Assembly: GCA_049605255.1 (NCBI GenBank)
Contig: JBMYUJ010000010.1
Span: 2,199 to 66,198 of the forward strand
Reading direction: 5' to 3'
Length of the DNA: 64,000 bases
Source of the DNA: Magnetospiraceae bacterium
GTDB taxonomy: Bacteria > Pseudomonadota > Alphaproteobacteria > Rhodospirillales > JBMYUJ01
Every line of letters begins with the position of its first letter. Within the stretch, counting starts at the first letter, position 1. Positions 1 through 64,000 of this stretch are shown piece after piece. The notes under the pieces are model-generated. The model saw nothing but the letters and a program-made list of their open reading frames with translations. It was not told where the DNA came from and ran no database searches. The position numbers were made by a program, and so were the translations under genes.

Positions 1-123
1 CTTTCCACTGAGGACTCGGAAGCGGTGGAAAACGCCACGGCCCTGTCTGGTCTGTTGGGCACGGCGGACTCCCAGCGCCTGACCATACGGGATCTGCCCG
101 ATCCCGCCCTGCCCGGGAAGTAG
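1..123 (+). CDS. 3' end of an upstream CDS (partial, unknown product)
   Basis: Frame 1 is open from base 1 (LSTEDSEAVENATALSGLLG...PALPGK) to TAG at 121-123, 3 nt before the next ATG. Confidence 0.55.
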   Translation, partial: LSTEDSEAVENATALSGLLGTADSQRLTIRDLPDPALPGK

Positions 124-126
124 CGG

Positions 127-834
127 ATGACCCGGATCGTGCTGTTCCTGGTTCTGATCGCGGGACTCGCGGCATGTGGCGAGCCTCCCACAGAGCCGGA
201 ATTTTTTCCCCTCAATGACGGCTGGCGCTGGACCTATACGGTGACGGAAGACCGACCGGAAGGCACAACGGTGCGGCAGTTTACCGAGGAGAATCTCGCG
301 CCCGAGGAGGTGGACGGCAACAGGGTCGTCCCGCGCCGCACCTCCGATGGCACTGTCTATTACATTCGCCACGATGAGTCGGGGCTGGCCCGCATCGCCA
401 AACGCAGCCGGGTTCAACCTCAGCCGGTGCGCGACCCGGAGCCGCGTATGGTTCTCGCCGCGCCGTTCACCAAAGGCACTGGCTGGGGCTACGCCACGCC
501 CATTTTCCTGATGCAGCGCCAGCGGCCGGAAAGCACAGACCGCCAACGGCTGCTGCATGAAGGGCCGGTGGTGATGAATTTCGTCATCGAGCAAACCGGC
601 GTTACGGTGGCGGTTCCGGCGGGGCGTTTCGAAGAATGTTTGAAAGTGGTGGGGCAGGCGCAAAAGACCCTGTTCGCCGATCCGGATCAGGGGTTTGTGG
701 ATGTGCCGATCACGCAAAACGAATGGTATTGCAAAGGGGTGGGGTTGGTCCGATTGGAACGGTTGGAGCGCCTGAATTCCCAATTTTATAAGGGCGGCAC
801 CATGACCTTCGACCTGACGAGATTGGAAAAATAA
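127..834 (+). CDS. Putative lipoprotein, beta-rich hypothetical protein
   Basis: Signal peptide with lipobox LAAC; FPL..G.RWTY start and TV.VPAGRF..CLKV / WY.KGVGLV motifs typical of a beta-barrel-like hypothetical family. Confidence 0.75.
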   Translation: MTRIVLFLVLIAGLAACGEPPTEPEFFPLNDGWRWTYTVTEDRPEGTTVRQFTEENLAPEEVDGNRVVPRRTSDGTVYYIRHDESGLARIAKRSRVQPQPVRDPEPRMVLAAPFTKGTGWGYATPIFLMQRQRPESTDRQRLLHEGPVVMNFVIEQTGVTVAVPAGRFEECLKVVGQAQKTLFADPDQGFVDVPITQNEWYCKGVGLVRLERLERLNSQFYKGGTMTFDLTRLEK

Positions 835-864
835 CGCCGCCATTTGCGCGCGGGCTGCCGCCCA

Positions 865-909
865 TTCCCCTAAGGTCGTAGAGAAAACCCCACGGCGCCT
901 GCCTATAAT
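865..909 (+). promoter_or_regulatory. Cluster palindromic box plus -10 element upstream of cytochrome c
   Basis: TTCCCC-TAAG-GTCGTA at 865-880; TATAAT at 904-909 (23-nt gap). Confidence 0.65.
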
Positions 910-982
910 ACGCCGGTCATTCAGGCCGCCCCAAATCTACCACATGGTCGGCGGCAACAGTATTGTTGGAGAGTCGGTTGCC

Positions 983-1399
983 ATGATTAAGAAATTTGCT
1001 GCTATCGCCTGCGTCACCCTGGGGCTTGCCGCGTGTACGGGGATGCAAGATAACGCTGCCGCCAAGCATGATTCCGAATTCTATACCCCGACCGATGCGC
1101 AGACGGCCGCGGGGCTGCAGGTGTTCTCCCGCTGCAAGGGTTGTCATAGCCTGGATCCGTCGAAGAATACCTTCGGGCCGAACCTGCGCGGCGTCTACAT
1201 GCGCCCGGCGGCATCCTTGCCGCGGTTCCAATATTCGGAAGCGCTGAAAGGGTCCGGCATCGTGTGGAACGAGGAAAATCTGCGGTCCTGGATCGCGGGC
1301 AATGACGTGTTCGTGGGCGGTACCCGCATGCGGCATGTGGCGATTGCCGATGCCCTGGAGCAGGATTACCTCCTCGCCTTTTTGAAGTCCTTTAAGTAA
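983..1399 (+). CDS. Class I cytochrome c (c2-like), lipoprotein-anchored
   Basis: Lipobox LAAC, heme motif CKGCH, GPNL.GV, distal Met in GTRM; ATG at 983 after GGAGAG. Confidence 0.9.
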   Translation: MIKKFAAIACVTLGLAACTGMQDNAAAKHDSEFYTPTDAQTAAGLQVFSRCKGCHSLDPSKNTFGPNLRGVYMRPAASLPRFQYSEALKGSGIVWNEENLRSWIAGNDVFVGGTRMRHVAIADALEQDYLLAFLKSFK

Positions 1400-1960
1400 T
1401 CAGTCTTCTGGCGGCAGAGGTTCGGGGGTGACCGCGATCAGTGGCAACCCGGCCTCCCGCCAACCATCCGTTCCTTCCCGATACCAATACACTGCCTGGT
1501 AGCCATAGCTGGCCGCACGCTTTACCGCGTTCCACGCCATCCAGCAATCGGCGATACAGAAAATCAAAATGGGGTTGTCTTTCCTGCCGCCGGTCAGGCG
1601 CTGTAAGTTTTCCCGGTAGTAGCGTTCCAACTGAGGGGTGAGCGTGCCGCGCCCCACATTGGGCAGCCACACCGCGCCGGGCAGGGAATGCCGGGGCTCG
1701 GCCACCAGCCATTCGTCTTCCAGGCCGGGGGTGAGAAACCGCCCCGCACCGACCACATCCAGAATAAGCGCTTTCCCATCGGCAACCATCGCCTGCGCCT
1801 CTGGCAAGGTCACAACCGTGCCGCCGGGCACCGTTTGCGGCGTCGCGGCGCGGTAATGATCCAGCCGATACCCGTCGGGCATATCGACCGCGCCCGCCCC
1901 GCTGCCAACCAGCGTCAACAGGCAAAAAACCAATGCGGCGGGGGAGTGGGAACACCCCAT
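1400..1960 (-). CDS. PQQ-catabolism-associated CXXCW-motif rhodanese-like protein
   Basis: FCIADCWMAWNA motif, rhodanese-like YWYREGTDGW; signal peptide; ATG at 1960 with GGAGG RBS. Confidence 0.88.
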   Translation of the reverse strand: MGCSHSPAALVFCLLTLVGSGAGAVDMPDGYRLDHYRAATPQTVPGGTVVTLPEAQAMVADGKALILDVVGAGRFLTPGLEDEWLVAEPRHSLPGAVWLPNVGRGTLTPQLERYYRENLQRLTGGRKDNPILIFCIADCWMAWNAVKRAASYGYQAVYWYREGTDGWREAGLPLIAVTPEPLPPED

Positions 1961-1996
1961 GGAATCCTCCAAATCGCGAACGGTCAGAGGACTTCC

Positions 1997-2041
1997 TTAT
2001 TCCAAAGTCGAGTACAGGGGCAACCCGCCACGCCTTATACT
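1997..2041 (+). promoter_or_regulatory. Cluster palindromic box plus -10 element upstream of ABC operon
   Basis: TTATTC-CAAA-GTCGAG at 1997-2012; TATACT at 2036-2041 (23-nt gap). Confidence 0.6.
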
Positions 2042-2084
2042 TAGGGCTAATCAGAAAGCATAATGACAGGGACGGACAATCGAC

Positions 2085-3062
2085 ATGAAACGCTTCTGGA
2101 TAGGGATTGCGGCGGCTTGGCTCCTGATGGGCCTCCAGCCCGCGCAGGCGGAAACGCCGACCTTGAAAATCGGTGTGTTGAAATTCGGCACGGTGAATTG
2201 GGAGCTGGACGTGATCCAGCATCACGGCCTCGACGCCCAACAGGGCTATGCCTTGGAGGTGTATCCATTGGCCGGAAAGCAGGCCACCGCCATCGCCCTC
2301 CAGGCGGGCGAGGTAGATGCCATCGTCACTGATTGGATCTGGGTCTCCCGCCAGCGCAACATGGGCCGGGATTATACCTTTATCCCCTATTCGCGTATCG
2401 TGGGCGGGGTCATTGTCGGTAGGGATTCAGGCATTCAAACCCTCGAAGACCTTGCGGGCAAGAAGATCGGTATCGCAGGCGGGCCGGTGGATAAAAGTTG
2501 GCTGCTGGTGCGCGCCTTGGCGGAACAACGCCATGGGTTGGATTTGCAGAAAAGCGCGGAAACCGTATTTGGCGCGCCGCCGCTCCTGTCCAAGAAATTA
2601 GCGCAGGGCGAATTGGATGCGGTCATCACCTTCTGGCATTTCGCCGCCAGGTTGGAGGCCAAGGGGTATCACCGCCTGCTATCCGTCAACGATGCGGTCA
2701 CGGAACTGGGCCTGCAGGCGGATGTGCCCATGCTGGGCTATGTGTTCAGCGGCGATTTCGTGCGCGCCTATCCCGACGTGGTGAACGGGTTCGCGGGGTC
2801 CTCCCGGGCGGCGAAGAAAATCCTCGCCGAGTCCGATGCGGAATGGGATCGCCTGCGCCCCCTGACCAACGCCCCGGATGAGGCCACGCTCGCCGCGCTG
2901 CGAGAGGGTTATCGCGCCGGTATCCCCGAAACTTGGGGCGGCGATCAGCAGCAGGCCGCGGCCACGCTGTTCGAGGTTCTCGCCGCGCTGGGTGGGGAAA
3001 AATTGGTGGGGCCGCAACCCACACTCGCCGTCGGCACCTTCCTGCCGGGTTACGCATTCTGA
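2085..3062 (+). CDS. ABC transporter substrate-binding protein, NitT/TauT (SsuA-like) family
   Basis: Signal peptide (AQA), LQAGEVDAIV, I.TLEDLAGKKIG motifs; followed by permease and ATPase. Confidence 0.88.
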   Translation: MKRFWIGIAAAWLLMGLQPAQAETPTLKIGVLKFGTVNWELDVIQHHGLDAQQGYALEVYPLAGKQATAIALQAGEVDAIVTDWIWVSRQRNMGRDYTFIPYSRIVGGVIVGRDSGIQTLEDLAGKKIGIAGGPVDKSWLLVRALAEQRHGLDLQKSAETVFGAPPLLSKKLAQGELDAVITFWHFAARLEAKGYHRLLSVNDAVTELGLQADVPMLGYVFSGDFVRAYPDVVNGFAGSSRAAKKILAESDAEWDRLRPLTNAPDEATLAALREGYRAGIPETWGGDQQQAAATLFEVLAALGGEKLVGPQPTLAVGTFLPGYAF

Positions 3063-3799
3063 CCGCGCAGCTTCCCATACGCCTGATTTCCGTGGCGGTG
3101 CTGCTGCTGATCTGGCAGGGCGCGGCGCTCCTGTCGGCGCCAGACCTGCTCCCCGGTCCCGGGGTGACGGTGGCCGCCATGGGGAAGGCCTTGTTTCAGG
3201 GCGACATGCTGTTCCATGTGGGGGTGACCCTGGCCCGGGTGGCGGCGGCGTTTCTCATCGCCATGGCCATCGGCACGGCCATCGGGATCGCCCTCGGGAT
3301 GTCGCGCCGTATTGACCGGTTTTTCGAATTCTGGCTGCTGCTGTTTTTGAACCTGCCCGCGCTCGTCACCATCATCCTTTGTTATCTCTGGTTCGGGCTG
3401 ACCGAGGCGGCGGCCGTGGCGGCGGTGGCCATCAATAAGATCCCCAATGTGGCGGTCACCTTGCGCGAAGGGTCCCGCGCGCTGGACCCCAAGTTGATGG
3501 AAATGGCCCGTGCGTTTCGGATGGGGCCGGTTAAAACCCTGCATGTCGTGATCCTGCCGCAACTGGCGCCCTATCTTTCCGCTGCCGCCCGGGGCGGCTT
3601 ATCCCTGATTTGGAAGATCGTGCTGGTGGTGGAGCTGCTGGGGCGCGGCAGCGGTGTCGGTTTTCAATTGCATCTCTTTTTCCAGCTATTTGACGTCACC
3701 AACATCTTGGCCTACTCCTTGGCTTTCATCCTGGTCATTCAAATGATCGACCATGGGCTGTTTCAACCGGTGGAGCGGCATATCAATCGGTGGCGTTGA
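3059..3799 (+). CDS. ABC transporter permease, NitT/TauT family (start uncertain; CTG overlapping upstream TGA or a later GTG)
   Basis: Multiple hydrophobic helices, LLPGP, TLARV, EAA-like EMARAFRMG, VILPQLAP. Confidence 0.85.
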   Translation: MTAQLPIRLISVAVLLLIWQGAALLSAPDLLPGPGVTVAAMGKALFQGDMLFHVGVTLARVAAAFLIAMAIGTAIGIALGMSRRIDRFFEFWLLLFLNLPALVTIILCYLWFGLTEAAAVAAVAINKIPNVAVTLREGSRALDPKLMEMARAFRMGPVKTLHVVILPQLAPYLSAAARGGLSLIWKIVLVVELLGRGSGVGFQLHLFFQLFDVTNILAYSLAFILVIQMIDHGLFQPVERHINRWR

Positions 3800-3802
3800 G
3801 GA

Positions 3803-4510
3803 ATGGACGTTAAGATCCAGGCGAAGGCCTACGGCACGGGCGCGCCTGTGTTGGGCCCTCTTCAGTTTACATTGCGGGATCGCGCATTCGCCGTGCTGTT
3901 CGGCCCGTCTGGCTGCGGCAAATCAACCTTGCTGAACATCATCGCCGGGCTGGACCCGGCCTTTGACGGGGCGGTTTCGGGAGTCAGCGGGGCGGTCGGT
4001 TATGTTTTTCAGGAACCCCGGCTGCTGCCCTGGCTCAGCGTGGCGGATAACCTCCGCGTGGTGCTGGACGATCCCGCTCCGGCGGAACACCGGATTGAAA
4101 CGCTGCTCCGGGAAATGGAGCTGTGGGAGGATCGGGGAAAATTTGCCAATCGCCTGTCTCTTGGCATGGCGCGGCGGGTTGCCCTGGCCCGGGCGTTGGT
4201 GGTGGAGCCGAGCCTGCTCTTGATGGATGAGCCCTTCGTGTCCCTGGATGAACCCACGGCGGTGCGCCTGCGCCTTTTGCTGCGCCGGGTGGTCGACCGG
4301 CTCGGCCTGCGCTGTCTGTTTGTCACCCATAACATTCACGAAGCGGTGCAGTTGGCCGATCGGATTCTGTTTATTGCCGGGGCGCCGGCGGGGCTGGTGG
4401 CAGATGTACCGGTGACCCTTCCCACAGACCGGCGTTCCGGCGACGATGTGGCGAATTTCGTGAAAACCGTTCTGGCGCAGGAGCCTTCGGTAAGGCCTCT
4501 GCTGACCTGA
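3803..4510 (+). CDS. ABC transporter ATP-binding protein
   Basis: Walker A GPSGCGKS, Q-loop VFQEPRL, signature LSLGM, Walker B LLLMDEPF, H-loop VTH. Confidence 0.92.
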   Translation: MDVKIQAKAYGTGAPVLGPLQFTLRDRAFAVLFGPSGCGKSTLLNIIAGLDPAFDGAVSGVSGAVGYVFQEPRLLPWLSVADNLRVVLDDPAPAEHRIETLLREMELWEDRGKFANRLSLGMARRVALARALVVEPSLLLMDEPFVSLDEPTAVRLRLLLRRVVDRLGLRCLFVTHNIHEAVQLADRILFIAGAPAGLVADVPVTLPTDRRSGDDVANFVKTVLAQEPSVRPLLT

Positions 4511-4514
4511 AAAT

Positions 4515-5072
4515 TTACTCGATTGTCAACATCGGCAGCCAATGGGAGGCGGGCTCTCCCGGCTCTAAATCACCCTCGGTAATGGGCCGGGTGGTGCGGT
4601 CCTCGGGCGGGGAGGCCAGGAGGTCCATGTTCACCTCGTGCACCCTCCCGATCAGGCGGTCTTGCGCCAGCGCCAAGCGGTAATACACACCGTTCCACAT
4701 ATCGATCCCGTAATCGGTGGGGGCCTTCCAAATAAACAGAAATTCATATTCCAGATCGGTCAGATCATTGGCGGTGATGCGCTGGCCTTTCGCGTAAGGG
4801 TAGGGCAGGTGGCACAGGTAGCGGGTGTCCCCTTCCAGGCATTTGAAAGGCCGCATGGATAGGAAATGATCCTCGAACTTCTCCGGCGCCAAGGCGACGT
4901 CGAATGTCCAACCCGCGCCGTCCCGGACCAGGGTCACCGTGCCGATGGCGAGGGGATCACCGGACACCGGATGCAGATACACGGTTTTCCTGCCCGCAAT
5001 CTCGGCCTGTGCGGGGAGGGCGAACAGCGCCAGGCTCGCCAGGAAAAGCCTACGGAGGACTGTGATGATCAT
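4515..5072 (-). CDS. Exported hypothetical protein, last gene of the Ped/Lut-like ABC operon
   Basis: Signal peptide (ALPAQA); F.DHFLSMRPFKC...CHLPYPY motif; RBS GAGGGAG before ATG 5072 (alternative start 5090). Confidence 0.75.
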   Translation of the reverse strand: MIITVLRRLFLASLALFALPAQAEIAGRKTVYLHPVSGDPLAIGTVTLVRDGAGWTFDVALAPEKFEDHFLSMRPFKCLEGDTRYLCHLPYPYAKGQRITANDLTDLEYEFLFIWKAPTDYGIDMWNGVYYRLALAQDRLIGRVHEVNMDLLASPPEDRTTRPITEGDLEPGEPASHWLPMLTIE

Positions 5073-5086
5073 GGCGTTCGTCTCCC

Positions 5087-5896
5087 TCATCCGCCGGGTC
5101 CGCCCTTGCGGGGCATCATGCCGCGCTTCGGGTTGTATCCGGTCACCGCCAGGGCCAGGAAAACGGCCAGGGCAAGGCAGGTCCAGCCCAGCGGTTCCCA
5201 GGCCATCTTGCCGTAGAGCGCGTACCGCAAGACCTCCACCGCCTGGGTGAAGGGGTTGACCGCGCAGATGGTGTAAAGAAGGTCGCTGGATTCCCGCATC
5301 TTCCACAGCGGGTAGAGGGCCGAAGACAGGAAAAACATGGGGAAGATCACGAAATTCATGATCCCCGCGAAATTTTCCAACTGCCGGATGGCGGAGGAGA
5401 GCAGCAGGCCCATGGCCCCCAGCATCAGGCCCACCAGCACCAAGGCGGGCAAGATGGTGACATAGCCCAGCCCCGGCGCGCCCACATCGAACAGCGCGGC
5501 GATGCCAAGAAAGGCATAGGCTTGCAGGATCGACACCGCCGTGCTGGCCAACAGCTTGCACGACAGGAGATACCAGCGGGGCAGGGGGGCGGTGAGCAGA
5601 ATGCGCATGCTGCCCATTTCCCGGTCATAGACCATAGACAACGAGGACTGCATGCCGTTGAACAGCAGGATCATGCCGAGCAGGCCCGGCAGGATATACA
5701 CCTCGTAGGTGATATAGGTTTCGTAGGGCGGAATGATGGAGACCCCGAGGGCGGCGCGGAACCCGGCGGCAAACACCAACAGCCAGACCAGGGGCCGCAC
5801 CAGAGCGGCGAGGAAGCGTTCGCGTTGATGCAGGAACCGCAAAACCTCCCGGCCACTGATGCCGATCAGGCAGCGCAGCGCGTGGCGGCCCGTCAT
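5087..5896 (-). CDS. ABC-2 type permease, PQQ alcohol dehydrogenase system (PedC/LutF-like)
   Basis: Six TM segments, DREMGSMRILLTAP, FFLSSALYP, NPFT; operon context. Confidence 0.88.
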   Translation of the reverse strand: MTGRHALRCLIGISGREVLRFLHQRERFLAALVRPLVWLLVFAAGFRAALGVSIIPPYETYITYEVYILPGLLGMILLFNGMQSSLSMVYDREMGSMRILLTAPLPRWYLLSCKLLASTAVSILQAYAFLGIAALFDVGAPGLGYVTILPALVLVGLMLGAMGLLLSSAIRQLENFAGIMNFVIFPMFFLSSALYPLWKMRESSDLLYTICAVNPFTQAVEVLRYALYGKMAWEPLGWTCLALAVFLALAVTGYNPKRGMMPRKGGPGG

Positions 5897-6633
5897 GGCG
5901 CATCCCCCGCCAAGACCTGCTGGAAGGCCCCGCTGAGATCCGCCGCCCCAAATTGTTCGACCACATCGGGCACGGCGCCTTGGGCGCGGATGGTCCCCGC
6001 ATGCAGCATCACCACCGCATCGGTGGGCCTGATCTCATCGATCAGATGGGTGGCCCACAGCACACCGATATTTTCCTCGGCGGCCAGGGCATGGACATGG
6101 TCGACAATGGTGGCGCGGGTCGGCACGTCCAGCCCCACGGTGGGTTCGTCCAGCAACAACAGCCGGGGCCGGTGCAGCAGCGCGCGGGCGATCTCCACCC
6201 GTCGCCGATGCCCGCCATTCAGGCGGCGCACCTTCTCGCCGCGCCGCTCGAACATCTGTAACCGGGTCAGCTCCCGTTCCAGGCGGGCATCGGCCTCTCG
6301 CTTGCCGATGCCCTGCAGGGCGGCGAAATAACGCAGGTTCTGGGTGACCGTCAGATCCAGGTCGAGGGTCGGTTGCTGAAACACCACCCCCAGGGCGGCC
6401 ATGGCCTGGCGGGGGGATTGGGTCAGGGCATGCCCGGCGATCTCGATCCGGCCCGATGCGGTTTCGAACAGCCGGGTGACCAGGGATACCAAGGTGCTTT
6501 TTCCGGCCCCGTTGGCGCCCAAAAGCGCAGTGAAGCTGCCCGCCGCAACCGTGCAGGAAACATCCGAAAGCGCCTCCTTTTGCGCCCCGCCATAGCGATA
6601 GCCAACCCCGTCGATCCTCAGGGCGGCGCTCAT
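5893..6633 (-). CDS. ABC ATP-binding subunit, PQQ alcohol dehydrogenase system (PedB/LutE-like)
   Basis: GANGAGKS, VFQQPTLDLDL, LNGGHRRR, LLLDEPTVGLD, WATH. Confidence 0.9.
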   Translation of the reverse strand: MSAALRIDGVGYRYGGAQKEALSDVSCTVAAGSFTALLGANGAGKSTLVSLVTRLFETASGRIEIAGHALTQSPRQAMAALGVVFQQPTLDLDLTVTQNLRYFAALQGIGKREADARLERELTRLQMFERRGEKVRRLNGGHRRRVEIARALLHRPRLLLLDEPTVGLDVPTRATIVDHVHALAAEENIGVLWATHLIDEIRPTDAVVMLHAGTIRAQGAVPDVVEQFGAADLSGAFQQVLAGDAP

Positions 6634-7592
6634 TCAGGCCGCACCACCGCACCCCAAGGGTAGCGGCCCACCTTGATGGATTTCAGGGCCTCCAGGTCTT
6701 CGACATCGACCACCGTCACGTCGCCGGACACGCCATTGGTGGTGAACAGCAGTTTCTCATCGGGGGTGAAGGCCATATGCCAGACCCGCCGCCCAACGAG
6801 AATATATTTGACCACCTCGTAGGTCTTGCGATCCACCACCGCGAGATGGTTGGCGGGGCCGAGCGCGACAAAGGCCCATTTTCCGTCTTGGGTGAGGTCG
6901 ATGCCCACCGGCTGTACCCGGTCTGGGTGGACACCTTTAATGGCGAAATTTAGGGTTTCGATCACCTGCCGGGTCGCCACATCGATCACCGCCACGGTGC
7001 CGCCAATTTCCGCCGATACCCAGAGCAATGACCCATCGCGCTCGAACACCGCATCGCGGGGGCGTTGGTCCACCAGGGTATTATCCACCAGTTCGAATTT
7101 TTCCGTATCGATCCAATGCACCATATTGGTGGTTTCAGAAGTGTTGACGGCATATTTCCCGTCCGGGCTCACCGCCATGCCCTCTGGTTCCACCCCCACA
7201 TCCACCTGCGCCAAAACCCGGGCGGTTTCCGTATCCACCACGGTGGCGATATTGTCGTCTTCATTGGAGATATAGAGATGGCGGTTGTTGGGATGCAGGG
7301 CGAACTGTTCCGGGTCGGCGCCGGAAGGGAGCTCGCGCAATTTCTCCAGGGTAACCGCATCGAAGACCTCCACGGTGTTATCGTCCGACGCACAGATATA
7401 GAGCTTGCTATGATCATGGCTGAGCAGGATGCCCCGGGGGCGCTGGCCCACCGCCACCGTGCGGGTGACCTCCAGGGTTTTTACATCGATGACGGAAACC
7501 GTGTTGTCTTTTTCATTGGTCACGTACACCGTCTGCGCTGCGGCGGGCGCAGCCAATCCGAATGTCACGGTAAGTGCAAAAAGATATTTCAT
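6630..7592 (-). CDS. PQQ-catabolism-associated YVTN beta-propeller protein (PedA2/LutB-like)
   Basis: Signal peptide; repeated YVTNE..NTVSVID / VG..P.G blades; ATG 7592 overlaps upstream stop. Confidence 0.9.
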   Translation of the reverse strand: MKYLFALTVTFGLAAPAAAQTVYVTNEKDNTVSVIDVKTLEVTRTVAVGQRPRGILLSHDHSKLYICASDDNTVEVFDAVTLEKLRELPSGADPEQFALHPNNRHLYISNEDDNIATVVDTETARVLAQVDVGVEPEGMAVSPDGKYAVNTSETTNMVHWIDTEKFELVDNTLVDQRPRDAVFERDGSLLWVSAEIGGTVAVIDVATRQVIETLNFAIKGVHPDRVQPVGIDLTQDGKWAFVALGPANHLAVVDRKTYEVVKYILVGRRVWHMAFTPDEKLLFTTNGVSGDVTVVDVEDLEALKSIKVGRYPWGAVVRPE

Positions 7593-8767
7593 TTGGGGCC
7601 TCCCTTGGCCAGGGCGCAACGGCTCTCCGGCCGATCGATGCCCAGCGTATCCATCTCCGATAGGGGGTGCAGAAAACCCTCCTGCGGGGATTGGCTCACC
7701 AGGGACCGGGCGGTGACCAGCGGGATCGGTTGGCGCAACTGGCCGTTCCACGGGCGGTAGGAGAGTTTCCGCCCCTTGAAGGCAGCCAGCGCGAACTCCG
7801 CGCTTTTGATAAAGGCGGTGAGGGCTGCGGGATCCGCCTCGGCAGTCCGCGTGGCGGCTTCCCCGACCGAGCGCACCGCAAGCCAGGCGGCGTAATCCCG
7901 CGCCGTCATCGGACGCCCGAATTTCTTCACGAACCGGCTTTGTAGTTGCGCCGCGCCCCATTGCTCGATCACCCGATGCCAGGGGGTGGGAACCAGCCCT
8001 TGGGTTCCGGCGACGGGCCGGGGCGCCCAAGATCGGAACAGGATGAAATCACCGAAATCGCCGATCTCGTCGGCCACCAGGATCACGTGATGGTCCTTGG
8101 CATCTTGGGTAAACAGGGGCATTTCCGCCTGGGCCGTGCGGCGGGCGTCATGATCGCCGGTCCATTTTTTCTCCGAGACGATCTTGGCCCCGAATTTCAT
8201 TGCCGCCCGGCGCAATGCCGCCGCGTAGAGCACATCTTCCGGGCGCGGGCCTTCGATCAGGAACAAGCGGGTCCAGCGCTTTCTGACCAGATATTGCATC
8301 AACGCATCGGCCAGCATCACCCGGCTCGGCAGGGTATGCAGCAGGTTGGCGCGGCATCTGGCCTCCCGCAGGTGAATATCCGGTGCCGCCACGTTGAAAA
8401 ACAGCAGACCCTCCGCGCCCGGGGCCTGCAACGCGGTTTCCAGCTTGGCGGCGATCAGGTCTGCGATGATAAAATTTCTGCCTGCCTTTTGAAAGGCCGT
8501 TACCGCTTCTGTCGGGTCATCCGCTACCGCCAGGGTCACCGGGGCGAGCGTATAATGCTGGTTGGTGAAGCGGCCCGTGGTGTTGTTGTCATCAATGCCC
8601 AGCAAGGCGCCGGCCAGGCCTTCATCAGCGGGCGGCGTATCCAGATTGGAAAGCGCCGGCGGGCGATCTCGCACCTGCCCCAGATAAGCAATGATTATCT
8701 CCATCGGCGCGGCCCGCGCGGTGGCGGTGCATAGGAGAAGGAGAACAAGACTGAAGAAAATACGCAT
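7589..8767 (-). CDS. ABC substrate-binding protein, PQQ alcohol dehydrogenase system (PedA1/LutA-like, LivJ-type fold)
   Basis: Signal peptide; DNNTTGRF, RPVAGTQGL.P..WH...EQWGAAQLQSRF, FKGRKLSYRPWNGQLRQP motifs. Confidence 0.87.
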   Translation of the reverse strand: MRIFFSLVLLLLCTATARAAPMEIIIAYLGQVRDRPPALSNLDTPPADEGLAGALLGIDDNNTTGRFTNQHYTLAPVTLAVADDPTEAVTAFQKAGRNFIIADLIAAKLETALQAPGAEGLLFFNVAAPDIHLREARCRANLLHTLPSRVMLADALMQYLVRKRWTRLFLIEGPRPEDVLYAAALRRAAMKFGAKIVSEKKWTGDHDARRTAQAEMPLFTQDAKDHHVILVADEIGDFGDFILFRSWAPRPVAGTQGLVPTPWHRVIEQWGAAQLQSRFVKKFGRPMTARDYAAWLAVRSVGEAATRTAEADPAALTAFIKSAEFALAAFKGRKLSYRPWNGQLRQPIPLVTARSLVSQSPQEGFLHPLSEMDTLGIDRPESRCALAKGGPK

Positions 8768-8799
8768 TCGATTGGTCAGACCCAGGCGCAAGATAATGC

Positions 8800-9255
8800 C
8801 TACTGAATGGTGATGGGGACCCGTTGGCTTTCCCCCCGGGAGCCGGGAATCCTTAGCTCATACCGTCCGGGCTTCACCGCCACGAATTTCAGTTCAATGA
8901 CCCCGGCATCATCGAACTCCACCGATTCCATGCCAAAGGGCCGGACCTCCAGATCGTTAATCACCACCTCATCCATCCAGACCGCGCGGAAAAAACCGGG
9001 GCCTTCCAAACCCAGTTCCGCCGAACCATCGCTTTTGATCGGCAACACATAATAGCCGCCAGACCGCAAGGTCAGGGGCGTGGCCGACAGGTCCAACCCC
9101 GAACCCAGCACGATTTCGGGCAGGGTTTCCTTGTTCTTGTTGGAGAGCAATCCGGCCAGGCCGAATTTCGGCGGGCAGTCGTCGGCCACGGCATTCCCGG
9201 CGATGCCTGCGGCGATCAATATGGTGAGGCCTATGGCCAAGAGGGGGTATTTCAT
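8800..9255 (-). CDS. Exported cupredoxin-like protein associated with PQQ dehydrogenase clusters
   Basis: Signal peptide; L.LRSG.YY.L.I and F...KPGRY beta-sandwich pattern; no Cys/His/Met copper ligand loop. Confidence 0.7.
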   Translation of the reverse strand: MKYPLLAIGLTILIAAGIAGNAVADDCPPKFGLAGLLSNKNKETLPEIVLGSGLDLSATPLTLRSGGYYVLPIKSDGSAELGLEGPGFFRAVWMDEVVINDLEVRPFGMESVEFDDAGVIELKFVAVKPGRYELRIPGSRGESQRVPITIQ

Positions 9256-9318
9256 TTATGATTCCCTGAACGACTAGAATGGCTTCTTTGGGCTAAAGAC
9301 CAACTTTTTCTTTTGGCA

Positions 9319-9364
9319 AGAATAGCAGAATGGTCTTTGACGGTAAAATTGGACCAAAGTATCG
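9319..9364 (-). promoter_or_regulatory. Cluster palindromic box plus leftward -10 for the cupredoxin/Ped-ABC operon
   Basis: TTGGAC-CAAA-GTATCG at 9349-9364; minus-strand TATTCT at 9324-9319 (24-nt gap). Confidence 0.45.
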
Positions 9365-9401
9365 TTGTCTCGTTTTTTACAGCGGTGATAGGTGTTTTTG
9401 C

Positions 9402-9725
9402 ATGCCAATAGCCGTATACGATTTTTTTGCGCCTCTGGCCTGTGCCCTGGTCTTGCTCATGGCGGGTCCGGCTTGGGCAGGCGGCGTGATCACCATCGAC
9501 AACCAAACACGCCATGCGGTCAAAGTGGCAGCACCAGGCGGCGCGGCGGTTGTGGAACCCGGGGGGGACCCGGTGGCTGTCACGTTCGAGACGGATGCCC
9601 CCATCGGCCTCGACGTTAAGCTCTGGTGGGCGGATAAACCGCTCGAACTTTGTATCATCTTCACCCCCTGGGATCGGTCGATCATCGTCTCGGGGAAAAC
9701 CACAATATCTTGCAGGTCTTTATAG
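9402..9725 (+). CDS. Small exported hypothetical protein
   Basis: Signal peptide (GPAWA), beta-rich mature part with two Cys; start uncertain. Confidence 0.6.
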   Translation: MPIAVYDFFAPLACALVLLMAGPAWAGGVITIDNQTRHAVKVAAPGGAAVVEPGGDPVAVTFETDAPIGLDVKLWWADKPLELCIIFTPWDRSIIVSGKTTISCRSL

Positions 9726-9747
9726 GGGTTTGGTCTCTTTTTGTTCA

Positions 9748-9792
9748 TGCGACTTTTAGGGCATAGCGGACCCCAGACTGGGTTGATACGTT
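9748..9792 (+). promoter_or_regulatory. Cluster palindromic box plus -10 element upstream of the AOR operon
   Basis: TGCGAC-TTTT-AGGGCA at 9748-9763 (reverse complement TGCCCT-AAAA-GTCGCA); TACGTT at 9787-9792 (23-nt gap). Confidence 0.55.
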
Positions 9793-9851
9793 AAACATTA
9801 CGTCAGGTTCCGGGACTCCCGTCTCCGGCCTGCACGAGGGAGGAGATTTTT

Positions 9852-10331
9852 ATGAATAAGGCGTTATTGATCACGGTTGACAAATGCACCGGTTGCAATC
9901 AGTGCGAGTTGGCGTGTTCGTATCATCACGAGGGTATTTTCAATCCGGCGAAATCTCGGATTCGGGTTTTTCATTTTCATGATCAAGGCCGGTATGTGGC
10001 CTACACTTGCACGCAATGCACCGAAGCCTGGTGTCAGCAAGCCTGCCCGGTCAACGCGATTACGGTCGACGGCGCGACGGGCGCGAAGGTCGTTTCCGCC
10101 TCGCGCTGCGTGGGCTGCAAGGTCTGCACCATCGCCTGCCCGTTCGGCACGGTGAACTACAATGCCTCTTCCGGCAAGGTGGATAAATGCGACCTGTGCG
10201 GCGGCGATCCGGCCTGCGCGAAGGCCTGCCCGACGGGTGCGATCACCTATATCGATGAAGAAGCGACCGGGTATGACCGGATGATGGCCTGGGCGGCGAA
10301 GTCGGACGTTGGCTCTGAAGCCACGGCATGA
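9852..10331 (+). CDS. aorA: 4x[4Fe-4S] ferredoxin subunit of aldehyde oxidoreductase
   Basis: CTGCNQCELAC, CTQC...CQQACP, CVGCKVCTIACP, KCDLC...PACAKACP; strong GGAGGAG RBS; directly upstream of AOR. Confidence 0.9.
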   Translation: MNKALLITVDKCTGCNQCELACSYHHEGIFNPAKSRIRVFHFHDQGRYVAYTCTQCTEAWCQQACPVNAITVDGATGAKVVSASRCVGCKVCTIACPFGTVNYNASSGKVDKCDLCGGDPACAKACPTGAITYIDEEATGYDRMMAWAAKSDVGSEATA

Positions 10332-10367
10332 TGACAGCGGCACGGGTCTTAGGGAGGATTTTATAAC

Positions 10368-12218
10368 ATGGCATGGGCTGGAAAGATTTTACGTGTCGAC
10401 CTGTCGGCTGGCACGTTCAAGACCGAACCGCTGAACATGGAATGGGCGGCGCGCTATTTGGGTCAACGTGGGTTGGCCAGCAAGTATCTGGTGGAAGAGA
10501 TCGATCCGAAGGTGGATCCCCTCTCGCCGGATAACAAATTGATCTTCGCCACGGGGCCGCTGACGGGCACGTCCGCGTCCACCAGTGCGCGTTATTCGGT
10601 GATCACCAAGGGACCGCTGACCGGGGCCATTGCCTGCTCCAACTCTGGCGGCTATTTCGGGCCGGAACTGAAATTCGCCGGCTGGGATATGATTATCTTC
10701 GAGGGCCGCGCGCCGAAGCCGGTCTATTTGTTGCTGCGCGATGGTGATGCCAAGCTGGTAGATGCCGAAGGCTCCGTGTGGGGCAAGTCGGTTTGGGAAA
10801 CCGAAGAAACCATCAAGAAGGCGCATCAGGACCCGCAAATCAAGGTGGCCTCCATCGGCGTGGCGGGCGAAAGCGGCGCGTTGTTTGCCTGTATCGTCAA
10901 CGATATGCACCGGGCGGCGGGCCGTTCCGGCGTTGGCACCGTGATGGGGTCGAAGAACCTGAAAGCGGTGGCGGTACGGGGCACCAAGGGCACCAAGGTG
11001 CGCGATACGGCGGCGTTTGACGCGGCCGTCACGGCGGGTAAGGCCGTGTTGGCGGGCAATGCGGTGACCGGCCAGGGGCTGCCCACCTATGGCACCCAGG
11101 TGCTGATGAATGTGATCAATGAAACCGGCGCCTTGCCGACCCATAACTGCAAAGACGTGCAGATGGAGAATGCCGACGCCATCGGCGGTGAAGCCATGCA
11201 TCGGCCCCGGGTATCCGACGGCAAGGCCAATCTGGTCCGCAACCAGGCCTGTTTCGGCTGCACCATCGGCTGTGGCCGGGTATCGAAGATCGATCCGACC
11301 CACTTCACCGTGAAGGATCGCCCGGAATATCAAAAGGCCACCGGCGGGTTGGAATATGAAGCGGCCTGGGCGTTGGGGGCGGCCACCGGCGTGGATGATT
11401 TGGAAGCGCTGACCTTCGCCAACTCCATCTGCAACGAGCAGGGCATGGACCCCATCTCCTTCGGGGCCACGGTTGCCGCGGCCATGGAGCTGTATGAAGG
11501 CGGCAAGATCACCAAGGAACAGACCGGCGGGGTGGAACTGAAGTTCGGTTCCGCGGCGGCCCTGGTCGCCATGGTGGAAGCCACCGGCAAGGGAGAGGGC
11601 TTCGGGGTCGAGATCGGCCTGGGCTCCAAACGCTTGTGCGAGAAATATGGCGATCCGGACCTGTCCATGACCGTCAAGGGTCAGGAATTCCCGGCTTACG
11701 ATCCGCGCGGCATTCAGGGCATGGGCTTGACTTATGCCACATCAAACCGGGGAGCCTGCCACCTGCGCAGCTACACGGTGGCGTCTGAAGTGCTGGGTAT
11801 CCCAGAAAAGACTGACCCGCTGGAAACCGACGGCAAGGCCGGTTTGGTGAAGGCGTTCCAAGACGCGACGGCGGCCTTTGACAGCGCGGGCATATGCCTG
11901 TTCACCTCCTTCGCCTGGACCCTGGAGGACGTGGCACCGCAAGTGGCGGCGGCCTGTGACGGGAACTGGACCGTGGATAGCCTGCTGGAAGCGGGTGAGC
12001 GGATCTGGAACCTGGAGCGCAAGTTCAACATGGATGCGGGCCTGACGGCGGCGGATGATACCCTGCCCAAGCGCCTGTTGAAGGATGCGGCGAAGACCGG
12101 TCCCGCCAAGGGCAAGGTTAACGGGCTCGAAAAAATGCTGCCCGAATATTACGAGCTGCGCGGTTGGACACCGGACGGGGTGCCGACCAACGAGACCCTA
12201 TCCCGGCTCAACCTGTAG
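10368..12218 (+). CDS. aorB: Tungsten-containing aldehyde:ferredoxin oxidoreductase family catalytic subunit
   Basis: GKILRVDLS, GPLTG, SNSGGYFGPELKFAGWD, AAGRSGVGTVMGSKNLKAV, CFGCTIGC, EYE, YATSNRGACH, YY.LRGW. Confidence 0.95.
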   Translation: MAWAGKILRVDLSAGTFKTEPLNMEWAARYLGQRGLASKYLVEEIDPKVDPLSPDNKLIFATGPLTGTSASTSARYSVITKGPLTGAIACSNSGGYFGPELKFAGWDMIIFEGRAPKPVYLLLRDGDAKLVDAEGSVWGKSVWETEETIKKAHQDPQIKVASIGVAGESGALFACIVNDMHRAAGRSGVGTVMGSKNLKAVAVRGTKGTKVRDTAAFDAAVTAGKAVLAGNAVTGQGLPTYGTQVLMNVINETGALPTHNCKDVQMENADAIGGEAMHRPRVSDGKANLVRNQACFGCTIGCGRVSKIDPTHFTVKDRPEYQKATGGLEYEAAWALGAATGVDDLEALTFANSICNEQGMDPISFGATVAAAMELYEGGKITKEQTGGVELKFGSAAALVAMVEATGKGEGFGVEIGLGSKRLCEKYGDPDLSMTVKGQEFPAYDPRGIQGMGLTYATSNRGACHLRSYTVASEVLGIPEKTDPLETDGKAGLVKAFQDATAAFDSAGICLFTSFAWTLEDVAPQVAAACDGNWTVDSLLEAGERIWNLERKFNMDAGLTAADDTLPKRLLKDAAKTGPAKGKVNGLEKMLPEYYELRGWTPDGVPTNETLSRLNL

Positions 12219-12227
12219 CCGGTTACC

Positions 12228-12272
12228 GGATCAACCCGGGCGGGGTGGTTCTTCTGCCCCGCCTGGGTATCC
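12228..12272 (+). other. GC-rich intergenic stem-loop within the AOR operon
   Basis: ACCCGGGCGGGG...GCCCCGCCTGGGT inverted repeat between aorB and the MoaD-like gene; no directly adjacent U-tract. Confidence 0.5.
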
Positions 12273-12308
12273 GATACTTTATTTCCGAGGGAGGTCGCGG
12301 AGACGACC

Positions 12309-12560
12309 ATGCAAGTGACCGTCAAACTGTTCGCCAGCTTGGGGCAGTTCCTGCCCGCATCCGCCAAGAACAATAAAGCCGAAATGGATGTTGCGGACGC
12401 TTCGACCGTAACGGCAACCCTTTCACAACTCGGCGTCCCGGAAGATCAGTGCCATTTGGTCTTGGTCAACGGCGCCTATGTGGCGCCCAGTAGCCGCGCC
12501 ACTCACGCTCTTAATGACAATGACACGCTTGCCGTCTGGCCTCCCGTCGCCGGGGGGTAA
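12309..12560 (+). CDS. MoaD/ThiS family sulfur carrier (AOR-associated)
   Basis: VKLFASL, VLVNG, C-terminal PPVAGG. Confidence 0.92.
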   Translation: MQVTVKLFASLGQFLPASAKNNKAEMDVADASTVTATLSQLGVPEDQCHLVLVNGAYVAPSSRATHALNDNDTLAVWPPVAGG

Positions 12561-12637
12561 GTCGCGGCATCGATGCGTGATCCTTCAGGCAGGCTGACAC
12601 CATCGGAACCTCCGATGCAGTAGGATGGGAATGAAAA

Positions 12638-14020
12638 ATGGCCAATATTTTCAAACGTATTTTCGGTGGTGGCGGCGCGAATGATGCAGCGCCTGCGCCG
12701 AAACCCGCGGCGCCTTCAGCGCCATCGCCCACACCCGCACCTGCTGCGGCGCCAACGCCGCGAACCGATTTGCCCGACCGGGTCGACCATCTGATTGTGG
12801 GTGCCGGACCGGCGGGCGTGGTTGCGGCGGAAACCTTGCGCAAATTCGCGCCGGACGCGACGATCCTGATGATCGGTAAGGAGCCTGAGCCGCCGTATTC
12901 GCGCATGGCGCTGCCCTATTTCCTGACCGGAAACGTGGATGGGCAGGGCACCTACCTGCGCCCGGACCCAGGTTATCTGGAAAGCAAACATATCGATTAT
13001 CGCATTGGCCGGGTTTCCACCGTGGATGGGGCCGGGCATAGCGTGACCTTGGAGGACGGCAGCACCGTGCGCTATGGCAAGCTGCTGCTGTGCACGGGCG
13101 CCCATCCCATCGCGCCGCCGATTCCAGGCCTGGAAGGGGACCGGGTCTGGAACTGCTGGACCCTGGACGACGCCCGGCAGATCGAACGATTGGCCCAGCC
13201 GGGCGCCCAAGTCGTATTGATGGGGGCCGGTTTCATCGGCTGCATCATCCTGGAGACCCTGGTGGAACGGGGCGTGAAGCTGACCGTGGTCGAAGCCGGA
13301 GACCGCATGGTGCCCCGCATGATGGACCCGATTAGCGGTGGCTTGATCAAGAAATGGTGCATCGAAAAAGGCATCGATGTGCGCACCAGCACCAAGGTGG
13401 ACCGGGTGGACCCGACCGCCGACGGGTTGCTGGTTCATCTGGATAACGGGGACCAACTACCTGCGCAACTCTTGGTGGTGTCTGCCGGTGTGCGGGCCTA
13501 TACGGAATTCTTGGAGGGCAGCGGGATCAGGGTCGATAGCGGGATTCTCATCGATGATCGCATGCAGACCAATATCCCGGATATTTATGCGGCGGGAGAT
13601 TGCGCGCAGGGCCTGGATTTCACCACCGGCGAGCATGAGGTGCATGCCATTCAGCCGACGGCCACCGAACATGGGCGGGTCGCGGCGCAGAATATGGCGG
13701 GGGTCGATACGGTCTATCAGGGCAGCTTGCAGATGAACGTTCTGGATACGGCGGGGTTGATCTCCGGCTCGTTCGGCCATTGGCACGGCACGGAGGATAC
13801 CTCCGAAGTGCTGGACGAAGAGAACTACAAGTTCCTTCGCCTGATTTTTGAGGGCAACCATCTGGTGGGCGCGGTCAGCCTGGGGCGGACCGATCATCTG
13901 GGTGCCATTCGCGGTTTGATCCAATCTGGCGCGCCGCTGGATGAGTGGAAGGACGTGCTGAAAGCCGACCCGCATCGGATCATGGATACCTATGTGGGTC
14001 TGACGGAAAAGGTCATTTAA
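12638..14020 (+). CDS. aorC: FAD/NAD(P)-dependent oxidoreductase subunit of AOR, with N-terminal extension
   Basis: GAGPAG, EPEPPYSR, GAGFIG, TNIPDIYAAGDCA; operon with aorAB. Confidence 0.85.
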   Translation: MANIFKRIFGGGGANDAAPAPKPAAPSAPSPTPAPAAAPTPRTDLPDRVDHLIVGAGPAGVVAAETLRKFAPDATILMIGKEPEPPYSRMALPYFLTGNVDGQGTYLRPDPGYLESKHIDYRIGRVSTVDGAGHSVTLEDGSTVRYGKLLLCTGAHPIAPPIPGLEGDRVWNCWTLDDARQIERLAQPGAQVVLMGAGFIGCIILETLVERGVKLTVVEAGDRMVPRMMDPISGGLIKKWCIEKGIDVRTSTKVDRVDPTADGLLVHLDNGDQLPAQLLVVSAGVRAYTEFLEGSGIRVDSGILIDDRMQTNIPDIYAAGDCAQGLDFTTGEHEVHAIQPTATEHGRVAAQNMAGVDTVYQGSLQMNVLDTAGLISGSFGHWHGTEDTSEVLDEENYKFLRLIFEGNHLVGAVSLGRTDHLGAIRGLIQSGAPLDEWKDVLKADPHRIMDTYVGLTEKVI

Positions 14021-14029
14021 CGGCGGTTT

Positions 14030-14107
14030 TTCGACCAAAGTTGGGCGTTGCAATGCGCTAATCCGACCAAAGTCGAGCGGAAAGGAGTCAAGCCAGTCGC
14101 GTATAAC
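14030..14107 (+). promoter_or_regulatory. Tandem cluster palindromic boxes plus -10 upstream of pedF
   Basis: TTCGAC-CAAA-GTTGGG (14030-14045) and TCCGAC-CAAA-GTCGAG (14062-14077); TATAAC at 14102-14107 (24-nt gap). Confidence 0.7.
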
Positions 14108-14160
14108 GGATACCAGACAACGGGCAACAGGGCCTGGGGCGAAACGAGGGTAGACGGACA

Positions 14161-14598
14161 ATGATGCGACGCGGTTTTGGGTTTTCTCTGACAGTTTTGA
14201 TCGGATTGGCTTTGGGGTCTCAAGCCTACGGCCATGGTGACGTGACCCCGCAAGCGGTGGATACCACGGGCCTGCCGGAGCTGGGCGATGAATGGGCGGA
14301 AACCAATCCTTTCCGGGATAGCGCGGAATATAAGGAACGGGCAATCGAGATCGGCTCTTCCGCCTACAATCAGAATTGCGCGCGGTGCCATGGCTTGGAA
14401 GCGATTTCCGGCGGTATCGCGCCCGACCTGAGATATTTGGAAGAAGATTTCGACGGCGATGAATGGTTCAAGGAGCGGGTCCGGGGCGGTGCTGTTCGCG
14501 ATGGCAAGGTCTATATGCCGAAGTTCGAAGGCGTTATCAGCCAAGAAGGTTTGTGGGCCATCCGCACCTATATCGACTCCCGCTCGGATGAGGATTGA
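14161..14598 (+). CDS. pedF: Cytochrome c-550 PedF/ExaB, electron acceptor of PQQ-ADH
   Basis: HGDVTPQAVDT.GLP.LG, YNQNCARCHGLEAISGGIAPDLRYL, G.VYMP.F. Confidence 0.92.
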   Translation: MMRRGFGFSLTVLIGLALGSQAYGHGDVTPQAVDTTGLPELGDEWAETNPFRDSAEYKERAIEIGSSAYNQNCARCHGLEAISGGIAPDLRYLEEDFDGDEWFKERVRGGAVRDGKVYMPKFEGVISQEGLWAIRTYIDSRSDED

Positions 14599-15496
14599 TC
14601 CCCTGAGCTATTCCGGGCAGTATCGCCACCTCGGCTTTGTTTTCCTCGCCTTTCTGTTTGTAATGATAAGCGCGATACCCCCCCGGGCTGTCGCGCTTAC
14701 GTTTGATGAGATCCAAGAAAAAGGCGAGATCATCGTCGCCGTCTATCGGGATTTTCCGCCGTTCTCTTACCGAGATGCAAATGGCACGTTGGTGGGGATC
14801 GACGTGGACATCGCCGCGCAGATTGCGAATTCCTTAGATGTGCGGCTCACCGTCTTTGAACTGACCGCCGATGAGACCGTGCAGGACGATCTGCGCAACG
14901 CGGTCTGGAAGGGTCATTACCTGGGCGGGTTGGTGGCCGATGTGATGCTGCATGTGCCTTATGATCGGGCTTTTTCTCTGCAAAACAACCAGGTATTTTT
15001 CTTCGGCGCCTATCTGGAGGAAGCCATCCACTTGACCTGGAATCCGGATACGGTGGGCGCCAAGCCGACCTTGGCGGTCTTCCGCTTCGAAAAAATCGGC
15101 GTCGAATTGGATACCTTGGCGGACTTCGCCCTGACATCCTTCAACGGCGGTATGATCCGCGAGAATGTGCTGCATTACCGCACCATCGAGGAAGCCGCCC
15201 AAGCCATGCGGGCGGGCGAGGTGCAGGCCATCCTGGCCACCCGCAGCCAGCTCGATCACGCCTTCCACGCGGATGCTGTTAAACCCCCGGTGGGCCCCGT
15301 TCTGCTGTCTGGCGTTGCCAAGCCGAAATGGCTGATCGGCGCGGCGGTCAAGCATACCTACCGACAACTGGGGTATGCGGTGGGGGATATCCTGGCCGCC
15401 ATGGTGAATGATGGCACCATGGAACAGATCTTCGCCAAACATGGCATTACCTACCGCCCCCCGCCGGACTCTCTGCTCGGCGCCACCGCACAATAG
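14588..15496 (+). CDS. Periplasmic substrate-binding family 3 protein (PedG/MoxJ-like role inferred)
   Basis: VAVYRDFPPFSY, GIDVDIA, ADETVQDDLRNAVWKGHYLG, ADVMLHVPYD; follows pedF. Confidence 0.82.
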   Translation: MRIDPLSYSGQYRHLGFVFLAFLFVMISAIPPRAVALTFDEIQEKGEIIVAVYRDFPPFSYRDANGTLVGIDVDIAAQIANSLDVRLTVFELTADETVQDDLRNAVWKGHYLGGLVADVMLHVPYDRAFSLQNNQVFFFGAYLEEAIHLTWNPDTVGAKPTLAVFRFEKIGVELDTLADFALTSFNGGMIRENVLHYRTIEEAAQAMRAGEVQAILATRSQLDHAFHADAVKPPVGPVLLSGVAKPKWLIGAAVKHTYRQLGYAVGDILAAMVNDGTMEQIFAKHGITYRPPPDSLLGATAQ

Positions 15497-15513
15497 CCGC
15501 GTCACGCCCCCCA

Positions 15514-15558
15514 TTCGACCAAGGTCGGATATGGGGCTTTATCCGTATTTGCTAATAT
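15514..15558 (+). promoter_or_regulatory. Cluster palindromic box plus -10 upstream of the SoxYZ-like gene
   Basis: TTCGAC-CAAG-GTCGGA at 15514-15529; TAATAT at 15553-15558 (23-nt gap). Confidence 0.7.
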
Positions 15559-15584
15559 CCCCTGAATAACATTGGGGATGTGCT

Positions 15585-16379
15585 ATGGTTTGGAAGGCAG
15601 CAATAGCCTGCGCGCTAACAGTTGCGCTTGTCAGTCCGCGCGCGAGCGCCGCGGCGGAAACCATCCCCGATCCGCTGCAATCTCCCTATTGGGACGTGAT
15701 GCAGGACGTGATGTTTGATGCGGCCCCCGTGGTGATGGATGACCGGGTGCGCGTAATCGCGCCCACCACCGCCGAAGATAATCTTCAGGTGCCGGTATCG
15801 ATAGACGCGTCGAGTTTGGGGAAAGTTCAGGAACTCATCGTGTTTGCCGACCTCAACCCCATCAGCAAGGTGGCCCATTTCTATCCGGAGCGGGCGCGGC
15901 CCTACCTGGAGCTGCGCCTGAAGGTAAACCAGGCAACTCCCATCCGGGCGGCGGCGCTGACCGAAGATGGCGTCTGGCATGTGGGTGGTGTTTGGGTGGA
16001 CGCGGCTGGTGGTGGCTGTACAACCCCCTCCATGGGCATGACCAGCGGGGATTGGACGGAGACTTTGGGGCATGTGCAGGCCCGGGTCTGGGATAGGAAA
16101 GCGCAGGGCGATCGGTTGCGGTTCCGGGTGATGCATCCCATGGATACCGGGTTGGTGGACGGCATTCCGGCCTTTTACATCGAAACCTTGACGGTGACGG
16201 ATGCAGAAGGCGCTGCGATCGCGCGGCTCGAAACCTTTGAGCCGGTCATGGAAAACCCGGTCTTCAGCATCGAGGTAGACCCGTCCCATCGGGCGGCGAA
16301 GGGCTATACGGTTATGGGCGTCGACAATAACGGAAACCAGGTAAATGCCTTCGTTCCCCGGGATGGCAACGGTTCCTGA
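15585..16379 (+). CDS. Quinoprotein dehydrogenase-associated SoxYZ-like carrier (fused)
   Basis: Signal peptide; AED...VPV, AAGGGC swinging-arm motif, HPMDTGLVDGIPAFYIE SoxZ-like part. Confidence 0.88.
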   Translation: MVWKAAIACALTVALVSPRASAAAETIPDPLQSPYWDVMQDVMFDAAPVVMDDRVRVIAPTTAEDNLQVPVSIDASSLGKVQELIVFADLNPISKVAHFYPERARPYLELRLKVNQATPIRAAALTEDGVWHVGGVWVDAAGGGCTTPSMGMTSGDWTETLGHVQARVWDRKAQGDRLRFRVMHPMDTGLVDGIPAFYIETLTVTDAEGAAIARLETFEPVMENPVFSIEVDPSHRAAKGYTVMGVDNNGNQVNAFVPRDGNGS

Positions 16380-17343
16380 CGTGGCCCGGGCCCCGCGCGT
16401 TATCCCGCTTTTTATCGTTTGGGTATGCCTATTTGGGGCTTTCCTGTTCGCGGCTGGAACGGCCTTTTCCGCCGAAAAATCCTATAATCTGAGTCCCCGT
16501 GAAGTGGCGCCGGGCACCTTTGTTTTCGAAGGCCGTCAGGAATATTTTTCCTTCGAAAACGGGGGCAATATTGTCAACACCGGGTTCATCGTCACCGAAA
16601 CCGGGATCATCGTGATCGATACAGGGCCGTCACGGCTCTATGGCGAGCAGATGCGCGCCGCGATCCGGCAGATCAGTGTCAAGCCCATCGTCAAGGTGTT
16701 CAATACCCATCACCATCCAGACCATTTCCTTGGCAACCAGGCCTATTTCGATACGCCCATTACCGCCCTATCTACCACTCGGGAGGGAATTGTCCAGGAG
16801 GGGGACACGTTTTTGCAGAACATGTACCGCCTGGCCGGGGATTTCATGCGCGGGACGGAGGTGTTTGCCCCAACGGAATCCATTTCAGTATCGGTGCAAA
16901 CCATCGCAGGCCGGGAACTGCGTTTCTACGCCTTGCAGGGGCACGATCATGCGGACCTGGCGATTTTCGATCCAACCACGGGTGTCTTGTTCGCCGGGGA
17001 TCTGGTGTTCAAATTTCAGGCGCCCACCACGCCGCACGCCCATATTGGCAATTGGTTGGAGGCCTTGGCGCAATTAGAGGAAATTCCGTTCCGCGTGATC
17101 GTGCCTGGTCATGGCCCGGTGCATCGTGACCAAAGCGGCATTGCGGAAACCCGCGATTATCTCACTTGGCTGGAAGCGCACCTGCGCGAAGCCCTGGCGG
17201 CGGGCGCCGATATGATGGAAACCATGGCTTCGCCCCTACCAGACCGCTTCGCCGACTGGGCGGTCGTCAAAGAAGAATACGCGCGGTCGGTCAGCCATCT
17301 TTTTCCGGCTCTCGAAGCTGAGATTCTGCCGCAGGTGAACTGA
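16363..17343 (+). CDS. Quinoprotein relay system zinc metallohydrolase (SoxH-like MBL fold)
   Basis: NGGNIVN, VIDTGPS, THHHPDHFLGN, GH, GDLVF, VPGHG; start uncertain (16363 or nearby). Confidence 0.87.
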   Translation: MATVPDVARAPRVIPLFIVWVCLFGAFLFAAGTAFSAEKSYNLSPREVAPGTFVFEGRQEYFSFENGGNIVNTGFIVTETGIIVIDTGPSRLYGEQMRAAIRQISVKPIVKVFNTHHHPDHFLGNQAYFDTPITALSTTREGIVQEGDTFLQNMYRLAGDFMRGTEVFAPTESISVSVQTIAGRELRFYALQGHDHADLAIFDPTTGVLFAGDLVFKFQAPTTPHAHIGNWLEALAQLEEIPFRVIVPGHGPVHRDQSGIAETRDYLTWLEAHLREALAAGADMMETMASPLPDRFADWAVVKEEYARSVSHLFPALEAEILPQVN

Positions 17344-17367
17344 CGCGCCGCGCCGAGCGGGCGCCCC

Positions 17368-17412
17368 TACGACTTTTGACGAATTGTTTTCCACCGTTCT
17401 GTCAACGAGAAT
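17368..17412 (+). promoter_or_regulatory. Cluster palindromic box plus -10-like element upstream of PQQ-ADH
   Basis: TACGAC-TTTT-GACGAA at 17368-17383; GAGAAT at 17407-17412 (23-nt gap). Confidence 0.6.
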
Positions 17413-17487
17413 TCCAAAATCAGCAATGGGGATTGTTGAGCGTCGTCTCACTCCTCGAGGCGCGCGAAACAAAGGGAGGAAAATCAT

Positions 17488-19230
17488 ATGAAATCGAACT
17501 ATCGGCTGCTTTTTGGCGCGACGGTATTGAGTGCCGCGCTTGGGTTGGCGATGGCACCTGTAAATGCCGCGGTAACCGAAGATGACGTTGCCAAAGATGC
17601 GACAATTACCAGCCAGATCGTCACCAACGGCATGGGCCGCGATGCACAGCGTTTCAGCCCGCTGGACCAAATCAACAAATCTACTGTGAAAAAACTGGTT
17701 CCCGCCTGGGCGTTCTCCTTCGGCGGTGAAAAGCAGCGGGGCCAGGAAGCCCAACCGCTGATCTATGATGGCGTGATGTATGTGACCGCGTCCTATTCGC
17801 GGGTCTTCGCCATCGACCTGGCGACCGGTGCCGAGCTCTGGCAATACGATGCGCGCCTGCCCGATGGCATCATGCCCTGCTGTGACGTGATCAACCGTGG
17901 CGGCGCCTTGTACGGCGACAATTTCTATTTCGGCACCTTGGATGCCAAGCTGGTCGCCTTGGACCGAAAGACGGGCAAGGTGAAATGGAAAAAGACCATG
18001 GGCGATTACAAGGCGGGTTACTCCTTCTCCGCCGCGCCCATGATCGTCAAGGGCCGGGTGATTACCGGCGTTTCCGGCGGTGAATTCGGCATTGTCGGCT
18101 CGGTGGATGCCTGGGATGCAGAAACCGGTGAACATGTCTGGCGCCGTCCGACCATTGAAGGCCATGTTGGTATGCTCAATGGTAAGGAAAGCACCATGAC
18201 CGGCACCAAGAATGCGACTTGGCCCGGTGATATGTGGCAGTTCGGGGGGGGCGCGACCTGGCTGGGTGGCACCTATGACGAAAGCACCGATACCATTATT
18301 TATGGCACCGGCAACCCGGCCCCTTGGAACTCGCACCTGCGCAAGGGCGATAACCTGTATGCGGCGTCTCGTATCGGTCTCAACCCCGATACCGGCGAGA
18401 TCAAATGGCACTACCAGACGACCCCCTGGGAAGGCTGGGATTTCGATGGTGTGAACGAGGTCGTGCCGTTTGAAATGGATGGCAAGAAGCTTGCCGCGAC
18501 CGCGGACCGGAACGGCTTTTTCTATGTTTTGGACCGCACAAATGGTACCCTTGTGAATGCGACGCCCTTCGTAAAACAGATTTCCTGGGCAAAGGAAATC
18601 GACCTGAAATCGGGCCGTCCCGTTTACATCGACGAAAACCGGGCAGGTGATCCGTCGGTCTCTTCCAAGGATGGCAAGGGCAAGGCGATCTTTGCCGTGC
18701 CGGCCTTCCTGGGCGCCAAGAACTGGATGCCCATGGCCTACAGCAAAAACACCGGCCTGTTCTACGTTCCGTCGAACGAATGGGGCATGGACCTGTGGAA
18801 CGAACCAGTCACCTATAAAAAGGGCGCGGCTTATCTGGGCGCGGGCTTCACCATTAAGCCGCTGTTCGAAGAGTATATTGGTTCCCTGAAAGCCATCGAT
18901 CCGAAAGATGGATCGGTTAAATGGGAACTGAAGAATAACGCACCGCTTTGGGCGGGCGTTATGACCACCGCCGGTGGACTGGTGTTCACGGGTAATCCGG
19001 AGGGCGAATTCCTCGCCTTGGACGATGAGTCCGGCGAGGTGCTGTGGAAGTTCCAGACCGGGTCTGGAATTGTGAGCCAACCCGTTACGTGGGATCAAGA
19101 TGGCGTACAATATGTCGCAGTGGTTTCCGGGTGGGGTGGTGCCGTTCCCCTGTGGGGCGGTGATGTTGCCAAGCGGGTTAAGTTCCTTAACCAAGGTGGA
19201 TCCGTTTGGGTGTTCAAACTCGCCAACTAA
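17488..19230 (+). CDS. pedH: PQQ-dependent alcohol dehydrogenase, lanthanide-dependent type (PedH/ExaF-like)
   Basis: Signal peptide; [14 protein letters not shown], vicinal [30 protein letters not shown] (D318-x-D320), W-motif propeller repeats. Confidence 0.9.
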
Positions 19231-19251
19231 CGGGCATGTCGAAAGTCCGAT

Positions 19252-19290
19252 ATGGGGGGAGGACATCCGATGGTTCTCCCCCATCTTTTT
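19252..19290 (+). terminator. Probable intrinsic terminator after PQQ-ADH
   Basis: ATGGGGGGAGG...TCTCCCCCAT stem followed by CTTTTT. Confidence 0.65.
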
Positions 19291-19362
19291 AAGAAAGCAA
19301 CGTGGGGCCCTCGAATGGACATTTCAGCAAACTGCCTGGGCGAAAGAGAGATTGGGGAAGGT

Positions 19363-20019
19363 ATGGCCAGAGTATTGATTGCCGAGGATCACCCACTGTT
19401 TCGGGATGCCCTCCACCAAGTGGTGGATGATTCCCTTGATAGCACCGATGTCGTCGAAGCGGGGACTTTGGCGGAAGCACAAGAAATCGTGGGGTCCGAT
19501 CCGGACCTGGATTTGATCTTGCTGGATATCGATTTGCCCGGCGCGGAAGGGTTTTCGGGCCTGATTTCGATCCGCAACCTGGCGCCATCCATTCCGGTGG
19601 TCGTGGTCACCGGATCGGCCAATAATTCGGCGCTGAAAAAAGCCTTGGCCTGTGGCGCCATGGGGTTCATTCCAAAATCACTGGCCCGCGAGCGCATGGT
19701 CGGCGCCATTCGCAGCGTGATCGAAGGCGAAATTTTCTCGCCGGATGCGGCGGACCTCAGCGTCTCTTCGGAGGAGCAGGGGGCGGATCCGGCGGCGCAG
19801 GACAAGGTGGCGACGCTGACCCAAGCGGAACTGCGCGTTTACGAATTGCTGGCGCAAGGCAAGCCGAACAAGATCATCGCCTACGAATTGGATATCAAGG
19901 AATCAACGGTGAAGGCGCATATCTCGTCCATCTTGCGGAAAATGGGTGTGTTCAGCCGGACCCAGGCCGTGTTGCTGGCCAACAAGATCGTGTTCGGGCC
20001 CGTGATGCCGCGCCATTAA
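19363..20019 (+). CDS. NarL/LuxR-family response regulator (ErbR/AgmR-like)
   Basis: IAEDHPLFR, LILLDIDLP (Asp intact), GFIPKS, LT..E..V..LLAQG..NK.IAYELDI.ESTVKAHIS HTH. Confidence 0.92.
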   Translation: MARVLIAEDHPLFRDALHQVVDDSLDSTDVVEAGTLAEAQEIVGSDPDLDLILLDIDLPGAEGFSGLISIRNLAPSIPVVVVTGSANNSALKKALACGAMGFIPKSLARERMVGAIRSVIEGEIFSPDAADLSVSSEEQGADPAAQDKVATLTQAELRVYELLAQGKPNKIIAYELDIKESTVKAHISSILRKMGVFSRTQAVLLANKIVFGPVMPRH

Positions 20020-20049
20020 GCGGCTTGGCCCGTTGATCTGCCGCGGCGT

Positions 20050-22293
20050 TTATTCCGGGCAGATATGGGCGATGAGCGAACGGAGGCGCGCCGGCCGCAA
20101 CGGTTTGCGCAACAGGTGGAAACCGGCCTCCTGAGAGCGCTGCAGCACATCGTCTGTCCGGTCAGCGGTAATCACCACCGTGGGAATGGGGCCGCCCAAA
20201 TAATCCGCCACAGCATGGGCGAGGCGAATACCGTCATCCCCATCATCCAAGTGATAATCCACCAATAAAACCTGCGGCGGCAGCGCTTCGCGTTGCAGCT
20301 TCTTGAACAGCTCCTTCTCCGTTCCCGCCACAATGGGGTGGCATTTCCATCCTGCCAGCAGGCTCTCCATGCCGCCGAGAATGGCCTTGTCATTGTCGAT
20401 AACAGCGATGCGGATATTTTCCATGGTCGGCCGTTGGGAAACCACCGGTGTCAGGACCGGGTCCGCGGCGACCTCAGGGCTGAGGGGGACGGTGATGAAG
20501 AACATGGAGCCCTGGCCCGGCTTGGAGACGACTCCGATGGGGTGTTGCAACATGCGGGCGATCCGCTCCACGATGGCCAGCCCCAGCCCCGCGCCTTTTT
20601 CGCCCTGTTTGATTCCCGTATCCAGTTGCCGGAATTCTTCGAAAATCTCGGCCACGCGATCTTGTGGAATACCCACGCCGGTATCCCACACTTGAATGTC
20701 CACCGCATCACCCCGGCGTCGGCATCCCACCAGAATCCGCCCCGCTTCGGTGTAGCGGGTGGCATTGACGATAAAATTGCGTAAAACACGGGTCAGCAGC
20801 CGGACATCAGAGCGAACATGCAAGGAGGTATCCACCAACTGAATCTTCAGCCCGTGGTGATGCGCCGCGGGTCGGAGCTCCAGCACCAACCGTTTCAACA
20901 GATCCTGCAAGTGAATCTGGGTTACTTCCGTCGGCACCACGCCCGCATCCAGCTTGGAAATATCCAGAAGGGCGTTCAGCACATCCTCGATGCTGCGCAT
21001 GGACCCGTCGATGCTATCCACCAAAACGCGGTTTTCAGAGGTATGCTTCCGTTCCGCCAGGGCAGTAATGAAAAGCCGCGCGGCGTTGATGGGCTGCAAT
21101 AGGTCATGGCTGGCGGCGGCAAGAAACTTGGTTTTACTGACATTCGCCTCTTCCGCGGCGTTTTTCGCCACCCGCAGGGCTTTTTCCACCTCGGTTCTTT
21201 CGACGATTTCCTGGCTGAGCTGTTGGTTCAATTCGGTCAGCTTCAAGGTGCGTTCCGCCACGCGCCGTTCCAGCGATACCTTGGCTTCTTGCAGGGCGAG
21301 GGCGGATTGCCGGGTTTGCGTAACGTCGGTATAGGTGTTGACGAAGCCACCATCGGGCATGGGGGCGCGGCGTACCTCCAAAATGGTGCCGGTGGGCCGC
21401 TGATATTCTAAGGTGAACCGGGAAAAAGTGAGGGCGCGGGCGAGGCGCTTTTCAACGGCCTCCCGATTGTCTTCCTGAAACTCACCGCGCTCGGCCAGGA
21501 AAGTAAGGATTTTTTCATAATGCATGCCCGCCTGAATGAACCAGTCGGGAAGATCCAAAAGCGCCTTGAAACGCTCGTTCCAAGCAACGAGGTTCAGGTT
21601 CGCGTCATACACCGACACCCCTTGCGAGAGATTGTCCAGCGTGGATTGCAGCAGAATGGATTTCTCCATCAGCTCCCGCTCCCGCCGTTCCTTTTCGCTG
21701 GTTTTGACCTCGGTGATATCCGTATAGAGACCGACCACGCCCCGGTCGGCGGTGGTGCGTTCGTTAATTTGCAGCCAGCGCCCATTACTGAGCTTGCAGG
21801 TGAAGGGGTCGCCGGGATTCTGGTGATGCAGCATGCGCTGGCGCAGCCATTCTTCCGGGTCGTCCTCGGCATCGGCGATCATGCCGCGCTCGACCGTCGC
21901 CCGCGATAGATCGGCGAACTCTACTCCCTCATAGAGATGCGCGCCGGCCTTGATCCAGAATTCCTTGAAGCGGGCATTCCACAGCACAAGCCGGTCATTA
22001 TAATCGAACAGGGCGAATCCTTCGGAAATGCTTTCGATGGCTTCACGCAAATGTTGTTGTGCCGTTTCCGCCTCACGCCGCGCGATTTCCAAGTCATGTA
22101 ATGCTGCTTCCAGCGCGCGGGTTCTTTCCTGCACCTTGTCTTCCAGCAGGATCGCTGCTTGGAACATGGAATAGGCGCTGCCCTGGACATCTGTTTTGCG
22201 TTCAACCTGGTCCATCAAGACCGAGACGATCTTGCCCAGCTTCTGGATTTTTTCTTCGGGGGTGCCTTTGACGCTCAGATGGGGAAGCGGCAT
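20050..22293 (-). CDS. Hybrid sensor histidine kinase with two PAS-like domains and receiver (NahK/ErcS-like)
   Basis: KTKFLAAASHDLLQP H-box, NATRYT, WDTGVGI, GAGLGL, C-terminal LLVDYHLD receiver; no TM segments. Confidence 0.92.
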   Translation of the reverse strand: MPLPHLSVKGTPEEKIQKLGKIVSVLMDQVERKTDVQGSAYSMFQAAILLEDKVQERTRALEAALHDLEIARREAETAQQHLREAIESISEGFALFDYNDRLVLWNARFKEFWIKAGAHLYEGVEFADLSRATVERGMIADAEDDPEEWLRQRMLHHQNPGDPFTCKLSNGRWLQINERTTADRGVVGLYTDITEVKTSEKERRERELMEKSILLQSTLDNLSQGVSVYDANLNLVAWNERFKALLDLPDWFIQAGMHYEKILTFLAERGEFQEDNREAVEKRLARALTFSRFTLEYQRPTGTILEVRRAPMPDGGFVNTYTDVTQTRQSALALQEAKVSLERRVAERTLKLTELNQQLSQEIVERTEVEKALRVAKNAAEEANVSKTKFLAAASHDLLQPINAARLFITALAERKHTSENRVLVDSIDGSMRSIEDVLNALLDISKLDAGVVPTEVTQIHLQDLLKRLVLELRPAAHHHGLKIQLVDTSLHVRSDVRLLTRVLRNFIVNATRYTEAGRILVGCRRRGDAVDIQVWDTGVGIPQDRVAEIFEEFRQLDTGIKQGEKGAGLGLAIVERIARMLQHPIGVVSKPGQGSMFFITVPLSPEVAADPVLTPVVSQRPTMENIRIAVIDNDKAILGGMESLLAGWKCHPIVAGTEKELFKKLQREALPPQVLLVDYHLDDGDDGIRLAHAVADYLGGPIPTVVITADRTDDVLQRSQEAGFHLLRKPLRPARLRSLIAHICPE

Positions 22294-22294
22294 G

Positions 22295-23461
22295 TCATTC
22301 CGCCGAGATCGCGGTTCGGCGCCCGATGGCGACGCCGGTCAAGGTTTGGTTCACATGCATGGAGTTGTATTGCTCCCCATAAGTATTGAACCCGATAAAA
22401 TTGTTGCTCTCAAACAGGGGGGCGAGTTCGCGCCGTAACTGTTTTCGTTCTAATTCTAAACTACGCAGCACGCAGTCACAACCAATGATCAAATCCGGAT
22501 GACCGATGGACTCATTCAGGTTGTCCATCAGGTTTTGAACACTTTGGGTGATATCCACGCCTTCTGCCACGGTCAGCACGACGCCGCAATCGATGGCGCA
22601 GAAAAAGGTTAGGCTGCCATCGGCGTTGACCTTTTGAATGGACCGAACGTGATCCTCCCCGCCGACGCGAACCACCACGGGGTGATTGGCAAAAACCATG
22701 GGGGTCAGCGCCGCATCCTCCAGACCCACCAAACGCGCATATTCATGGGCCGCCGGTTCCGCATTGATCTCCGTAACAATCCGATTGGCCGGATCCGCTT
22801 CGGTAACAACCATCTTCCGGCCCGTGCTCCGAAAATGCTGGCTGTTGAAAATGCGAAAGGGGTGTTCGGTGGAAACCAGGGTGAGGACGGCGCTCTCAGG
22901 ATGGAACTCCCCATCATGTAGCACGAAGGTTCGGTCAAAATGCATGCCGTCGCCCGCTGACCCGCCAAACAATTGAATGCCGCCCAAGGCCGGGTACAAC
23001 GTTGAGACCAATAGTTCCTCGCAGCGACACAGGCCATCAATCATCAGAAAGGCAAAGGTGTTCTCCGGGGTAGGGTCCACGCCCTGGGCTTTCAGTTCCT
23101 CCAACAGGGAAGACACGATCTCGCGCCCCGAGGTCAGGGTATAATGTGAAAGATCGGTGATCCGCGCCGACGCCGCGTTGAAATCGGGGCGGGCGAGGGA
23201 AAGGCCGGAAATACTGCCCTCGCTATAACCGTTTTGAGAGAGTTCCCCCGCCGTGGTGCAGCCCACCACTTTTGCCCCTTCGAAGGTCTCCGCCAAGGCT
23301 GATTTGAGATCGCATAAGGGATAATCGGGGGAACAGAACAAGACGACCATAGACATGTCCGCCTGGACCAACTGGTCATGCAGGTCTTTCACGGCCGCTT
23401 GCGGGTCGGCGAGACTGGTGACGGCTTGACGAATGCGGCTTTGCGCGTGTGGGGCGCCCAT
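22295..23461 (-). CDS. FIST N/C-domain sensor protein (NosP-like)
   Basis: LFCSPDY, VVGCTTAGE, LMIDGL, LFGGSAGD, EINAEPAA.EY, VRSIQ, GCDCVLR, GFNTYGEQ...HVNQT. Confidence 0.9.
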   Translation of the reverse strand: MGAPHAQSRIRQAVTSLADPQAAVKDLHDQLVQADMSMVVLFCSPDYPLCDLKSALAETFEGAKVVGCTTAGELSQNGYSEGSISGLSLARPDFNAASARITDLSHYTLTSGREIVSSLLEELKAQGVDPTPENTFAFLMIDGLCRCEELLVSTLYPALGGIQLFGGSAGDGMHFDRTFVLHDGEFHPESAVLTLVSTEHPFRIFNSQHFRSTGRKMVVTEADPANRIVTEINAEPAAHEYARLVGLEDAALTPMVFANHPVVVRVGGEDHVRSIQKVNADGSLTFFCAIDCGVVLTVAEGVDITQSVQNLMDNLNESIGHPDLIIGCDCVLRSLELERKQLRRELAPLFESNNFIGFNTYGEQYNSMHVNQTLTGVAIGRRTAISAE

Positions 23462-23838
23462 GGAACGCTATGATGCCTCTGACCTGTTGCGTCTGAATGA
23501 AATGTTCCTGCCGAGATCGCAGGCGGGCTCTTGACTGGCCCTTTGATGGTGCGCGATCCCACGCTAACAACAGGGGAATTCTCTCACCCCGGCGTCATTT
23601 TTACAAGTTATTGAACGTTATTTGACAGCATTTACGTTAAATGTGGGGAATGGAGATCGCGCCCGGAAATAACCCTTATGGAGGGGCCTGGGCGAAAGGA
23701 GGGATGCCCTGATCGATCCCGGGCAAGATCAATTGTTTTTCCAAAGGGGGATGAACACTAAGACTAAGACAATCGAAGGGTTTATATATAATTGTTGTTT
23801 ATAACCCCATTTGCTGCGGGTATAAATCGGGAAAAATC

Positions 23839-24273
23839 ATGGAAAAGTTGCAATGGGACCAAAAACTCGAGCTTGGAAACGAGGAGATCGATCTGCAACA
23901 CCATTATTTCGTCGATCTCATTAATCGAATAATTAAGCTGGCAGAGGAGGGGTGCGATAAATTTACGCTGTCGCGCACCTTGGAAGAGTTGTTTCGTTAC
24001 GCCCGTTTTCATTTCTACAGCGAAGAAAATATTTACCGAACCTTACAAGTCCCTGGGCACATCTTGCAGACCCATCAGCATTTGCATGAACGGTTGTTAG
24101 AGGTCCTGAAAAACAAGATGCAGGCCGTATATAGCCATGGCTATGACACCCATGAATTGCTGGAATTCGCAATCCATTGGTTTTTGCATCATTCCCAGGT
24201 GGATGACAAATTCGTGTTGGACAACTGCGCCCTGCGGCCCGATGGCACGCCGCGAGAGACCGAGGGCGACTGA
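23839..24273 (+). CDS. Bacteriohemerythrin (single domain)
   Basis: W....ELG.EEID.QH, HFYSEE, HQHLH, WFLHHSQVDD: full di-iron ligand set. Confidence 0.9.
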   Translation: MEKLQWDQKLELGNEEIDLQHHYFVDLINRIIKLAEEGCDKFTLSRTLEELFRYARFHFYSEENIYRTLQVPGHILQTHQHLHERLLEVLKNKMQAVYSHGYDTHELLEFAIHWFLHHSQVDDKFVLDNCALRPDGTPRETEGD

Positions 24274-24283
24274 TTCCTCGCTG

Positions 24284-26083
24284 TTAGGCGGCGTAGGTTA
24301 ACGCCGCGTCCAGATCCGCGATTAAATCTTCGACATTTTCGAGCCCGATGGACAGGCGCAGCACGCCCTCGCTCACCCCGGCGGCATCGCGCTGTTCCTG
24401 TGTCAACTGACGGTGTGTGGTGGAGGCGGGATGCAGAATCAGCGACCGGGTGTCGCCGATATTGGCGAGGTGCGAAAAGATATTACACCCGGCGACAACC
24501 GCTTTTCCGGCCTCGTATCCGCCCTCGACCTCGAAGGTGAAGACCGACCCCGCGCCGGCAGGCAGGTATTTTTGCGCCAGGGCGTGCCAGGGGCTTTCCG
24601 GCAACCCCGCATGGGAGACGCTTTTCACTTTCGGATGCTTGGCGAGGAAAGCCACAACCTGAGCGGCGTTGGCCACATGACGCTCCATGCGCAGGGGCAG
24701 GGTTTCGATGCCAGTCAGGGTTAAGAAGGCATTTAGAGGGGCCATGGTCGGACCCAGGTCGCGCAACCCCACCGCATGGCCGTAATTGGTATAGGCCAGG
24801 TCTCCGAAACTCTCCCAAAAGGAAATGCCGTGATAGGCGGGTTCCGGTTCCACCAGGGCCGGAAAGCCGCGCCCCCTGCCCCAATCAAAGCGTCCGCTGT
24901 CAATCACCGCGCCGCCCATGGCGTTGGCATGGCCGGAAAGAAACTTGGTGGTGGAATGCACGATAATATCCGCCCCATGGTCGAAGGGTTTGCACAGCAC
25001 CGGCGTGGCCATGGTGTTATCGACGATGAAGGGGATTCCCGCCGCATGGGCGAGCTCCGCCAGGGGTTCCAGGTCGCTCACGACCCCGCCAGGATTGGCC
25101 AGGCTCTCGACGAACAGGGCCCGTACATCTTCTTGCGCCACCGCATCGCGGACGGCGTCCAAGTCATCCACATCCACGAAGCTGGCCTGCCAACCGAATT
25201 TTTTGAAGGTATGCCCGAACTGGGTGACCGATCCGCCATAAAGCCGGTTCGCCGCCACCAGACGGGTGCCCGGGCCCATCAGCGGCAACAAGGCGATGAT
25301 TTGCGCCGCATGCCCCGAGGCGCAGCAGGTGGTGCCGCGCCCACCTTCCAAGGCGGCGAGTTTCTGCTCCAGGGCCGCATTGGTCGGGTTGGACAATCGC
25401 CCGTAGATATTTCCCGGTGTTTGCAGATTAAACAGGGATGCCGCGTGATCCGCATCATCGAACACGAAACTGGTGGATTGGACGATGGGCACGGTGCGAG
25501 CGCCACTATTTGGGTCCGGCGCTGCGCCTGCGTGGATAGCCAGCGTCTCGAGATTCGTGGATTGGAAAAAGCCCCCGGCGCGGGCCGGTGCAGGCGGGCG
25601 CTTTACCGGTCGACGGCGGGAGGTCAGAAGTTTCGAATCAAAGCCGATCAAGCCCAATGAGCCACTGAGACGTGAATGCTCGATCTTTGGGCAATGGTTC
25701 ATGATCACTGTCAAGCCCGCCGCTTCGCCAATCTTTGCGGCTTCCTCGCTCACGATGGCGAGCTGCAACCAAAGGGTTTTGGCGCCGATGGCGATGGCCT
25801 GGCGGGCGAGATCCGGGGCTTCCTTGGCGGGGCGGAAAACGTCCACCATATCCACGCTGTCGGGGATATCCGCAAGGGTTGCATAAGTGTTTTCACCCAG
25901 GATTTTCTTGCCCGCGAACCCGGGGTTGACGGGGATCACCCGATAGCCTGCCTCTTGCAGATATTTCATCACGAAATTAGAGGGCCGTTTCCAATTGCCG
26001 CTGGCCCCGACTATGGCGATGGTTTTCGTGCGCGCGAGAATATCGGCGATCTGTTCATCCAAATTCGCTGTTTCAGCAGCCAT
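24284..26083 (-). CDS. metY: Fusion: CoA-binding (YccU-like) domain + O-acetylhomoserine sulfhydrylase
   Basis: N-term IAIVGAS....RPS..V..YL...GY.VIPVNP, VDVFRP, WLQL, CPKIE; C-term IYGRLSNPT, DNTMATP, HSTTKFLSGH (PLP Lys), HLANIGD, HPASTTHRQL, RLSIGLE; AGGAG RBS before ATG 26083. Confidence 0.88.
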   Translation of the reverse strand: MAAETANLDEQIADILARTKTIAIVGASGNWKRPSNFVMKYLQEAGYRVIPVNPGFAGKKILGENTYATLADIPDSVDMVDVFRPAKEAPDLARQAIAIGAKTLWLQLAIVSEEAAKIGEAAGLTVIMNHCPKIEHSRLSGSLGLIGFDSKLLTSRRRPVKRPPAPARAGGFFQSTNLETLAIHAGAAPDPNSGARTVPIVQSTSFVFDDADHAASLFNLQTPGNIYGRLSNPTNAALEQKLAALEGGRGTTCCASGHAAQIIALLPLMGPGTRLVAANRLYGGSVTQFGHTFKKFGWQASFVDVDDLDAVRDAVAQEDVRALFVESLANPGGVVSDLEPLAELAHAAGIPFIVDNTMATPVLCKPFDHGADIIVHSTTKFLSGHANAMGGAVIDSGRFDWGRGRGFPALVEPEPAYHGISFWESFGDLAYTNYGHAVGLRDLGPTMAPLNAFLTLTGIETLPLRMERHVANAAQVVAFLAKHPKVKSVSHAGLPESPWHALAQKYLPAGAGSVFTFEVEGGYEAGKAVVAGCNIFSHLANIGDTRSLILHPASTTHRQLTQEQRDAAGVSEGVLRLSIGLENVEDLIADLDAALTYAA

Positions 26084-26373
26084 GTCTCGCAACTCCTAAC
26101 TGTTGTCGGGGGGAAACGGCGGGAAAATCAGGCTGACACTTACCCTTCTCCATCGCCGTGTGCAAGGAGAAGCCAGAGCCAGGGAGGAACAGAGGTGAAA
26201 ACAGACGGAACATCGGAATTATTCTCGAGGTCTGGTCAAATGGTCCAATCAGGTCGATCGCGCTTTAGGTCACAGCGGTGGCAAGCCAGAAGCATCGAAA
26301 TGGTCCAACCCAAATTAGGGCGGGTTGCCGTGTATTGGCAATACAGGATAACCGAAATACGAGTAAGCCATGC

Positions 26374-26467
26374 CTAATGTTTTATTAATTCCCTTTTTGT
26401 AAAATAATTCCAATGTCGCTCCTGCGAAAAAAACAGTGGTTTACAGGTGCGTTAGCAACAAATTAAC
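26374..26467. promoter_or_regulatory. Two near-consensus CtrA boxes (TTAA-N7-TTAA)
   Basis: CTAA-TGTTTTA-TTAA at 26374-26388 and TTAG-CAACAAA-TTAAC at 26452-26467, one mismatch each. Confidence 0.5.
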
Positions 26468-26532
26468 ATGCATCAAGTTGAAATATTTCAGAAGTCCCTA
26501 TAGTTGTGCGGGATAATCTGGTAGCTACATAA

Positions 26533-27102
26533 ATGAATCGCACCCCACGGTATCTAGAACAATTTTCCCTATTGGTTGTCGAGCCCAACCCCTTCATGCG
26601 GTCGGTGATGAAGGCCGTGTTGAAGGCTTTTGGAGCGCGGGACATCAAGGAGGCGCCGGATGGCTCGGCGGCGCTTGGCCTTTTACAAACCAACAAGATC
26701 GACATCCTGTTTTCGGAAAAGGAAATGCAACCATTGGACGGGGTGGAGATGACCCGGGTCATCCGCACCGCCAAGGATGTGCGCGATAACATGGTCCCCA
26801 TTGTCATGGTGTCCGCCTATTCCGAGCTTTACAATGTGCTGGAAGCGCGGGATGCCGGGATTACGGAGTTTGTTCGCAAGCCTTTTTCCGCGACCGATTT
26901 GTTTTCCCGCATTAATGAGGTGATCGAGCGACCGCGCATTTTTGTCAAATCCCCGCGGTATACGGGCCCAGACCGGCGGCGCCGAGTTCGCCCAGATGAG
27001 GTTGATGTGGAACGGCGGGCCCAAGTTGAGGTTGTCGATTCCGACGAATTGTCGCAAGACCAAGTCAACGAATTGATCGCCCCTTCGGGTCGCCCAGCTT
27101 GA
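26533..27102 (+). CDS. CheY-like receiver with arginine-rich tail (Cle-type), phosphoacceptor Asp replaced by Glu
   Basis: LLVVEPN, IDILFSEKEM, PIVMVSA, ARDAG..EF..KPF, YTGPDRRRR. Confidence 0.85.
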   Translation: MNRTPRYLEQFSLLVVEPNPFMRSVMKAVLKAFGARDIKEAPDGSAALGLLQTNKIDILFSEKEMQPLDGVEMTRVIRTAKDVRDNMVPIVMVSAYSELYNVLEARDAGITEFVRKPFSATDLFSRINEVIERPRIFVKSPRYTGPDRRRRVRPDEVDVERRAQVEVVDSDELSQDQVNELIAPSGRPA

Positions 27103-27268
27103 TTGAGGGCCTGGCATTTCCTAAATATTCTCCGGCTATTCTTCCCAAGATTTTTTTTAAATTTGAATAATCGCCACAAGACCTAGGGCGTAAATGAGAA
27201 TTCATTAACTCATTTCTTGCGTAAATCGGTTATAAATAGAAATAATTCGGTTCGCAGGAGAAAGACAG

Positions 27269-28267
27269 TTGTCTGGTTTTTATTTGGTGTCGCGCGCGTT
27301 TTTCTTTTCCATATTGCTGTTGGGGGTATCCGCCTGTGGGGAGGCGGAGCAAAAACAGCAGGCCAATAACGCTGCTACTGGGAAGCCTGCGCCGAACGCC
27401 GCTTCGGAAAAACCACGTATTGCGCTGGTAATGAAGACCCTTACCAATCCATTTTTTGTTTCCATGGAGAAGGGCGCGCGGGACGCGGAAAAGGAATTTG
27501 GTATCGAGTTGATCGTGCGTACCGCGGCGGAGGAAACCTCTATCGCGCAGCAAATCGATATCGTGGAGCGCATCCGCCGGAATAAGGAGGCCGCGGCCAT
27601 TGTGATCGCCCCGGGGGATTCCACCCAATTGATACCGGTCCTGAAAAAGGCGCAAGACGAAGGCATTGTTATCGTGAATATCGATAATCGGCTCGACCCG
27701 GAATTTTCCGAAAAGCATGGCTTGAGGAATGTGCCTTTCATAAGCGTCGACAACGAGCAGGGCGCTTATCTGTCGGCGAAACATATCTTCGCCGCGCTTT
27801 CGGCGCCCACACAGGTAGCGATCTTGGAAGGCATTCCCACCGCAAAAAATGCGCAAGCCCGCAAGGCTGGGGCGGAAAGGGCGATTGCGGAAATTCCCCA
27901 TGCCACCTTGGTGGCTTCCCAGTCTGCCCATTGGAAGATCGATGAGGCTTATGATGTATCGCGGGATCTATTTGCCAAACATCCAGATATCGGGGCCGTT
28001 TTTTGCGCCAATGATATGATGGCCTTGGGTCTGATCCGTTTTTTAGGCGAGACCGGGCGAGATGACGTCAAAGTTGCGGCTTTTGACGCCCTTGACGAGG
28101 CGAAATCGGCGATTCGACGTGGAACATTGGTGGTTTCCATCGATCAGCAACCCGCGCGCCAGGGCTATTTGGGGGTGACCTATGCGCTGGATATGCTGAA
28201 CGGTAAAGAGAAACCGGCGGAAACAATCATTGACGTGATGGTGGTAGATCGCGGCAATGTAAACTGA
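27269..28267 (+). CDS. RbsB/LacI-type periplasmic sugar-binding lipoprotein
   Basis: Lipobox VSAC; ALVMKTLTNPFF, IVNIDN, DNEQGA, VFCANDMMALG, SIDQQP; TTG start uncertain. Confidence 0.88.
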   Translation: MSGFYLVSRAFFFSILLLGVSACGEAEQKQQANNAATGKPAPNAASEKPRIALVMKTLTNPFFVSMEKGARDAEKEFGIELIVRTAAEETSIAQQIDIVERIRRNKEAAAIVIAPGDSTQLIPVLKKAQDEGIVIVNIDNRLDPEFSEKHGLRNVPFISVDNEQGAYLSAKHIFAALSAPTQVAILEGIPTAKNAQARKAGAERAIAEIPHATLVASQSAHWKIDEAYDVSRDLFAKHPDIGAVFCANDMMALGLIRFLGETGRDDVKVAAFDALDEAKSAIRRGTLVVSIDQQPARQGYLGVTYALDMLNGKEKPAETIIDVMVVDRGNVN

Positions 28268-28300
28268 CGCAGAAGGCTTACTCTTAGCGAGACCGAATAA

Positions 28301-30223
28301 ATGCGGCAACGCGGTTTTAACATCGTCCAGAAGTTCATTCTCTATCTGGTCGTTTTGAGCATTCTTCCTTTGCTTATCGTCGGCGGCATTTCCTATGTCT
28401 TGTCCACCCGGGCGCTGGAACAGCAGGCCTCCCGCTACGCGCAAGGGTTTCTGGCCAAGGAGAAGGAGCTTCTCGAGTTGCGTTTCGCGCAAATCGAAGG
28501 GGTGTTGTCCAATCTCTCCGCCGTGGATGAGATTTCCGAAGCGGTTCTCCTCGACCCAGACCAGACCGATACTTTCGATGCTTTGGCCACCCAAGCCCAG
28601 ATCGGCTACATCCTGAACCGGTACAGCAGCGTCGATGGGTTGGTTTCCATTGAATTGTTCAGTGCCACCGGCTTGCATTTCCGGGTGGGGGATACCCTGC
28701 AGGTGGAATCCATCAGCGATGATGTTTTGCACGATATCCACAACCGGACGATGGATAGCGGCCAGGAGACCCATTGGGTGGGCGTCGCTGAGAATGTCAA
28801 TCAGGCCTCCAGCTACAAGAAAGTCCTGCCGGCGGCAAAGATCTTGCGGCGCGTGAACCGGGAAACACTGGCTTTCGAACCCGTGGCGCTGCTGATTGCC
28901 AATCTCAGCACGGAGTTTTTGTATACGGTCCTATCGCGCGTCGATATGGGGGAGGGGGCGTTTCTCTTGCTCGTCGATCAAGAAGGCCAGGTGATCTATC
29001 ACCCCGATGCGGCGCGGATCGGCAAACCGGTAAGCGACCTTGAAGGTATCGGGCCATTGTTGCAAAAACCCCCCTTCGCAACCCGCCATCTCGAATCGCC
29101 GCAAGGATATTACTACGTGACCGCCGTACCCATTGGGGAAGGGCGTTGGTCCCTATACAGCATCCTGCCGGAGCAGGCCATGTTGGCGCAGACTCGGTTG
29201 ATCGGCAGCACGACTCTGATTGCGGTGGCGTTAGCGATCATCCTATCGAGCATCGCCGGGTATCTGGTGTCGGTCAATGTGGTGCGCCCCATCCGCCGGG
29301 TCACGGACAACTTCCGCAAGCTGCAATCGGGCAGCTTGGAAGAAGACCTGCATCTGCCCGTCGACGGGTCCGACGAAATCGCCGAACTTGCTGTCTGGTT
29401 TAATACGTTCATGACCAACCTGGAGGCCCGATACGCCTTTGAGGCGCAGTTGAAAGTAGCGAAAGAGGAAGCCGAACAGGCCAATAAGTTCAAATCCGAG
29501 TTTTTGGCCCATATGAGCCACGAAGTGCGCACCCCGTTAAACGCCATTATCGGCTTTTCCGATCTGATCCTGTCCCGCTCCTTCGGGCCCATCGAAAATC
29601 CGAAATACCGGGAATATTTGGAGGATATCAAAAACAGCGGCACCCATCTCAGCCGGATCATCAATGATATTCTTGACCTTTCCAAGATCGAGGCAGGCAA
29701 GCAAATCGTGTCGCCCGAGCGGGTTTCCCTTGCTTTCGAAATTGATGCCGTTTTGAAGATCATGGGCCCCCGGGTGGCGGAAAATGACCTCGCTTTCGTG
29801 GTGGATCTGCCGCCGCGACTTCCCGATCTCATTTTCGATAAACTGGCCCTACGGCGGGTCTTGCTGAATCTCATCTCGAATGCCATCAAATTCACCCCGG
29901 CGGGTGGTGAACTCTCCATTCACGTGAAATTGCCAGAAGAAGGCGGCCTACGGATGATCTTCCGGGATACGGGGATCGGCATTCCCCAGGCGCAGTTGCA
30001 CACGGTTTTAGAACCCTTCGGCCAGGTGACCTCTTCTATGACCAAAAGCCAGGAAGGCACAGGCTTGGGTCTGGCCATCGTCAAGGCTTTGGTGGAGCAG
30101 CATGCGGGAACCGTTGGGATTGACAGCGTCGAAGGCGCATGGACGGCGGTGACCCTCGATTTGCCGCCCTCTTGCCTGGTGCAGGACGCCGACGACCTTT
30201 ACACCAGCGCTGCGGCGGTTTAG
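28301..30223 (+). CDS. Membrane sensor histidine kinase (Cache-like periplasmic domain, HAMP, HisKA, HATPase)
   Basis: Two TM helices, IYHPD, DEIAELA..FN HAMP, FLAHMSHEVRTPLN, NAIKFT, DTGIGI, GTGLGL. Confidence 0.92.
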   Translation: MRQRGFNIVQKFILYLVVLSILPLLIVGGISYVLSTRALEQQASRYAQGFLAKEKELLELRFAQIEGVLSNLSAVDEISEAVLLDPDQTDTFDALATQAQIGYILNRYSSVDGLVSIELFSATGLHFRVGDTLQVESISDDVLHDIHNRTMDSGQETHWVGVAENVNQASSYKKVLPAAKILRRVNRETLAFEPVALLIANLSTEFLYTVLSRVDMGEGAFLLLVDQEGQVIYHPDAARIGKPVSDLEGIGPLLQKPPFATRHLESPQGYYYVTAVPIGEGRWSLYSILPEQAMLAQTRLIGSTTLIAVALAIILSSIAGYLVSVNVVRPIRRVTDNFRKLQSGSLEEDLHLPVDGSDEIAELAVWFNTFMTNLEARYAFEAQLKVAKEEAEQANKFKSEFLAHMSHEVRTPLNAIIGFSDLILSRSFGPIENPKYREYLEDIKNSGTHLSRIINDILDLSKIEAGKQIVSPERVSLAFEIDAVLKIMGPRVAENDLAFVVDLPPRLPDLIFDKLALRRVLLNLISNAIKFTPAGGELSIHVKLPEEGGLRMIFRDTGIGIPQAQLHTVLEPFGQVTSSMTKSQEGTGLGLAIVKALVEQHAGTVGIDSVEGAWTAVTLDLPPSCLVQDADDLYTSAAAV

Positions 30224-30477
30224 CGCTCAAATAATCCAGATTTTGGTCCGTCGGAACGGAGGGGGATGTCCGTCTTCGCCTCCGTATATTGCTGTCGATT
30301 TTCAAAGAGAAAATATTATTTGAATAAAAGGTATTTAAATACCGTATTATTCAGCACATAAATAAGTCAATCATCTAAAAAAAATAACAAAATAGAAAAT
30401 AAGAATTGTCATTGATCCAATGAAAATTTTTCAACGTAAAGATCATTGCTTAGACACTTTGTAAATGGAGATCAAAT

Positions 30478-30900
30478 ATGCGTACTTTTTTTAAGGCAAT
30501 TACCCCCGCAATTGCCCTATCTTTGTCCATGGGTATTGCCCAGGCGGCGCACCACATGACGCCGATGGTAGAAGGGTCGGATCAAGATATGTCCGGCGGC
30601 ACGGTGACGGCGTCAAAGGTCATGACCGACGTAAACGGATGGTTGGTGGTGCATCGCACCGGCGACGATATGAAACCCGGTCCGGTCGTCGGTTATGCGC
30701 CGCTGAAGGCTGGGACAAACATGGATGTTGCGGCGCTATTGACCGAAGAGGTCAAGCCCGGTGAAAAACTTATGCTGATGGTGCATGGCGAAGCGGGCGG
30801 CATGAAGACAGGTGTGTTCGAATACACCCTGGGCGCCAAGGAGGATGGCCCCATCAAAATGGATGGCAAGCTGATCATGACGGTCGTTACCGCGCAGTAA
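30478..30900 (+). CDS. Exported Met/His-rich hypothetical protein
   Basis: Signal peptide (AQA); GWLVVH, GPVVGY, LMLMVH motifs; GGAG RBS. Confidence 0.8.
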   Translation: MRTFFKAITPAIALSLSMGIAQAAHHMTPMVEGSDQDMSGGTVTASKVMTDVNGWLVVHRTGDDMKPGPVVGYAPLKAGTNMDVAALLTEEVKPGEKLMLMVHGEAGGMKTGVFEYTLGAKEDGPIKMDGKLIMTVVTAQ

Positions 30901-30932
30901 CCTGCGCTTCGGCACCGATGGGTGCTTTGAGG

Positions 30933-30966
30933 AAAGAGCCGCCGTTTCCCTCTACGGCGGCTCTTT
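30933..30966. terminator. Intrinsic terminator, possibly bidirectional
   Basis: AAAGAGCCGCCGT-ttccctct-ACGGCGGCTCTTT perfect 13-bp stem. Confidence 0.75.
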
Positions 30967-31094
30967 GCGTTACAATATGTCATTTAATGTACGCTGCCCC
31001 CGGGGCCGTTGGCTCGCGCCGCAATCCTTGACAGGAAATTCACCTTGGGCGTAGCGTTCAGCGTCGGCACCGCCCCAGGGAGGTCGCTTCGATC

Positions 31095-33485
31095 ATGGGC
31101 GCCTTGACTCCGCTGGAACATCCTTTGAAAGATACGCTGCGCCTCAAAGTGCGGGTGCGTGGTGTCGTGCAAGGGGTTGGGTTCCGACCGACGGTTTACC
31201 GCCTTGCCCGCGATCTCGACCTATCCGGCGATGTGCGCAATGATGGGGAAGGGGTGTTGATCCGCCTGGCGGGTCGGCAAGATCAAATCGATCTATTCCT
31301 CTCCCGGTTACAGGCCCATCCACCGCCGCTTGCCCGGATAGACGCCCTGGAATGTACGCCGGATAGCAGCGATTTTCCGCTCTCAGCCGCCTTTGTCATC
31401 GCGCGGAGTGGAGGGGGGCATCCAAACGCGGTCGTACCCCCGGATGCGGCGGTCTGTCCGCAATGCGCCGCCGAGACCTTGGACCCGGCGCACCGACGAT
31501 ACTGGTATCCGTTTACCAATTGCACTCATTGCGGGCCGCGTCTGTCGATCATCTCGGGCATTCCCTATGATCGCGCATCGACCAGTATGGCGGCTTTCAC
31601 CCAATGCCCGACCTGCGCGGCGGAGTATGCCGATCCCGCTAACCGCCGGTTCCATGCGCAGCCTAATGCCTGTCCGGTGTGTGGACCCAAGGCCTGGCTG
31701 GAAGATGCCGCCGGGCAGGAGATGGTCCTGGGGGTGGGGGAGGATGCCCTCAACCGGGCCAGCGCGCTCCTGCAAGCAGGCGCCATCCTCGCCATCAAGG
31801 GGATTGGTGGTTTTCATCTGGCCGTGGATGCCACAAACGAAAAAGCCGTGACTGCCTTACGCTACCGAAAGCAACGGGACGGCAAGCCCTTCGCGCTCAT
31901 GGCCCGTGATCTGGCGATGATTAAGTGCTATTGCCGCGTTTCGGAAGCAGAGGCCGCTTTGTTGCACAGCCCGGCGGCACCCATCCTGTTGTTGGACCGA
32001 CAGGTCCTCGCAGGGGGCGTTCCACCGCTGGCCGACGCTGCAGCGCCTGGTCAAAACTGCCTTGGGTTTATGTTGCCCTATTCCCCCTTGCATCTGCTCT
32101 TGATGGCGCTTTTGGACCGGCCCCTGGTTTTTACCTCGGGGAATCTGTCAGACGAGCCCCCCTGCATCGGCAACGCAGAGGCCCGACGCAAACTGGGCGC
32201 CGTGGCCGATTTTCTGCTGATGCATGACCGGGACATTGTGAACCGGGTGGATGATTCCGTCGCCCGGCTGGTGCGCGGCGCGCCCCGGCTGCTACGCCGG
32301 GCCCGGGGCTATGCGCCGGCGCCCTTGCCCCTGCCGGAAGGCTTCGGCCCGGCGCCGGATATGATGGCCATGGGGGGGGATTTGAAGAACAGTTTTTGCT
32401 TGTTGAAGGACGGGCAGGCGATCCTCTCCCAGCATATGGGGGATCTGGTGCAGGCGGTGGCCTTATCGGCCTTTGAGCGGTCTTTGGATCTGTACGGGGA
32501 TTTGCTCGCGCACCATCCCCTGGGGGTCGCCATTGACAGACATCCTGATTACCTGTCTGCCCGGATCGGTCGGGCGCGGGCGGAAACGCGCGGATTGCCC
32601 GTGTTCCCGATCCAGCACCATCATGCCCATATCGCCGCCTGCTTGGCGGAAAATGGGCGGCCCCTTGGCGCCGCGCCGGTATTGGGGATCGCCCTGGATG
32701 GCCTCGGCTATGGCGATGACGGGACCCTCTGGGGGGGGGAATTTCTGCTGGCGGATTATGGGGGATACAGCCGGTTGGCGCAGCTCAAGCCCGTGGCGCT
32801 CCCCGGCGGGGAACAGGCGGCACGGGAACCCTGGCGCAATCTGGTGGCCCAGCTTTTCGCTTGCCCGGAGGGGGCTGAGATATTCCAGGAATATGGTGAT
32901 CTGCCCGCCATCTCCCAGTTGAGCGCCAAGCCCCTGCAGGCGGTGCGACAGATGATCGTAGACGGGCGTTTCGCGCCGTTGGCGTCTTCCACCGGTCGGT
33001 TGTTCGATGCGGTTGCGGCGGCGCTGGGGATGTTCCCAGACCATATTCAGTTCGAAGGCCAGGCGGCCATGGCCCTGGAGGCGGCGGTGACGGACTTGGC
33101 GGGCGGCGCGCCCTATCCTTTCGCCATTAGCAACGGTGATGTCGTCCTGCTCGACCCCGCCCCCCTGTGGGTCGCGCTGTTGCGGGACCTGCGCGCAGAA
33201 ACCCCCGTGGGGGTGATTGCCGCGCGTTTTCACCACGGGCTCGCAGAAGGAATTGCGAAAATGGCCCAGCATCTCGCGAAGGCCAGGCTTGCGCCGCGCT
33301 TTGATACCGTCGCGCTGACTGGCGGCGTGTTTCAGAACCGGGTTTTGTTCAGCGCGGTGATGGATAAACTGGCAGCCGCCGGATTTCAGGTTTTGACCCA
33401 TCGGGATATCCCCTGTAACGATGGGGGCATCGCCCTCGGCCAAGCCCTGGTCGCGGCAGCAGGGCATTTGCAGGGAAGGGATTAA
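31095..33485 (+). CDS. hypF: [NiFe]-hydrogenase maturation carbamoyltransferase
   Basis: Acylphosphatase GVVQGVGFRP, CPQC..CTHCGPR and CPTC..RRFHAQPNACPVCGP Zn fingers, KGIGGFHL, QHHHAH, NDGGIALGQ. Confidence 0.96.
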   Translation: MGALTPLEHPLKDTLRLKVRVRGVVQGVGFRPTVYRLARDLDLSGDVRNDGEGVLIRLAGRQDQIDLFLSRLQAHPPPLARIDALECTPDSSDFPLSAAFVIARSGGGHPNAVVPPDAAVCPQCAAETLDPAHRRYWYPFTNCTHCGPRLSIISGIPYDRASTSMAAFTQCPTCAAEYADPANRRFHAQPNACPVCGPKAWLEDAAGQEMVLGVGEDALNRASALLQAGAILAIKGIGGFHLAVDATNEKAVTALRYRKQRDGKPFALMARDLAMIKCYCRVSEAEAALLHSPAAPILLLDRQVLAGGVPPLADAAAPGQNCLGFMLPYSPLHLLLMALLDRPLVFTSGNLSDEPPCIGNAEARRKLGAVADFLLMHDRDIVNRVDDSVARLVRGAPRLLRRARGYAPAPLPLPEGFGPAPDMMAMGGDLKNSFCLLKDGQAILSQHMGDLVQAVALSAFERSLDLYGDLLAHHPLGVAIDRHPDYLSARIGRARAETRGLPVFPIQHHHAHIAACLAENGRPLGAAPVLGIALDGLGYGDDGTLWGGEFLLADYGGYSRLAQLKPVALPGGEQAAREPWRNLVAQLFACPEGAEIFQEYGDLPAISQLSAKPLQAVRQMIVDGRFAPLASSTGRLFDAVAAALGMFPDHIQFEGQAAMALEAAVTDLAGGAPYPFAISNGDVVLLDPAPLWVALLRDLRAETPVGVIAARFHHGLAEGIAKMAQHLAKARLAPRFDTVALTGGVFQNRVLFSAVMDKLAAAGFQVLTHRDIPCNDGGIALGQALVAAAGHLQGRD

Positions 33486-33487
33486 CC

Positions 33488-33772
33488 ATGTGCCTCGGCA
33501 TTCCCGGCCAGATCATCGAGATCATCGACGCCGATACCCTGATGGGCAAGGTGGATATCGCCGGGGTCCGCCGGGCGGTCAACCTCGCCTGTATCGTGGA
33601 TGCGGATCATCCGGTGGAGGCTTGCGTGGGCGATTGGGTTCTGGTCCATGTGGGCTTCGCCATGAGCCGCATCGACGCGGCGGAAGCGCAAAAGACCCTG
33701 GACCTGCTGACCGAAATGGGTGAGGCCCAGGCCGAGTTGGAAGCCATGCGGCAATCGGGTGAGGCGGGATGA
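33488..33772 (+). CDS. hypC: Hydrogenase maturation chaperone
   Basis: MCLGIPG start, GDWVLVHVGFAM. Confidence 0.96.
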   Translation: MCLGIPGQIIEIIDADTLMGKVDIAGVRRAVNLACIVDADHPVEACVGDWVLVHVGFAMSRIDAAEAQKTLDLLTEMGEAQAELEAMRQSGEAG

Positions 33773-33782
33773 GGCGCAGCGC

Positions 33783-34946
33783 ATGAAATATCTCGATGAA
33801 TTTCGCGATCCGGCCAAGGCGAAGATCCTGTTGGCGGATATTGATCGGCTCCTGCCGAAGATCGACAGCGCCCGATTTCCCCTGCAACTGATGGAATTCT
33901 GCGGCGGGCATACCCATACCATTTTCCGCTATGGGGTAGAGCGTCTGTTGCCAAAAGAAATCGAACTGGTGCATGGCCCTGGCTGCCCCGTTTGCGTGCT
34001 GCCCATGGGCCGGGTGGATGATTGCGTGGCGCTGGCGGAACGGCCCGAGGTGATCTTCACCACCTTCGGTGATGCGATCCGGGTGCCGGGATCGCGGAAA
34101 AGCCTGATGCAGGCGAAGGCGGACGGCGCCGATCTGCGCATCGTGTATTCGCCCTTAGATGCGTTGGCAGTGGCCCAGCGAAACCCCGACCGGGAGGTGA
34201 TTTTCTTCGCCCTCGGTTTCGAGACCACCATGCCCAGCACGGCCCTGACCGTTCTCGCGGCAAAGGCCGCCGGGGTCAAGAATTTCTCCCTGTTTTGCAA
34301 TCACATCACCTCCGTGCCCACGGTGCGGGCGTTGCTGGAATCGCCGGGCCTCCGCCTGGATGGGTTCGTCGCGCCCGGCCATGTGAGCATGGTGGTGGGC
34401 GCCGATCCCTTTCAGTTCGTGGCCTCGGAATTCGGCAAACCCCTGGTGATCAGCGGCTTCGAGCCCCTGGATATCCTGCAAAGCATCTGGATGCTGGTGC
34501 GCCAGTTGGCCGAGGGGCGCGCCGCCGTGGAAACCCAATATACCCGGGTGGTGCGAGATGCGGGCAACGCCCCGGGCTTGGCGGCCATGCATCAGGTTTA
34601 TGAATTGCGGGATTTCTTCGAATGGCGGGGGTTGGGGTCCATTCCCCAATCTGGCGTGAAAATCCGCGAGCCGTTTGCGGCATTCGATGCGGAACGGCGC
34701 TTTGCCGTGCCGAATCAGAAAATCGCCGATCCCCAGGCCTGTCAATGTGGAGACGTGCTGAAAGGCCGCATGCGGCCTTGGCAATGCAAGGTTTTCGGGA
34801 CGTCCTGCACACCGGAAACACCCCTGGGGGCCTTGATGGTGTCCTCCGAAGGGGCCTGTGCCGCCTATTACCGGTTCGGCGACCTGGATGACCTTTTGCA
34901 CCGCCGTGAAGCTGCGCCGACCGCCCTGCCGGTGGAGGCCGACTAA
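33783..34946 (+). CDS. hypD: Hydrogenase maturation Fe-S protein
   Basis: MKYLDEFRD, CGGHTH, GPGCPVC, GFETT, PGHVS, MVSSEGACAAYY. Confidence 0.96.
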   Translation: MKYLDEFRDPAKAKILLADIDRLLPKIDSARFPLQLMEFCGGHTHTIFRYGVERLLPKEIELVHGPGCPVCVLPMGRVDDCVALAERPEVIFTTFGDAIRVPGSRKSLMQAKADGADLRIVYSPLDALAVAQRNPDREVIFFALGFETTMPSTALTVLAAKAAGVKNFSLFCNHITSVPTVRALLESPGLRLDGFVAPGHVSMVVGADPFQFVASEFGKPLVISGFEPLDILQSIWMLVRQLAEGRAAVETQYTRVVRDAGNAPGLAAMHQVYELRDFFEWRGLGSIPQSGVKIREPFAAFDAERRFAVPNQKIADPQACQCGDVLKGRMRPWQCKVFGTSCTPETPLGALMVSSEGACAAYYRFGDLDDLLHRREAAPTALPVEAD

Positions 34947-36013
34947 TGGACCCAGTGATGTTCCGGCCCGGGGCGGCCCGGACGGCGGCCCCAGAGCAAA
35001 AGATTTCCCTGGCCCATGGCGCCGGGGGCCGGGCCATGCGGCGGTTGATCGATGACATTATCCTTCCCCGTCTGCAGGATCCGGCGCTTGTCCGGTTGGA
35101 GGATCAGGCCACGCTGGATCTGGCGCCGGTGATCGCGCAAGGAGACCGCTTGGCGATGACCACGGATTCCTTTGTGGTTGATCCCCTGTTCTTCCCCGGC
35201 GGCGATATCGGCAGTCTGGCGGTATCCGGCACGGTCAACGATCTCGCCATGGGCGGTGCCATCCCGCTGTATCTCACCTGTGGTTTGATCTTGGAAGAAG
35301 GCCTGCCGGTCAGCGTCCTCGAACGGGTGGTGGACTCCTTGCGGGCCACGGCGGATCGGGCCGGGGTGCGGATCGTTGCCGGGGATACCAAGGTCGTCGG
35401 TCGTGGGCAGGCGGATAAGCTGTTCATCAATACCAGCGGCGTGGGGGTGATCCCCGCGGGGGTCGCCCTCGGCGCTGATCGCCTGCAACCCGGTGATCAC
35501 GTTCTGGTCAGCGGGCCCATCGGCAAGCATGGAGCGGCCATCGCCGATGCGCGGGGGGATTTCGGGCTCGAGAACGATATTCAAAGCGATTGCCGCCCGT
35601 TGAATGGCTTGGTGGCGGCAATGCTGGCGGCCTGCCCCAGCCTTCGAGCACTGCGCGATGCCACGCGGGGCGGCATTGCCACTGTCCTCAACGAATTCGC
35701 GGCGGCCAGCGGGGTTGCGATCCGGGTTCAGGAAACGGCGATCCCCCTGGAGCCGCCGGTGAATGGCCTGTGCGAACTGCTGGGGTTGGACCCACTCTAT
35801 CTCGCCAATGAGGGCACCTTGATTGCCGTTGCCCCGCCGGAAACCGCGCCCGCGCTGCTGGCCGCCATGCGGGCCCATCCAGATGGCGCGGCGGCAGCCT
35901 TGATAGGGTCGGTCGATACCGGCCCGGCGGCCCGGGTGGTGTTGCAGACCCGGTTCGGCGGAGAGCGGGTGGTGGATCTTCTGACCGGGGAACAACTCCC
36001 CAGAATTTGCTAG
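34946..36013 (+). CDS. hypE: Hydrogenase maturation carbamoyl dehydratase
   Basis: AHGAGG, TTDSFVVDPLFFPGGDIG, GDTKVV, RDATRGG, ANEG, C-terminal PRIC. Confidence 0.96.
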   Translation: MDPVMFRPGAARTAAPEQKISLAHGAGGRAMRRLIDDIILPRLQDPALVRLEDQATLDLAPVIAQGDRLAMTTDSFVVDPLFFPGGDIGSLAVSGTVNDLAMGGAIPLYLTCGLILEEGLPVSVLERVVDSLRATADRAGVRIVAGDTKVVGRGQADKLFINTSGVGVIPAGVALGADRLQPGDHVLVSGPIGKHGAAIADARGDFGLENDIQSDCRPLNGLVAAMLAACPSLRALRDATRGGIATVLNEFAAASGVAIRVQETAIPLEPPVNGLCELLGLDPLYLANEGTLIAVAPPETAPALLAAMRAHPDGAAAALIGSVDTGPAARVVLQTRFGGERVVDLLTGEQLPRIC

Positions 36014-36170
36014 GTGGTGTCCGCAGTTGTTTTCCCTTTCCGGCGGGGCCGTATTTTTCGCCGCTCAAAAGCGAAATGCGCCGCATGTTCTTCCTCTTCG
36101 CGCCCGCGCGCCTTGCCAGGGCATTCTTGGCGCCAACTGGGGGTGCAAAATAAGTGAGGCTACGACTTAG

Positions 36171-36503
36171 ATGCACGAACTGGCGATGACCGAACATATC
36201 GTGGCCATTTGCCTCAGTCATGCGGCGGGGCGCCCTGTGCGCCGCGTGACCCTGGAAATCGGTCGCTTGACCAGCGTTGTGCCAGATTCCTTGCGGTTCT
36301 ATTTTGACCTTTGCACCAAAAACACCCCCCTGGAAGGGGCGGTGCTGGAGATCATTGAAATCTCCGGGCGCGGGCGCTGCGAAACCTGTGGGGCGGAACG
36401 GACCCTCGAATCGCTCTACGAACAGTGTGACTGCGGATCCTGCGCCCTCCAATACCTCGCGGGCCAGGAACTGAAGGTCAAAGAGCTGGAGCTTCGCGCC
36501 TAA
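36171..36503 (+). CDS. hypA: Hydrogenase nickel incorporation protein
   Basis: MHELA start, CETC and CDCGS zinc site, GQELKV. Confidence 0.93.
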   Translation: MHELAMTEHIVAICLSHAAGRPVRRVTLEIGRLTSVVPDSLRFYFDLCTKNTPLEGAVLEIIEISGRGRCETCGAERTLESLYEQCDCGSCALQYLAGQELKVKELELRA

Positions 36504-36621
36504 ATTTTTTCGCCATCAGAGCTGCCAAAAACCCTATAAAGCTAAGGTTATGTGCGGGCCTCGGCCTGAAACGCGGCATCTGTTGCCTCGGTGATCAGGG
36601 GTGGCATGTCTTTTTTGCGCT

Positions 36622-36672
36622 TGAGAATGAATCGCAACCATGGTAGACGCCACGATATTAATAATCATTCGC
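36622..36672. promoter_or_regulatory. Two Fur-type iron boxes upstream of the imelysin operon
   Basis: TGAGAATGAATCGCA (36622-36636, 7-1-7 type) and GATATTAATAATCATTCGC (36654-36672; 15/19 match to GATAATGATAATCATTATC). Confidence 0.75.
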
Positions 36673-36719
36673 AATGAAACAATTTGAAAGCCAACGCTTT
36701 CCCCGAGAAGGAGATGGAG

Positions 36720-37982
36720 ATGAAGGCAAGGGTACTTTCCGTGGGCGCGGCGATCTGGTTGCTTTCCGCCGCGGGCGCCATGGCCACCGAGGCCAAAGGG
36801 GTTATCAAAACATACGCAGATATCGCCGCAGCCATGTATGCGGATTCATTGCAAAGCGCCGAAGCCCTGCACCAGTCCGTCGTGGCCTTTACCGCAGCGC
36901 CAACCGAAGAAAACCTGCAGGCGGCGCGGGCGGCCTGGGTGGCGGCGCGGGTCCCGTACCAACAAACGGAAGGGCTGCGGTTTGGCAACTCCATCGTCGA
37001 TGAGTGGGAAGGCCGGGTAAACGCCTGGCCGTTGGATGAAGGGCTGCTGGATTACGTGGCCCCTGCCTATGGAGATAGTTCCGATGAAAACCCCGCCTAT
37101 ACGGCGAATCTGGTTGCCAATGAAACCTTGCAACTCGGCGGCCAAACCATCGATGCGTCGGTGATCACCAAGGACCTGCTTTCCGGCAGCCTGCATGAGG
37201 TGCTTGGCGTGGAGGCCAATGTGGCAACGGGCTATCACGCGATTGAATTTCTTCTTTGGGGGCAGGATTTAAACGGCACCGGCCCCGGTGCCGGGGCACG
37301 GCCCGCGACCGATTTTGACCCCAAAAATTGCAGTAACGGGCATTGCGAACGGCGGGCGGCCCTCTTGAACGTGTTGACCGGCTTGTTGGTGGATGATCTG
37401 ACGGAAATGGCCGATGCCTGGGCGCCGGGCGGGGCTGCACGCTTGGCACTTTTGGAGAAAACCGAAGCCGAAGGGCTGGTGACGATCCTCACCGGGCTGG
37501 GCAGCCTCTCTTACGGAGAATTGGCCGGGGAGCGAATCAAGCTGGGGCTTTTGCTTCATGATCCCGAAGAGGAACATGATTGTTTCTCCGACAACACCCA
37601 TAATTCCCATTATTACAATCAGGTAGGGATGGTCTCGCTATATACCGGATCCTATCGCCGGATCGACGGGTCGGCGATTCAAGGCCCCTCCATGGCGGAT
37701 TTCGCGGGCGAAAAAGCCCCGGAAGCCCACCAATCTTTGAATGCCTTGATGGTGGACACCCTCGCCCGCATGCAGGTAATGAAGGATACCGCCGATTCTG
37801 GGAAGATGGCTTACGATCAGATGATCGGCGAGGGCAATGATGCGGGCAACAAGATCATCCGCGATGTGGTGGACGGCCTCGTGGCGCAAACCCGAGGAAT
37901 CGAACGGGTTGTTGCCGCCCTCGACCTAGATATTTCCGTGGAGGGGTCGGACAGTTTGGACAACGAAGCCGCGGTTCAATAG
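36720..37982 (+). CDS. Imelysin-family iron-regulated protein (IrpA/IcmP-like)
   Basis: Signal peptide; ARAAW.AARVPYQQTE..RFGN, VNAWPLDEGL.DY, TGYHAIEFLLWGQD, EEEHDCFSDNTH. Confidence 0.92.
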   Translation: MKARVLSVGAAIWLLSAAGAMATEAKGVIKTYADIAAAMYADSLQSAEALHQSVVAFTAAPTEENLQAARAAWVAARVPYQQTEGLRFGNSIVDEWEGRVNAWPLDEGLLDYVAPAYGDSSDENPAYTANLVANETLQLGGQTIDASVITKDLLSGSLHEVLGVEANVATGYHAIEFLLWGQDLNGTGPGAGARPATDFDPKNCSNGHCERRAALLNVLTGLLVDDLTEMADAWAPGGAARLALLEKTEAEGLVTILTGLGSLSYGELAGERIKLGLLLHDPEEEHDCFSDNTHNSHYYNQVGMVSLYTGSYRRIDGSAIQGPSMADFAGEKAPEAHQSLNALMVDTLARMQVMKDTADSGKMAYDQMIGEGNDAGNKIIRDVVDGLVAQTRGIERVVAALDLDISVEGSDSLDNEAAVQ

Positions 37983-37992
37983 GGTTACTCCC

Positions 37993-38043
37993 GAGGGGGC
38001 CGGGCCCCGGGGCGGTGAAACGCCTTCCCGGTCCCTCTTTTTT
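37993..38043 (+). terminator. Intra-operon terminator-like hairpin after the first imelysin gene
   Basis: GAGGGGGCCGGG...CCCGGTCCCTC stem followed by TTTTTT. Confidence 0.6.
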
Positions 38044-38105
38044 GGCGTAAACGTTCTTCGGTTGGGTCATGAAATACGGATGACGCTATCGAGGAGGGTA
38101 AGCTC

Positions 38106-39284
38106 ATGAAAATTTACCCCAGCACCAATTCAATTTCCGGACGTTTTATGGCCTGCCTCCTATGGGCGGGGGTTGTGTTGACGGTGGGTACAGCACCCGC
38201 CGCGGCGGAACCGCTGACCAAAGTGGAACTGGGGGAGATGTTGTTCTTCGATCCCAATCTATCGAACAATCGGACCCAGGCCTGCGCCAGCTGTCATGAT
38301 CCGGAAGCCGGTTTTATTGACCCCCGCGACAATGCTGCCAAGGGCGCGGTATCCTTGGGCGACGATGGAAAATCCTTGGGGGATCGCAACACCCCCACCG
38401 CCAGTTATGCCCGGTTCAGCCCGCCCTTTGGTAAGAACGCAGAGGGTATTTTCCTCGGCGGGTTGTTCCTGGATGGCCGGGCGGCATCTCTTGCCGATCA
38501 GGCGGGCGGGCCACCACTCAACCCAATCGAAATGGCGATGCCGGACAAGGCGACCGTCGTGGCCCGTTTGCAAGAAAATGAGGTGTATGTGGAAGGGATG
38601 CAGGCGCAGTTTGGCGCAGATATTTTCGACGATACCGACAACGCCTACACGGCGATGAGCGAAGCCATCGCCGCCTTCGAAAACACGGCGTTTTTCGCGC
38701 CCTTCGATTCCAAATATGATCGCTATCTGAAGGGGGAATATACATTGTCGCCGACGGAAGAACTGGGCATGACCCTGTTTTTCTCCAACCAGTTCACCAA
38801 CTGTAATCGCTGTCATCAGCTCCGCAGCCTGCCCGAAGCGGCGGCGGAAACCTTTACCAACTACCAATATCACAATATCGGCGTGCCGGAGAATGCGGCG
38901 GCCCGCGCGGTGAACGGCGTTGCGGCGGATTTTGTGGATGATGGCCTGCTGGCCCACCCGGATGTGCAAGACCCCGCCCAGCGCGGCAAGTTCAAGACCC
39001 CCACCTTGCGCAATGTGGCGGTGACCGGGCCTTATATGCATAACGGGGTGTTCCGAGACCTGACCACCGTGGTGCGCTTCTACAACAAATATAATGGCAA
39101 GGCACCGGCAACCCAGATCAACCCGGAAACCGGTCAAACCTGGGCGCCGCCGGAAGTGCCTGAAAACATCTCCACCACCGACCTGGAGGTTGGCGACGCC
39201 TTGGATGATCGGCGCATCAACGCCCTGGTCGCCTTCCTGAAACTGTTGACTGACCAACGTTATGAGCATTTGCTGGCGGAATAG
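38106..39284 (+). CDS. Di-heme cytochrome c peroxidase / MauG family protein
   Basis: LG..LFFDP.LS, CASCH, RNTPT, DGRA..L..QA.GP..NPIEM, CNRCH, FKTPTLRNVAVTGPYMHNG. Confidence 0.92.
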   Translation: MKIYPSTNSISGRFMACLLWAGVVLTVGTAPAAAEPLTKVELGEMLFFDPNLSNNRTQACASCHDPEAGFIDPRDNAAKGAVSLGDDGKSLGDRNTPTASYARFSPPFGKNAEGIFLGGLFLDGRAASLADQAGGPPLNPIEMAMPDKATVVARLQENEVYVEGMQAQFGADIFDDTDNAYTAMSEAIAAFENTAFFAPFDSKYDRYLKGEYTLSPTEELGMTLFFSNQFTNCNRCHQLRSLPEAAAETFTNYQYHNIGVPENAAARAVNGVAADFVDDGLLAHPDVQDPAQRGKFKTPTLRNVAVTGPYMHNGVFRDLTTVVRFYNKYNGKAPATQINPETGQTWAPPEVPENISTTDLEVGDALDDRRINALVAFLKLLTDQRYEHLLAE

Positions 39285-40453
39285 CCTTTTCGGTGTCCTC
39301 GCGGTCTTGTTGACCCCCGGACCGGTGCAGGCAGACGCTTTGGATGTGGCCCTTGGCAAGGCCTTGTTCGACCGCAATTGGACCTCTTCCCCTGCCTCCA
39401 CGGATGCGACCGATGGCCTGGGTCCGCTTTTCAACGCCCGGTCCTGTGCAGCCTGCCATCCCGGCGGCGAGCGGGGTGTTTTTACGGAGGGGGCGCAAGG
39501 CCGGATCGACACTGGCGCCTTAGTTTTGCGGATTGGGGATGTCACGGGTGCGGGGGACCCCACCTATGGCCGGCAATTGCAAACGGATAGCGTGCAAGGA
39601 CTGCGTCCTGAAGGTCAGCTACAACGCCGCCCCGATGGCAGCCTCGTTGCGGTGGCACTGACCCAAGGAAGCCTGGGGGAGGGCGTGAAAGCAGCGGGCC
39701 GCCTGGCGCCCCATTTGCGCGGTTTGGGCCTTCTGGATCAGGTGCCGGAAAGCGTAATCCTTGCCTGGGAGGACCCGGAAGATAAAAACGGCGATGGCAT
39801 CTCGGGCCGCGCCAATCGATTGTCCATGCCCACGGGTGCAGAACGCCTGGGCCGGTACGGTTGGAAGGCGGGCGAACCCAGTTTGACCGGCCAAATCGCC
39901 CAGGCACTGCGGGACGATATCGGCTTGTCAAATCCGCTCCATCCCGAGCATCAAGGTGACTGTACCGACCGGCAGGTAGATTGCCTTGCCGCCCCCCCAT
40001 GGGGCCAGCGCCCGGTTCGACAATTTAGAGGTAAGTGGCGCCATGCTCACCCTCATCGTTGCCTTTGTGGGGGACTTGCCCCCACCCACCCAGACCCGGA
40101 CTCCGGCGAGCCGCGATCTGTTCCAACAGACCGGCTGTGCCGCTTGTCACCGGCCCGAACTCGTAACGGCGAATGGCAAGACCTTTACCCCTTTCACAGA
40201 TCTCCTGCTGCATGACATGGGCCCTGGTTTGGCCGACGGCATTGGTGAAGGCGTGGCGACGGGGCGGGAATGGCGCACGGCGCCGCTTTGGGGGCTTGGC
40301 GCGGCGACGCGCTTTTTGCATGATGGGCGGGCGCGGACCCTCACAGAGGCCATTGAACTGCATGACGGAGAAGGGGCAGGCGCGCGCCATCGGTTTCGGG
40401 CGTTGACCCCGGCAGACCAAGACCGGCTCTTAGAGTTTCTCAAGGCTTTGTAA
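39262..40453 (+). pseudogene. Di-heme oxidoreductase (DHOR) family gene split by a +1 frameshift in a C7 run (or a sequencing error)
   Basis: First frame has DGLGPLFNARSCAACH, GLGLL, DGISGR, GRYGWKA; second frame has GCAACH, FTDLLLHDMG..LAD, EWRTAPLWG, LHDGRAR. Removing one C from 39992-39998 joins them as DCLAAPHGASARF. Confidence 0.85.
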
Positions 40454-40465
40454 GGACAGGCGGCC

Positions 40466-41500
40466 ATGCGGCGAATTGTTTTCGGGTTTTTTTGGGTGTT
40501 TCTGCTGGTGCCCGGCGTTGTGCGGGCGGAGGACCCCGTAGCTCTCGCTCTGCGTGTCGCCGAGGATGCTGTCATTCCCGGCTATGATGCCTTGGCGGCG
40601 GCCACGGCGGAACAGGTAACCGTTTGGCAAACCATGTGCGCGGAAAAACAGGGGGATGGCCTGGCCCGGTTGCGAAGCGCGTATCAGAAGGTCGCCGATG
40701 GCTGGGCGGGCGTGTATTTCTGGCAATTTGGGCCCATCGAAGGGTTTTTACGCAAGGATCGTTTTTACCATTGGCCGGAGCGGCGCAATGCCACCGCCAA
40801 GGGGGTGGGGCAGCTGCTGGCGAACGCCGACCCGGCGGTTCTTGAAGCGGACCGTTTCGCCAAAACTTCTGTCGCCGCGCAAGGCCTGCCCGCGCTGGAA
40901 CGCCTGTTATTTGGCAAAGACTCGGTTCTTAATTCTGATCGTGCCTGCGCGCTGGGCACCGCCATCGCCGTTAATCTTGATCGCATCGCGCAAGGGACGG
41001 CGGCGGATTGGCGCAGCGAAATCCTGCCCGCTCTGAAGGCCAACCAAGGCCATGATTATTACTTCGAGGCCCCCGAGGAAGTGATCAACCGTTTGGTGAC
41101 CGACATCTTGACCGGCTTCACCATCATCAAGGACCAGAAACTTCTCCCCGTCATGGGGCCGAGCCTCGACAAAGCCCGGCCGAAGAAGGCAGAGGCCTGG
41201 CGCAGTGGCCGACCCTTGCGGAACATCCGCGCCAATGTGGCGTCGCTGTTCAAGGCCGCAGCAGTAGTGGGCCGCGACCTGCCCGCGGAGGACCTGGCGC
41301 GTCTGCAGACCCTCCAAGAGGCGGTGTTGGCGGCTCTGACCACAGGTGATGATCTTGCGGCGATGGTGGCCGATCCGGCGCGGCGGGCCGACCTCACCGC
41401 CTTCCTGCAATCCCTGGATGCCTACCGCGCGAGCTTGATCGACAGCCTCACCACCCATCTGGGGATCAGCGTGGGCTTCAACAGTCTGGATGGAGACTGA
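40466..41500 (+). CDS. Second imelysin-family protein
   Basis: Signal peptide; VIPGY, FGPI, F.HWPERR, SVAAQGLPALERLLF, AEAWRS, C-terminal GFNSLDGD. Confidence 0.88.
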   Translation: MRRIVFGFFWVFLLVPGVVRAEDPVALALRVAEDAVIPGYDALAAATAEQVTVWQTMCAEKQGDGLARLRSAYQKVADGWAGVYFWQFGPIEGFLRKDRFYHWPERRNATAKGVGQLLANADPAVLEADRFAKTSVAAQGLPALERLLFGKDSVLNSDRACALGTAIAVNLDRIAQGTAADWRSEILPALKANQGHDYYFEAPEEVINRLVTDILTGFTIIKDQKLLPVMGPSLDKARPKKAEAWRSGRPLRNIRANVASLFKAAAVVGRDLPAEDLARLQTLQEAVLAALTTGDDLAAMVADPARRADLTAFLQSLDAYRASLIDSLTTHLGISVGFNSLDGD

Positions 41501-41504
41501 TCCG

Positions 41505-42593
41505 ATGGACCGACGGCATTTTCTTTCTCTTTCCACCGCCGCGCTGGGCGCAATGTTCATCCCCCCCGCGATGTCGGGGCAGCCGGGCTGGCTCACCGGC
41601 TTTGGTGCGGCAGACGGCGCTTATGGCCTCGCCCGCATCGGCACCGACCTTTCGGTGACCCCCGTACTGCAGTCTCCGCAGCGCCTGCATGATGTGGTTC
41701 TGCATCCTTCGCGAGGGGAGATCTGCGCTCCCTTGCGGCGCCCGGGCAGACGCTTCTATGTGATCGACGCGGGCGGGATCGCCGAAGCGCGGGAAACCCT
41801 GCAAGGGCGGCATTTCCAGGGGCATGGCGCCTACAGCGCCGATGGCACGACCCTTTACCTGCCGGAAAATGATTTTGAGGGCGAACGTGGGATGATCGGC
41901 ATCTACGATGCTCTGGATGGATATGGGCGCCTGGGGGAGGTGCCGTCCGGCGGCATCGGGCCCCACGCCATGTTGCGGCATCCCGATGATGATCATCTGA
42001 TCATCGCCAACGGGGGCCTGTTGACCCATCCGGAGTCGGGCCGGGCGGTGTTGAACCGAGATACCATGACCCCCAATCTATCGCTGATGGCGCGCGATCG
42101 TGGCACGATCGTCGATCAACTTGTCCTAGCATCGGAATACCATTTGCTGTCCTTGCGGCATATGGCGGTGATGCCCGATGGCGCGGTGATCGTCGGCGCC
42201 CAGGATCAAGATAGCCGCCGCCGGGATATGCCGTTGCTGATCCGTTGGGTGCCGGGCCGCGAATTTACGTTCTTCGAGGCCCCACCGGACGGCTGGGGGG
42301 TGTTCAAGGCCTATATGGGCAGTGTCTCTGGGGATACGGGCGGGCGGATCGTTGCGGCCACCTCACCGAAAGGCGGAGTTGCCGGGTTTTGGCAGGCAAA
42401 CAGCGGCCGATTCATCGGGCTGGTCAAGGCCCGGGATATCTGCGGCGCCGCCGCGACCGGTACGCCCGGGGAGTTCCTGCTCACCACCGGCACCGGCGCC
42501 CTGCATATTGTTACGGCATCCGATACCGGCGTGAAGATAGGCCGCACCGTCATCTCAAACACCCGGTTCGACAATCATTGCGAGCGGGTTTGA
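41505..42593 (+). CDS. DUF1513 family beta-propeller protein with Tat signal
   Basis: MDRRHFL Tat motif, RRPG, HFQGHG, ENDFE...G.IG.YD, GIGPH, ANGG..THP..GR, SLRH, FDNH. Confidence 0.88.
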   Translation: MDRRHFLSLSTAALGAMFIPPAMSGQPGWLTGFGAADGAYGLARIGTDLSVTPVLQSPQRLHDVVLHPSRGEICAPLRRPGRRFYVIDAGGIAEARETLQGRHFQGHGAYSADGTTLYLPENDFEGERGMIGIYDALDGYGRLGEVPSGGIGPHAMLRHPDDDHLIIANGGLLTHPESGRAVLNRDTMTPNLSLMARDRGTIVDQLVLASEYHLLSLRHMAVMPDGAVIVGAQDQDSRRRDMPLLIRWVPGREFTFFEAPPDGWGVFKAYMGSVSGDTGGRIVAATSPKGGVAGFWQANSGRFIGLVKARDICGAAATGTPGEFLLTTGTGALHIVTASDTGVKIGRTVISNTRFDNHCERV

Positions 42594-42622
42594 GATGCCG
42601 ACCAAATGATATTGGCTTTGGG

Positions 42623-42709
42623 TGGTGCGGACGGAGGGACTCGAACCCTCACTTCCATACGGAAAACGGATTTTAAGTCCGTTGCGTCTACCGATTCCGC
42701 CACGTCCGC
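42623..42709 (-). tRNA. tRNA-Leu (anticodon TAA)
   Basis: Reverse complement GCGGACGTGGCGGAATCGGTAGACGCAACGGACTTAAAATCCGTTTTCCGTATGGAAGTGAGGGTTCGAGTCCCTCCGTCCGCACCA: D-loop, long variable arm, GTTCGA T-loop, encoded CCA. Confidence 0.97.
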
Positions 42710-42837
42710 GCCTTGGGAGAAACCACCGGGACTCTTAGACCAGGATGCGGGCCGAAGAAACAAAAATCCGGCCTGGCACCCGGGGCAAGCTATCGCCGCC
42801 GAGCCGGTGTACCAACGTGAAGCCGTCTGCCCGGGAA

Positions 42838-43473
42838 TCAGACCGGCACGAAGCGGTCGCTGGCCGGGTCAAAACGCTCCAACGATCCCGCCTTCAAATC
42901 AATATGCCAGCCATGCAGACGCATGCGCCCGGCTTCCACGCCTTCGCGGATCTCCGGGAAGGTCATGAGGTTATCCAGCGAAATCAGCACCGCACGCCGC
43001 TCGCAGGCGGACATTTTCTCCCCTTCTGAGGCGTCGGGCATGGACCATTGCACCCGCTCGTAGGCGGGGCGCACCAGGCTCATCCAGGGAAAGATGAAAT
43101 GGTTCCCCGGCTCGTCTTCCGTCTGCTTGTTGAACAGGGCCTTGATGCCGCCGCATTGGGCATGGCCCAGCACGATGATATGTTCGACCTGCAAATGATG
43201 GGTGGCAAATTCCAGTGCCGCGCTGGTGCCCTGATAGCGGCGGCGCGGGTCATAAGGCGGTACCAGATTTGCCACGTTGCGGATCAGGAATAATTCTCCC
43301 GGGTCGGCTTGCAGCACGATCCCCGGATCGACCCGGGAATCAGCGCAGGCGATCATCGCCACGCTCGGTTTCTGCCCATGTTCGAACAGATTGGCATAGG
43401 TCTCTTGGCGCTCCTGATAATATCCGGAGCGAAAGGTTTTGAATCCATCGGTCAATTTTTCAATGGGATACAT
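42838..43473 (-). CDS. Beta-class carbonic anhydrase
   Basis: GQ.P, CADSRVDP, RNVANLVPP, SAALEFA, GHAQCGG. Confidence 0.95.
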   Translation of the reverse strand: MYPIEKLTDGFKTFRSGYYQERQETYANLFEHGQKPSVAMIACADSRVDPGIVLQADPGELFLIRNVANLVPPYDPRRRYQGTSAALEFATHHLQVEHIIVLGHAQCGGIKALFNKQTEDEPGNHFIFPWMSLVRPAYERVQWSMPDASEGEKMSACERRAVLISLDNLMTFPEIREGVEAGRMRLHGWHIDLKAGSLERFDPASDRFVPV

Positions 43474-43505
43474 CGTCAATCCATCGTTGTTCAGGCGAAC
43501 GGTGC

Positions 43506-44189
43506 TCAGGCAGGCTTGCGAAGCACGGTAGCATGCATGGGCTGCTGAAAATAGATGCCGTCGGCACGGGCCTCGCCCAACTCGTCGAACCGGGCGCGCA
43601 GCGTGGGCTCCAGCTCCTCCACCAGGGCTTTTCGGTCGGGATTGATGGCGGTCATGACGGTCTTAAGGGCGTCGAAGCTGGCATGCTTGGCTTCATGCAT
43701 GTAGTAGAAATCCGCTTCCGGCATGTAGCCCATCCAAGTTGCCGCGCTGAGCACCCCTTGGGCGAAAGACCGCACCACGGTTTCGTCATCCACTAGGCGC
43801 GTGACATGGAAAAAAGGCCCGTCGGCCACCGGCTCAGCCACGTAAAGCGTGCCGCCGGGGCGCAAGACCCGATACGCCTCCGCCAGGGCCGGGGCTTCCA
43901 GGGGCAGGGGGACATGATGCAGGCTGTTGAAAAAAATCACGATATCCAGGCTGTCGTCGTCAAAAGGCAGGTCTTCACCGCCCGCAGACACATAAGTTTC
44001 AGTGCCGACCAGGGCATGGGCCTGGGCGCGCTCCATCTGTACCGGGTTCGGATCCACGCCGATGACCTCGGCGCCTTCGCGGGTCATCATCCGCACCAGG
44101 GTGCCGTCGCCACAGCCGATATCCGCGACTTTCTTGCCGTTCAGGGAAAGCGTCTCGCGGATCACATCCGCGTTCATTCGTTGCTCCAT
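43506..44189 (-). CDS. Class I SAM-dependent methyltransferase
   Basis: VADIGCGDG, GVDP, EDLPF.D.S.D, SLHHV, RVLRPGG. Confidence 0.92.
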   Translation of the reverse strand: MEQRMNADVIRETLSLNGKKVADIGCGDGTLVRMMTREGAEVIGVDPNPVQMERAQAHALVGTETYVSAGGEDLPFDDDSLDIVIFFNSLHHVPLPLEAPALAEAYRVLRPGGTLYVAEPVADGPFFHVTRLVDDETVVRSFAQGVLSAATWMGYMPEADFYYMHEAKHASFDALKTVMTAINPDRKALVEELEPTLRARFDELGEARADGIYFQQPMHATVLRKPA

Positions 44190-44209
44190 GAATATCCTCT
44201 TCGTTGACC

Positions 44210-44295
44210 CTAGAGCGCGATCAACATAATCATGACTCCTTAGATGAAGCAGATTATGTTGTGAATGACCCCCTAAGATAATGTTTAGAGCCGGG
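44210..44295. repeat. Palindromic intergenic repeat, truncated copy
   Basis: CTAGAGCGCGATCAACATAATC...GATTATGTTGTGAATGACCCCCTAAGATAATGTTTAGAGCCGG aligns to 62691-62775. Confidence 0.75.
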
Positions 44296-44919
44296 ACTCG
44301 TTATACCCCGATGCCGGTTCCCTCACCAGAGGAAGAAAGCCCCTTGGTCTCACTCCGTCGGATCGTGCTTTTTGCCGCCCTCCTGGCATGGCTCCCCGCC
44401 TGCTCGGAGGAGGCCACTCCTACGCCCCGGGGAGGAGACACTTTGGCGCCGATCCAGGCCGCGATTCCCGGTTTTACGGCTTTCACTGAACCGACCCTGG
44501 CGCCAAAAGCGGCTTTTTACGATGAGGCCGGGGGCGCGGTGCATTTAACGCAGTACCGGGGAAAAGTGGTGGTGTTGAACCTGTGGGCCACCTGGTGTCC
44601 CCCCTGCATTCGAGAAATGCCCGCGCTGCATCGCCTGCAAATGGCCGAGGGTGGTGCCGATTTTCAGGTGATCGCCATCGCCAGCGGGGTTCAGGGCCGG
44701 GTTTCGGCCAGCGATTTCCTGCGGGCGGAAAAGCTCCCCGGCTTGCGGGCTTTTACGGATCCCGACTCAGGTTTTCTGCGGGAAATGGGCTTGGATACAT
44801 TGCCAACGTCTCTGCTGATCGACCGCAGCGGCTATGTGGTCGGCGGCGTCACAGGCGCGGCGGAATGGGACCATGAAGGGGTCCGAAAAACCATTCGGGC
44901 CCTGGCGGCCAAGCCGTGA
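44281..44919 (+). CDS. TlpA-family thiol-disulfide oxidoreductase (true start probably downstream, e.g. TTG near 44344)
   Basis: Lipoprotein-like signal (LPAC), GKVVVLNLWATWCPPCIREMP, LPTS.LID, G.AEWD. Confidence 0.88.
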   Translation: MFRAGTRYTPMPVPSPEEESPLVSLRRIVLFAALLAWLPACSEEATPTPRGGDTLAPIQAAIPGFTAFTEPTLAPKAAFYDEAGGAVHLTQYRGKVVVLNLWATWCPPCIREMPALHRLQMAEGGADFQVIAIASGVQGRVSASDFLRAEKLPGLRAFTDPDSGFLREMGLDTLPTSLLIDRSGYVVGGVTGAAEWDHEGVRKTIRALAAKP

Positions 44920-44930
44920 TCTACCCTTGC

Positions 44931-45875
44931 TCAATCATCCAACAGATGCGCTAAACCGACCAGGGCCGGATAGGGATGGGTGACGACATAGGTGGGAATC
45001 GGCTTCAGATAGTCTGAAAACCGGCCTTTTGCCTCAAATTGTTGGCGGAAGGGCGAGGCGGCAAAGGCCGATCCCAGGCGCGGCACGATCCCGCCTGCGA
45101 TGTAAATGCCGCCCTTGGCCCCCAGGCTGAGCGCCAGGTTGCCGGCCACATTTCCCAAGAAACCGCAGAATAGTGCCACCGTCTCGGTGGCGAGGGAGTC
45201 CTCGCCCGCGGCTGCGGTAATTTCGGCGGCTGTCTGATATTTTGGTGCCGAGGTGGAAAGGGCGGCGAGGGCGCCATACAGATTTTCCAGGCCCTGGCCA
45301 GAAAGGGCGCGCTCTGCTGATACATGCCCGAATTCACCGCGAAGATGGGCCAAAATTTCCGCTTCCCTGTCGGTGGTGGCGGCAAGGGTCACATGCCCCC
45401 CTTCACCGGAGAAGGGCAACCAATGGCCTTCTGGCGTGGGGACAAGGCTGGAAACCCCCAGGCCCGTTCCCGCCCCGAGGATGCCAATAGGGCGCTTCGG
45501 GTCTCGTGTCCCGCCGCCAATTTTCTCCCGATCGGCGTCACCAAGGTGTGGGATAGCGCGGGCGATGGCATTAAAATCATTGATGACAGTGAAAGGGTTC
45601 AGCCCGAGCGCGTGGCCTGTTTCCGCGATGGAGAAGGCCCAGGCGTGGTTGGTCAGGGTAACCCGATCGCCGGAGATCGGACTGGCGACGCAAAAAGCGC
45701 CATGCGTCGGGGGCTGGGCTGGCGCGGCGACCGCCAAAAATCGCTGTGCCGCTGCTGTCAGGCTCGGATAGTCGGCACACTTAAACGCGGTAACCGGGCC
45801 GATGTCTCCGGTTTCGGCAACCAGGGCGAACCGGGCGTTGGTGCCGCCGATATCGGCGATCAAGCTGCTGGGCAT
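44931..45875 (-). CDS. glk: Glucokinase
   Basis: ADIGGTNARFAL, LTN..W, INDF.A, GAGTGLG, EGGH, SAERALSGQGL, GGIVPR, F.AKGRF. Confidence 0.95.
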   Translation of the reverse strand: MPSSLIADIGGTNARFALVAETGDIGPVTAFKCADYPSLTAAAQRFLAVAAPAQPPTHGAFCVASPISGDRVTLTNHAWAFSIAETGHALGLNPFTVINDFNAIARAIPHLGDADREKIGGGTRDPKRPIGILGAGTGLGVSSLVPTPEGHWLPFSGEGGHVTLAATTDREAEILAHLRGEFGHVSAERALSGQGLENLYGALAALSTSAPKYQTAAEITAAAGEDSLATETVALFCGFLGNVAGNLALSLGAKGGIYIAGGIVPRLGSAFAASPFRQQFEAKGRFSDYLKPIPTYVVTHPYPALVGLAHLLDD

Positions 45876-46123
45876 GGGGCCGTTCCTCTCTTCGTGCGAT
45901 ACTGCGTGGTTCCGAAAAGAAAGGCAATAAGCACAACCCGACGGCGCTATTGACCGTATTTCTTATGCGCTTCGCTTCATTTGAGACCAATTCGACGGCG
46001 TCACAAAAATGTAAATTGATTGGCTGGTGCGAGGCCGGGATCATGGCATATGCTCGGAGAAAAGCGCCATAGTTTCGGAAATATCGTCGGTTTTTCGCGG
46101 CTCGAAACAGACCGGGGGGCCTG

Positions 46124-47815
46124 GTGATGAAGCATCGCGCCGTGCGCAATCTGCGTGTCCGCTATCTTATTGGGTTGAGCGCCATTGCTTTTCTGATCAC
46201 CGCCTCTTGGTATTCGCTGCAACATTTGATTGCCGCGCAGGAAAACTATTCAAAAGTCGTGACCATGGCGGGGCAGCAACGCGGGCATTCGGAGCGGATC
46301 AGCTTTTTCGCCCTGACCATGGTGCACGCGAAACTCCTCGACGACTATCGCATCGCGAGGTCGCAATTAGGACGCGTTATTCATAAGCTGGAAGAGTCCC
46401 ACAGGATACTCCGGTATGGCGATGCGGACGCCGACATTCCCAGAATCAGCAACGATGAACTGAACCAGATTTATGTCGATCCGGCCTTGGACTTGGATAA
46501 CGGTGTGTCACGCTATCTGTTTCATGCCCGCAAGATCTATAACGCCAGTTTTGGCGAATTAACCGGAAATCATGCATCCTGGCTGTTCATCCAGCAAAAC
46601 GGGCCCCATGTTATCGGCGCGCTGTTTGACGCGGCGACCGATGAATATGAGAAAATCGGGCGGGAAGCCATTGTTCGCATCGAAGAGATCGAAACCGCTA
46701 TCTGGCTCGGTACCTTTGTCGTCCTGATATTCGAGGTCATTCTGATCTTTCGGCCCATGGAGCGACGGGTTGATCGGGCCTTGGATGAGTTGGCCCAAAA
46801 GAATGACGATTTGGAAAAAACCGTGGTGGAACTGGTCTCCGCCAAGGCGAACCTGACTGCCAGCGAAGAAAAATTCCGGGCCATGGCGGTCAACGTGCCC
46901 GGGGTCATTTTTCAGATGCAGGAGTCCCAGGATGGTGATCGCGGGTTCCTCTATGTCAGTCCCCGCTCGGAGGAATATTGCGGCGTATCATCAGAGGAAT
47001 TGGAGGCCGATTGGACCGCGCTACCCCTGCATCCAGAAGACCGGGAACGGTTTGTCTCCACGGTCCGCAAGGCGTTTTCCAATCAGACAGACTGGGTGTT
47101 TGAAGGACGGATGCTGACCCAGGATGGCGATGAAAAATGGGTCGCCGGCGCGTCACGTCCCATTCAGGCTGACCAGGATAATGTCGTCTTTAATGGGGTG
47201 ATCATCGATATCACCGCCCAAAAGGAAATGGAGGCGGAACTACGGCGCATGGCGACGGAGGATGCCTTGACCAGCGCTTATAACCGCCGCCAATTCATGG
47301 ATTTGGCGGAACAGGCGATCGAACGGGCGTGGCGCCATCGGGACGCCCTGTCGGTCATGATGATCGATTTGGACCATTTCAAACACGTCAACGATACCTA
47401 TGGCCACGCGGCAGGGGACGAAACCTTGAAACAAACCGTTGCCGAAATGCGTCGCCATATTCGGCATAACGATGTCTTGGGTCGTTTGGGAGGGGAGGAA
47501 TTCGGTATTTTGTCTCCACAAACCGAGGCTGACGGCGCTGCCAATCTCGCCGAGCGTATCCGGTTGGCTATTGCGGATCAGGAAATCCACATCGATGGGC
47601 AAACGATCTCGGTCACCGTTAGTATCGGAATCAGCCGCTGGTTGCCGAAAGATGCCGGTATTGATCAGGCCCTGGCCCGCGCCGACAAGGCCCTGTATCA
47701 GGCCAAGGAAACAGGCCGGAACCGGGTCTGCATGGTTGAATTGCCCGACCCGGAGCCGGTGGAACCCGAGGCCGAACAGGCGTTTCCCAGCGGGACTGTC
47801 GCCCGCGAAGCCTAA
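46124..47815 (+). CDS. Membrane diguanylate cyclase with PilJ/NarX-like sensor and PAS domain
   Basis: TM helix, MAGQQRGHSERI P-box-like, second TM, PAS (HPEDR), D.LT..YNRR, DLDHFK.VND.YGH..GD, RHND I-site, GGEEF. Confidence 0.92.
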   Translation: MMKHRAVRNLRVRYLIGLSAIAFLITASWYSLQHLIAAQENYSKVVTMAGQQRGHSERISFFALTMVHAKLLDDYRIARSQLGRVIHKLEESHRILRYGDADADIPRISNDELNQIYVDPALDLDNGVSRYLFHARKIYNASFGELTGNHASWLFIQQNGPHVIGALFDAATDEYEKIGREAIVRIEEIETAIWLGTFVVLIFEVILIFRPMERRVDRALDELAQKNDDLEKTVVELVSAKANLTASEEKFRAMAVNVPGVIFQMQESQDGDRGFLYVSPRSEEYCGVSSEELEADWTALPLHPEDRERFVSTVRKAFSNQTDWVFEGRMLTQDGDEKWVAGASRPIQADQDNVVFNGVIIDITAQKEMEAELRRMATEDALTSAYNRRQFMDLAEQAIERAWRHRDALSVMMIDLDHFKHVNDTYGHAAGDETLKQTVAEMRRHIRHNDVLGRLGGEEFGILSPQTEADGAANLAERIRLAIADQEIHIDGQTISVTVSIGISRWLPKDAGIDQALARADKALYQAKETGRNRVCMVELPDPEPVEPEAEQAFPSGTVAREA

Positions 47816-47916
47816 TCCCAATCGCCTCCTTCCCTTTACAGAATGCTTCTCGATACCCAATTGAACAAATTCGCAAATCAATTGGTGAAAAACTCATAAC
47901 AGCGAGGTATCAGAGC

Positions 47917-48663
47917 ATGTTTCAACGTTTTGTCGTGGGCCTGTTCGCCGCATCGATTTCCTATGGCGCGCAGGCGGGGGAAGCCGTCACCTACGATGTG
48001 AATGGCGAGCCCTTTGAGGGGTACTTTGCTCCCGCTTCCAGCGATAGCAAGGGGTTGGTGGTGGTCGTCCATGATTGGGATGGCATGACCGAGTATGAAA
48101 TGAAACGAGCGGATATGCTTGCCGACATGGGCTACGACGTTTTCGCATTGGATCTTTTCGGCAAGGGCAACCGCCCCATGGAGATGGAAACCCGTCGCGC
48201 GGAAACGGGGAAACTGTATAAAGATCGGGAAAGAATGCGGGCGCTATTGCTTGGCGGGCTTGATCAGGCCCGTGCAAAAAGCGCGGAAAATACCGTGGTG
48301 ATGGGATATTGTTTCGGTGGCGCCGCCATTTTGGAGCTGGCGCGATCGGGCAAAGCGGCGGATATCGCTGGGTATGTGTCCTTCCATGGTGGGCTGGCCA
48401 CGCCGGAAGGGCAAAGCTATCCCCTGGATACACCGCCGTTGCTCATTGCCCATGGCGGCGCCGATACGGCGGTTCCCATGTCCCAGGTCGCGGACCTGTC
48501 GGCGCAGTTGGAGGAAGCACAAATTTCCTACGAAATCGAGGTTTATTCCGGCGCGCCACACGCCTTTACGGTGTTTGGGTCCGACAGGTATTGGGAGGTG
48601 GCTGACAAGAAATCTTGGGCCGCCTTTACCGCGTTTCTGGAAACCCAGCTTTCCGGATCATAA
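47917..48663 (+). CDS. Exported dienelactone hydrolase family protein
   Basis: Signal peptide; HDWDG, GYCFGG, SFHGGL, HGGAD, HAFT. Confidence 0.92.
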   Translation: MFQRFVVGLFAASISYGAQAGEAVTYDVNGEPFEGYFAPASSDSKGLVVVVHDWDGMTEYEMKRADMLADMGYDVFALDLFGKGNRPMEMETRRAETGKLYKDRERMRALLLGGLDQARAKSAENTVVMGYCFGGAAILELARSGKAADIAGYVSFHGGLATPEGQSYPLDTPPLLIAHGGADTAVPMSQVADLSAQLEEAQISYEIEVYSGAPHAFTVFGSDRYWEVADKKSWAAFTAFLETQLSGS

Positions 48664-48790
48664 AAATTTGTTTGCAGACGGATGGGGGACCTTGGCGACG
48701 GCTTCCGGAAGCGGTAGAAAGGTCCTCTTTTCCATGAATGTTCACGCGGGCACGCCGCTTCACCTCGGCGACGGCGAAAAGGATAAGACC

Positions 48791-49939
48791 ATGTTGCGCT
48801 TTGCCATTCTGGCCCTGAGTATTGCGGTGGCATCCGTTCCCACATCGGCGCAGGAGTCTGAACAAAAGCCCGCCAAACCCACGGCAAAACCGGCTGCCAC
48901 CGCGCCCCAAGGCAGCCTTGTCTCCGTGGATGCGGTGGTTCGCGAACCCCTAACGCAAACCATGCCCGTGATTGGCCGCATGGTGGCGCGGCGGTCTGGT
49001 GTGGTGGCGGCAAGGGCGTCGGGCCCGTTGGAAACACTGGCGGTACAAGTGGGGGATCGGGTGGCCGCCGGGCAGGTGTTGGCGTCTCTTGCGCTGGGGT
49101 CGTTGCATTGGAATCGGGAGTTGCATCGGGCACAGGTTTCTCAGGCATCGGCGGCTTTTGCCGCGGCAGAAGACGATCTTGCCCTCCGGCAGCAGGAACT
49201 GGACCGGCTGGTGCAGTTGCGCCAATCCGCCGCCTTCAGTCAGGCCCGCGCCGATGACAAGCAACGCGAAGTATCCCGGGCCCAGGCCGATGTGGCAGAG
49301 GCCGCTGCTTCCGTGGCCGCCGCCAAGGCCAATCTGGAATTGGCGGAAATCACCATTGCGGATGCCGAGATCAAAGCCCCTTATGCGGGGGTGGTGGCAA
49401 AGCGCCATACCTCGCCGGGGGCCTATGTGAACCCCGGAAGCTCTATCGTTACCCTGATCGACGATAGCAGCCTGGAGGTGGAAGCGGATGTGCCGTCCGA
49501 CCGTTTGGCGGGTTTGGCGCCGGGGGTTGCGGTGTCGGTCCTGTTGCCGGGTGAAACCACCCCCCGTCAAAGCGAAGTCCGCGCGCTTGTGCCTGATGAA
49601 AACCCGTTGACGAGAACGCGGGCCGTGCGGTTTACGCCGCAATTCGACCCAACCCAGTTACAGTTGGCCGTTAATCAAAGCGCCACGGTGCTGATCCCCA
49701 TCGGGGAGAAGCGGGATGTAGTGAGCGTGCATAAGGATGCCATTCTCAGCAAGCCCCAAGGCTTCATGGTTTATGTGGCCGAGGACGGCGTCGCCCAGTT
49801 GCAGCCGGTTAAACTGGGCGAGGCCGTTGGTAGCCGCTTCGAGGTGTTGGACGGCTTGGAACCAGGGATGTTGACCGTGGTGCGGGGCAATGAACGCTTA
49901 CAGCCTGGAAGCCCCATCATGATCGGAAACGGCTCGTGA
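48791..49939 (+). CDS. RND efflux periplasmic adaptor (MFP)
   Basis: Signal peptide; V.VGDRV.AGQVLA, coiled coil, IKAPYAGVV, GL.PG..V.RG. Confidence 0.9.
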   Translation: MLRFAILALSIAVASVPTSAQESEQKPAKPTAKPAATAPQGSLVSVDAVVREPLTQTMPVIGRMVARRSGVVAARASGPLETLAVQVGDRVAAGQVLASLALGSLHWNRELHRAQVSQASAAFAAAEDDLALRQQELDRLVQLRQSAAFSQARADDKQREVSRAQADVAEAAASVAAAKANLELAEITIADAEIKAPYAGVVAKRHTSPGAYVNPGSSIVTLIDDSSLEVEADVPSDRLAGLAPGVAVSVLLPGETTPRQSEVRALVPDENPLTRTRAVRFTPQFDPTQLQLAVNQSATVLIPIGEKRDVVSVHKDAILSKPQGFMVYVAEDGVAQLQPVKLGEAVGSRFEVLDGLEPGMLTVVRGNERLQPGSPIMIGNGS

Positions 49940-52900
49940 ATCTGATCGCCATTGCCATTGATCGCCCCATCGCCGTCATCGCGGCGGTGCTGATGACCGT
50001 CATGTTCGGGTTGGTCGCCCTGCAGGTGATCCCGATCCAACTCACCCCCGATGTGCGCAACCCGGTGATCACCGTGCGCACCAATTGGCCGGGCGCTGCC
50101 CCGGCAGAGGTGGAGCGGGAAATCCTCAACAAGCAAGAAGACGTGCTGCGTGGCCTGGAGGGCCTGGAGAAGATCGACGGTCAAGCGGAGGATGGCCGGG
50201 CCACGGTGACCATGGAATTCCGAATCGGCCAGGATATGGATAAGGCTCTGTTGCTGGTGTCCAACAGGTTGGATCGGGTCGGCGGCTATCCGGCGGAGGC
50301 GGATGAGCCGACCCTGGATACGGCGGGCAGCGAAGATAACCCCATCACCTGGGTGGCGATCACCCGGCTGCCCGGCAACGAGCGGGATATCTATACCTAC
50401 GGTGATTTTGTCGAGGATGTGGTCTCGGAACGCATCCAACGGGTGCCCGGAGTGGCCGGGGTCAATGTCTATGGCGGGCGGGCGCGGGAACTGGTGGTCA
50501 CCATCGATCCCGTGGGCATGAGCCGCTATGGCCTGACCGTGTCGCAGGTGCTTGGCGCCTTGCGCGCCGCCGATGTGGCGACCACGGCGGGGGATGTGGA
50601 GGAAGGCAAGCGCCGTTATGTGGTGCGCACAGATTCCGACTTTTCCACGCCGGAGCGGGTCTCGCAGGTGGTTCTGCGCACCATCCGGGATGCGGAAACC
50701 GGCCGCATCGCCCGGGTGACCGTGGGCGATATTGCCGAGGTCGGCTTCGATTACAAAGATCAAACCACCATGATCCGCCGCATGGGCGAGCAGGCGGTGG
50801 TAATCAATGCGGTACGCGATACGGGCGCCAACGTCATCGAGACCATGCGGGGAATCCGCGAAGCGATCACCGAATTGAACGCGGGCGTGGTGCGCGCGCA
50901 AGGCCTGCAGATGAAGCAGGTTTATGACGAAACCGTCTATATCGATTCCGCCATCGAACTGGTACGGCAAAATATCTGGATCGGAGGCCTTTTGGCGGCC
51001 ACGATCCTGATCATTTTCCTACGGTCTTGGCGGGCGACCCTGGTGGTTTCCGTGGCCATCCCGGTTTCCGTCATCGGGTCTTTCGTGGCGATGGCGGCCC
51101 TGGGGCGGTCCATCAATGTGGTCTCCCTGGCGGGGATCGCTTTTGCCGTCGGGATGGTGGTGGATGCCGCCATCGTCGTGCTGGAAAACGTGTTCCGGTT
51201 GCGCCAATCGGGTGCCAGCCCCCGCGATGCGGCCTATAAGGGCGCCGCACAGGTGTGGAGTGCTGTGTTGGTTTCCGCGCTCACGACGGTTCTGGTTTTC
51301 CTGCCCCTGTTGGTATTGCAGTTGGAAATCGGCCAGCTGTTCCGCGATATCGCCGTGGCGATCTCCGTCTCCGTGCTGTTGTCCTTGGTTGTCGCGGTCA
51401 CGCTGATTCCCGCCCTGTCGAACCGCCTCCTGAAGGGCGTTAAAAGCGACGGCAGCGGGCGCATCCATATCCCCGTGCTGGATACCATCGCGAGCGCGAT
51501 CTTGAGCGCGATTTTGGCCTTCACCCGGGTGATCTCCCGCCGCCGGTCGGTCGCCCTTGTGGTGGTGGTCGGGGTTTGTGGCCTCAGCGGGGCCGCCAGT
51601 TACCTGTTCCTACCGAAGCTAGAATATATGCCGGAAGGCAACCGAAACCTGATCTTCGGCATTGTCTTGCCGCCACCGGGTTATAACCTTCCGACGACAG
51701 CCGGGATTGCGGAGGACGTGGAAAACGCGGTGAAAGACCTGTGGGTCGAGGAAAAAGGGGTGAAGGCGGACCCCGATAAACCGCCGTTCATGGATAATTT
51801 CTTCTTCGTCGCCATGCGGGGCACCACCTTCGTGGGGGCCAGTGCGTCGGAACCGGAGCGGGTGGCGGAGCTGATCCCCATCGTCCGCCAACCCGTGTTC
51901 AAGGAACCGGGGACCTTCGGCTTTGTGACCCAGCCTTCGCTGTTCGGGCGCGGTATCGGGTCGGGCCGGTCCATCGACGTGAACATTTCCGGCGGTGATC
52001 TGGAACAGATTCTCTCCGTTGCCTTGCGCGCGACAGGCGCGGTGGCCGGTGCCTTGCCCATGTCCGAAGGAAACCAACTTCGGCCCATTCCCGGCCTGGA
52101 GCTGGGCGCGCCGGAAATCCGCATTCTGCCCGATCCTTTGCGCTTGGCGGACAACGGTGTTTCCGCAGCCGAATTGGGTCTGACGGTGGATGCCTTCAAC
52201 GATGGCCTGCGGGTGGTAGAGATCACCGTGGATGGCAAGCAGATGGACCTGACTTTGAAGGGCCGGGTGGTCGAATCTCAGGAAACTCAGAAAATCGGTA
52301 GTCTGCCGGTGATGACCAGCTCGGGCACCATTCTGCCCGTGCGGTCTTTGGCCGATGTGGAAATTACCTCCGGCCCCACGGAAATCCGCCATATTGACCG
52401 GCTACGTACCGTCACCTTGCAGGTGCGGCCGCGGTCGGATTTGCCGCTGGAAGCGGCCATGGAACTCATCGAGGAGCAGGTGGTCGCCCCCCTCAAAGCA
52501 GCGGGCCTGCCGCCCGGAACCAGCATTCGCCTCGCCGGGACAGCGGATAAGCTGACCGAGGCCTGGGATGCCATGGTCATCGAAATGGGGCTCGCCTTGA
52601 TCATCGTGTTTTTGGTGATGGCGGTGCTGTTCGAAAGCTTCCTCTATCCGCTGATCATCATGTTGTCGGTGCCTTTGGCGACCGCGGGCGGTGTCGCTGG
52701 GTTGGCGATTCTCAATCTCTATCAGCAAAGCCCCCTGGATATGTTGACCCTGCTCGGGTTCATCATTCTGGTGGGAATTGTGGTGAATAACGCTATTTTG
52801 CTGGTGCATCAGACCAAGTACTACATGATGGAAGAAGGGATGCCCGCCGAAGAGGCGCTGGTCAGCGCCACGCAGAACCGCATCCGGCCGATTTTCATGT

Positions 52901-53121
52901 CCACGCTGACCAGCGTGTTCGGCATGCTGCCCTTGGTGCTGTTCCCCGGTGCGGGTTCAGAACTGTATCGCGGCTTGGGTTCGGTCGTGCTTGGCGGTTT
53001 GGCCTTGTCTGCAGTGCTCACCTTGCTCATCATCCCGGCCATGTTGAGCCTGGTTTTATCTCGCAAACAGGAAGTGGCCGAGAATTCTAGCCCGGGCCAA
53101 CCGGCCCTCGACGCACAGTAA
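49936..53121 (+). CDS. RND efflux permease (AcrB family)
   Basis: I.RP, PGAAP.EVE, GMVVDAAIVVLEN, GIVVNNAILL, RIRPIFMSTLT..FGMLPL. Confidence 0.95.
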   Translation: MNLIAIAIDRPIAVIAAVLMTVMFGLVALQVIPIQLTPDVRNPVITVRTNWPGAAPAEVEREILNKQEDVLRGLEGLEKIDGQAEDGRATVTMEFRIGQDMDKALLLVSNRLDRVGGYPAEADEPTLDTAGSEDNPITWVAITRLPGNERDIYTYGDFVEDVVSERIQRVPGVAGVNVYGGRARELVVTIDPVGMSRYGLTVSQVLGALRAADVATTAGDVEEGKRRYVVRTDSDFSTPERVSQVVLRTIRDAETGRIARVTVGDIAEVGFDYKDQTTMIRRMGEQAVVINAVRDTGANVIETMRGIREAITELNAGVVRAQGLQMKQVYDETVYIDSAIELVRQNIWIGGLLAATILIIFLRSWRATLVVSVAIPVSVIGSFVAMAALGRSINVVSLAGIAFAVGMVVDAAIVVLENVFRLRQSGASPRDAAYKGAAQVWSAVLVSALTTVLVFLPLLVLQLEIGQLFRDIAVAISVSVLLSLVVAVTLIPALSNRLLKGVKSDGSGRIHIPVLDTIASAILSAILAFTRVISRRRSVALVVVVGVCGLSGAASYLFLPKLEYMPEGNRNLIFGIVLPPPGYNLPTTAGIAEDVENAVKDLWVEEKGVKADPDKPPFMDNFFFVAMRGTTFVGASASEPERVAELIPIVRQPVFKEPGTFGFVTQPSLFGRGIGSGRSIDVNISGGDLEQILSVALRATGAVAGALPMSEGNQLRPIPGLELGAPEIRILPDPLRLADNGVSAAELGLTVDAFNDGLRVVEITVDGKQMDLTLKGRVVESQETQKIGSLPVMTSSGTILPVRSLADVEITSGPTEIRHIDRLRTVTLQVRPRSDLPLEAAMELIEEQVVAPLKAAGLPPGTSIRLAGTADKLTEAWDAMVIEMGLALIIVFLVMAVLFESFLYPLIIMLSVPLATAGGVAGLAILNLYQQSPLDMLTLLGFIILVGIVVNNAILLVHQTKYYMMEEGMPAEEALVSATQNRIRPIFMSTLTSVFGMLPLVLFPGAGSELYRGLGSVVLGGLALSAVLTLLIIPAMLSLVLSRKQEVAENSSPGQPALDAQ

Positions 53122-53326
53122 TTACGTACCGATCCCCTTCTTTCTGGCTATCCACCAGCTCGTGGGGGGTGGATTCGCACAGCGCCTTGAAGTCTTTCGG
53201 GGCGTTGGGATCAGTCGCGGTCACCCGCAAAAGATCGTTGGACGCCATGTTACGAAGGGCCCGCGTGGCCCGCAAAATGGGGAGGGGGCAGCTCAAACCG
53301 CTGCAATCGAGATCCTGGTCCGCCAT
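53087..53326 (-). CDS. tusA: TusA/SirA family sulfur carrier
   Basis: LD..GL.CPLP, ATDP....DF...C; AGGAG RBS. Confidence 0.9.
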   Translation of the reverse strand: MADQDLDCSGLSCPLPILRATRALRNMASNDLLRVTATDPNAPKDFKALCESTPHELVDSQKEGDRYVITVRRGPVGPG

Positions 53327-53578
53327 GGGGCTCCTCTTGTATAACTCGTTAAGACCTGCTATGCATGTGAAAATATACTAACTACATTTTTCCTTGGTAT
53401 AGGAAATTCGTGGTAAACGGTTTCTCGGCCTAAACGTATCTGTTATCATCAATTTCTGCGGCAAGCGCTGCTAATGGATCGATCCTGACGCCAGCCATGC
53501 AATATTAACGACAATGAGATGTTGTCACAGCCGGGCCTCCAAAAACCGTTAAAACTGATTGGAGGAGTGAAGCAGTCG

Positions 53579-53926
53579 ATGGATTTAAACGAATTACAGG
53601 AAAATGCCCAGCGGGCCAGCGCCTTGTTGAAGGCGATGAGCAACCAGCACCGGCTCTTGATTCTGTGCCAGTTGATTCATGAGGAACGGTCGGTAGGTGA
53701 ATTGGAACGGATGATCGGGTTGAGTCAGTCTGCTTTGTCTCAACATTTGGCGCGCTTGCGGCGGGATCGTCTGGTCAAAACCCGTCGGCAGGCCCAGACC
53801 ATCTATTATTCTCTCGCCGGTGATGAAGCGAGCGCGGTGATCCAAACCCTATATGGTTTGTATTGCGCGGCCCCGGAAGAAACCGCGCGTCAGGGGGATG
53901 AATCCCAGGTTGCTCTTGCCGTGTGA
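53579..53926 (+). CDS. ArsR/SmtB regulator, BigR/SqrR-like (two-Cys persulfide sensor type)
   Basis: LKAMSN.HRLLILCQL, SQSALSQHLARLR, LV.TRR.AQTIYYSL, LYGLYC; GGAGGAG RBS. Confidence 0.88.
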   Translation: MDLNELQENAQRASALLKAMSNQHRLLILCQLIHEERSVGELERMIGLSQSALSQHLARLRRDRLVKTRRQAQTIYYSLAGDEASAVIQTLYGLYCAAPEETARQGDESQVALAV

Positions 53927-53935
53927 TGGTGCCGC

Positions 53936-54469
53936 TTAAGTGCGGTCCGCCAGGTCTTTTGGCCGTTTGAAGCTGTGCAGCGACCCTGCCTGTAGATCGA
54001 CCGCCTCCCAGAATGTTCCTGAAAAACCAATTACCGCGAGGGCTGCCGTGGGGAATTTTTGTCCCATCGCGGCAATGCCCTGGGCGTCGCCCGAGGGTTT
54101 GACGCCACAGGCGGCCCAGGCGAGGTTTTCGGTTCCCGGATTATGGGCAATCACCATCAAGCGTTCCGCCTTTCCCCCCAAAGCGTGTATCTGGTCCGCC
54201 ATCTCTTGCGCGCTGGCCAGGTAGAGGGCGCGGGATTCGATCACCTCCGGTTGGCTTTTCCACTGTTTCGCAGCGATGGACAGGGTCTCCAACGTGCGGG
54301 CCGCCGTGGAAACCAGAATTCGGTGAGGCACCAAATCCCGGGTCTGAATATAGGCGCCCATGGCCTTTGCCGCGTTTTTTCCCCGCTTCGCCAAGGGGCG
54401 GTCGAAGTCACCAAGATGGGGATCGCCCCAATCGGATTTGGCATGTCTGAAAAGAAGGAGCTGCGGCAT
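53936..54469 (-). CDS. sixA: Phosphohistidine phosphatase
   Basis: LLLFRHAKSDW, DFDRPL..RG, S.A.R..ET, AHNPG, FPTAA. Confidence 0.9.
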   Translation of the reverse strand: MPQLLLFRHAKSDWGDPHLGDFDRPLAKRGKNAAKAMGAYIQTRDLVPHRILVSTAARTLETLSIAAKQWKSQPEVIESRALYLASAQEMADQIHALGGKAERLMVIAHNPGTENLAWAACGVKPSGDAQGIAAMGQKFPTAALAVIGFSGTFWEAVDLQAGSLHSFKRPKDLADRT

Positions 54470-54626
54470 TGACACCTCGTCATCCCGTTGTCATCTTCAC
54501 GCGGCCTTGACGACAATAACCCTTCCATAAAATGATTGAAATGCTTGAATTTCGTCCCCTTTTACAGTTCGTAACCGCTGCGTACCGCGCGGGCAAACCG
54601 GTTGGCGATGGGTGGAGTTCTACCGC

Positions 54627-55331
54627 ATGATCACAGAGGAAAGCGTCTTGGCGGCGCTCTTGGATGGGGCCTTCGAGGAAGCGGTTTTTCGGTGGGAGAA
54701 ACTGGCGCGCCAACGGCAGTATCCTTTCAACGGCAATGCGAATGCCCTGGCCCTGTCGGCGCAGCTTTTGGAAGCGCGTTTGCTCTATCTATCCATGGTC
54801 AACCGAGATCAGAAAATTCTCCGCATGCTGTCGAAATATCGGGAATGGTTGCTCGATCAATCTTCGGAAGTGGCCAACGGGCGCGGAATCGGCGAAATCG
54901 ATCTAAAAATGCCTGCCAGTATGCGGGTTGGTCATCCTGAAATCGACGCCGAGCATGAAGAATTGTTCGATCGTGCCAATGCGATCCGTAATGCCCTGCG
55001 CAAAGGGGATCGGGAGCAGGGAGCCTTGCTGGCGGCGGCGCTACTCGATGCGATGCTGGCGCATTTCGATAACGAAGAAGAGATTCTCTACAGCGAAGCT
55101 TGTCCGGAAGCGGAAATCCACGCCATGTATCATAACCGGTTGCGGGACCGGGCCGCGGAAATCCGGCGGGATTTGCGGAAATTCGCACGAGATCCAGAAA
55201 CCTCTATCACCACCTTCAACACCTTGGTGACATTCCTGATCAACGATCCCATCGCGGCGGATCAGGACCTCAAACCCTATTTCGATTCTCACGTGAGCAA
55301 TACCTACGGCGTGCCCACCGCCCGGCGCTAA
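54627..55331 (+). CDS. Protein with C-terminal hemerythrin-like domain and uncharacterised helical N-terminal domain
   Basis: MRVGHPEIDAEH, HFDNEE, HAMYH, FLINDPIAAD; start 54627 (ATG after GGAG) or 54612. Confidence 0.82.
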   Translation: MITEESVLAALLDGAFEEAVFRWEKLARQRQYPFNGNANALALSAQLLEARLLYLSMVNRDQKILRMLSKYREWLLDQSSEVANGRGIGEIDLKMPASMRVGHPEIDAEHEELFDRANAIRNALRKGDREQGALLAAALLDAMLAHFDNEEEILYSEACPEAEIHAMYHNRLRDRAAEIRRDLRKFARDPETSITTFNTLVTFLINDPIAADQDLKPYFDSHVSNTYGVPTARR

Positions 55332-55981
55332 TCGATCGGGTTCTGCAATGCCTTGGAGGGGCTGGCGGCTGCCGTCACGACGACCTTTTCTTCCTCGACC
55401 CGAAAACGCCCTTCGGCAATGAGCTGCACCGCATAGGGCAGCACCCGATGTTCTTGTACCAGCACCCGCGCGGCTAACATGTCCGGTGTATCTACCGACA
55501 GGACCGGCACAACCGCCTGTACGATAATTGGCCCCTCATCCATGGCGGGTCGGACGAAATGTACCGTGCATCCGGAAAAGCGGACCCCCGCCGCCAATAC
55601 CCGTTCATGGATATGGCGCCCCTTAAAGGCGGGCAACAAGGAGGGGTGGATATTAATCAGCCGGTCATGCCATTGGCGGACAAAGCTATCGGTCACCAGG
55701 CGCATGAAACCGGCGAGGACCACCAAATCAACCTTGTCGGCCAGAAGAACCTCCTGGACCGCTGCCTCGAAGGCTTCGCGGCCATCATAGGCTTTATGAT
55801 CCACCACGGCGGTGGGAATCCCCGCCGCTTCCGCACGGTGCAATCCATAAACCTCCGGCACATTGGAAATCACCCGGACAATCTGGGCCGGGTACACGGG
55901 ATCTTGGCAGGCATCGATCAAGGCTTGAAGGTTGCTGCCACGGCCTGAAATCAAAACACCCACGCGCAGTTTATCGTTCAT
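55328..55981 (-). CDS. purN: Phosphoribosylglycinamide formyltransferase
   Basis: [37 protein letters not shown]...D.GPII.Q. Confidence 0.96.
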
Positions 55982-57069
55982 GGGTGAAAGGCCTCGGATA
56001 AAGCTTCCAGACTCACTGCAGGTGCGCCCGCGGCCCGTTCGCGTATAACGCCCAGGGGCAGAACCGTCTCCCCCTTGCCTTGCAGGGTTTGGGAAACATC
56101 GTTCACCCGTTCCGGGTCGACCACCACCACCATGCCAATCCCACAATTGAAGGTGCGGGCCATATCCTCGGCCGTAATACCCCCCGTCGCCGCCAGCCAC
56201 CGAAACACCGGGGGCAGGGGCCACGCGGTCATGCGCACGGAAATCTGGGCGTTCTCCGGCAGAACCCGGGGCAGATTCTCGGTAAAGCCGCCGCCGGTGA
56301 TGTGGCAAAGCGCCTTCACCCCCCCCATCGCCACGGCGGCCAGGCAGGATTTCACATAGATCCGAGTCGGGGTCAGCAGGGCCGCGCCCAAGCTTTCCCC
56401 CGGTGCGAAGGGCGCCGGGTCTGTATAGGTCAGCCCCGCCGTTTCCACCACCTTACGGATCAGCGAATAGCCGTTGGAATGGGCCCCGCTGGAGGTCAGG
56501 CCCAGTACCACATCGCCAGGCGCGACGGTATCGCCAGTGATCAGGTGTTCCCGCTCCACCGCACCCACGGCGAACCCGGCGAGATCGTAATGGCCCGCAT
56601 CATACATGCCAGGCATTTCCGCTGTTTCGCCGCCAATCAGCGCGCATCCCGCCTGTCGGCAGCCCTCGGCGATGCCGGAAACGATGGTCGCGCCCGTTGC
56701 GGGGTCCAGCTTTCCGGTGGCGAAATAATCCAGGAAAAACAAGGGTTCCGCGCCTTGCACCACCAGATCGTTCACGCACATGGCCACCAAATCAATGCCC
56801 ACGGTGTGGTGTTGGTTCGCCGCGATGGCCACCATCAATTTGGTACCCACCCCGTCAGTGCCGGAAACCAAAATAGGGTCCACATAGCCTGCGGCCTTGA
56901 GATCGAACAGCGCACCGAACCCACCCAAGGCTCCGTCCGCTCCGGCGCGGGTGGTGCTTTTCGCATGGGGTTTGATCGCATCGACCAGGGCATTGCCCGC
57001 ATCGATATCGACGCCAGCGTCTTTATAGGATAAAGCCGGTGAACCCGGGGCTGGAGGCCCTTCCGCCAT
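55978..57069 (-). CDS. purM: Phosphoribosylformylglycinamidine cyclo-ligase
   Basis: [58 protein letters not shown]. Confidence 0.97.
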
Positions 57070-57153
57070 GGTGTTGACCCGATTACAGTACAAGGTTGCG
57101 GCTGTTGGCCGCCAAAAGCTGCTGAGACAATAAACAAACCGGAGCCGTTTTCA

Positions 57154-58248
57154 ATGAAACTTCGCGTTTTGCCCTTGGCCGGGGCACTGTGGGGGCTGTG
57201 CATCGCCCTATTCGCCCTCTCGGGCGGCCAAGCCACCGCCGGAGACATCTTCGCCGCCAGCAACATCCCCGTGGATGTGACCGCCAAGAACGCTGAACTG
57301 GCGCGCCAGCAAGCCATTGCCGAAGGGCGGGGTATCGCGTTGCGCCATGTGCTAGAGCGCCTGACCTTGGCGGTGGATCATGATCGCCTGCCGGCTCCGG
57401 CCCCCGAGATGCTGGAGGAGATGGAGCGGGAATTTGGGGTGATTTCAGAGAAAGCCTCCAGCGTGCGGTATATCGCCGCGCTGCGGTTCGCTTTCGAACC
57501 CGATGCCGTGCGCAGCCTGTTGCGGGAGGCGGGAATCGGCGTCGCTGAAACGGTCAGCAAACGGCTGGTCGTGGTGCCGGTGCTCGACACGGGGCAATCC
57601 CCAAGGCTGTGGGAGGAGGACAATCCCTGGCGTGCCGCCTGGAACGCCGAAGATCCGGAGGATGGGTTGATTCCCCTCGTTCAACCCTTAGGGGACCTGG
57701 CGGATATTTCCGGCGCCCCGGTGGCGCAGGTTTTGGCCGGTGACGGCGCGACGTTGCTGACCCTGGCCCGGCGGTATAATGCGGGCGGTGCGCTGGTGAT
57801 GCAGGCGCAGCCGCAGGCCGACCAACTGCACATTACAGTGCAATGGCTGACCGATGATGCCCGGCGCAATCCGGTGCGCCTGTCGGTCGCGCTTCCTGCC
57901 GGGGATTTAACGGCTGAAGCACTGCGACCCGCGGTTCTGGAAACACGGGCCGCGTTAGAAGAAAGCTGGAAACAGGCCACGTTGATCCGCTACGAGGTGC
58001 GGTCCTCGCTGGCGGCACGGGTGCCTGTTGAGACGCTGGGCGAATGGGTGTCTATCCGCGACGGATTGGCCACGCTGCCGGTGATTCAGGAGACGGAAGT
58101 GGTGTCCCTTTCCCCTGGAGAAGCGCGGATCATGGTGCATTATCTGGGTGAAATCGATCAACTGGTCCTCGCCTTGGCACAACGCAATCTGATTTTGGAG
58201 GAGACCCTGGGTGACTGGGTGTTGCGCCGGTCTCTCCCCCAAAATTAG
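57154..58248 (+). CDS. DUF2066-family exported protein
   Basis: Signal peptide; VDVTA..A..AR..A, LWEEDNPW..AW, PLGDLAD; conserved position divergent from purM. Confidence 0.78.
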   Translation: MKLRVLPLAGALWGLCIALFALSGGQATAGDIFAASNIPVDVTAKNAELARQQAIAEGRGIALRHVLERLTLAVDHDRLPAPAPEMLEEMEREFGVISEKASSVRYIAALRFAFEPDAVRSLLREAGIGVAETVSKRLVVVPVLDTGQSPRLWEEDNPWRAAWNAEDPEDGLIPLVQPLGDLADISGAPVAQVLAGDGATLLTLARRYNAGGALVMQAQPQADQLHITVQWLTDDARRNPVRLSVALPAGDLTAEALRPAVLETRAALEESWKQATLIRYEVRSSLAARVPVETLGEWVSIRDGLATLPVIQETEVVSLSPGEARIMVHYLGEIDQLVLALAQRNLILEETLGDWVLRRSLPQN

Positions 58249-58374
58249 GGGTTGTTGGGGGCTTTTCAGGGCGATCCCGCCTTTTTTGCCTTTAATCCCC
58301 TCGCCGCTTGAGGCACTTTGGGGGCCTGGTTGCACCCACGCGACCGTATACCTTACCACCGGGATTCCCGCACC

Positions 58375-59436
58375 ATGAGCATTCAACGCCAAGCCATGAT
58401 TTGGATGATCAGCGGGATCGTTTTCCTTCTCCTTGTCTTCGTGCTACGCGATGTGCTGATGCCCTTCGTCGCGGGTATGGTGATCGCCTATTTGCTGGAT
58501 CCCCTGGCCGATAAGCTGGAAGCAAAAGGCTTGTCCCGACTATCGGCGACCATCGTCATCACCGTGGGCTTTTTCCTGTTATTGTTGATTGGCTTGGCGA
58601 TTTTACTCCCAACATTACAGGTGCAGATCCTTGGCTTTTCCAAACGCCTGCCGGATTATCTGAATGCCTTGCGGGGCTTTATTCTGCCGTTGATAGAACA
58701 GTTTCAACTGGTTGCCCCCGATGCGGTGGATAAAATCCGCGATGCCACCGGCGGCTATATCGGCACCATGCTAAAATGGCTCGGCGGCGTTCTCGCCGGG
58801 TTGCTGAGCGGCGGCATGGCGATCGTGAATATCCTTTCGTTGCTGGTATTGACCCCGCTGGTGACCTTTTATTTCATCCGCGATTGGGATGTGATGGTGG
58901 CGAAAATCGATGGCTGGCTGCCACGGGATTCCGCCCGTTCGATCCGCGAAATCATGGGCGACATCAATATCACCCTGTCGGGTTTCGTGCGCGGACAGTC
59001 CACTGTCTGTTTCATTCTCGGGGTGTTTTACGCCTTGGGGCTGAGCCTGATCGGTCTGGATTTCGGGCTGGTGGTGGGTATCGTCGCCGGATTGATCTCC
59101 TTCATTCCCTATTTCGGCTCCTTGTTGGGATTCGGTACCGGGCTTGCCATCGCCATCGCCCAGTTCGGCGATTGGCAGCATCCGTTGATGGTGGTGGCCG
59201 TGTTCGGCATCGGTCAGTTGGCGGAAGGCAATTTCCTCACCCCCAAATTGGTCGGCGACAAGGTGGGCTTGCATCCCGTCTGGGTGATCTTCGCCCTGTT
59301 GGCGGGAGGTTCCCTGTTTGGTTTCACCGGGGTCATGCTTGCAGTGCCAGTGGCGGCAGTCATCGGCGTCGTGGTGCGATTTGCACTCAAGCAATATCTC
59401 GATAGCCCGTTCTACAAAGGCAATTCCCCCGCGTGA
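58375..59436 (+). CDS. AI-2E (PerM) family transporter
   Basis: L.PF.....AYLLDP, GF.RGQ, SFIPY.G, EGNFLTPKLVG..VGLHPVW. Confidence 0.92.
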   Translation: MSIQRQAMIWMISGIVFLLLVFVLRDVLMPFVAGMVIAYLLDPLADKLEAKGLSRLSATIVITVGFFLLLLIGLAILLPTLQVQILGFSKRLPDYLNALRGFILPLIEQFQLVAPDAVDKIRDATGGYIGTMLKWLGGVLAGLLSGGMAIVNILSLLVLTPLVTFYFIRDWDVMVAKIDGWLPRDSARSIREIMGDINITLSGFVRGQSTVCFILGVFYALGLSLIGLDFGLVVGIVAGLISFIPYFGSLLGFGTGLAIAIAQFGDWQHPLMVVAVFGIGQLAEGNFLTPKLVGDKVGLHPVWVIFALLAGGSLFGFTGVMLAVPVAAVIGVVVRFALKQYLDSPFYKGNSPA

Positions 59437-60125
59437 CCCCGCCGACGCAGCTCCCGCTTGATTTGCCCTTTCGGCCTGCCTTGCAAGGCGAAGATTTTCT
59501 GGTGGCAGATTGCAACACCGCCGCCGTCCGTTGGATTGATCGTTGGCCAGACTGGCCCGCCCCTTTCCTCACTTTGTATGGCCCTCCGGGGAGCGGCAAA
59601 TCCCATTTGGCGCAGGTCTACCTTACCCAAACGGGCGGGCGAGCCAACAGCCTTCGTGACGTTACGGAGGTGCCCCCCGCGGACCTCGTGGGCAACGCAA
59701 CGGCCTTGTTGTTGGATGAGGTTGCCTTGCCCCTGTCCGCAGAAGCGGAACGGGGTTTGTTTCATTTGTATAACCATCTGAGGGAGCAGGGGGGCACTTT
59801 GCTTCTGATCGGGGAAATTCCGCCCGCCCAATGGCCGTTGGCCCTGGCGGATCTGCAATCCCGCCTCCGGGGCGCGCCCGCAGTCGGCATCGGTGCGCCG
59901 GATGACGCGCTCCTGCAGGCGGTGATGGTGAAGCAATGCGCCGACCGACAAATGACCGTGCCACCCGAAGTGATCGCCTATGCGCTGCCCCGCCTGGAGC
60001 GATCCTTTGCGGCGGTGCGGGCGTTCGTTGCGGCGCTGGACCAGCAGGCCCTGGCGGCAAAACACCCGGTAACGGTTCCTTTGGCAAGGACCGTGTTGGC
60101 CGATCAGTTTAGCGGCGGCGCATGA
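59433..60125 (+). CDS. hdaA: DnaA regulatory inactivator
   Basis: N-terminal clamp-binding QLPLDL, GPPGSGKSHL, LFHLYN, DLQSRL, PDD.LL, R.ERS. Confidence 0.92.
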   Translation: MTPPTQLPLDLPFRPALQGEDFLVADCNTAAVRWIDRWPDWPAPFLTLYGPPGSGKSHLAQVYLTQTGGRANSLRDVTEVPPADLVGNATALLLDEVALPLSAEAERGLFHLYNHLREQGGTLLLIGEIPPAQWPLALADLQSRLRGAPAVGIGAPDDALLQAVMVKQCADRQMTVPPEVIAYALPRLERSFAAVRAFVAALDQQALAAKHPVTVPLARTVLADQFSGGA

Positions 60126-62631
60126 CGAGGTTCACGTCCCCATAATAGGCATAGGCCAGATAGGTGGGGTCGCCGGTCTCCAAAAATCGCTGTCGGACCT
60201 GCCGTAACGCCTCCGACACCTTCACCGGTTGGTTCTGCTGGAAGCCCGCATCCACCTGATCATAGAACCGGGCGGCGAAATCTGCCGCCGACCGGTCCAC
60301 CACCGGCCACAGACCGCCGACAAATCCGCTGGCGCCCGTATCCAGCACCGCCGGGCCCCAGCCATCCACGAAATTCGCGACGGATTCCGCCCGGCCCACT
60401 TCACAGGCATTGAAGAAGAACAGGGTGCCTTCGGCGGTCTTGCCCTGGGTCAGGGCGCGCCACGTGGCCACATCCAGTCGGCGGCCTTCCAACTGCACCG
60501 CATAGTCGGGCACTAAGCCTTCCCCCGCAAGGCCGTGGCCGCTGAAATGCACCACGCCTTGTGCACCGCCTTGGAACAGGGCCTGGATTTCCGAAAAGGT
60601 GCCGGGAACCTGCTTGAACCCGGGGATTTTGCGCAGCGCGGCGACCTCTGTTTCCTGGAAGGGCAACAGGTTTTCCCCTTCATAGCGGGGCACCACCGCA
60701 TTCAACGCTGCCATTTCCAAGGATTGAACCGGCTTTTCCCGTTGCCGGGGGCCGCCATCCAAATGCCAGCGCGCGAGCTGATAATCCACCGCCAGGAAGC
60801 CCCGGTCGCCGGAGCAATCCTCCGAGGGCACCATGATCTCCCACGGCAGCAGGGGATCGTTGGAGAAGATCTGAATGGTTTGCAGGTTTACCGCCGGGTC
60901 GGCGGCCAAATCGTCGAAGGCTTTCTTAAAACCGGCGGGGGCAAAATGACGATAGAGGGCACAGCCCAGGCCCCGCATCTTCAGCAAGGCGAAGGATTTT
61001 TGATCTTCCGAGGGTTCGGCCGCCGCCTGGGCAAGGTCCATCACGTCGATAAAATTTTCCCCGAGCCATTCGCCCAGCTCCGGCGGCACCTCCATGGGCT
61101 GTACCACCAGCCGCGAGGGCGGACGGAAATGGGGGGAGGCGACGATGATCTGCCCCGTGCCCAATTGGCCCGGGTTGTCGAACAGCATATGGACGGTGAG
61201 ATCGGGGATCGCCGCCCGGCCAAAGGTCATCGGGGCGGATGGGGGCGTTGGTGTCGGATCTGCCGCTGCCTTCACGGCCTCGACCGTTGGGGCCGGGGCG
61301 GCCCCCTCGGCATCGGCCACCCTGTCCGCCGGGTAAATGGTCACATCCCGCCAGACGCGGGCCAAATATTCCCCCTCGTGCCAGAGAGTCACGCGGATGC
61401 GGGATTTTCGGGGCTTGTTGACCCCTTCCTTGGCGCGAAGATTAAACATTACCGGCTCGGACTCGTCCTCCCGGGGGAGGAAAATTTCCCGTTCTGCCTC
61501 GCCGTCTTCCAGGGTAAAGCCAGAGGCAGCGAGCACCACCTTAAGGGTCCAACCGTCTTTTTGCGGATCATCGGGCAGCTTTAACTGCAACGCGCCGTCA
61601 GCGGTCACGGCGGCCTTTTCACCGGAGGGCTCGGCCTTGACGGAAACCTCGGGTGTGATGAGGTCGGTAGAGAGCCAGAATTCCGCCCAGAGGGTTTCTC
61701 CGCTGGTCACTTCCTCGCCTTCCACATCCAGGGTTGGGTAGCGCGTGACCTCTGTGGTGACCAGCGAGAGGCCCCGGCGTTTCTTTTTCAATTTGACCTT
61801 CGTTTTGGGATCGCCGATCAGGTTCGGCTCCACGTCCTTCATGACCGGGGCGCCTGTATCGATGACGCCATCAAGTCCGGGATTAGCTGCTCCGATAGGG
61901 CTCTGATCCACAGACCCCATGTAAATTTCCTTGGGATCAAATCCCTCGGTCCCGTTATACCAAATCCCCTGCAGCTTATTTGTGGCCTGCCGAACTTCGG
62001 TATCCACCTCCCATAACAGCCACCACAGAGATTTGCCCGGTTGGCTCATGGCATAGCCAAAAAAACGGGCAAACAGGCCGCGCGGCGCCTGGGACTTCTC
62101 TCCCGGCGGCGCGGCGTACATCACACAGAGCCCACGCGGCACGTCGATCTCACGGAGCCCTTCCTCGGATGTATTGGCATCCAAAACCACCAGGGTCAGC
62201 CGATTGTCCACGGTTTGAAGGCCAGTCAACAGACTGGAGAGAGAGATGGCGGTTTCGGGTTTTGCGGGGTCGCCATCCAAGGGCAGGAGGTAATTCTCGC
62301 CGTCGATCACCCGCCCCTTGCCGACAAAATAGACCACGCCCAGGGAGTCGGGCCCCGCCGCTTTCAGTCCCTGAACGAATTCATCCAGGGCTTGCGTCAT
62401 ATATTGGCGGCTGAGATCGGTGCGCACGGTGACCTGGTACCCGGCTTCCTGCAATCCGGCGGCCACGACCACCGCATCGGTCCCCGCATTATTCACGGGG
62501 TCGGTATCATACAGACCGTTGCCGATCACCAGTGCCAAACGCTGTTCCGCCTGTACCGTACCTCCGAGTCCCAGAAGGCTGGCGACAAGGACCATCACAT
62601 ACAAACCGAGGCGGGATAAGCGGGTCATCAT
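60109..62631 (-). CDS. Predicted secreted protein: catalytically dead caspase-like (C14) domain + beta-rich spacer + CHAT protease domain
   Basis: Signal peptide (GTVQA); RLALVIGN..Y, YFVGKG and LDAN replacing the His/Cys dyad; C-terminal LPWE, VHFSGHG, FFNACEVG, GFVG.LWPV.D, AY.YYGD. Confidence 0.85.
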   Translation of the reverse strand: MMTRLSRLGLYVMVLVASLLGLGGTVQAEQRLALVIGNGLYDTDPVNNAGTDAVVVAAGLQEAGYQVTVRTDLSRQYMTQALDEFVQGLKAAGPDSLGVVYFVGKGRVIDGENYLLPLDGDPAKPETAISLSSLLTGLQTVDNRLTLVVLDANTSEEGLREIDVPRGLCVMYAAPPGEKSQAPRGLFARFFGYAMSQPGKSLWWLLWEVDTEVRQATNKLQGIWYNGTEGFDPKEIYMGSVDQSPIGAANPGLDGVIDTGAPVMKDVEPNLIGDPKTKVKLKKKRRGLSLVTTEVTRYPTLDVEGEEVTSGETLWAEFWLSTDLITPEVSVKAEPSGEKAAVTADGALQLKLPDDPQKDGWTLKVVLAASGFTLEDGEAEREIFLPREDESEPVMFNLRAKEGVNKPRKSRIRVTLWHEGEYLARVWRDVTIYPADRVADAEGAAPAPTVEAVKAAADPTPTPPSAPMTFGRAAIPDLTVHMLFDNPGQLGTGQIIVASPHFRPPSRLVVQPMEVPPELGEWLGENFIDVMDLAQAAAEPSEDQKSFALLKMRGLGCALYRHFAPAGFKKAFDDLAADPAVNLQTIQIFSNDPLLPWEIMVPSEDCSGDRGFLAVDYQLARWHLDGGPRQREKPVQSLEMAALNAVVPRYEGENLLPFQETEVAALRKIPGFKQVPGTFSEIQALFQGGAQGVVHFSGHGLAGEGLVPDYAVQLEGRRLDVATWRALTQGKTAEGTLFFFNACEVGRAESVANFVDGWGPAVLDTGASGFVGGLWPVVDRSAADFAARFYDQVDAGFQQNQPVKVSEALRQVRQRFLETGDPTYLAYAYYGDVNLVMRRR

Positions 62632-62690
62632 CACAGAATACGATCCTTGAAAAGAGCCTATGTTCATCGGAAGATCAGCATACGCGCGCC

Positions 62691-62831
62691 CTAGAGCGCG
62701 ATCGACTTAATATGGATCATGAAATGATACAGATTAAGTCGTGAATCGCCCTCTAAGATTTTATTTAGAGACGGATTCACGTTGAAATCACGGTCAAAAG
62801 GATGTCCAGGATTTCAACGATCCGGTTCTAG
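62691..62831. repeat. 141-bp CTAG-bounded palindromic intergenic repeat (CIR-like / MITE-like)
   Basis: Terminal IR CTAGAGCGCGATCG / CGATCCGGTTCTAG; three internal hairpins; symmetric GANTC sites (GAATC, GATTC) in the central hairpin. Confidence 0.8.
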
Positions 62832-62950
62832 GATTGCGGCAATCGGCAAGGGCCAATGAAAATATCTTATTGGTCTGGATTGGCTGCGATAAATCCGCCA
62901 TAACCGGTGTTAATCATTTTAACCCATCACCTGATCAGGAGAGAAACGGC

Positions 62951-63577
62951 ATGAGCGACGCCCTGAATTACCTCGTCAAGGCCCGACCGGATGCCATGAC
63001 CAGTTATTTCAAGTTTTTGAAGGGCGCCGGAGATCATCTCGACGTGAAAACCCGGGATCTGATCTCGGTCATTACCAAAGTGGATGTGCAAACGGAAAAC
63101 GGGCTGAAACAATACCTGTCCCGCGCCTTGCGTGATGGCTGCACCCCCAATGAAATCCTGGATGCCCTGCTGATGGCTTTCCCCACCTTGGGTCTGGCGA
63201 AGATCGTCTGGGCGGTGGATATCATCCTGTCCATGAACATCCCGGATTTTAATACGGAGATCCTGGGGGCCGATCCGGAATGGCATGATCTGGGGCCAAT
63301 CGAAGATTTCCCGGAAGGGGATGCCACCTATGTCACCGTCGATTTTCGCAGCCTGTTTGTGTACCGCACCGGAGATACCGTGAAAGTCTACGACAGCACC
63401 TGCCCCCATCAGGTCACCAATATTCCGGAACTGGCGGTGGCGGGCAAACAGCTCACCTGCCCGAAACACCAATGGAAGTTTGATCTCGGCACCGGGGATT
63501 GCGTCGAAAAAGGCACCCATCCGCTGAAATCTTTTGAAGCCAAGGTGGAGGCCGGGGCCCTCAAGGCCTACTGGTAA
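62951..63577 (+). CDS. Carboxymuconolactone decarboxylase/AhpD-like domain fused to a Rieske [2Fe-2S] domain
   Basis: LD.KTR.LI, AL..G.T..EI.DA.....P..G N-terminal domain; CPH and CPKHQWKFDL.TG Rieske ligands; AGGAG RBS before ATG 62951. Confidence 0.87.
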   Translation: MSDALNYLVKARPDAMTSYFKFLKGAGDHLDVKTRDLISVITKVDVQTENGLKQYLSRALRDGCTPNEILDALLMAFPTLGLAKIVWAVDIILSMNIPDFNTEILGADPEWHDLGPIEDFPEGDATYVTVDFRSLFVYRTGDTVKVYDSTCPHQVTNIPELAVAGKQLTCPKHQWKFDLGTGDCVEKGTHPLKSFEAKVEAGALKAYW

Positions 63578-63587
63578 GAGGGCGGCC

Positions 63588-64000
63588 CTAAAGCTTTAGA
63601 ATCCCCGGGTCTCGGCCCATCTCCAGCCCGGGAAAGATCCGGCTGGTCAACACGGCGTCGGAGAGGCCATACAGGCCCTTGAGGGTCCAAGCGGCATAGC
63701 GACGCACATCCGAGGTGGGGCGCAGATCTCGGTTCTGGTGCAGGTCTTTCTCCGCGAGCCCGGGCCAGTCGCCGATCACCTGGCCCCCGCGCATCAGCCC
63801 GCCGCCGAACATCATCACGCTGGCGGTGCCATGGTCGGTGCCATGGGTGCCGTTTTCCCGCACCGTGCGGCCAAATTCGGTGACGGCTAGAACCGCCGTG
63901 TTGTTCCAGGCCGCGCCTAACCCGTCATACAGGCTCATCAAGGTGGCGTCGAGCCGCCCCAGCGCCGTGCCCAGCAGGTTTACCTGGCCGATATGCGTAT
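63588..64000 (-). CDS. DUF1501 family protein, 3' part (runs off the window)
   Basis: TEFGRTVRENGT.GTDHG, GG.V.GDWPGL, RDLRPT.D.R; frame remains open towards the window end. Confidence 0.85.
   Translation of the reverse strand, partial: THIGQVNLLGTALGRLDATLMSLYDGLGAAWNNTAVLAVTEFGRTVRENGTHGTDHGTASVMMFGGGLMRGGQVIGDWPGLAEKDLHQNRDLRPTSDVRRYAAWTLKGLYGLSDAVLTSRIFPGLEMGRDPGILKL

Follow-up and report, generated by a model that had tools for sequence, protein, structure and literature searches.

The window analysed here, a 64-kb stretch of DNA, carries a cluster of genes for PQQ-dependent alcohol oxidation. On its left side, a cytochrome c (983-1399) is followed by a CXXCW rhodanese gene, assigned by gene family match (1400-1960, minus strand) and divergent from an NMT1-type ABC importer (2085-4510). 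A leftward operon on the minus strand comprises a secreted hypothetical protein (8800-9255), pedA1-pedA2-pedB-pedC (5087-8791; TIGR03863, 03866, 03864 and 03861 above cut-off) and another hypothetical protein (4515-5075). On the plus strand, Pfam matches identified aorA, an FeS subunit (9852-10331), aorB, a predicted W-pterin subunit (10368-12218) whose best solved relative is 8C0Z (E 1e-295, full length), a MoaD/ThiS-like gene (12309-12560) and aorC, an FAD subunit (12638-14020). The FeS, W-pterin and FAD subunits together predict a class III tungsten aldehyde oxidoreductase (AOR) operon at 9852..14020.

Further along the plus strand lie pedF, encoding a cytochrome c550 (14161-14598), then a solute-binding protein ending at 15496, a SoxYZ-like carrier with a SoxH-like metallohydrolase (15585-17343), and a PedH-type PQQ alcohol dehydrogenase (17488..19230) carrying WDFDGVNE, the Asp form. 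The best PDB matches of the dehydrogenase are 6ZCV and 6ZCW, which we take to be PedH and in which WDFDGVNE is identical. An extra Asp metal ligand in place of Ser marks lanthanide-dependent PQQ-ADHs (PMC5487730), and the enzyme is predicted to be one of them. Since the genome has a single PQQ-ADH, no switch between Ca and lanthanide enzymes is needed. A terminator-like hairpin (19255-19282) separates this gene from that of a NarL/LuxR response regulator (REC-GerE) of the AgmR/ErbR/PedR1 type (19363..20019, plus strand). A NahK/ErcS-family hybrid kinase (20050-22293; NF041832, 450.9 bits for a cut-off of 400) and a NosP/FIST protein (22295-23461; NF041558, 487.8 bits for a cut-off of 450) are encoded on the minus strand, and we propose that the two (20050..23461) form a sensor pair.

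An earlier note on this DNA reported eight palindromes, all intergenic and ahead of operon starts. A position check over the window confirmed the coordinates of all eight 16-mers and of seven associated -10 hexamers. The consensus given with them, TWCGAC-N4-GTCGDA, proved a poor descriptor: only 5 of the 8 sites match it with at most 2 mismatches (1997 has 4, 9349 and 9748 have 5 each), and at that tolerance the window contains 20 matches against 15.4 by chance, a number reached in 18 of 100 shuffles. Because it showed no enrichment, this IUPAC pattern was dropped in favour of a matrix trained de novo on 55 upstream regions taken from 5 relatives, the window itself being excluded. The resulting consensus is ATTCGACNAAAGTCGAAT, an imperfect inverted repeat GAC(or TAC)-N4-GTC, with a log-likelihood of 239 against 52-62 in 3 shuffles run with fewer seeds. 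At 14 bits or more, this matrix gives 6 matches in bases 1-19,500 where 0.18 are expected (P 4e-8) and none in the other 44.5 kb of the window. Built from relatives alone, the matrix gives the top seven ranks of the window to seven of the palindromes first described. When the window's own eight sites were scored by leave-one-out, the case for 9748 was weak (p 2.6e-3 to 1.2e-2 per position), a doubt resolved by the relatives-only matrix. The operator box is real. We saw no indication in this analysis that it responds to lanthanides.

The highest-ranking box, before the SoxYZ-like and SoxH-like genes (15514..15529, plus strand, 23.4 bits), is also the best site of the genome and has TAATAT at 15553, at a gap of 23 nt. 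It is followed by the box of the PQQ alcohol dehydrogenase (17368..17383, plus, 18.1 bits, rank 2), with TTG immediately 3' of it and the -10-like GAGAAT at 17407 (gap 23), and by the main box of pedF (14062..14077, plus, 17.3 bits, rank 3), with the -10-like TATAAC at 14102 (gap 24). At pedF, the box plus GTATAA are conserved in relatives. A second box of this promoter lies 32 bp upstream of the main one (14030..14045, plus, 9.1 bits, rank 19) and has no -10 of its own; paired boxes before pedF are also found in three relatives (G018, G043 and G093). The remaining boxes precede the leftward ped operon (9349..9364, minus, 16.0 bits, rank 4; TATTCT at 9324, gap 24), the cytochrome c (865..880, plus, 15.1 bits, rank 5; TATAAT at 904, gap 23), the ABC importer (1997..2012, plus, 14.8 bits, rank 6; TATACT at 2036, gap 23) and aorA (9748..9763, plus, 12.9 bits, rank 7; TACGTT at 9787, gap 23), the last with a degenerate promoter-side half. 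Outside both the window and the training set, a distant pqq operon on another contig (G000:C5:40350) has a box followed by TACCGT at gap 23. The box count leaves out a weak 10-bit site at 19235, upstream of the terminator of the dehydrogenase gene.

The positions of the seven -10-like hexamers, 23-24 nt from the boxes, held as first described; only five of them fit TAnnnT, TATAAC (14102) and GAGAAT (17407) matching it partially. TAnnnT at gap 23 or 24 in 5 of 7 window promoters has a P of 1.6e-7 against the local intergenic rate. Among training sites it occurs at gap 23 in 10 of 36 and at any other gap in at most 2; among 48 held-out sites it occurs at gaps 22, 23 and 24 in 5, 9 and 6 cases, and elsewhere in at most 2, the background being 0.0104 per position. 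Comparisons among relatives therefore support the proposed activator box, common to these promoters and set at a fixed spacing. TTG comes immediately after the box in 10 of 36 sites; the far flank has it in 2 of 36. The box had also been thought to overlap the -35 element. With the transcription start inferred from the -10 peak, a gap of 23 corresponds to a 6-bp hexamer and a 17-bp spacer, which puts the box end at -36 and its centre at about -43.5, so that the box would abut the -35 hexamer rather than overlap it. In other parts of the genome, several strong boxes lack a -10 at this spacing (6/112 non-cluster matches of at least 12 bits). Sigma54 promoter matches within the cluster were no more frequent than expected by chance, and no match fell at a promoter.

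This box is not new. In Pseudomonas and Vibrio, the ACTU box is bound by the NarL/LuxR regulator of the CrbS/CrbR system (MxtR/ErdR); it reads GAC-N4-GTC or TAC-N4-GTC and extends from -52 to -36, directly before an RpoD promoter (PMC5715377; bioRxiv 10.64898/2026.09.07.749794). The window box is the same imperfect repeat, likewise predicted to end at -36 before a sigma70 promoter, and is the published ACTU/CrbR-ErdR box (PMC5715377). Its targets differ, being PQQ-alcohol and AOR genes instead of acs and actP.

We considered which regulator reads it. The boxes may be genuine but bound by another CrbR/ErdR-like regulator, either a second NarL protein of the genome (C42) or one whose gene is missing from the assembly, the local regulator acting indirectly. 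The identity of the box with that of CrbR/ErdR speaks for this, as do four P. fluorescens ACTU sites scoring 9.7-19.9 on the relatives-only matrix, the proposed position of CrbRS above agmR in P. aeruginosa and the lower expression of ped genes reported for erdR mutants of P. alloputida. Furthermore, C42 has orthologs in G006, G018 and G043, and the genome is 95.5% complete. However, the genome encodes 4 GerE-domain proteins, and no SSF-kinase fusion of the CrbS kind was found in it; its SSF proteins are only 597 and 485 aa long. On the matrix, acs (8.4 bits) and actP (7.2 bits) have no box; CrbS/CrbR was rejected as the local system on these grounds. No C42 ortholog was detected in G093 (99% complete) or G134, both of which bear boxes, whereas the local regulator is found in or beside 14 of 14 held-out loci. 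We thus regard binding by another regulator as unlikely.

The 19363 regulator itself groups with the regulators of PQQ clusters and not within the acs-linked clade; its score on the ErdR profile is 176, for a cut-off of 390. Its close homologs are named 'Glycerol metabolism activator', that is, AgmR, and its gene lies in a PQQ-ADH cluster next to those of NosP/FIST and a NahK/ErcS' kinase, the arrangement by which AgmR/ErbR/PedR1 is recognised. It has in common with the acs-linked regulators the pattern TvKAH..I..K....RTQA. The lack of a CrbS-like kinase and of a box at acs makes this AgmR/ErbR-type protein the likely binder, and elimination together with co-occurrence designates it as the best candidate.

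The inclusion of the aor operon was examined across relatives, with a box of at least 12 bits within 300 bp of aorA as criterion. Such a box precedes 3 of 3 training-linked and 7 of 7 held-out cluster-linked copies. Of the extra copies that cluster genomes carry, 0 of 8 have one, and of the copies from regulator-less genomes, 1 of 74. The box thus tracks cluster-linked aor copies, and the earlier placement of the operon in the regulon is supported by this comparison among relatives. In 7 genomes, linked and extra aorA are 80-100% identical in coding DNA and 44-53% upstream, with the box on the linked copy only; in G240 the two are 100% identical in coding DNA and again only the cluster copy has it. 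Kin are not independent in this comparison: independent pairs on supported branches number only 4, and each of them points the expected way (p 0.125, sign test). Where a regulator-bearing genome has a single, unlinked AOR, the 12-bit threshold is reached in only 2 of 5 cases, and G167 (86% complete), in which no regulator was found, has a box of 18.3 bits. A grouping of the linked aorA copies as one clade was rejected (AU test on 27 rows, p-AU 4.6e-10). None of 80 metagenome AOR loci, including about 11 with PQQ-system genes nearby, has 12 bits or more before aorA; one (L154) has a sigma54-type activator instead, so that the box is not universal. For NAD aldehyde dehydrogenases, 7 of 12 genomic matches were checked and none had a box (best 9.5 bits).

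An unlikely alternative, slightly less probable than binding by another regulator, accepts the PQQ regulon and takes aor in this genome as a passenger with a weak or decaying box, expressed constitutively or from the promoter of the upstream gene. Indeed, 9748 scores lowest among the seven promoter boxes, its right half reading AGGGCA, and a sigma70-like TTGACG-17-TATCGT at 9337-9365 is directed towards aorA and could read through. A close AOR is also missing in about half of the PedH-bearing genomes sampled, which makes it optional. Yet sigma70-like promoters are at chance level (7 found, 7.3 expected), TACGTT lies at exactly gap 23 from the 9748 box, and the box distinguishes linked from extra copies as described above. 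The relatives' aorA boxes are also imperfect on the promoter side (GTTGAA, GGTGAA, AGCGCA), which speaks for a weak site that is tuned, not decaying. Moreover, 9748 is the best site in the gap before aorA (chance about 0.003 for 130 bp), and G222 has a near-identical box after the same upstream gene. That the palindromes were picked by chance from AT-rich intergenic DNA, as the unenriched written consensus might suggest, is very improbable given the independent de novo motif, the held-out spacing peak and the pqq-operon site, and is effectively refuted by the relatives-only ranking.

We consider it probable that the boxes are bound by the neighbouring AgmR/ErbR-type protein as a dimer, which co-activates the PQQ-ADH genes, PQQ synthesis and aor as an alcohol-to-acid pathway. 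The NosP/FIST protein and the NahK-type hybrid kinase would control phosphorylation of the regulator, whose dimer would bind the GAC-N4-GTC box just upstream of weak -35 elements and, centred near -43.5, recruit the sigma70 polymerase in a class II-like manner. This would jointly activate the predicted lanthanide PQQ-ADH, the cytochromes, the transporters, PQQ synthesis and the predicted tungsten AOR. In the periplasm, PedH would then oxidise alcohol to aldehyde by way of cytochrome c550; in the cytoplasm, AorABC would oxidise the aldehyde to acid with NAD+, the role played in the Pseudomonas cluster by the NAD aldehyde dehydrogenase PedI/ExaC. On a wider scale, we lean towards the view that in Alphaproteobacteria of this order one activator hard-wires PedH and AorABC into a two-rare-metal pathway, aor having been captured repeatedly into the regulon. 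Duplication or conversion may have brought resident aor copies into the cluster, downstream of an ACTU-type box. If so, class III tungsten AORs would have a definite role in physiology, and AgmR-type regulators a known operator.

In Pseudomonas, AgmR activates the ped and pqq genes, and the ped/exa system resembles the one described here in its pedH, pedF, pedA1A2BC, SoxYZ-like, SoxH-like and rhodanese genes, its NosP-NahK(PedS1)-AgmR trio and a shared control that extends to a distant pqq operon (PMC12997753). It differs in that the aldehyde step of the window is assigned to tungsten AorABC and not PedI, and in that the window cluster has only one ADH and lacks a second, PedR2-like NarL regulator (PMC12997753). 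The passages of PMC12997753 drawn on here do not give the AgmR operator sequence. The aor genes resemble aorABCDE of Aromatoleum aromaticum, a class III AOR with FeS, W-pterin and FAD subunits and a MoaD-like gene (PMC6365974, PMC13328260; PDB 8C0Z); the window operon carries an alcohol-regulon box. Neither PQQ nor a regulator is mentioned in the class III AOR texts consulted (PMC6365974, PMC13328260).

The motif and the regulator family are already known; what appears new is a likely operator for AgmR-type regulators and the predicted direct membership of a class III tungsten AOR in a PQQ-alcohol regulon. The 2017 Azospirillum exaA/LuxR paper by Singh may describe a related binding site. In the literature searched, we found no operator for AgmR/ErbR/PedR1, for which the box offers a concrete, testable proposal; there could be ped promoters among the putative ErdR sites shown in Fig. 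S6 of the ErdR preprint. Our comparison points to a common box for AgmR and its paralog CrbR/ErdR, which is relevant to layered alcohol and acetate control in Pseudomonas. The regulon would also tie a tungsten enzyme to lanthanide-dependent alcohol oxidation, a pairing not found in the literature searched. In the 2026 classification of tungsten oxidoreductases, a member has a defined physiological role in only five of 92 clades (PMC13328260), which makes a regulatory assignment for class III AORs useful. A tupABC-like transporter is encoded at G000:C30; its TupA (229, cut-off 400) and TupB (172, cut-off 320) scores are both below cut-off and are its best named tungstate/molybdate matches.

The first 23,500 bases of the window form a PQQ-alcohol cluster encoding a cytochrome c, a CXXCW rhodanese, an ABC importer, pedA1A2BC, an aor operon (aorA-aorB-moaD-like-aorC), pedF, SoxYZ- and SoxH-like proteins, a PQQ-ADH, and three signalling proteins: a NarL/LuxR regulator (19363-20019, plus strand), a NahK/ErcS-type kinase and a NosP/FIST protein. 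The source genome (3.26 Mb, 95.5% complete) has no other PQQ-ADH, and the closest named homologs of the window are from Rhodospirillales. The PQQ-ADH carries the Asp form WDFDGVNE, common to 6ZCV/6ZCW; a passage of PMC5487730 ties this residue, in PedH, to lanthanide use. AorB resembles the tungsten AOR of Aromatoleum (8C0Z) at E 1e-295.

The earlier note had placed a 16-bp imperfect palindrome (the box, consensus TWCGAC-N4-GTCGDA) at 865, 1997, 9349 (minus strand), 9748, 14030, 14062, 15514 and 17368, and all these sites and their hexamers were recovered. The consensus written for them was not enriched (20 matches versus 15.4 expected), and three of the sites deviate from it by 4-5 mismatches. 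To avoid circularity, only clusters from five relatives served as training data. A de novo motif search of their oriented upstream regions (55) yielded ATTCGACNAAAGTCGAAT at a log-likelihood of 239; three shuffles, for which fewer seeds were used, reached 52-62. Scored with the resulting matrix, seven of the eight sites took ranks 1-7 in the window and the last one rank 19. A score of at least 14 bits was reached by six matches within the cluster (0.18 expected) and by none in the remaining 44.5 kb of the window. On this sequence evidence, the palindrome is a real motif and a predicted operator.

We then considered the gap between the box end and the -10 hexamer. Of the 36 gene-proximal training sites, 10 have a TAnnnT hexamer starting at gap 23; no other gap between 12 and 35 has more than 2. 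In the held-out set of 14 loci, a box of at least 11 bits is present in 48 of the 98 upstream regions (aorA 7/7, pedF 11/13, pedA1 8/10, pqqB 6/7, ADH 6/12, regulator 1/11), TAnnnT occurring at gaps 22, 23 and 24 in 5, 9 and 6 sites and at most twice at other gaps. TAnnnT was counted in 13/36 cases on the gene side versus 6/36 on the far flank, the latter partly because of divergent promoters, and TTG directly follows the box in 10 sites versus 2 on the far flank. Since 23 = 6 + 17, the box would end at -36; the proposed fixed -10 spacing is supported, and the proposed overlap with the -35 hexamer is replaced by a predicted abutment. The conserved hypothetical gene 9402-9725 is preceded by a promoter-like TTGACG-17-TATCGT (9337-9365) that shares bases with the 9349 box; such elements occur at chance frequency. 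The 19363 regulator could repress this promoter while activating leftward.

In a genome-wide scan, as the earlier note had proposed, a further box was found before pqqA-B-C-D-E on another contig (G000:C5:40350, G000 being the source genome; 16.1 bits, TACCGT at gap 23), adding this operon to the regulon. Another, upstream of the window edge (G000:C10:505, 18.6 bits), precedes a four-gene operon encoding a MotA/ExbB-like protein, two unknown proteins and the window's first gene (127-834), and is likely the ninth site of the cluster. Among the 112 non-cluster matches of at least 12 bits, only 6 are followed by TAnnnT at a gap of 22-24 (background 2.8%), so most of them are probably noise. The genome's second-best box (G000:C5:45340, 22.3 bits) lies 1.7 kb beyond pqqE, between a secreted-protein gene and a MetA-type porin gene, without a -10 at the usual gap. 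Boxes of 15-19 bits at C9:5532, C20:8198 and C37:26203, near coxB/HAD, a ferredoxin gene and a histidine kinase gene, likewise lack TAnnnT at the spacing. No box accompanies G000:C30:29633-32880, where the genes of a tupBCA-like tungstate transporter precede that of a molybdate/tungstate-binding regulator.

The aor operon had been proposed as a co-activated member of the regulon. Searches for the regulator, AorB and the ADH covered 300 genomes of the order, and the 300 bp upstream of aorA were scored at 102 AOR loci; 5 of these lacked a full aorA match and were left out. Classes were assigned by gene positions, the scores of the first 27 loci (G015 included) being known beforehand. A box of at least 12 bits precedes aorA at all cluster-linked loci (3/3 training, 7/7 held-out), at none of 8 extra copies in genomes also having a linked one, at 2/5 unlinked sole copies in regulator genomes and at 1/74 where no regulator ortholog was found (Fisher p 2e-9 for 7/7 versus 1/74, kin in the sample not being independent). 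One 'extra' copy, in G122, is separated from the regulator by about 24 kb. In each of seven genomes, the coding DNA of linked and extra aorA is 80-100% identical and their upstream DNA is unrelated (44-53%), the box being on the linked copy only; phylogenetically independent pairs on supported branches number only 4, all agreeing (p 0.125). Comparison among relatives supports membership. The window's own aorA site scores low, at 12.9 bits (chance within its gap about 0.003), but has TACGTT exactly at gap 23 and a close counterpart in G222.

A single clade for the 11 linked aorA copies was rejected (27 rows, 159 columns, p-AU 4.6e-10). This is compatible with repeated capture of the local aor operon, and also with an old linkage combined with gene conversion. 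The order hypothetical gene-box-aorA, common to the window, G093, G134, G186, G222 and G240, favours a linkage at least partly old. In G240, the two aor copies (C39 and C47) have 100% identical aorA DNA and about 35 bp of leader in common, and diverge exactly where the cluster copy bears the box. An obligatory link is disfavoured, close AOR being absent from about half of the sampled PedH genomes. In metagenome loci of other lineages, AOR also stands beside PQQ-ADH genes without this box, which supports a functional pairing under a different regulator. In L154 (7290-9350), AOR adjoins boxless PQQ-ADH/pedF genes, with similar layouts in L130, L151, L153 and L156; a GAF-AAA-HTH sigma54-type activator gene lies between them, and -24/-12 motifs precede pedF and soxYZ. 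This layout is a convergent regulatory solution.

Excerpts of PMC5715377 place the ACTU box of P. fluorescens acs at -52 to -36, CrbR activation depending on it, and the window boxes have the same position relative to the promoter, taking their inferred TSS. ErdR binds GACNNNNGTC in EMSA, according to part of a preprint (bioRxiv 10.64898/2026.09.07.749794). By this shared position and the ErdR-bound sequence, the motif class, with both box and regulator family, is already known.

Four GerE-domain proteins are encoded in the genome; a CrbS-like SSF-kinase fusion is absent, and neither acs nor actP has a box. Besides the 19363 protein there is one full NarL regulator, C42, 35% identical to it; no ortholog of C42 was found in G093 and G134, which both keep boxes. 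The 19363 protein, whose homologs are annotated 'Glycerol metabolism activator', groups with PQQ-cluster regulators, apart from the acs-linked clade. Both groups have a common helix pattern (KESTVKAHIS vs SEATIKAHVT), which we take, from NarL, to be the base-reading helix and which explains the common box. The 19363 regulator is the best candidate for binding the box. Its FIST-kinase-regulator trio matches PP_2663-PedS1-AgmR, where AgmR activates ped and pqq genes (sections of PMC12997753). In two further loci, L020 (9909) and L041 (9929), strong boxes lie between a more distant PQQ dehydrogenase gene (about 40% identical) and a regulator-kinase-FIST trio, which suggests that FlhR/AfdR-like systems use the same box.

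A signal (alcohol, aldehyde, or heme/NO through the FIST protein) would reach the hybrid kinase, and the phosphorylated regulator dimer, centred on the box at about -43.5, would recruit sigma70 polymerase to promoters with a weak -35. PQQ synthesis, metal uptake, PedH, cytochromes and AorABC would then be co-expressed, alcohol being oxidised to aldehyde in the periplasm and aldehyde to acid, with NADH, in the cytoplasm. PedI performs this second step in Pseudomonas. No Aldedh-family gene occurs in the window cluster, and of the 12 aldehyde dehydrogenase matches in the rest of the genome, the 7 that were checked have no box. The literature searched, with few subscription papers, yielded no operator for AgmR-type proteins and no tie of a tungsten AOR to PQQ or lanthanide alcohol oxidation, and a word search of the tungsten-enzyme literature examined found no mention of PQQ.

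Beyond the cluster, a single minus-strand ORF (24284-26092) fuses a CoA-binding domain to an O-acetylhomoserine sulfhydrylase-like PLP enzyme, and an 852 aa protein (60109-62667, minus strand) combines Caspase and CHAT domains.

What the first reader, a model, noticed from the sequence alone, without database searches (positions are those of the whole stretch)
9748..19230. Two-rare-metal alcohol oxidation module: lanthanide PQQ-ADH coupled to a tungsten aldehyde oxidoreductase
Seen: aorA-aorB-moaD-aorC sits inside the ped-like cluster, between the ABC operon and pedF, and carries the cluster box. The only ADH here has WDFDGVNE. No Ca-type (D-x-S/T/A) ADH and no NAD-dependent aldehyde dehydrogenase is in the window. 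Established: the extra Asp marks Ln3+-dependent PedH/ExaF/XoxF enzymes; AorABC of Aromatoleum is a W-bis-pterin enzyme that reduces NAD+; Pseudomonas ped/exa clusters use an NAD-ALDH (PedI/ExaC) for this step. Inference: alcohol to aldehyde (periplasm, Ln, cytochrome c) to acid (cytoplasm, W, NADH or ferredoxin) as one co-regulated pathway suited to low oxygen. I do not know of this pairing being characterised, but cannot check the literature.
Basis: partly seen in the sequence, partly recalled or inferred. Interest (0 to 1): 0.85.

Follow-up and report, generated by a model that had tools for sequence, protein, structure and literature searches.

The report
Tungsten enzyme replaces aldehyde dehydrogenase slot
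Genes for a tungsten-type aldehyde-oxidising enzyme sit inside a gene cluster for lanthanide-type alcohol oxidation, in the place where relatives carry an ordinary NAD aldehyde dehydrogenase, so this bacterium likely needs two rare metals to turn alcohols into acids; the enzyme also carries an unusual tail that may tie it to the membrane.

Summary
Observation confirmed. aorA-aorB-moaD-aorC (closest solved structure: Aromatoleum AorABC, 8C0Z) lies between the ped ABC operon and pedF, 5.3 kb from a PedH-type PQQ-ADH (WDFDGVNE), the only one found in this 95.5%-complete genome. No ExaC/PedI was found; TupA-like and pqq genes were. In 34 ADH-bearing same-order genomes, aor is ped-linked in 12 and exaC lies within 15 kb of the ADH in 16, never both; but these are only 4-5 independent contrasts (not significant). 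Linked aorA promoters carry the cluster box (9/10 versus 4/23 unlinked), though the window's own site is weak. New here: 11 of 14 ped-linked AorC subunits carry an amphipathic-looking N-terminal peptide plus linker, versus 2 of 71 others; a membrane anchor is inferred. Likely role: W-AOR replaces NAD-ALDH at the aldehyde step. PQQ-ADH-to-AOR coupling was already proposed from genomes (Cycloclasticus) and is visible in Methyloversatilis locus tags; this scan noted the same swap on other DNA (e1-2411037). New variant; interest 0.55.

The parts
944..1399 (+). c-type cytochrome conserved in ped clusters, box-like site at 863-878
   Evidence: NF043008 weak hit; recurs in related clusters; site 13.3 bits
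1400..1972 (-). PQQ-catabolism CXXCW rhodanese-type protein (PP_2666-like)
   Evidence: TIGR03865 over cut-off
2085..4510 (+). second ABC transporter (NMT1-type binding protein, permease, ATPase) that travels with ped clusters
5087..8791 (-). PedA/B/C-type ABC operon: binding protein, beta-propeller, ATPase, permease (lanthanide uptake in P. putida)
   Evidence: TIGR03863, 03866, 03864, 03861 over cut-off; function from PMC12997753 passages
8800..9255 (-). exported 151-aa protein without family hit, conserved in ped clusters
   Evidence: no hit; homologues
9347..9362 (.). strong cluster-box site in the divergent intergenic region, near the ABC operon start
   Evidence: 19.5 bits, second best in genome
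   Evidence: 7.8 bits, shuffle p 0.09 with independent training; orthologous sites stronger
9852..10331 (+). aorA, four-cluster polyferredoxin with the C-terminal filament helix
   Evidence: 8c0z_C E 1.3e-69, alignment to residue 155; four Cys motifs
10368..12218 (+). aorB, bis-pyranopterin (predicted tungsten) catalytic subunit
   Evidence: 8c0z_A E 1e-295; Cys295/298/302/509 kept
12309..12560 (+). MoaD-like AorD, C-terminal GG
   Evidence: PF02597, translation
12638..12784 (+). AorC N-terminal tail: amphipathic-looking 11-residue peptide plus Pro/Ala linker, absent from the characterised AorC
   Evidence: 8c0z_E aligns from residue 50; conserved in 12 homologues; disordered in AF2 model
12638..14020 (+). 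aorC, FAD/NAD subunit
   Evidence: 8c0z_E E 3.2e-125
14032..14075 (.). two box sites before pedF
14161..14598 (+). pedF/exaB cytochrome c550
   Evidence: TIGR04494 212 bits over cut-off 122; CARCH
14459..15496 (+). PedG-like periplasmic binding protein (true start probably downstream of pedF)
   Evidence: PF00497
15516..17343 (+). box at 15516, SoxYZ-like carrier (15585-16379) and SoxH-like hydrolase (16345-17343)
   Evidence: TIGR04557, TIGR04558 over cut-off
17370..17381 (.). box site before the ADH
   Evidence: 15.7 bits
17488..19230 (+). PedH/ExaF-type PQQ alcohol dehydrogenase, signal peptide, vicinal Cys131-132, D-x-D
19252..23461 (.). AgmR/ErdR-like response regulator (+), ErcS'/PedS1-like hybrid kinase (-), FIST/NosP protein (-)
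   Evidence: NosP over cut-off; ErdR and NahK best hits below cut-off

Best explanation
This is a PedH-type alcohol-oxidation cluster in which a three-subunit AorABC aldehyde oxidoreductase occupies the position that relatives fill with the NAD aldehyde dehydrogenase ExaC, so it likely performs the aldehyde-to-acid step with a predicted tungsten cofactor. Steps: (1) the exported PQQ enzyme, predicted to bind a lanthanide through its extra Asp, oxidises a short alcohol in the periplasm and passes electrons to PedF cytochrome c550 (inferred from PedH/ExaF); (2) aldehyde crosses the inner membrane; (3) cytoplasmic AorB oxidises it to the acid, electrons run through AorA clusters to AorC FAD and NAD+ (inferred from the Aromatoleum enzyme); (4) the AorC tail would hold the Aor(AB)nC filament at the membrane where the aldehyde arrives (speculative, about 40%); (5) the cluster's own response regulator would switch on aor with the other ped operons through the shared box (inferred). 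Shown: gene content, order, motifs, distribution. Not shown: metals, activities, induction, localisation.
For: No ExaC over cut-off in this genome: best 394 bits vs 900; 6 of 8 ALDHs scanned are pathway specialists over cut-off, two more hits are PutA- and ProA-like by length and N-terminus (my reading). Of 34 ADH-bearing genomes among 301 of the order, 12 have aor next to ped genes (9 within 15 kb of the ADH; G018 beside pedF in a split cluster; G071 and G263 at contig ends) and 16 have exaC within 15 kb, none both. ExaC not found in 11 genomes, 9 of which have linked aor, against 3 of 23 with ExaC. Exact slot swap: G229 has exaC between the ABC binding protein and pedF, where the window, G092 and G133 have aor; within one genus 3 genomes are aor-type and 5 exaC-type. 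Box matrix trained on 155 regions from loci without aor: 9 of 10 linked aorA upstream regions at p<=0.05, 4 of 23 unlinked; in 7 of 7 genomes with both copies the linked one scores higher; in 4 the preceding gene is co-directional, so the site cannot belong to a divergent operon. Tail in 11 of 14 ped-linked AorC and 2 of 71 other AorC of the order; it pointed to two further ped-linked loci (G286, G015). TupA-like operon, 2 MoeA, pqqC and neighbours present. In M. universalis FAM5 the W-AOR gene (locus tag 590040) neighbours xoxJ3/G3/F3 and mdh2 (590042-51) and is 2.6-fold higher on methanol than methylamine, q 0.17 (PMC5023235 passages).
Against: Kinship: only 4-5 independent contrasts on the ADH tree; none runs the other way but the sign test cannot reach 0.05. 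PedH/PedE oxidise short aldehydes themselves and pedI deletion has little phenotype in P. putida (PMC12997753 passages). The genome has other candidates: an unclassified ALDH beside an Fe-ADH (C87), two acylating acetaldehyde dehydrogenases, one Mo-hydroxylase-family enzyme, a second AorB (55%, C28), and is 95.5% complete. In Rhodocyclaceae-type loci aor and exaC co-occur (L010, L013, L069, L313, L315, L316) and the box is absent before aorA (1 of 14). The window's own aorA site is weak (p 0.09). AlphaFold gives the tail no helix (pLDDT <50); its hydrophobic moment ranks 18th of 449 windows in the protein; 3 linked AorC lack it. TupA hit is below the NCBIfam cut-off (229 vs 400) and not found in one linked genome (G006); a ModA is also present.
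Confidence: 0.68

Rival explanations
1. The PQQ enzyme oxidises both alcohol and aldehyde in the periplasm; AorABC is a co-induced safety valve that removes aldehyde leaking into the cytoplasm and is dispensable, so tungsten is helpful but not required.
For: PedH/ExaF act on acetaldehyde and butyraldehyde, pedI loss is mild (PMC12997753; PMC11996626); AORs are usually described as detoxifying (PMC12096430 and 10.1101/2023.01.23.525143 passages); PMC12510462 names both options. Compatible with all synteny and box data.
Against: 9 of 11 genomes without ExaC keep a linked aor; G185 and G239 keep a second, cluster-specific operon with its own tailed AorC although AorB is 99.7% identical to a stand-alone copy, which suggests demand for extra, regulated capacity.
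Confidence: 0.22
2. aor is a general housekeeping operon of this order that landed in the cluster without functional link.
For: AorC found in 97 of 301 genomes of the order, mostly without the ADH; linked AorB do not form a clade (AU p 2e-75); pairing absent in 80 metagenome loci and 20 other Alphaproteobacteria.
Against: Same slot upstream of pedF/pedG in 6 families, mutual exclusion with exaC, box only at linked copies, tail almost only in linked copies; 10 of 37 Rhodocyclaceae-type genomes also linked within 15 kb.
Confidence: 0.05
3. AorABC works here mainly as an H2:NAD+ or acid-reducing enzyme that supplies NADH, because PQQ alcohol oxidation yields none, or it carries molybdenum.
For: The Aromatoleum enzyme uses H2 as donor (PMC9295118 abstract start; PMC12096430 passages); hypFDE lie 12-17 kb away; ModA present.
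Against: It replaces an aldehyde dehydrogenase positionally; aldehyde oxidation itself yields NADH; the Aromatoleum enzyme had W and no Mo (PMC6365974); TupA found in 12 of 13 linked genomes.
Confidence: 0.05

Closest known systems
AorABC(DE) of Aromatoleum aromaticum EbN1 (PDB 8C0Z; Class III WOR, clade 87; PMC6365974, PMC13328260)
   Same: All three subunits are best matches to 8C0Z chains; cluster Cys, AorA filament helix and a MoaD-like gene are kept.
   Different: Embedded in a ped cluster with the box; moaD before aorC; no aorE-like second gene seen; AorC has a 49-residue N-terminal tail that 8C0Z chain E lacks; known role there is aromatic aldehyde removal.
ped cluster of Pseudomonas putida KT2440 / exa cluster of P. 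aeruginosa (PMC12997753)
   Same: nosP, pedS1, agmR, rhodanese, pedABC, pedF, pedG, soxYZ-like, soxH-like and pedH all have counterparts.
   Different: No Ca-type PedE, no PedI/ExaC, no PedS2/R2 switch genes seen in the cluster; aorABC instead.
xoxF3/mdh2 cluster with W-AOR ('Ald') of Methyloversatilis universalis FAM5 (PMC5023235)
   Different: Betaproteobacterial; has a second PQQ-ADH (Mdh2) and AldB; the paper does not discuss linkage or lanthanides in the passages read; no box or tail found in such loci.
Cycloclasticus pentane pathway, PQQ-ADH then W-AOR (PMC12510462)
   Same: Same two-step chemistry proposed from genomes.
   Different: No gene linkage, lanthanide mention (0 hits for 'lanthan'), or ExaC replacement in the passages read.
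Amphipathic membrane-targeting sequences of MinD/MreB (PMC8155659 passages; resemblance of the AorC peptide is recalled)
   Same: Short basic/hydrophobic terminal peptide on a flexible linker.
   Different: Here on a redox enzyme subunit; membrane binding untested.

Membership tests
Ln-dependent PedH/ExaF PQQ-ADH | Type I PQQ-ADH closer to PedH than to ExaA, XoxF, MxaF | tested here: met
   828 bits to 6zcv vs 680 to 1flg and <=372 to XoxF/MxaF
Ln-dependent PedH/ExaF PQQ-ADH | Extra Asp (D-x-D) aligned with the PedH ligand | tested here: met
   WDFDGVNE identical in alignment; Asp shown essential in ExaF (10.1101/2020.02.25.964783 passages)
Ln-dependent PedH/ExaF PQQ-ADH | Signal peptide, vicinal Cys, cognate c550, pqq genes | tested here: met
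   (signal peptide read by eye)
Ln-dependent PedH/ExaF PQQ-ADH | Activity needs Ln3+ | not testable with these tools
   needs purified enzyme
Class III WOR (AorABC) | AFOR_N + AFOR_C large subunit with four cluster Cys | tested here: met
Class III WOR (AorABC) | Four-cluster small subunit and FAD/NAD subunit in the operon | tested here: met
Class III WOR (AorABC) | Tungstate transporter in genome | tested here: inconclusive
   TupA is the only NCBIfam match but 229 < 400 bits; permease and ATPase adjacent
Class III WOR (AorABC) | W content and aldehyde:NAD+ activity | not testable with these tools
   needs ICP-MS and assay
ped/exa cluster | pedF, pedG, soxYZ/soxH-like, pedABC, FIST-kinase-regulator | tested here: met
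   against the gene table of PMC12997753
ped/exa cluster | NAD aldehyde dehydrogenase PedI/ExaC | tested here: not met
   not in cluster or found in genome; filed as a variant
Membrane-targeting amphipathic helix | Conserved basic/hydrophobic terminal peptide on a disordered linker | tested here: met
   unique in own genome's 7349 ORFs by the motif
Membrane-targeting amphipathic helix | Helical structure and lipid binding | tested here: inconclusive
   no helix in AF2 model, pLDDT <50; moments 0.39-0.71; binding not testable

The most novel reading that the evidence does not exclude
A dedicated lanthanide-plus-tungsten alcohol-to-acid pathway that several lineages of one alphaproteobacterial order assembled by placing AorABC in the ExaC slot under the ped regulator, with a specialised AorC whose N-terminal peptide tethers the tungsten-enzyme nanowire to the inner membrane to catch aldehyde released by the periplasmic enzyme. 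Growth on alcohols would then depend on both La3+ and tungstate.
Probability: 0.3. Interest if true: 0.8.

Novelty: new variant of a known kind. Interest (0 to 1): 0.55.

Why it matters
The 2026 WOR classification says only five of 92 clades have a member with a defined physiological role and only one Class III enzyme is characterised (PMC13328260); a review calls further AOR functions unclear (PMC12096430). This locus gives a specific, testable role: the aldehyde step of periplasmic alcohol oxidation, in organisms that also encode aerobic oxidases. It predicts a growth phenotype needing two metals seldom added to media, which bears on culturing and on marine alcohol turnover. The AorC tail offers a handle on where the AOR filament sits in the cell and a sequence marker for alcohol-linked AORs.

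Tried and rejected
Simple consensus search for the box: at chance with 2 mismatches; generic repeat and sigma-70/terminator scans uninformative. First box matrix shared training regions with five test regions, so it was redone on aor-free loci; only the second is used. Single origin of linked AorB: rejected; linked copies group with same-genus stand-alone copies, and the direction (copied in, or copied out with later homogenisation) is unresolved, since in one family the tailed AorC looks ancestral. Link to nitrogen fixation via low-potential electrons: not supported. Tungstate transporter as the switch between aor and exaC: not supported, TupA in 12 of 13 and 12 of 16. Selection for Ln-type partner: cannot be shown. 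Expression: no RNA holder listed. 16S primer sites not found in the assembly, so the order is not named by a call; closest AorB titles are Rhodospirillales/Azospirillum. The careful AorB tree did not finish; quick trees were used. Literature: 10 searches; none returned a paper describing aor in the exaC slot, the box or the tail. Subscription papers and supplements were not seen; the neighbourhood tables of PMC13328260 (supplement not opened) and proteomic work on Methyloversatilis may hold the linkage.


Full report
What is there. The window lies on contig C10 of a 3.26-Mb assembly, 95.5% complete. From 0.9 to 23.5 kb it holds a complete ped-type cluster: a cytochrome c, CXXCW rhodanese, two ABC systems, pedF, a PedG-like protein, SoxYZ- and SoxH-like genes, the PQQ-ADH, a response regulator, hybrid kinase and FIST protein, matching the P. 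putida gene table (PMC12997753, passages). Between the divergent ABC operon and pedF lie aorA, aorB, a MoaD-like gene and aorC, each subunit best matching Aromatoleum AOR, PDB 8C0Z, with the cluster cysteines and the AorA filament helix kept. The ADH is closest to PedH and has the D-x-D ligand, shown essential for La use in ExaF (bioRxiv 2020.02.25.964783, passages).

Genome context. Only one PQQ-ADH passes the family cut-off. Twelve ALDH matches exist elsewhere; of 8 scanned, 6 are specialists over cut-off (HpaE, SSADH, two hydroxymuconic semialdehyde dehydrogenases, MmsA, piperideine carboxylate dehydrogenase), one is unclassified and one a fragment. None approaches the ExaC cut-off (394 vs 900 bits). 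A TupA-like operon (below cut-off), two MoeA, ModA and pqqC with neighbours are present; a box-like site precedes the pqq operon (15.7 bits). Possible substitutes exist: a second AorB, an ALDH beside an Fe-ADH, two acylating acetaldehyde dehydrogenases, one Mo-hydroxylase.

Conservation. Of 301 same-order genomes, 34 have a close ADH. Reading coordinates and the fetched loci: aor is within 15 kb of the ADH in 9, abuts pedF in a split cluster in 1, and sits beside ped genes at contig ends in 2 (12 in all, 6 families); exaC is within 15 kb in 16 others; none has both within 15 kb (G185 has exaC at 25 kb). ExaC was not found in 11 genomes, 9 with linked aor; 3 of 23 ExaC genomes have linked aor (Fisher p 2e-4, kin not independent). 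G229 has exaC in the very slot the window gives to aor; one genus has 3 aor-type and 5 exaC-type members. On the ADH tree there are 5 changes and 4-5 independent pairs, none opposite, not significant. Beyond the order: 7 of 80 AorB-anchored GTDB loci had a PQQ dehydrogenase within 10 kb (5 D-x-D, 1 Ca-type, 1 distant); in the family around a Thauera genome, 37 of 64 AorB genomes have the ADH and 10 are within 15 kb, all 10 with a D-x-D enzyme in the locus, but exaC often stays. Negative: 0 of 80 ADH-anchored metagenome loci (19 with full 10-kb flanks) and 0 of 20 AorB-bearing Alphaproteobacteria outside the order, only one of which had a PedH-type gene. The pairing is recurrent but a minority arrangement.

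Regulation. A 16-bp motif emerges from upstream regions of ped genes in loci lacking aor (155 regions). It scores at p<=0.05 before 9 of 10 linked and 4 of 23 unlinked aorA; in all 7 genomes with both kinds the linked copy scores higher. The exception is the window itself (7.8 bits, p 0.09), whose strong site lies 500 nt upstream, near the ABC operon. The matrix is not specific genome-wide (37 sites >=14 bits). It is absent before betaproteobacterial linked aorA (1 of 14). That the adjacent AgmR/ErdR-like protein binds it is inference.

A new feature. AorC begins with 49 residues missing from the characterised subunit: a short basic/hydrophobic peptide and a Pro/Ala linker. Among 151 distinct AorC scored by script, plus two corrected by eye, the tail is in 11 of 14 ped-linked and 2 of 71 other copies of the order (one on a 5-kb contig of an ADH-positive, ExaC-less genome), and in 1 of 67 from other groups. 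I fetched N-termini for only part of the 115 hits, choosing those whose open frame was long enough for a tail, and many unlinked loci are short. In G185 and G239 the linked and stand-alone AorB are 99.7% identical while only the linked AorC is tailed. The tail led to two more ped-linked loci (G286, G015). AlphaFold leaves it disordered. Since AorC caps the Aor(AB)n filament (bioRxiv 2023.01.23.525143, passages), a membrane anchor of the MinD/MreB kind is my reading; the resemblance is recalled and untested.

History. Linked AorB are not one clade (AU p 2e-75); they sit with same-genus stand-alone copies. Repeated recruitment, or old linkage with homogenisation, both fit.

Mechanism. Likely: alcohol to aldehyde by the Ln-PQQ enzyme with electrons to c550; aldehyde to acid by W-AorABC with electrons to NAD+; co-induction through the box. 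The main rival is that the ADH does both steps and AOR is a dispensable detoxifier, as PedI seems to be. The two-metal pairing follows from Ln-type ADHs being the default in this order (33 of 34). Low-oxygen use is unshown: the genome has cbb3 and aa3 oxidase motifs (recalled motifs) and nifH, but nifH does not track the swap; the Aromatoleum enzyme has a 1-h half-life in air (PMC13328260).

Prior knowledge. Passages read: PMC5023235 (AOR beside xoxF3/mdh2, 2.6-fold up on methanol, q 0.17), PMC12510462 (PQQ-ADH then W-AOR proposed), PMC6365974, PMC13328260, PMC12096430, PMC11996626, PMC12997753, PMC8155659; PMC9295118 only as abstract start. Ten searches found no paper on the slot swap, box or tail; supplements and subscription papers were not seen. 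The scan's notes hold the same swap on another genome and a related pairing in Gammaproteobacteria. Verdict: real, conserved, a new variant of known parts; interest 0.55.

Noticed in passing
L091 (G000:C28:34918-36750): Second AorB paralogue, 55% identical, at a contig end; many relatives also carry this second type.
   Followed up: partly
L100, L209, L211, L213 (genus g19): Stand-alone aorAB without adjacent aorC; separate aorC copies lie on other contigs or far away in these genomes.
   Followed up: partly
L194, L196, L198, L202, L204 (family f34): A PedH-related subtype with altered residues after D-x-D (WDYD[SA][IM][ST]E), possibly a different substrate range.
   Followed up: no
L004:11974-13443; L260: Tailed AorC without ped genes nearby (Cocleimonas MAG; second copy in G286).
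   Followed up: partly
window:127-834 and C10 upstream of the window: Exported 235-aa protein with no family hit, after a MotA/ExbB-like three-gene group just outside the window (read by eye).
   Followed up: no
window:23839-24273; 31095-36013: Bacteriohemerythrin next to the cluster; hypF, hypD, hypE hydrogenase maturation genes further on.
   Followed up: no
window:36684-42593: MbnH-like di-heme enzyme (38106-39284) among several ORFs without strong family hits.
   Followed up: no
L096 (G018): A roughly 20-kb polysaccharide island splits the ped cluster between the regulator and the kinase.
   Followed up: partly
G018:C1:2005797; G043:C10:20040: tupA lies about 11 kb from the ped-linked aorB in these two genomes.
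   Followed up: no
L090 (G000:C5:13770-14033): C-terminal remnant of an ALDH gene, not ExaC-like by eye, with a box-like site 290 nt upstream inside the previous gene.
   Followed up: partly

What the first reader, a model, noticed from the sequence alone, without database searches (positions are those of the whole stretch)
60109..62631. Secreted tandem caspase-fold protein: dead C14 domain in front of an intact CHAT protease
Seen: Sec-type signal peptide, then a caspase-like domain in which both catalytic residues are replaced (His to Lys, YFVGKG, codon 62317-62319; Cys to Asn, LDAN, 62173-62175). A linker with KKKRRGL, a beta-rich Ig-like spacer and a Pro/Ala linker follow. The C-terminal CHAT domain retains HFSGHG (60535-60537) and NAC (60403-60405). 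The gene is solitary, overlaps the end of hdaA tail-to-tail and has the palindromic repeat upstream. Established: CHAT and C14 are both caspase-hemoglobinase-fold proteases; bacterial members act in conflict and cell-death systems (gasdermin activation, Craspase) and are usually gated by sensor domains. Inference: the pseudo-caspase acts as a built-in inhibitor, scaffold or decoy for an extracytoplasmic CHAT protease, with the basic RRGL site as a processing point. No substrate gene is adjacent.
Basis: partly seen in the sequence, partly recalled or inferred. Interest (0 to 1): 0.7.

Follow-up and report, generated by a model that had tools for sequence, protein, structure and literature searches.

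The report
Exported CHAT protease with dead caspase
This gene encodes an intact caspase-like (CHAT) protease, predicted to be exported, from a widespread unnamed family with a swappable front end; here the front end is a dead caspase domain, a fusion that arose several times and usually lost its activity, which likely points to a protease cascade outside the bacterial cytoplasm.

Summary
In detail: signal peptide, a C14 domain with His→Lys105 and Cys→Asn153, an Ig-like domain, and a CHAT domain with His699/Cys743. The conserved unit is the Ig+CHAT core (one rigid fold, pTM 0.91). It defines an unnamed family in several phyla: 171 non-redundant cores, His in 171, Cys in 170, mostly with an N-terminal hydrophobic segment. 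The N-terminal slot is interchangeable (C14 in 35 of 171; TPR, Sel1, CsgG or a bare linker in others). Fused C14 domains arose more than once and 31 of 35 are dead, against 3 of 54 stand-alone relatives and 0 of 8 paralogues in this genome. So this is not private decay, but the dead domain is dispensable and no docking on the core was predicted. KKKRRGL is not conserved. The family's conserved Arg-Gly site lies in a CHAT hairpin loop (111 of 171) that this protein lacks. The spacer is not TCAD7. There is no conserved substrate gene, though some loci carry a separate intact exported C14. Best reading: a docking module in an Arg↓Gly extracytoplasmic protease network; main rival: a tolerated relic.

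The parts
60109..62631 (-). Gene for the 840-aa protein P0001 (signal peptide - dead C14 - linker - Ig-like - CHAT)
62548..62631 (-). Predicted Sec signal peptide, residues 1-28 (basic start, hydrophobic core, VQA|E)
   Evidence: hydropathy; mature start matches paralogues; no predictor run
61912..62547 (-). Dead paracaspase-type C14 domain, residues 29-240: His→Lys105, Cys→Asn153, post-Cys loop about 10 residues shorter; both Arg-pocket aspartates (Asp52, Asp151) kept
   Evidence: (MALT1 Z 24.2, rmsd 2.2 A, 192 aligned)
61762..61911 (-). Disordered linker, residues 241-290, with KKKRRGL at 61768-61788 (not conserved)
   Evidence: pLDDT below 50
61333..61761 (-). Ig-like beta-sandwich, residues 291-433, constant part of the family core; weak DUF7363 resemblance, not TCAD7
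61219..61332 (-). Pro/Ala-rich flexible linker, residues 434-471
60724..61218 (-). CHAT N-terminal (separase pseudo-protease-like) subdomain, residues 472-636; its hairpin loop (61009-61023) carries Arg-Gly in most relatives but no Arg here; Cys557/Cys606 are a likely disulfide
60112..60723 (-). Active CHAT subdomain, residues 637-840: His699 (60535-60537), Cys743 (60403-60405), conserved Asp779 (60295-60297)
62689..62831 (.). 143-bp dispersed palindromic intergenic repeat upstream of the gene (28 places in the genome); not part of the system

Best explanation
The protein is a predicted exported, likely arginine-specific CHAT cysteine protease whose working unit is the Ig+CHAT core, and its dead C14 domain is a swappable front-end module that likely docks it into the cell's set of exported caspases rather than inhibiting it. 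Shown here: the architecture, the intact CHAT dyad, the constant core with a variable front end, repeated fusion of C14 domains with repeated loss of their dyad, and a family-wide Arg-Gly motif in one CHAT loop. Inferred: (1) export through Sec; (2) Arg specificity from Asp779; (3) the family is switched by cuts at Arg↓Gly, made by intact exported C14 proteases or by the CHAT itself; (4) a fused C14 tends to lose its cysteine because a self-activating Arg protease on the same chain would fire the switch, while its fold and Arg pocket stay as a binding or dimerising surface; (5) in this protein, which has lost the loop arginine, the exposed Arg286-Gly287 linker site would be the only such handle, and a cut there would free the core.
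For: Core: 201 clusters at 50% identity match the spacer region; 171 non-redundant complete cores keep His (171) and Cys (170); core model pTM 0.91 matches Csx29 (Z 22.6, rmsd 3.9, 305 aligned), separase (Z 22.4, 4.2, 312) and DdvA (Z 16.6, 3.7, 266). Export: hydrophobic N-terminal stretch in 126 of 149 members against 137 of 348 neighbouring genes; Cys557 always has its partner (7 of 7, one clade). Front-end slot: C14 in 35 of 171; TPR, Sel1, CsgG, DUF4384, S11+SPOR and others elsewhere; cytoplasmic relatives put TCAD7 (P0234) or TIR/HEAT (P0069) there. Dead fusions: 31 of 35, with 18 different residue pairs; Cys lost in 30, His in 13; stand-alone relatives 3 of 54, own paralogues 0 of 8; literature base rate 18.9% in Alphaproteobacteria (PMC6426788). 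One origin of the fused C14s is rejected (p-AU 4e-5). Asp151 is kept in 35 of 35 fused domains and Asp52 in 20 of 35; they align with the MALT1 aspartates that the review names as P1-Arg determinants. Arg-Gly loop: 111 of 171 against a shuffle mean of 40, maximum 56. Separate C14 genes, most with a recognisable Cys motif and a hydrophobic N-terminus, lie beside unfused members in 11 of 79 genome loci and 15 of 80 metagenome loci, never in a locus with a fusion. Precedents: SAVED-CHAT cuts and activates a C14 (10.1101/2023.06.23.546230); LcCaspase cuts its partner at putative sites with a conserved R↓G motif (PMC12642450); orthocaspase MaOC1 self-processes without a trigger (PMC5756287).
Against: No activity, partner or substrate is shown. 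The dead domain evolves fast (fused C14 pairs 29% identical against 41% for their cores and 40% for intact stand-alone C14 pairs; end branch 1.92 against 0.59 for the core), as a relic would. Four of 35 fusions, and 2 of 5 further distinct fusions from metagenomes, keep both catalytic residues, so killing the domain is not required; P0089 has an intact C14 together with the Arg-Gly loop. This protein is one of only 4 of 171 with no Arg in the loop, its RRGL is private and at chance level, and RG occurs five times in it. Most loci have no caspase neighbour and no conserved partner. Kin are not independent in any of these counts, and the fused/separate exclusion largely follows taxonomy.
Confidence: 0.45

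Rival explanations
1. The dead C14 is a tolerated relic. The Ig+CHAT core was captured as one more C-terminal cargo by the abundant modular exported C14 genes, gained a signal peptide that way, and the unneeded C14 is drifting; it acts at most as a folded spacer. The CHAT is an exported processing protease that works alone.
For: 136 of 171 members lack C14; 18 different dyad substitutions with no common replacement; lower profile scores for dead fusions (median 164 bits, P0001 125, against 230 for the four intact fusions); P0001 has deletions in the post-Cys loop and keeps 31 of 45 positions conserved in stand-alone C14s; the genome's own C14 genes show the constant-C14, variable-tail pattern.
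Against: The whole domain and reading frame are kept, with a confident fold (pLDDT mostly above 90); loss is lopsided (18 lost Cys only, 1 lost His only, 12 both), whereas a survey found both residues equally prone to change (PMC3501461); Asp151 is kept in all 35.
Confidence: 0.3
2. One reading: the pseudo-caspase is a built-in inhibitor or pro-domain of the CHAT and is removed by cleavage at RRGL.
For: A folded domain joined by a disordered, basic linker; RGL matches the loop motif of 4 of 8 intact paralogues; gingipain pro-domains are released at Arg (PMC4357240); the closest clade has tended to lose the internal loop Arg.
Against: The domain is absent from four fifths of the family, came from several unrelated C14 lineages, which fits poorly with one specific inhibitory interface, and is not confidently packed on the core in the model; the site is not conserved.
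Confidence: 0.15
3. The family are envelope signalling proteases (site-1 type, like the role proposed for DdvA) that cut a membrane sensor or anti-sigma factor; the front-end module is the sensor and no caspase cascade is involved.
For: Many members look membrane-anchored by one N-terminal helix; CHASE2 proteins (3 loci), histidine kinases and a Ser/Thr kinase are among immediate neighbours; one member starts with an RskA-like region (P0176); periplasmic CHAT precedent (PMC11506125).
Against: No sigma or anti-sigma gene recurs among the neighbours scanned; this protein has a cleavable-type signal and no TPR array; its neighbours are hdaA and a CMD-Rieske gene.
Confidence: 0.1

Closest known systems
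CHAT proteases Csx29 (Craspase) and separase
   Same: Same two-part protease fold and His-Cys dyad (Z 20-22.6); a conserved Asp 36 residues after the Cys, near where separase has its P1-Arg Asp (41 after; PMC10317155, PMC9729208).
   Different: No TPR scaffold, no CRISPR complex or securin; an Ig-like domain is packed on the protease; predicted to be exported.
DdvA of Myxococcus xanthus (periplasmic TPR-CHAT anti-sigma factor)
   Same: CHAT with an intact dyad outside the cytoplasm (PMC11506125; Z 16.6).
   Different: DdvA has a cytoplasmic zinc anti-sigma domain, a membrane helix, TPRs and a cognate ECF sigma; none is found here.
SAVED-CHAT / PCaspase cascade (Haliangium type III-B)
   Same: A CHAT protease functionally paired with a C14 protease.
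   Different: Cytoplasmic, two genes, both active, nucleotide-gated; here one exported chain with the C14 dead and no SAVED or CRISPR genes.
Bacterial pseudo-orthocaspases; metazoan cFLIP-L; inactive caspase effectors of VMAP ternary systems
   Same: C14 fold with a substituted dyad (8.6% of bacterial orthocaspases, 18.9% in Alphaproteobacteria, PMC6426788); decoy or peptide-binding roles were proposed (PMC7159879).
   Different: Here the pseudo-domain is fused in front of an active protease of another family, and inactivation recurs with the fusion (31 of 35).
Cytoplasmic TCAD7-Ig-CHAT and TIR-HEAT-DUF7363-CHAT proteins (P0234, P0069)
   Same: P0234 aligns over the whole Ig+CHAT core (HH probability 99.9, E 1.6e-36); P0069 over the CHAT part (E 1.2e-24).
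   Different: They carry cytoplasmic adaptor domains in the front slot; the present family carries a signal peptide or anchor and the Arg-Gly loop.
MALT1 paracaspase
   Same: Best structural match of the N-terminal domain (Z 24.2); caspase domain followed by an Ig domain; Arg-pocket aspartates align.
   Different: MALT1 is active and its Ig3 packs on the caspase; here the caspase is dead and the Ig domain belongs to the CHAT core.

Membership tests
CHAT (PF12770) clan CD protease | Profile match above the curated cut-off and separase/Csx29-like fold | tested here: met
   60.2 bits against cut-off 24; Z 22.6 to Csx29
CHAT (PF12770) clan CD protease | His-Cys dyad intact and conserved | tested here: met
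   His699, Cys743; 171 and 170 of 171
CHAT (PF12770) clan CD protease | Proteolytic activity | not testable with these tools
   needs an assay
Pseudo-orthocaspase (C14B, paracaspase-like) | C14 fold with substituted His/Cys | tested here: met
   PF00656 66 bits; MALT1 Z 24.2; Lys105/Asn153
Pseudo-orthocaspase (C14B, paracaspase-like) | No catalytic activity | not testable with these tools
   inferred from loss of both residues
Craspase / type III-E Csx29 | TPR domain and linkage to gRAMP/Csx30 | tested here: not met
   no TPR hit in P0001; neighbours are hdaA, AI-2E transporter, CMD-Rieske, DUF1501
SAVED-CHAT/PCaspase system | SAVED sensor fused to CHAT, active C14 within the gene cluster | tested here: not met
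   no SAVED hit; the eight other C14 genes lie on other contigs
DdvA-type anti-sigma factor | N-terminal zinc anti-sigma domain, membrane helix, periplasmic TPR-CHAT, adjacent ECF sigma | tested here: not met
   architecture and neighbours
Gasdermin-associated protease | Adjacent gasdermin gene | tested here: not met
   flanking genes identified as other families; the rest of the genome was not searched for gasdermin
TCAD7 domain (PF19973) | Spacer matches TCAD7 | tested here: not met
   0 of 20 spacers at E up to 10; none in the genome; in P0234 TCAD7 is 2-143 and the spacer homologue 207-330
DUF7363 (PF24063) | Spacer matches DUF7363 above cut-off | tested here: inconclusive
   9 of 20 family spacers hit weakly (best E 6e-4, all under cut-off; P0001 itself none); the family profile did not align to the DUF7363 of P0069
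Sec-exported protein | Cleaved signal peptide | tested here: inconclusive
   pattern and family hydropathy fit; no predictor or proteomics

The most novel reading that the evidence does not exclude
Bacteria of several phyla run a caspase cascade outside the cytoplasm: exported C14 proteases, this Ig-CHAT protease and Tat-exported partner proteins switch each other on at Arg↓Gly sites, and cFLIP-like pseudo-caspases have evolved repeatedly by fusion to act as the docking unit between the two protease families.
Probability: 0.25. Interest if true: 0.8.

Novelty: new variant of a known kind. Interest (0 to 1): 0.5.

Why it matters
The characterised bacterial CHAT proteases in the papers I read act in the cytoplasm, apart from DdvA, whose activity has not been shown. 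This family is a sizeable, undescribed exported branch with a near-invariant active site and a sharply defined candidate cut site, so its activity is directly testable. The repeated death of fused C14 domains is a natural experiment on how pseudo-proteases arise. If the cascade reading holds, it would give a role to the many exported orthocaspases of Alphaproteobacteria and Acidobacteria, whose function is open. For this single gene the result is more modest: it is an atypical member that lacks the family's loop motif and has no linked partner.

Tried and rejected
Complex prediction of the dead domain with the core: the tool's queue was full and nothing was folded, so docking is untested beyond the pTM comparison. 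TCAD7 identity of the spacer: rejected. Upstream palindrome as a regulatory part of the gene: rejected, 28 places in the genome; no convincing Rfam match; promoter and terminator scans at chance level. A conserved substrate gene: none among 95 neighbouring proteins scanned; the Acidobacterial Tat partner was not found in this genome with one query (no positive control). Phage carriage: no relative in viral contigs. PADLOC: only a generic caspase model. Sequence search of solved structures with the core profile found nothing below E 0.37. Expression: no RNA holder listed, which is no evidence either way; read laying gave too little variation for a selection test. The Ig domain's best solved matches are macroglobulin-type domains of complement C3/C4, CD109 and bacterial alpha-2-macroglobulin, and an amylopullulanase domain (Z 8.3-9.3): a middling score for a common fold, not used as evidence. 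Two alignment-based protein searches added little. An IQ-TREE run on 171 cores did not finish and was replaced by FastTree. The Cys column was misaligned and was redone. The primary separase paper was not held, so the match of Asp779 to separase Asp2151 rests on spacing in two other papers and on my recall of the motif.
Full report
Observation. Pfam finds C14 at 31-221 and CHAT at 595-819. AlphaFold2 with 77 sequences gives a confident C14 domain (29-240), a disordered linker (241-290), a beta-sandwich (292-433), a second flexible linker and a two-part CHAT. The N-terminal domain matches MALT1 (Z 24.2, rmsd 2.2 A over 192 residues). The core folded alone gives pTM 0.91 and matches Csx29, separase, gingipains, SAVED-CHAT and DdvA. 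Full-length pTM is 0.67, about what a rigid core plus an unplaced domain would give; this is my inference, as I could not inspect coordinates. Both dead-site codons are confirmed by contigs of a second run of the same study. The gene sits between hdaA and a CMD-Rieske gene; its G+C (61.5%) is near the genome's (59.7%). It is the only CHAT gene found in this 95.5% complete genome, which has eight further C14 genes on other contigs, all with His and Cys and, by inspection, signal-like hydrophobic stretches near their likely starts.

The family. Of the first 30 relatives, most cover about 65% of the query, the Ig+CHAT part. A search with residues 278-544 found 201 clusters at 50% identity, of which 150 were listed. 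A scan of species-representative genomes confirmed 112 loci and kept 79, from Alpha-, Beta- and Gammaproteobacteria, Acidobacteriota, Myxococcota, Calditrichota and others; a metagenome scan confirmed at least 216 and kept 80; viral contigs gave none. In the window's own order the core was found in 4 of 301 genomes, this one included. From proteins and genome loci I kept 204 complete cores and reduced them to 171 at under 90% identity; truncated records were dropped, among them one fusion with an intact C14 (P0165) and one dead one (P0190). The CHAT His is present in 171 of 171 and the Cys in 170. An N-terminal hydrophobic stretch occurs in 126 of 149 members with enough N-terminal sequence, against 137 of 348 neighbouring genes. 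The front end varies: Pfam on 60 members without C14 shows TPR, Sel1, CsgG, DUF4384, S11+SPOR, carboxypeptidase-regulatory and mostly unannotated linkers. The spacer is not TCAD7 (0 of 20) and only weakly resembles DUF7363 (9 of 20, all under cut-off). The cytoplasmic protein P0234 aligns over the whole core and carries TCAD7 in front of it, so the family is an exported branch of a wider Ig+CHAT group with an adaptor slot at the N-terminus.

The dead domain. C14 fills the slot in 35 of 171 members. Of these 31 lack His, Cys or both, in 18 different combinations; 18 lost only Cys, 1 only His, 12 both. Among 54 stand-alone relatives 3 are dead, among 8 paralogues none. The stand-alone set was gathered by similarity to the query and is not a random sample; the published rate for Alphaproteobacteria is 18.9% (PMC6426788, passages). 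In the metagenome loci, 5 further distinct fusions were 3 dead and 2 intact, a weaker ratio; pooled, 34 of 40. Fused domains are scattered among stand-alone ones on the C14 tree, and one clade is rejected on a 29-row subset (14 of the 35 fused, 15 of the 62 others; p-AU 4e-5); I chose that subset after seeing the first tree, and P0001 itself is a long, unplaced branch. C14 presence needs 23 changes on the core tree, a number inflated by records cut at the N-terminus. The nearest core (P0089) carries an intact C14 of a different lineage. The dead domains evolve faster than their cores (29% against 41% mean identity). P0001 keeps 31 of 45 positions conserved in stand-alone C14s, including Asp52 and Asp151, which align with the MALT1 aspartates that a review names as P1-Arg determinants (PMC4357240, passages); Asp151 may also be structural.

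Arg-Gly sites. A loop in the helical hairpin of the CHAT N-terminal subdomain holds Arg-Gly in 111 of 171 members (1000 shuffles: mean 40, maximum 56), Arg followed by Ser, Ala or Asp in 39 more, another Arg in 17, and no Arg in 4, P0001 among them. KKKRRGL is not conserved: C14-to-Ig linkers hold 15 Arg-Gly against 20 expected, in 12 of 35 members. RG occurs five times in P0001 (166, 184, 286, 553, 610), and 286 is the only one in the disordered linker. It resembles the loop after the catalytic Cys in 4 of 8 paralogues. A bacterial caspase cuts its partner at putative sites with a conserved R↓G motif (PMC12642450, section 7 read in full). The CHAT's own Asp779 is present in 166 of 171; separase uses an Asp 41 residues after its Cys to bind P1 Arg, and Csx29 has Lys there and cuts elsewhere (PMC10317155 and PMC9729208, passages). 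Equating the positions is inference.

Neighbours. No partner is shared across the family; most immediate neighbours are housekeeping genes (95 proteins scanned). Separate C14 genes lie within the fetched flanks in 11 of 79 genome loci and 15 of 80 metagenome loci, many of them short, and never together with a fusion. In Acidobacteria a three-gene arrangement recurs: this protease, an exported intact C14 with paired Arg-Gly motifs near its C-terminus, and an unannotated Tat-signal protein (5 genome loci, 10 metagenome loci). That partner was not found in the window's genome.

Mechanism and rivals. I favour a docking role for the dead domain within an Arg↓Gly network of exported caspase-fold proteases (0.45). 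A relic that only supplied export is the main rival (0.3). A built-in inhibitor (0.15) fits poorly with dispensability and multiple origins. A DdvA-like signalling role (0.1) lacks a recurring sigma partner. That the protein is an exported CHAT protease with an interchangeable dead front end is much firmer than any of these roles.

Literature. Ten full-text searches found no description of this family or of the C14-Ig-CHAT fusion; TCAD7+caspase and DUF7363 returned no paper. I saw passages of PMC3501461, PMC6426788, 10.1101/2023.06.23.546230, PMC11506125, PMC5756287, PMC10317155, PMC4357240, PMC7159879, PMC9729208 and PMC8195603, and passages plus one full section of PMC12642450; PMC4847710 was not held. 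I read no supplements; the source-data tables of PMC7159879 and PMC8195603 could list these architectures. Subscription journals are mostly outside the library. Earlier notes of the scan had nothing for this sequence or genome; a word search gave other exported caspase-fold cases and the DdvA lead.

Verdict. Real, and more than a private oddity, but built from known parts: a new variant of a known kind, interest 0.5.

Noticed in passing
window 62689-62831; also G000 C10:46406-46492 (inside this window) and 26 other places: A 143-bp palindromic intergenic repeat with TAGAG-like ends and two GANTC sites, at 28 places in the genome. From recall it resembles the CIR-type repeats of Caulobacter and rhizobia; no Rfam match.
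   Followed up: partly
L067:3719-7697, L072:9450-13018, L077:9421-13046, L090:4124-7693, L044:3823-7711; metagenome loci L127, L132-L134, L143, L145, L146, L156, L166, L168: Recurring Acidobacterial trio: Ig-CHAT protease, exported intact C14 with paired Arg-Gly motifs, and an unannotated Tat-signal protein of about 380 aa with a hydrophobic hairpin-like stretch (no Pfam, no PADLOC hit; Atlas clusters unnamed). A candidate substrate or effector and the best system for testing the cascade.
   Followed up: partly
G000 contigs C1, C4, C6, C7, C14, C36, C94, C140: Eight C14 genes with intact dyads and variable tails in a 3.3-Mb genome; four have RGL in the loop after the catalytic Cys.
   Followed up: partly
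L029:4493-10914 and L047:4390-10878: Tandem pairs of Ig-CHAT genes followed by a convergent CHASE2 gene in Blastocatellia; L021 has a CHASE2-cyclase gene directly downstream.
   Followed up: no
L038, L078, L079, L082, L025, L026: Clusters of several exported caspase-fold genes (WD40-C14, C14-FGE, C14-DUF4384, TPR-CHAT) with CsgG-like or M48 proteins around the family gene.
   Followed up: no
window 62834-63577 (+): Gene fusing a carboxymuconolactone-decarboxylase-like domain to a Rieske ferredoxin domain.
   Followed up: no
L065, L073, L080, L081, L084, L088, L093, L025: Family genes split into two ORFs in these assemblies (frameshift or stop); several are long-contig MAGs, so sequencing error and decay cannot be told apart.
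   Followed up: no
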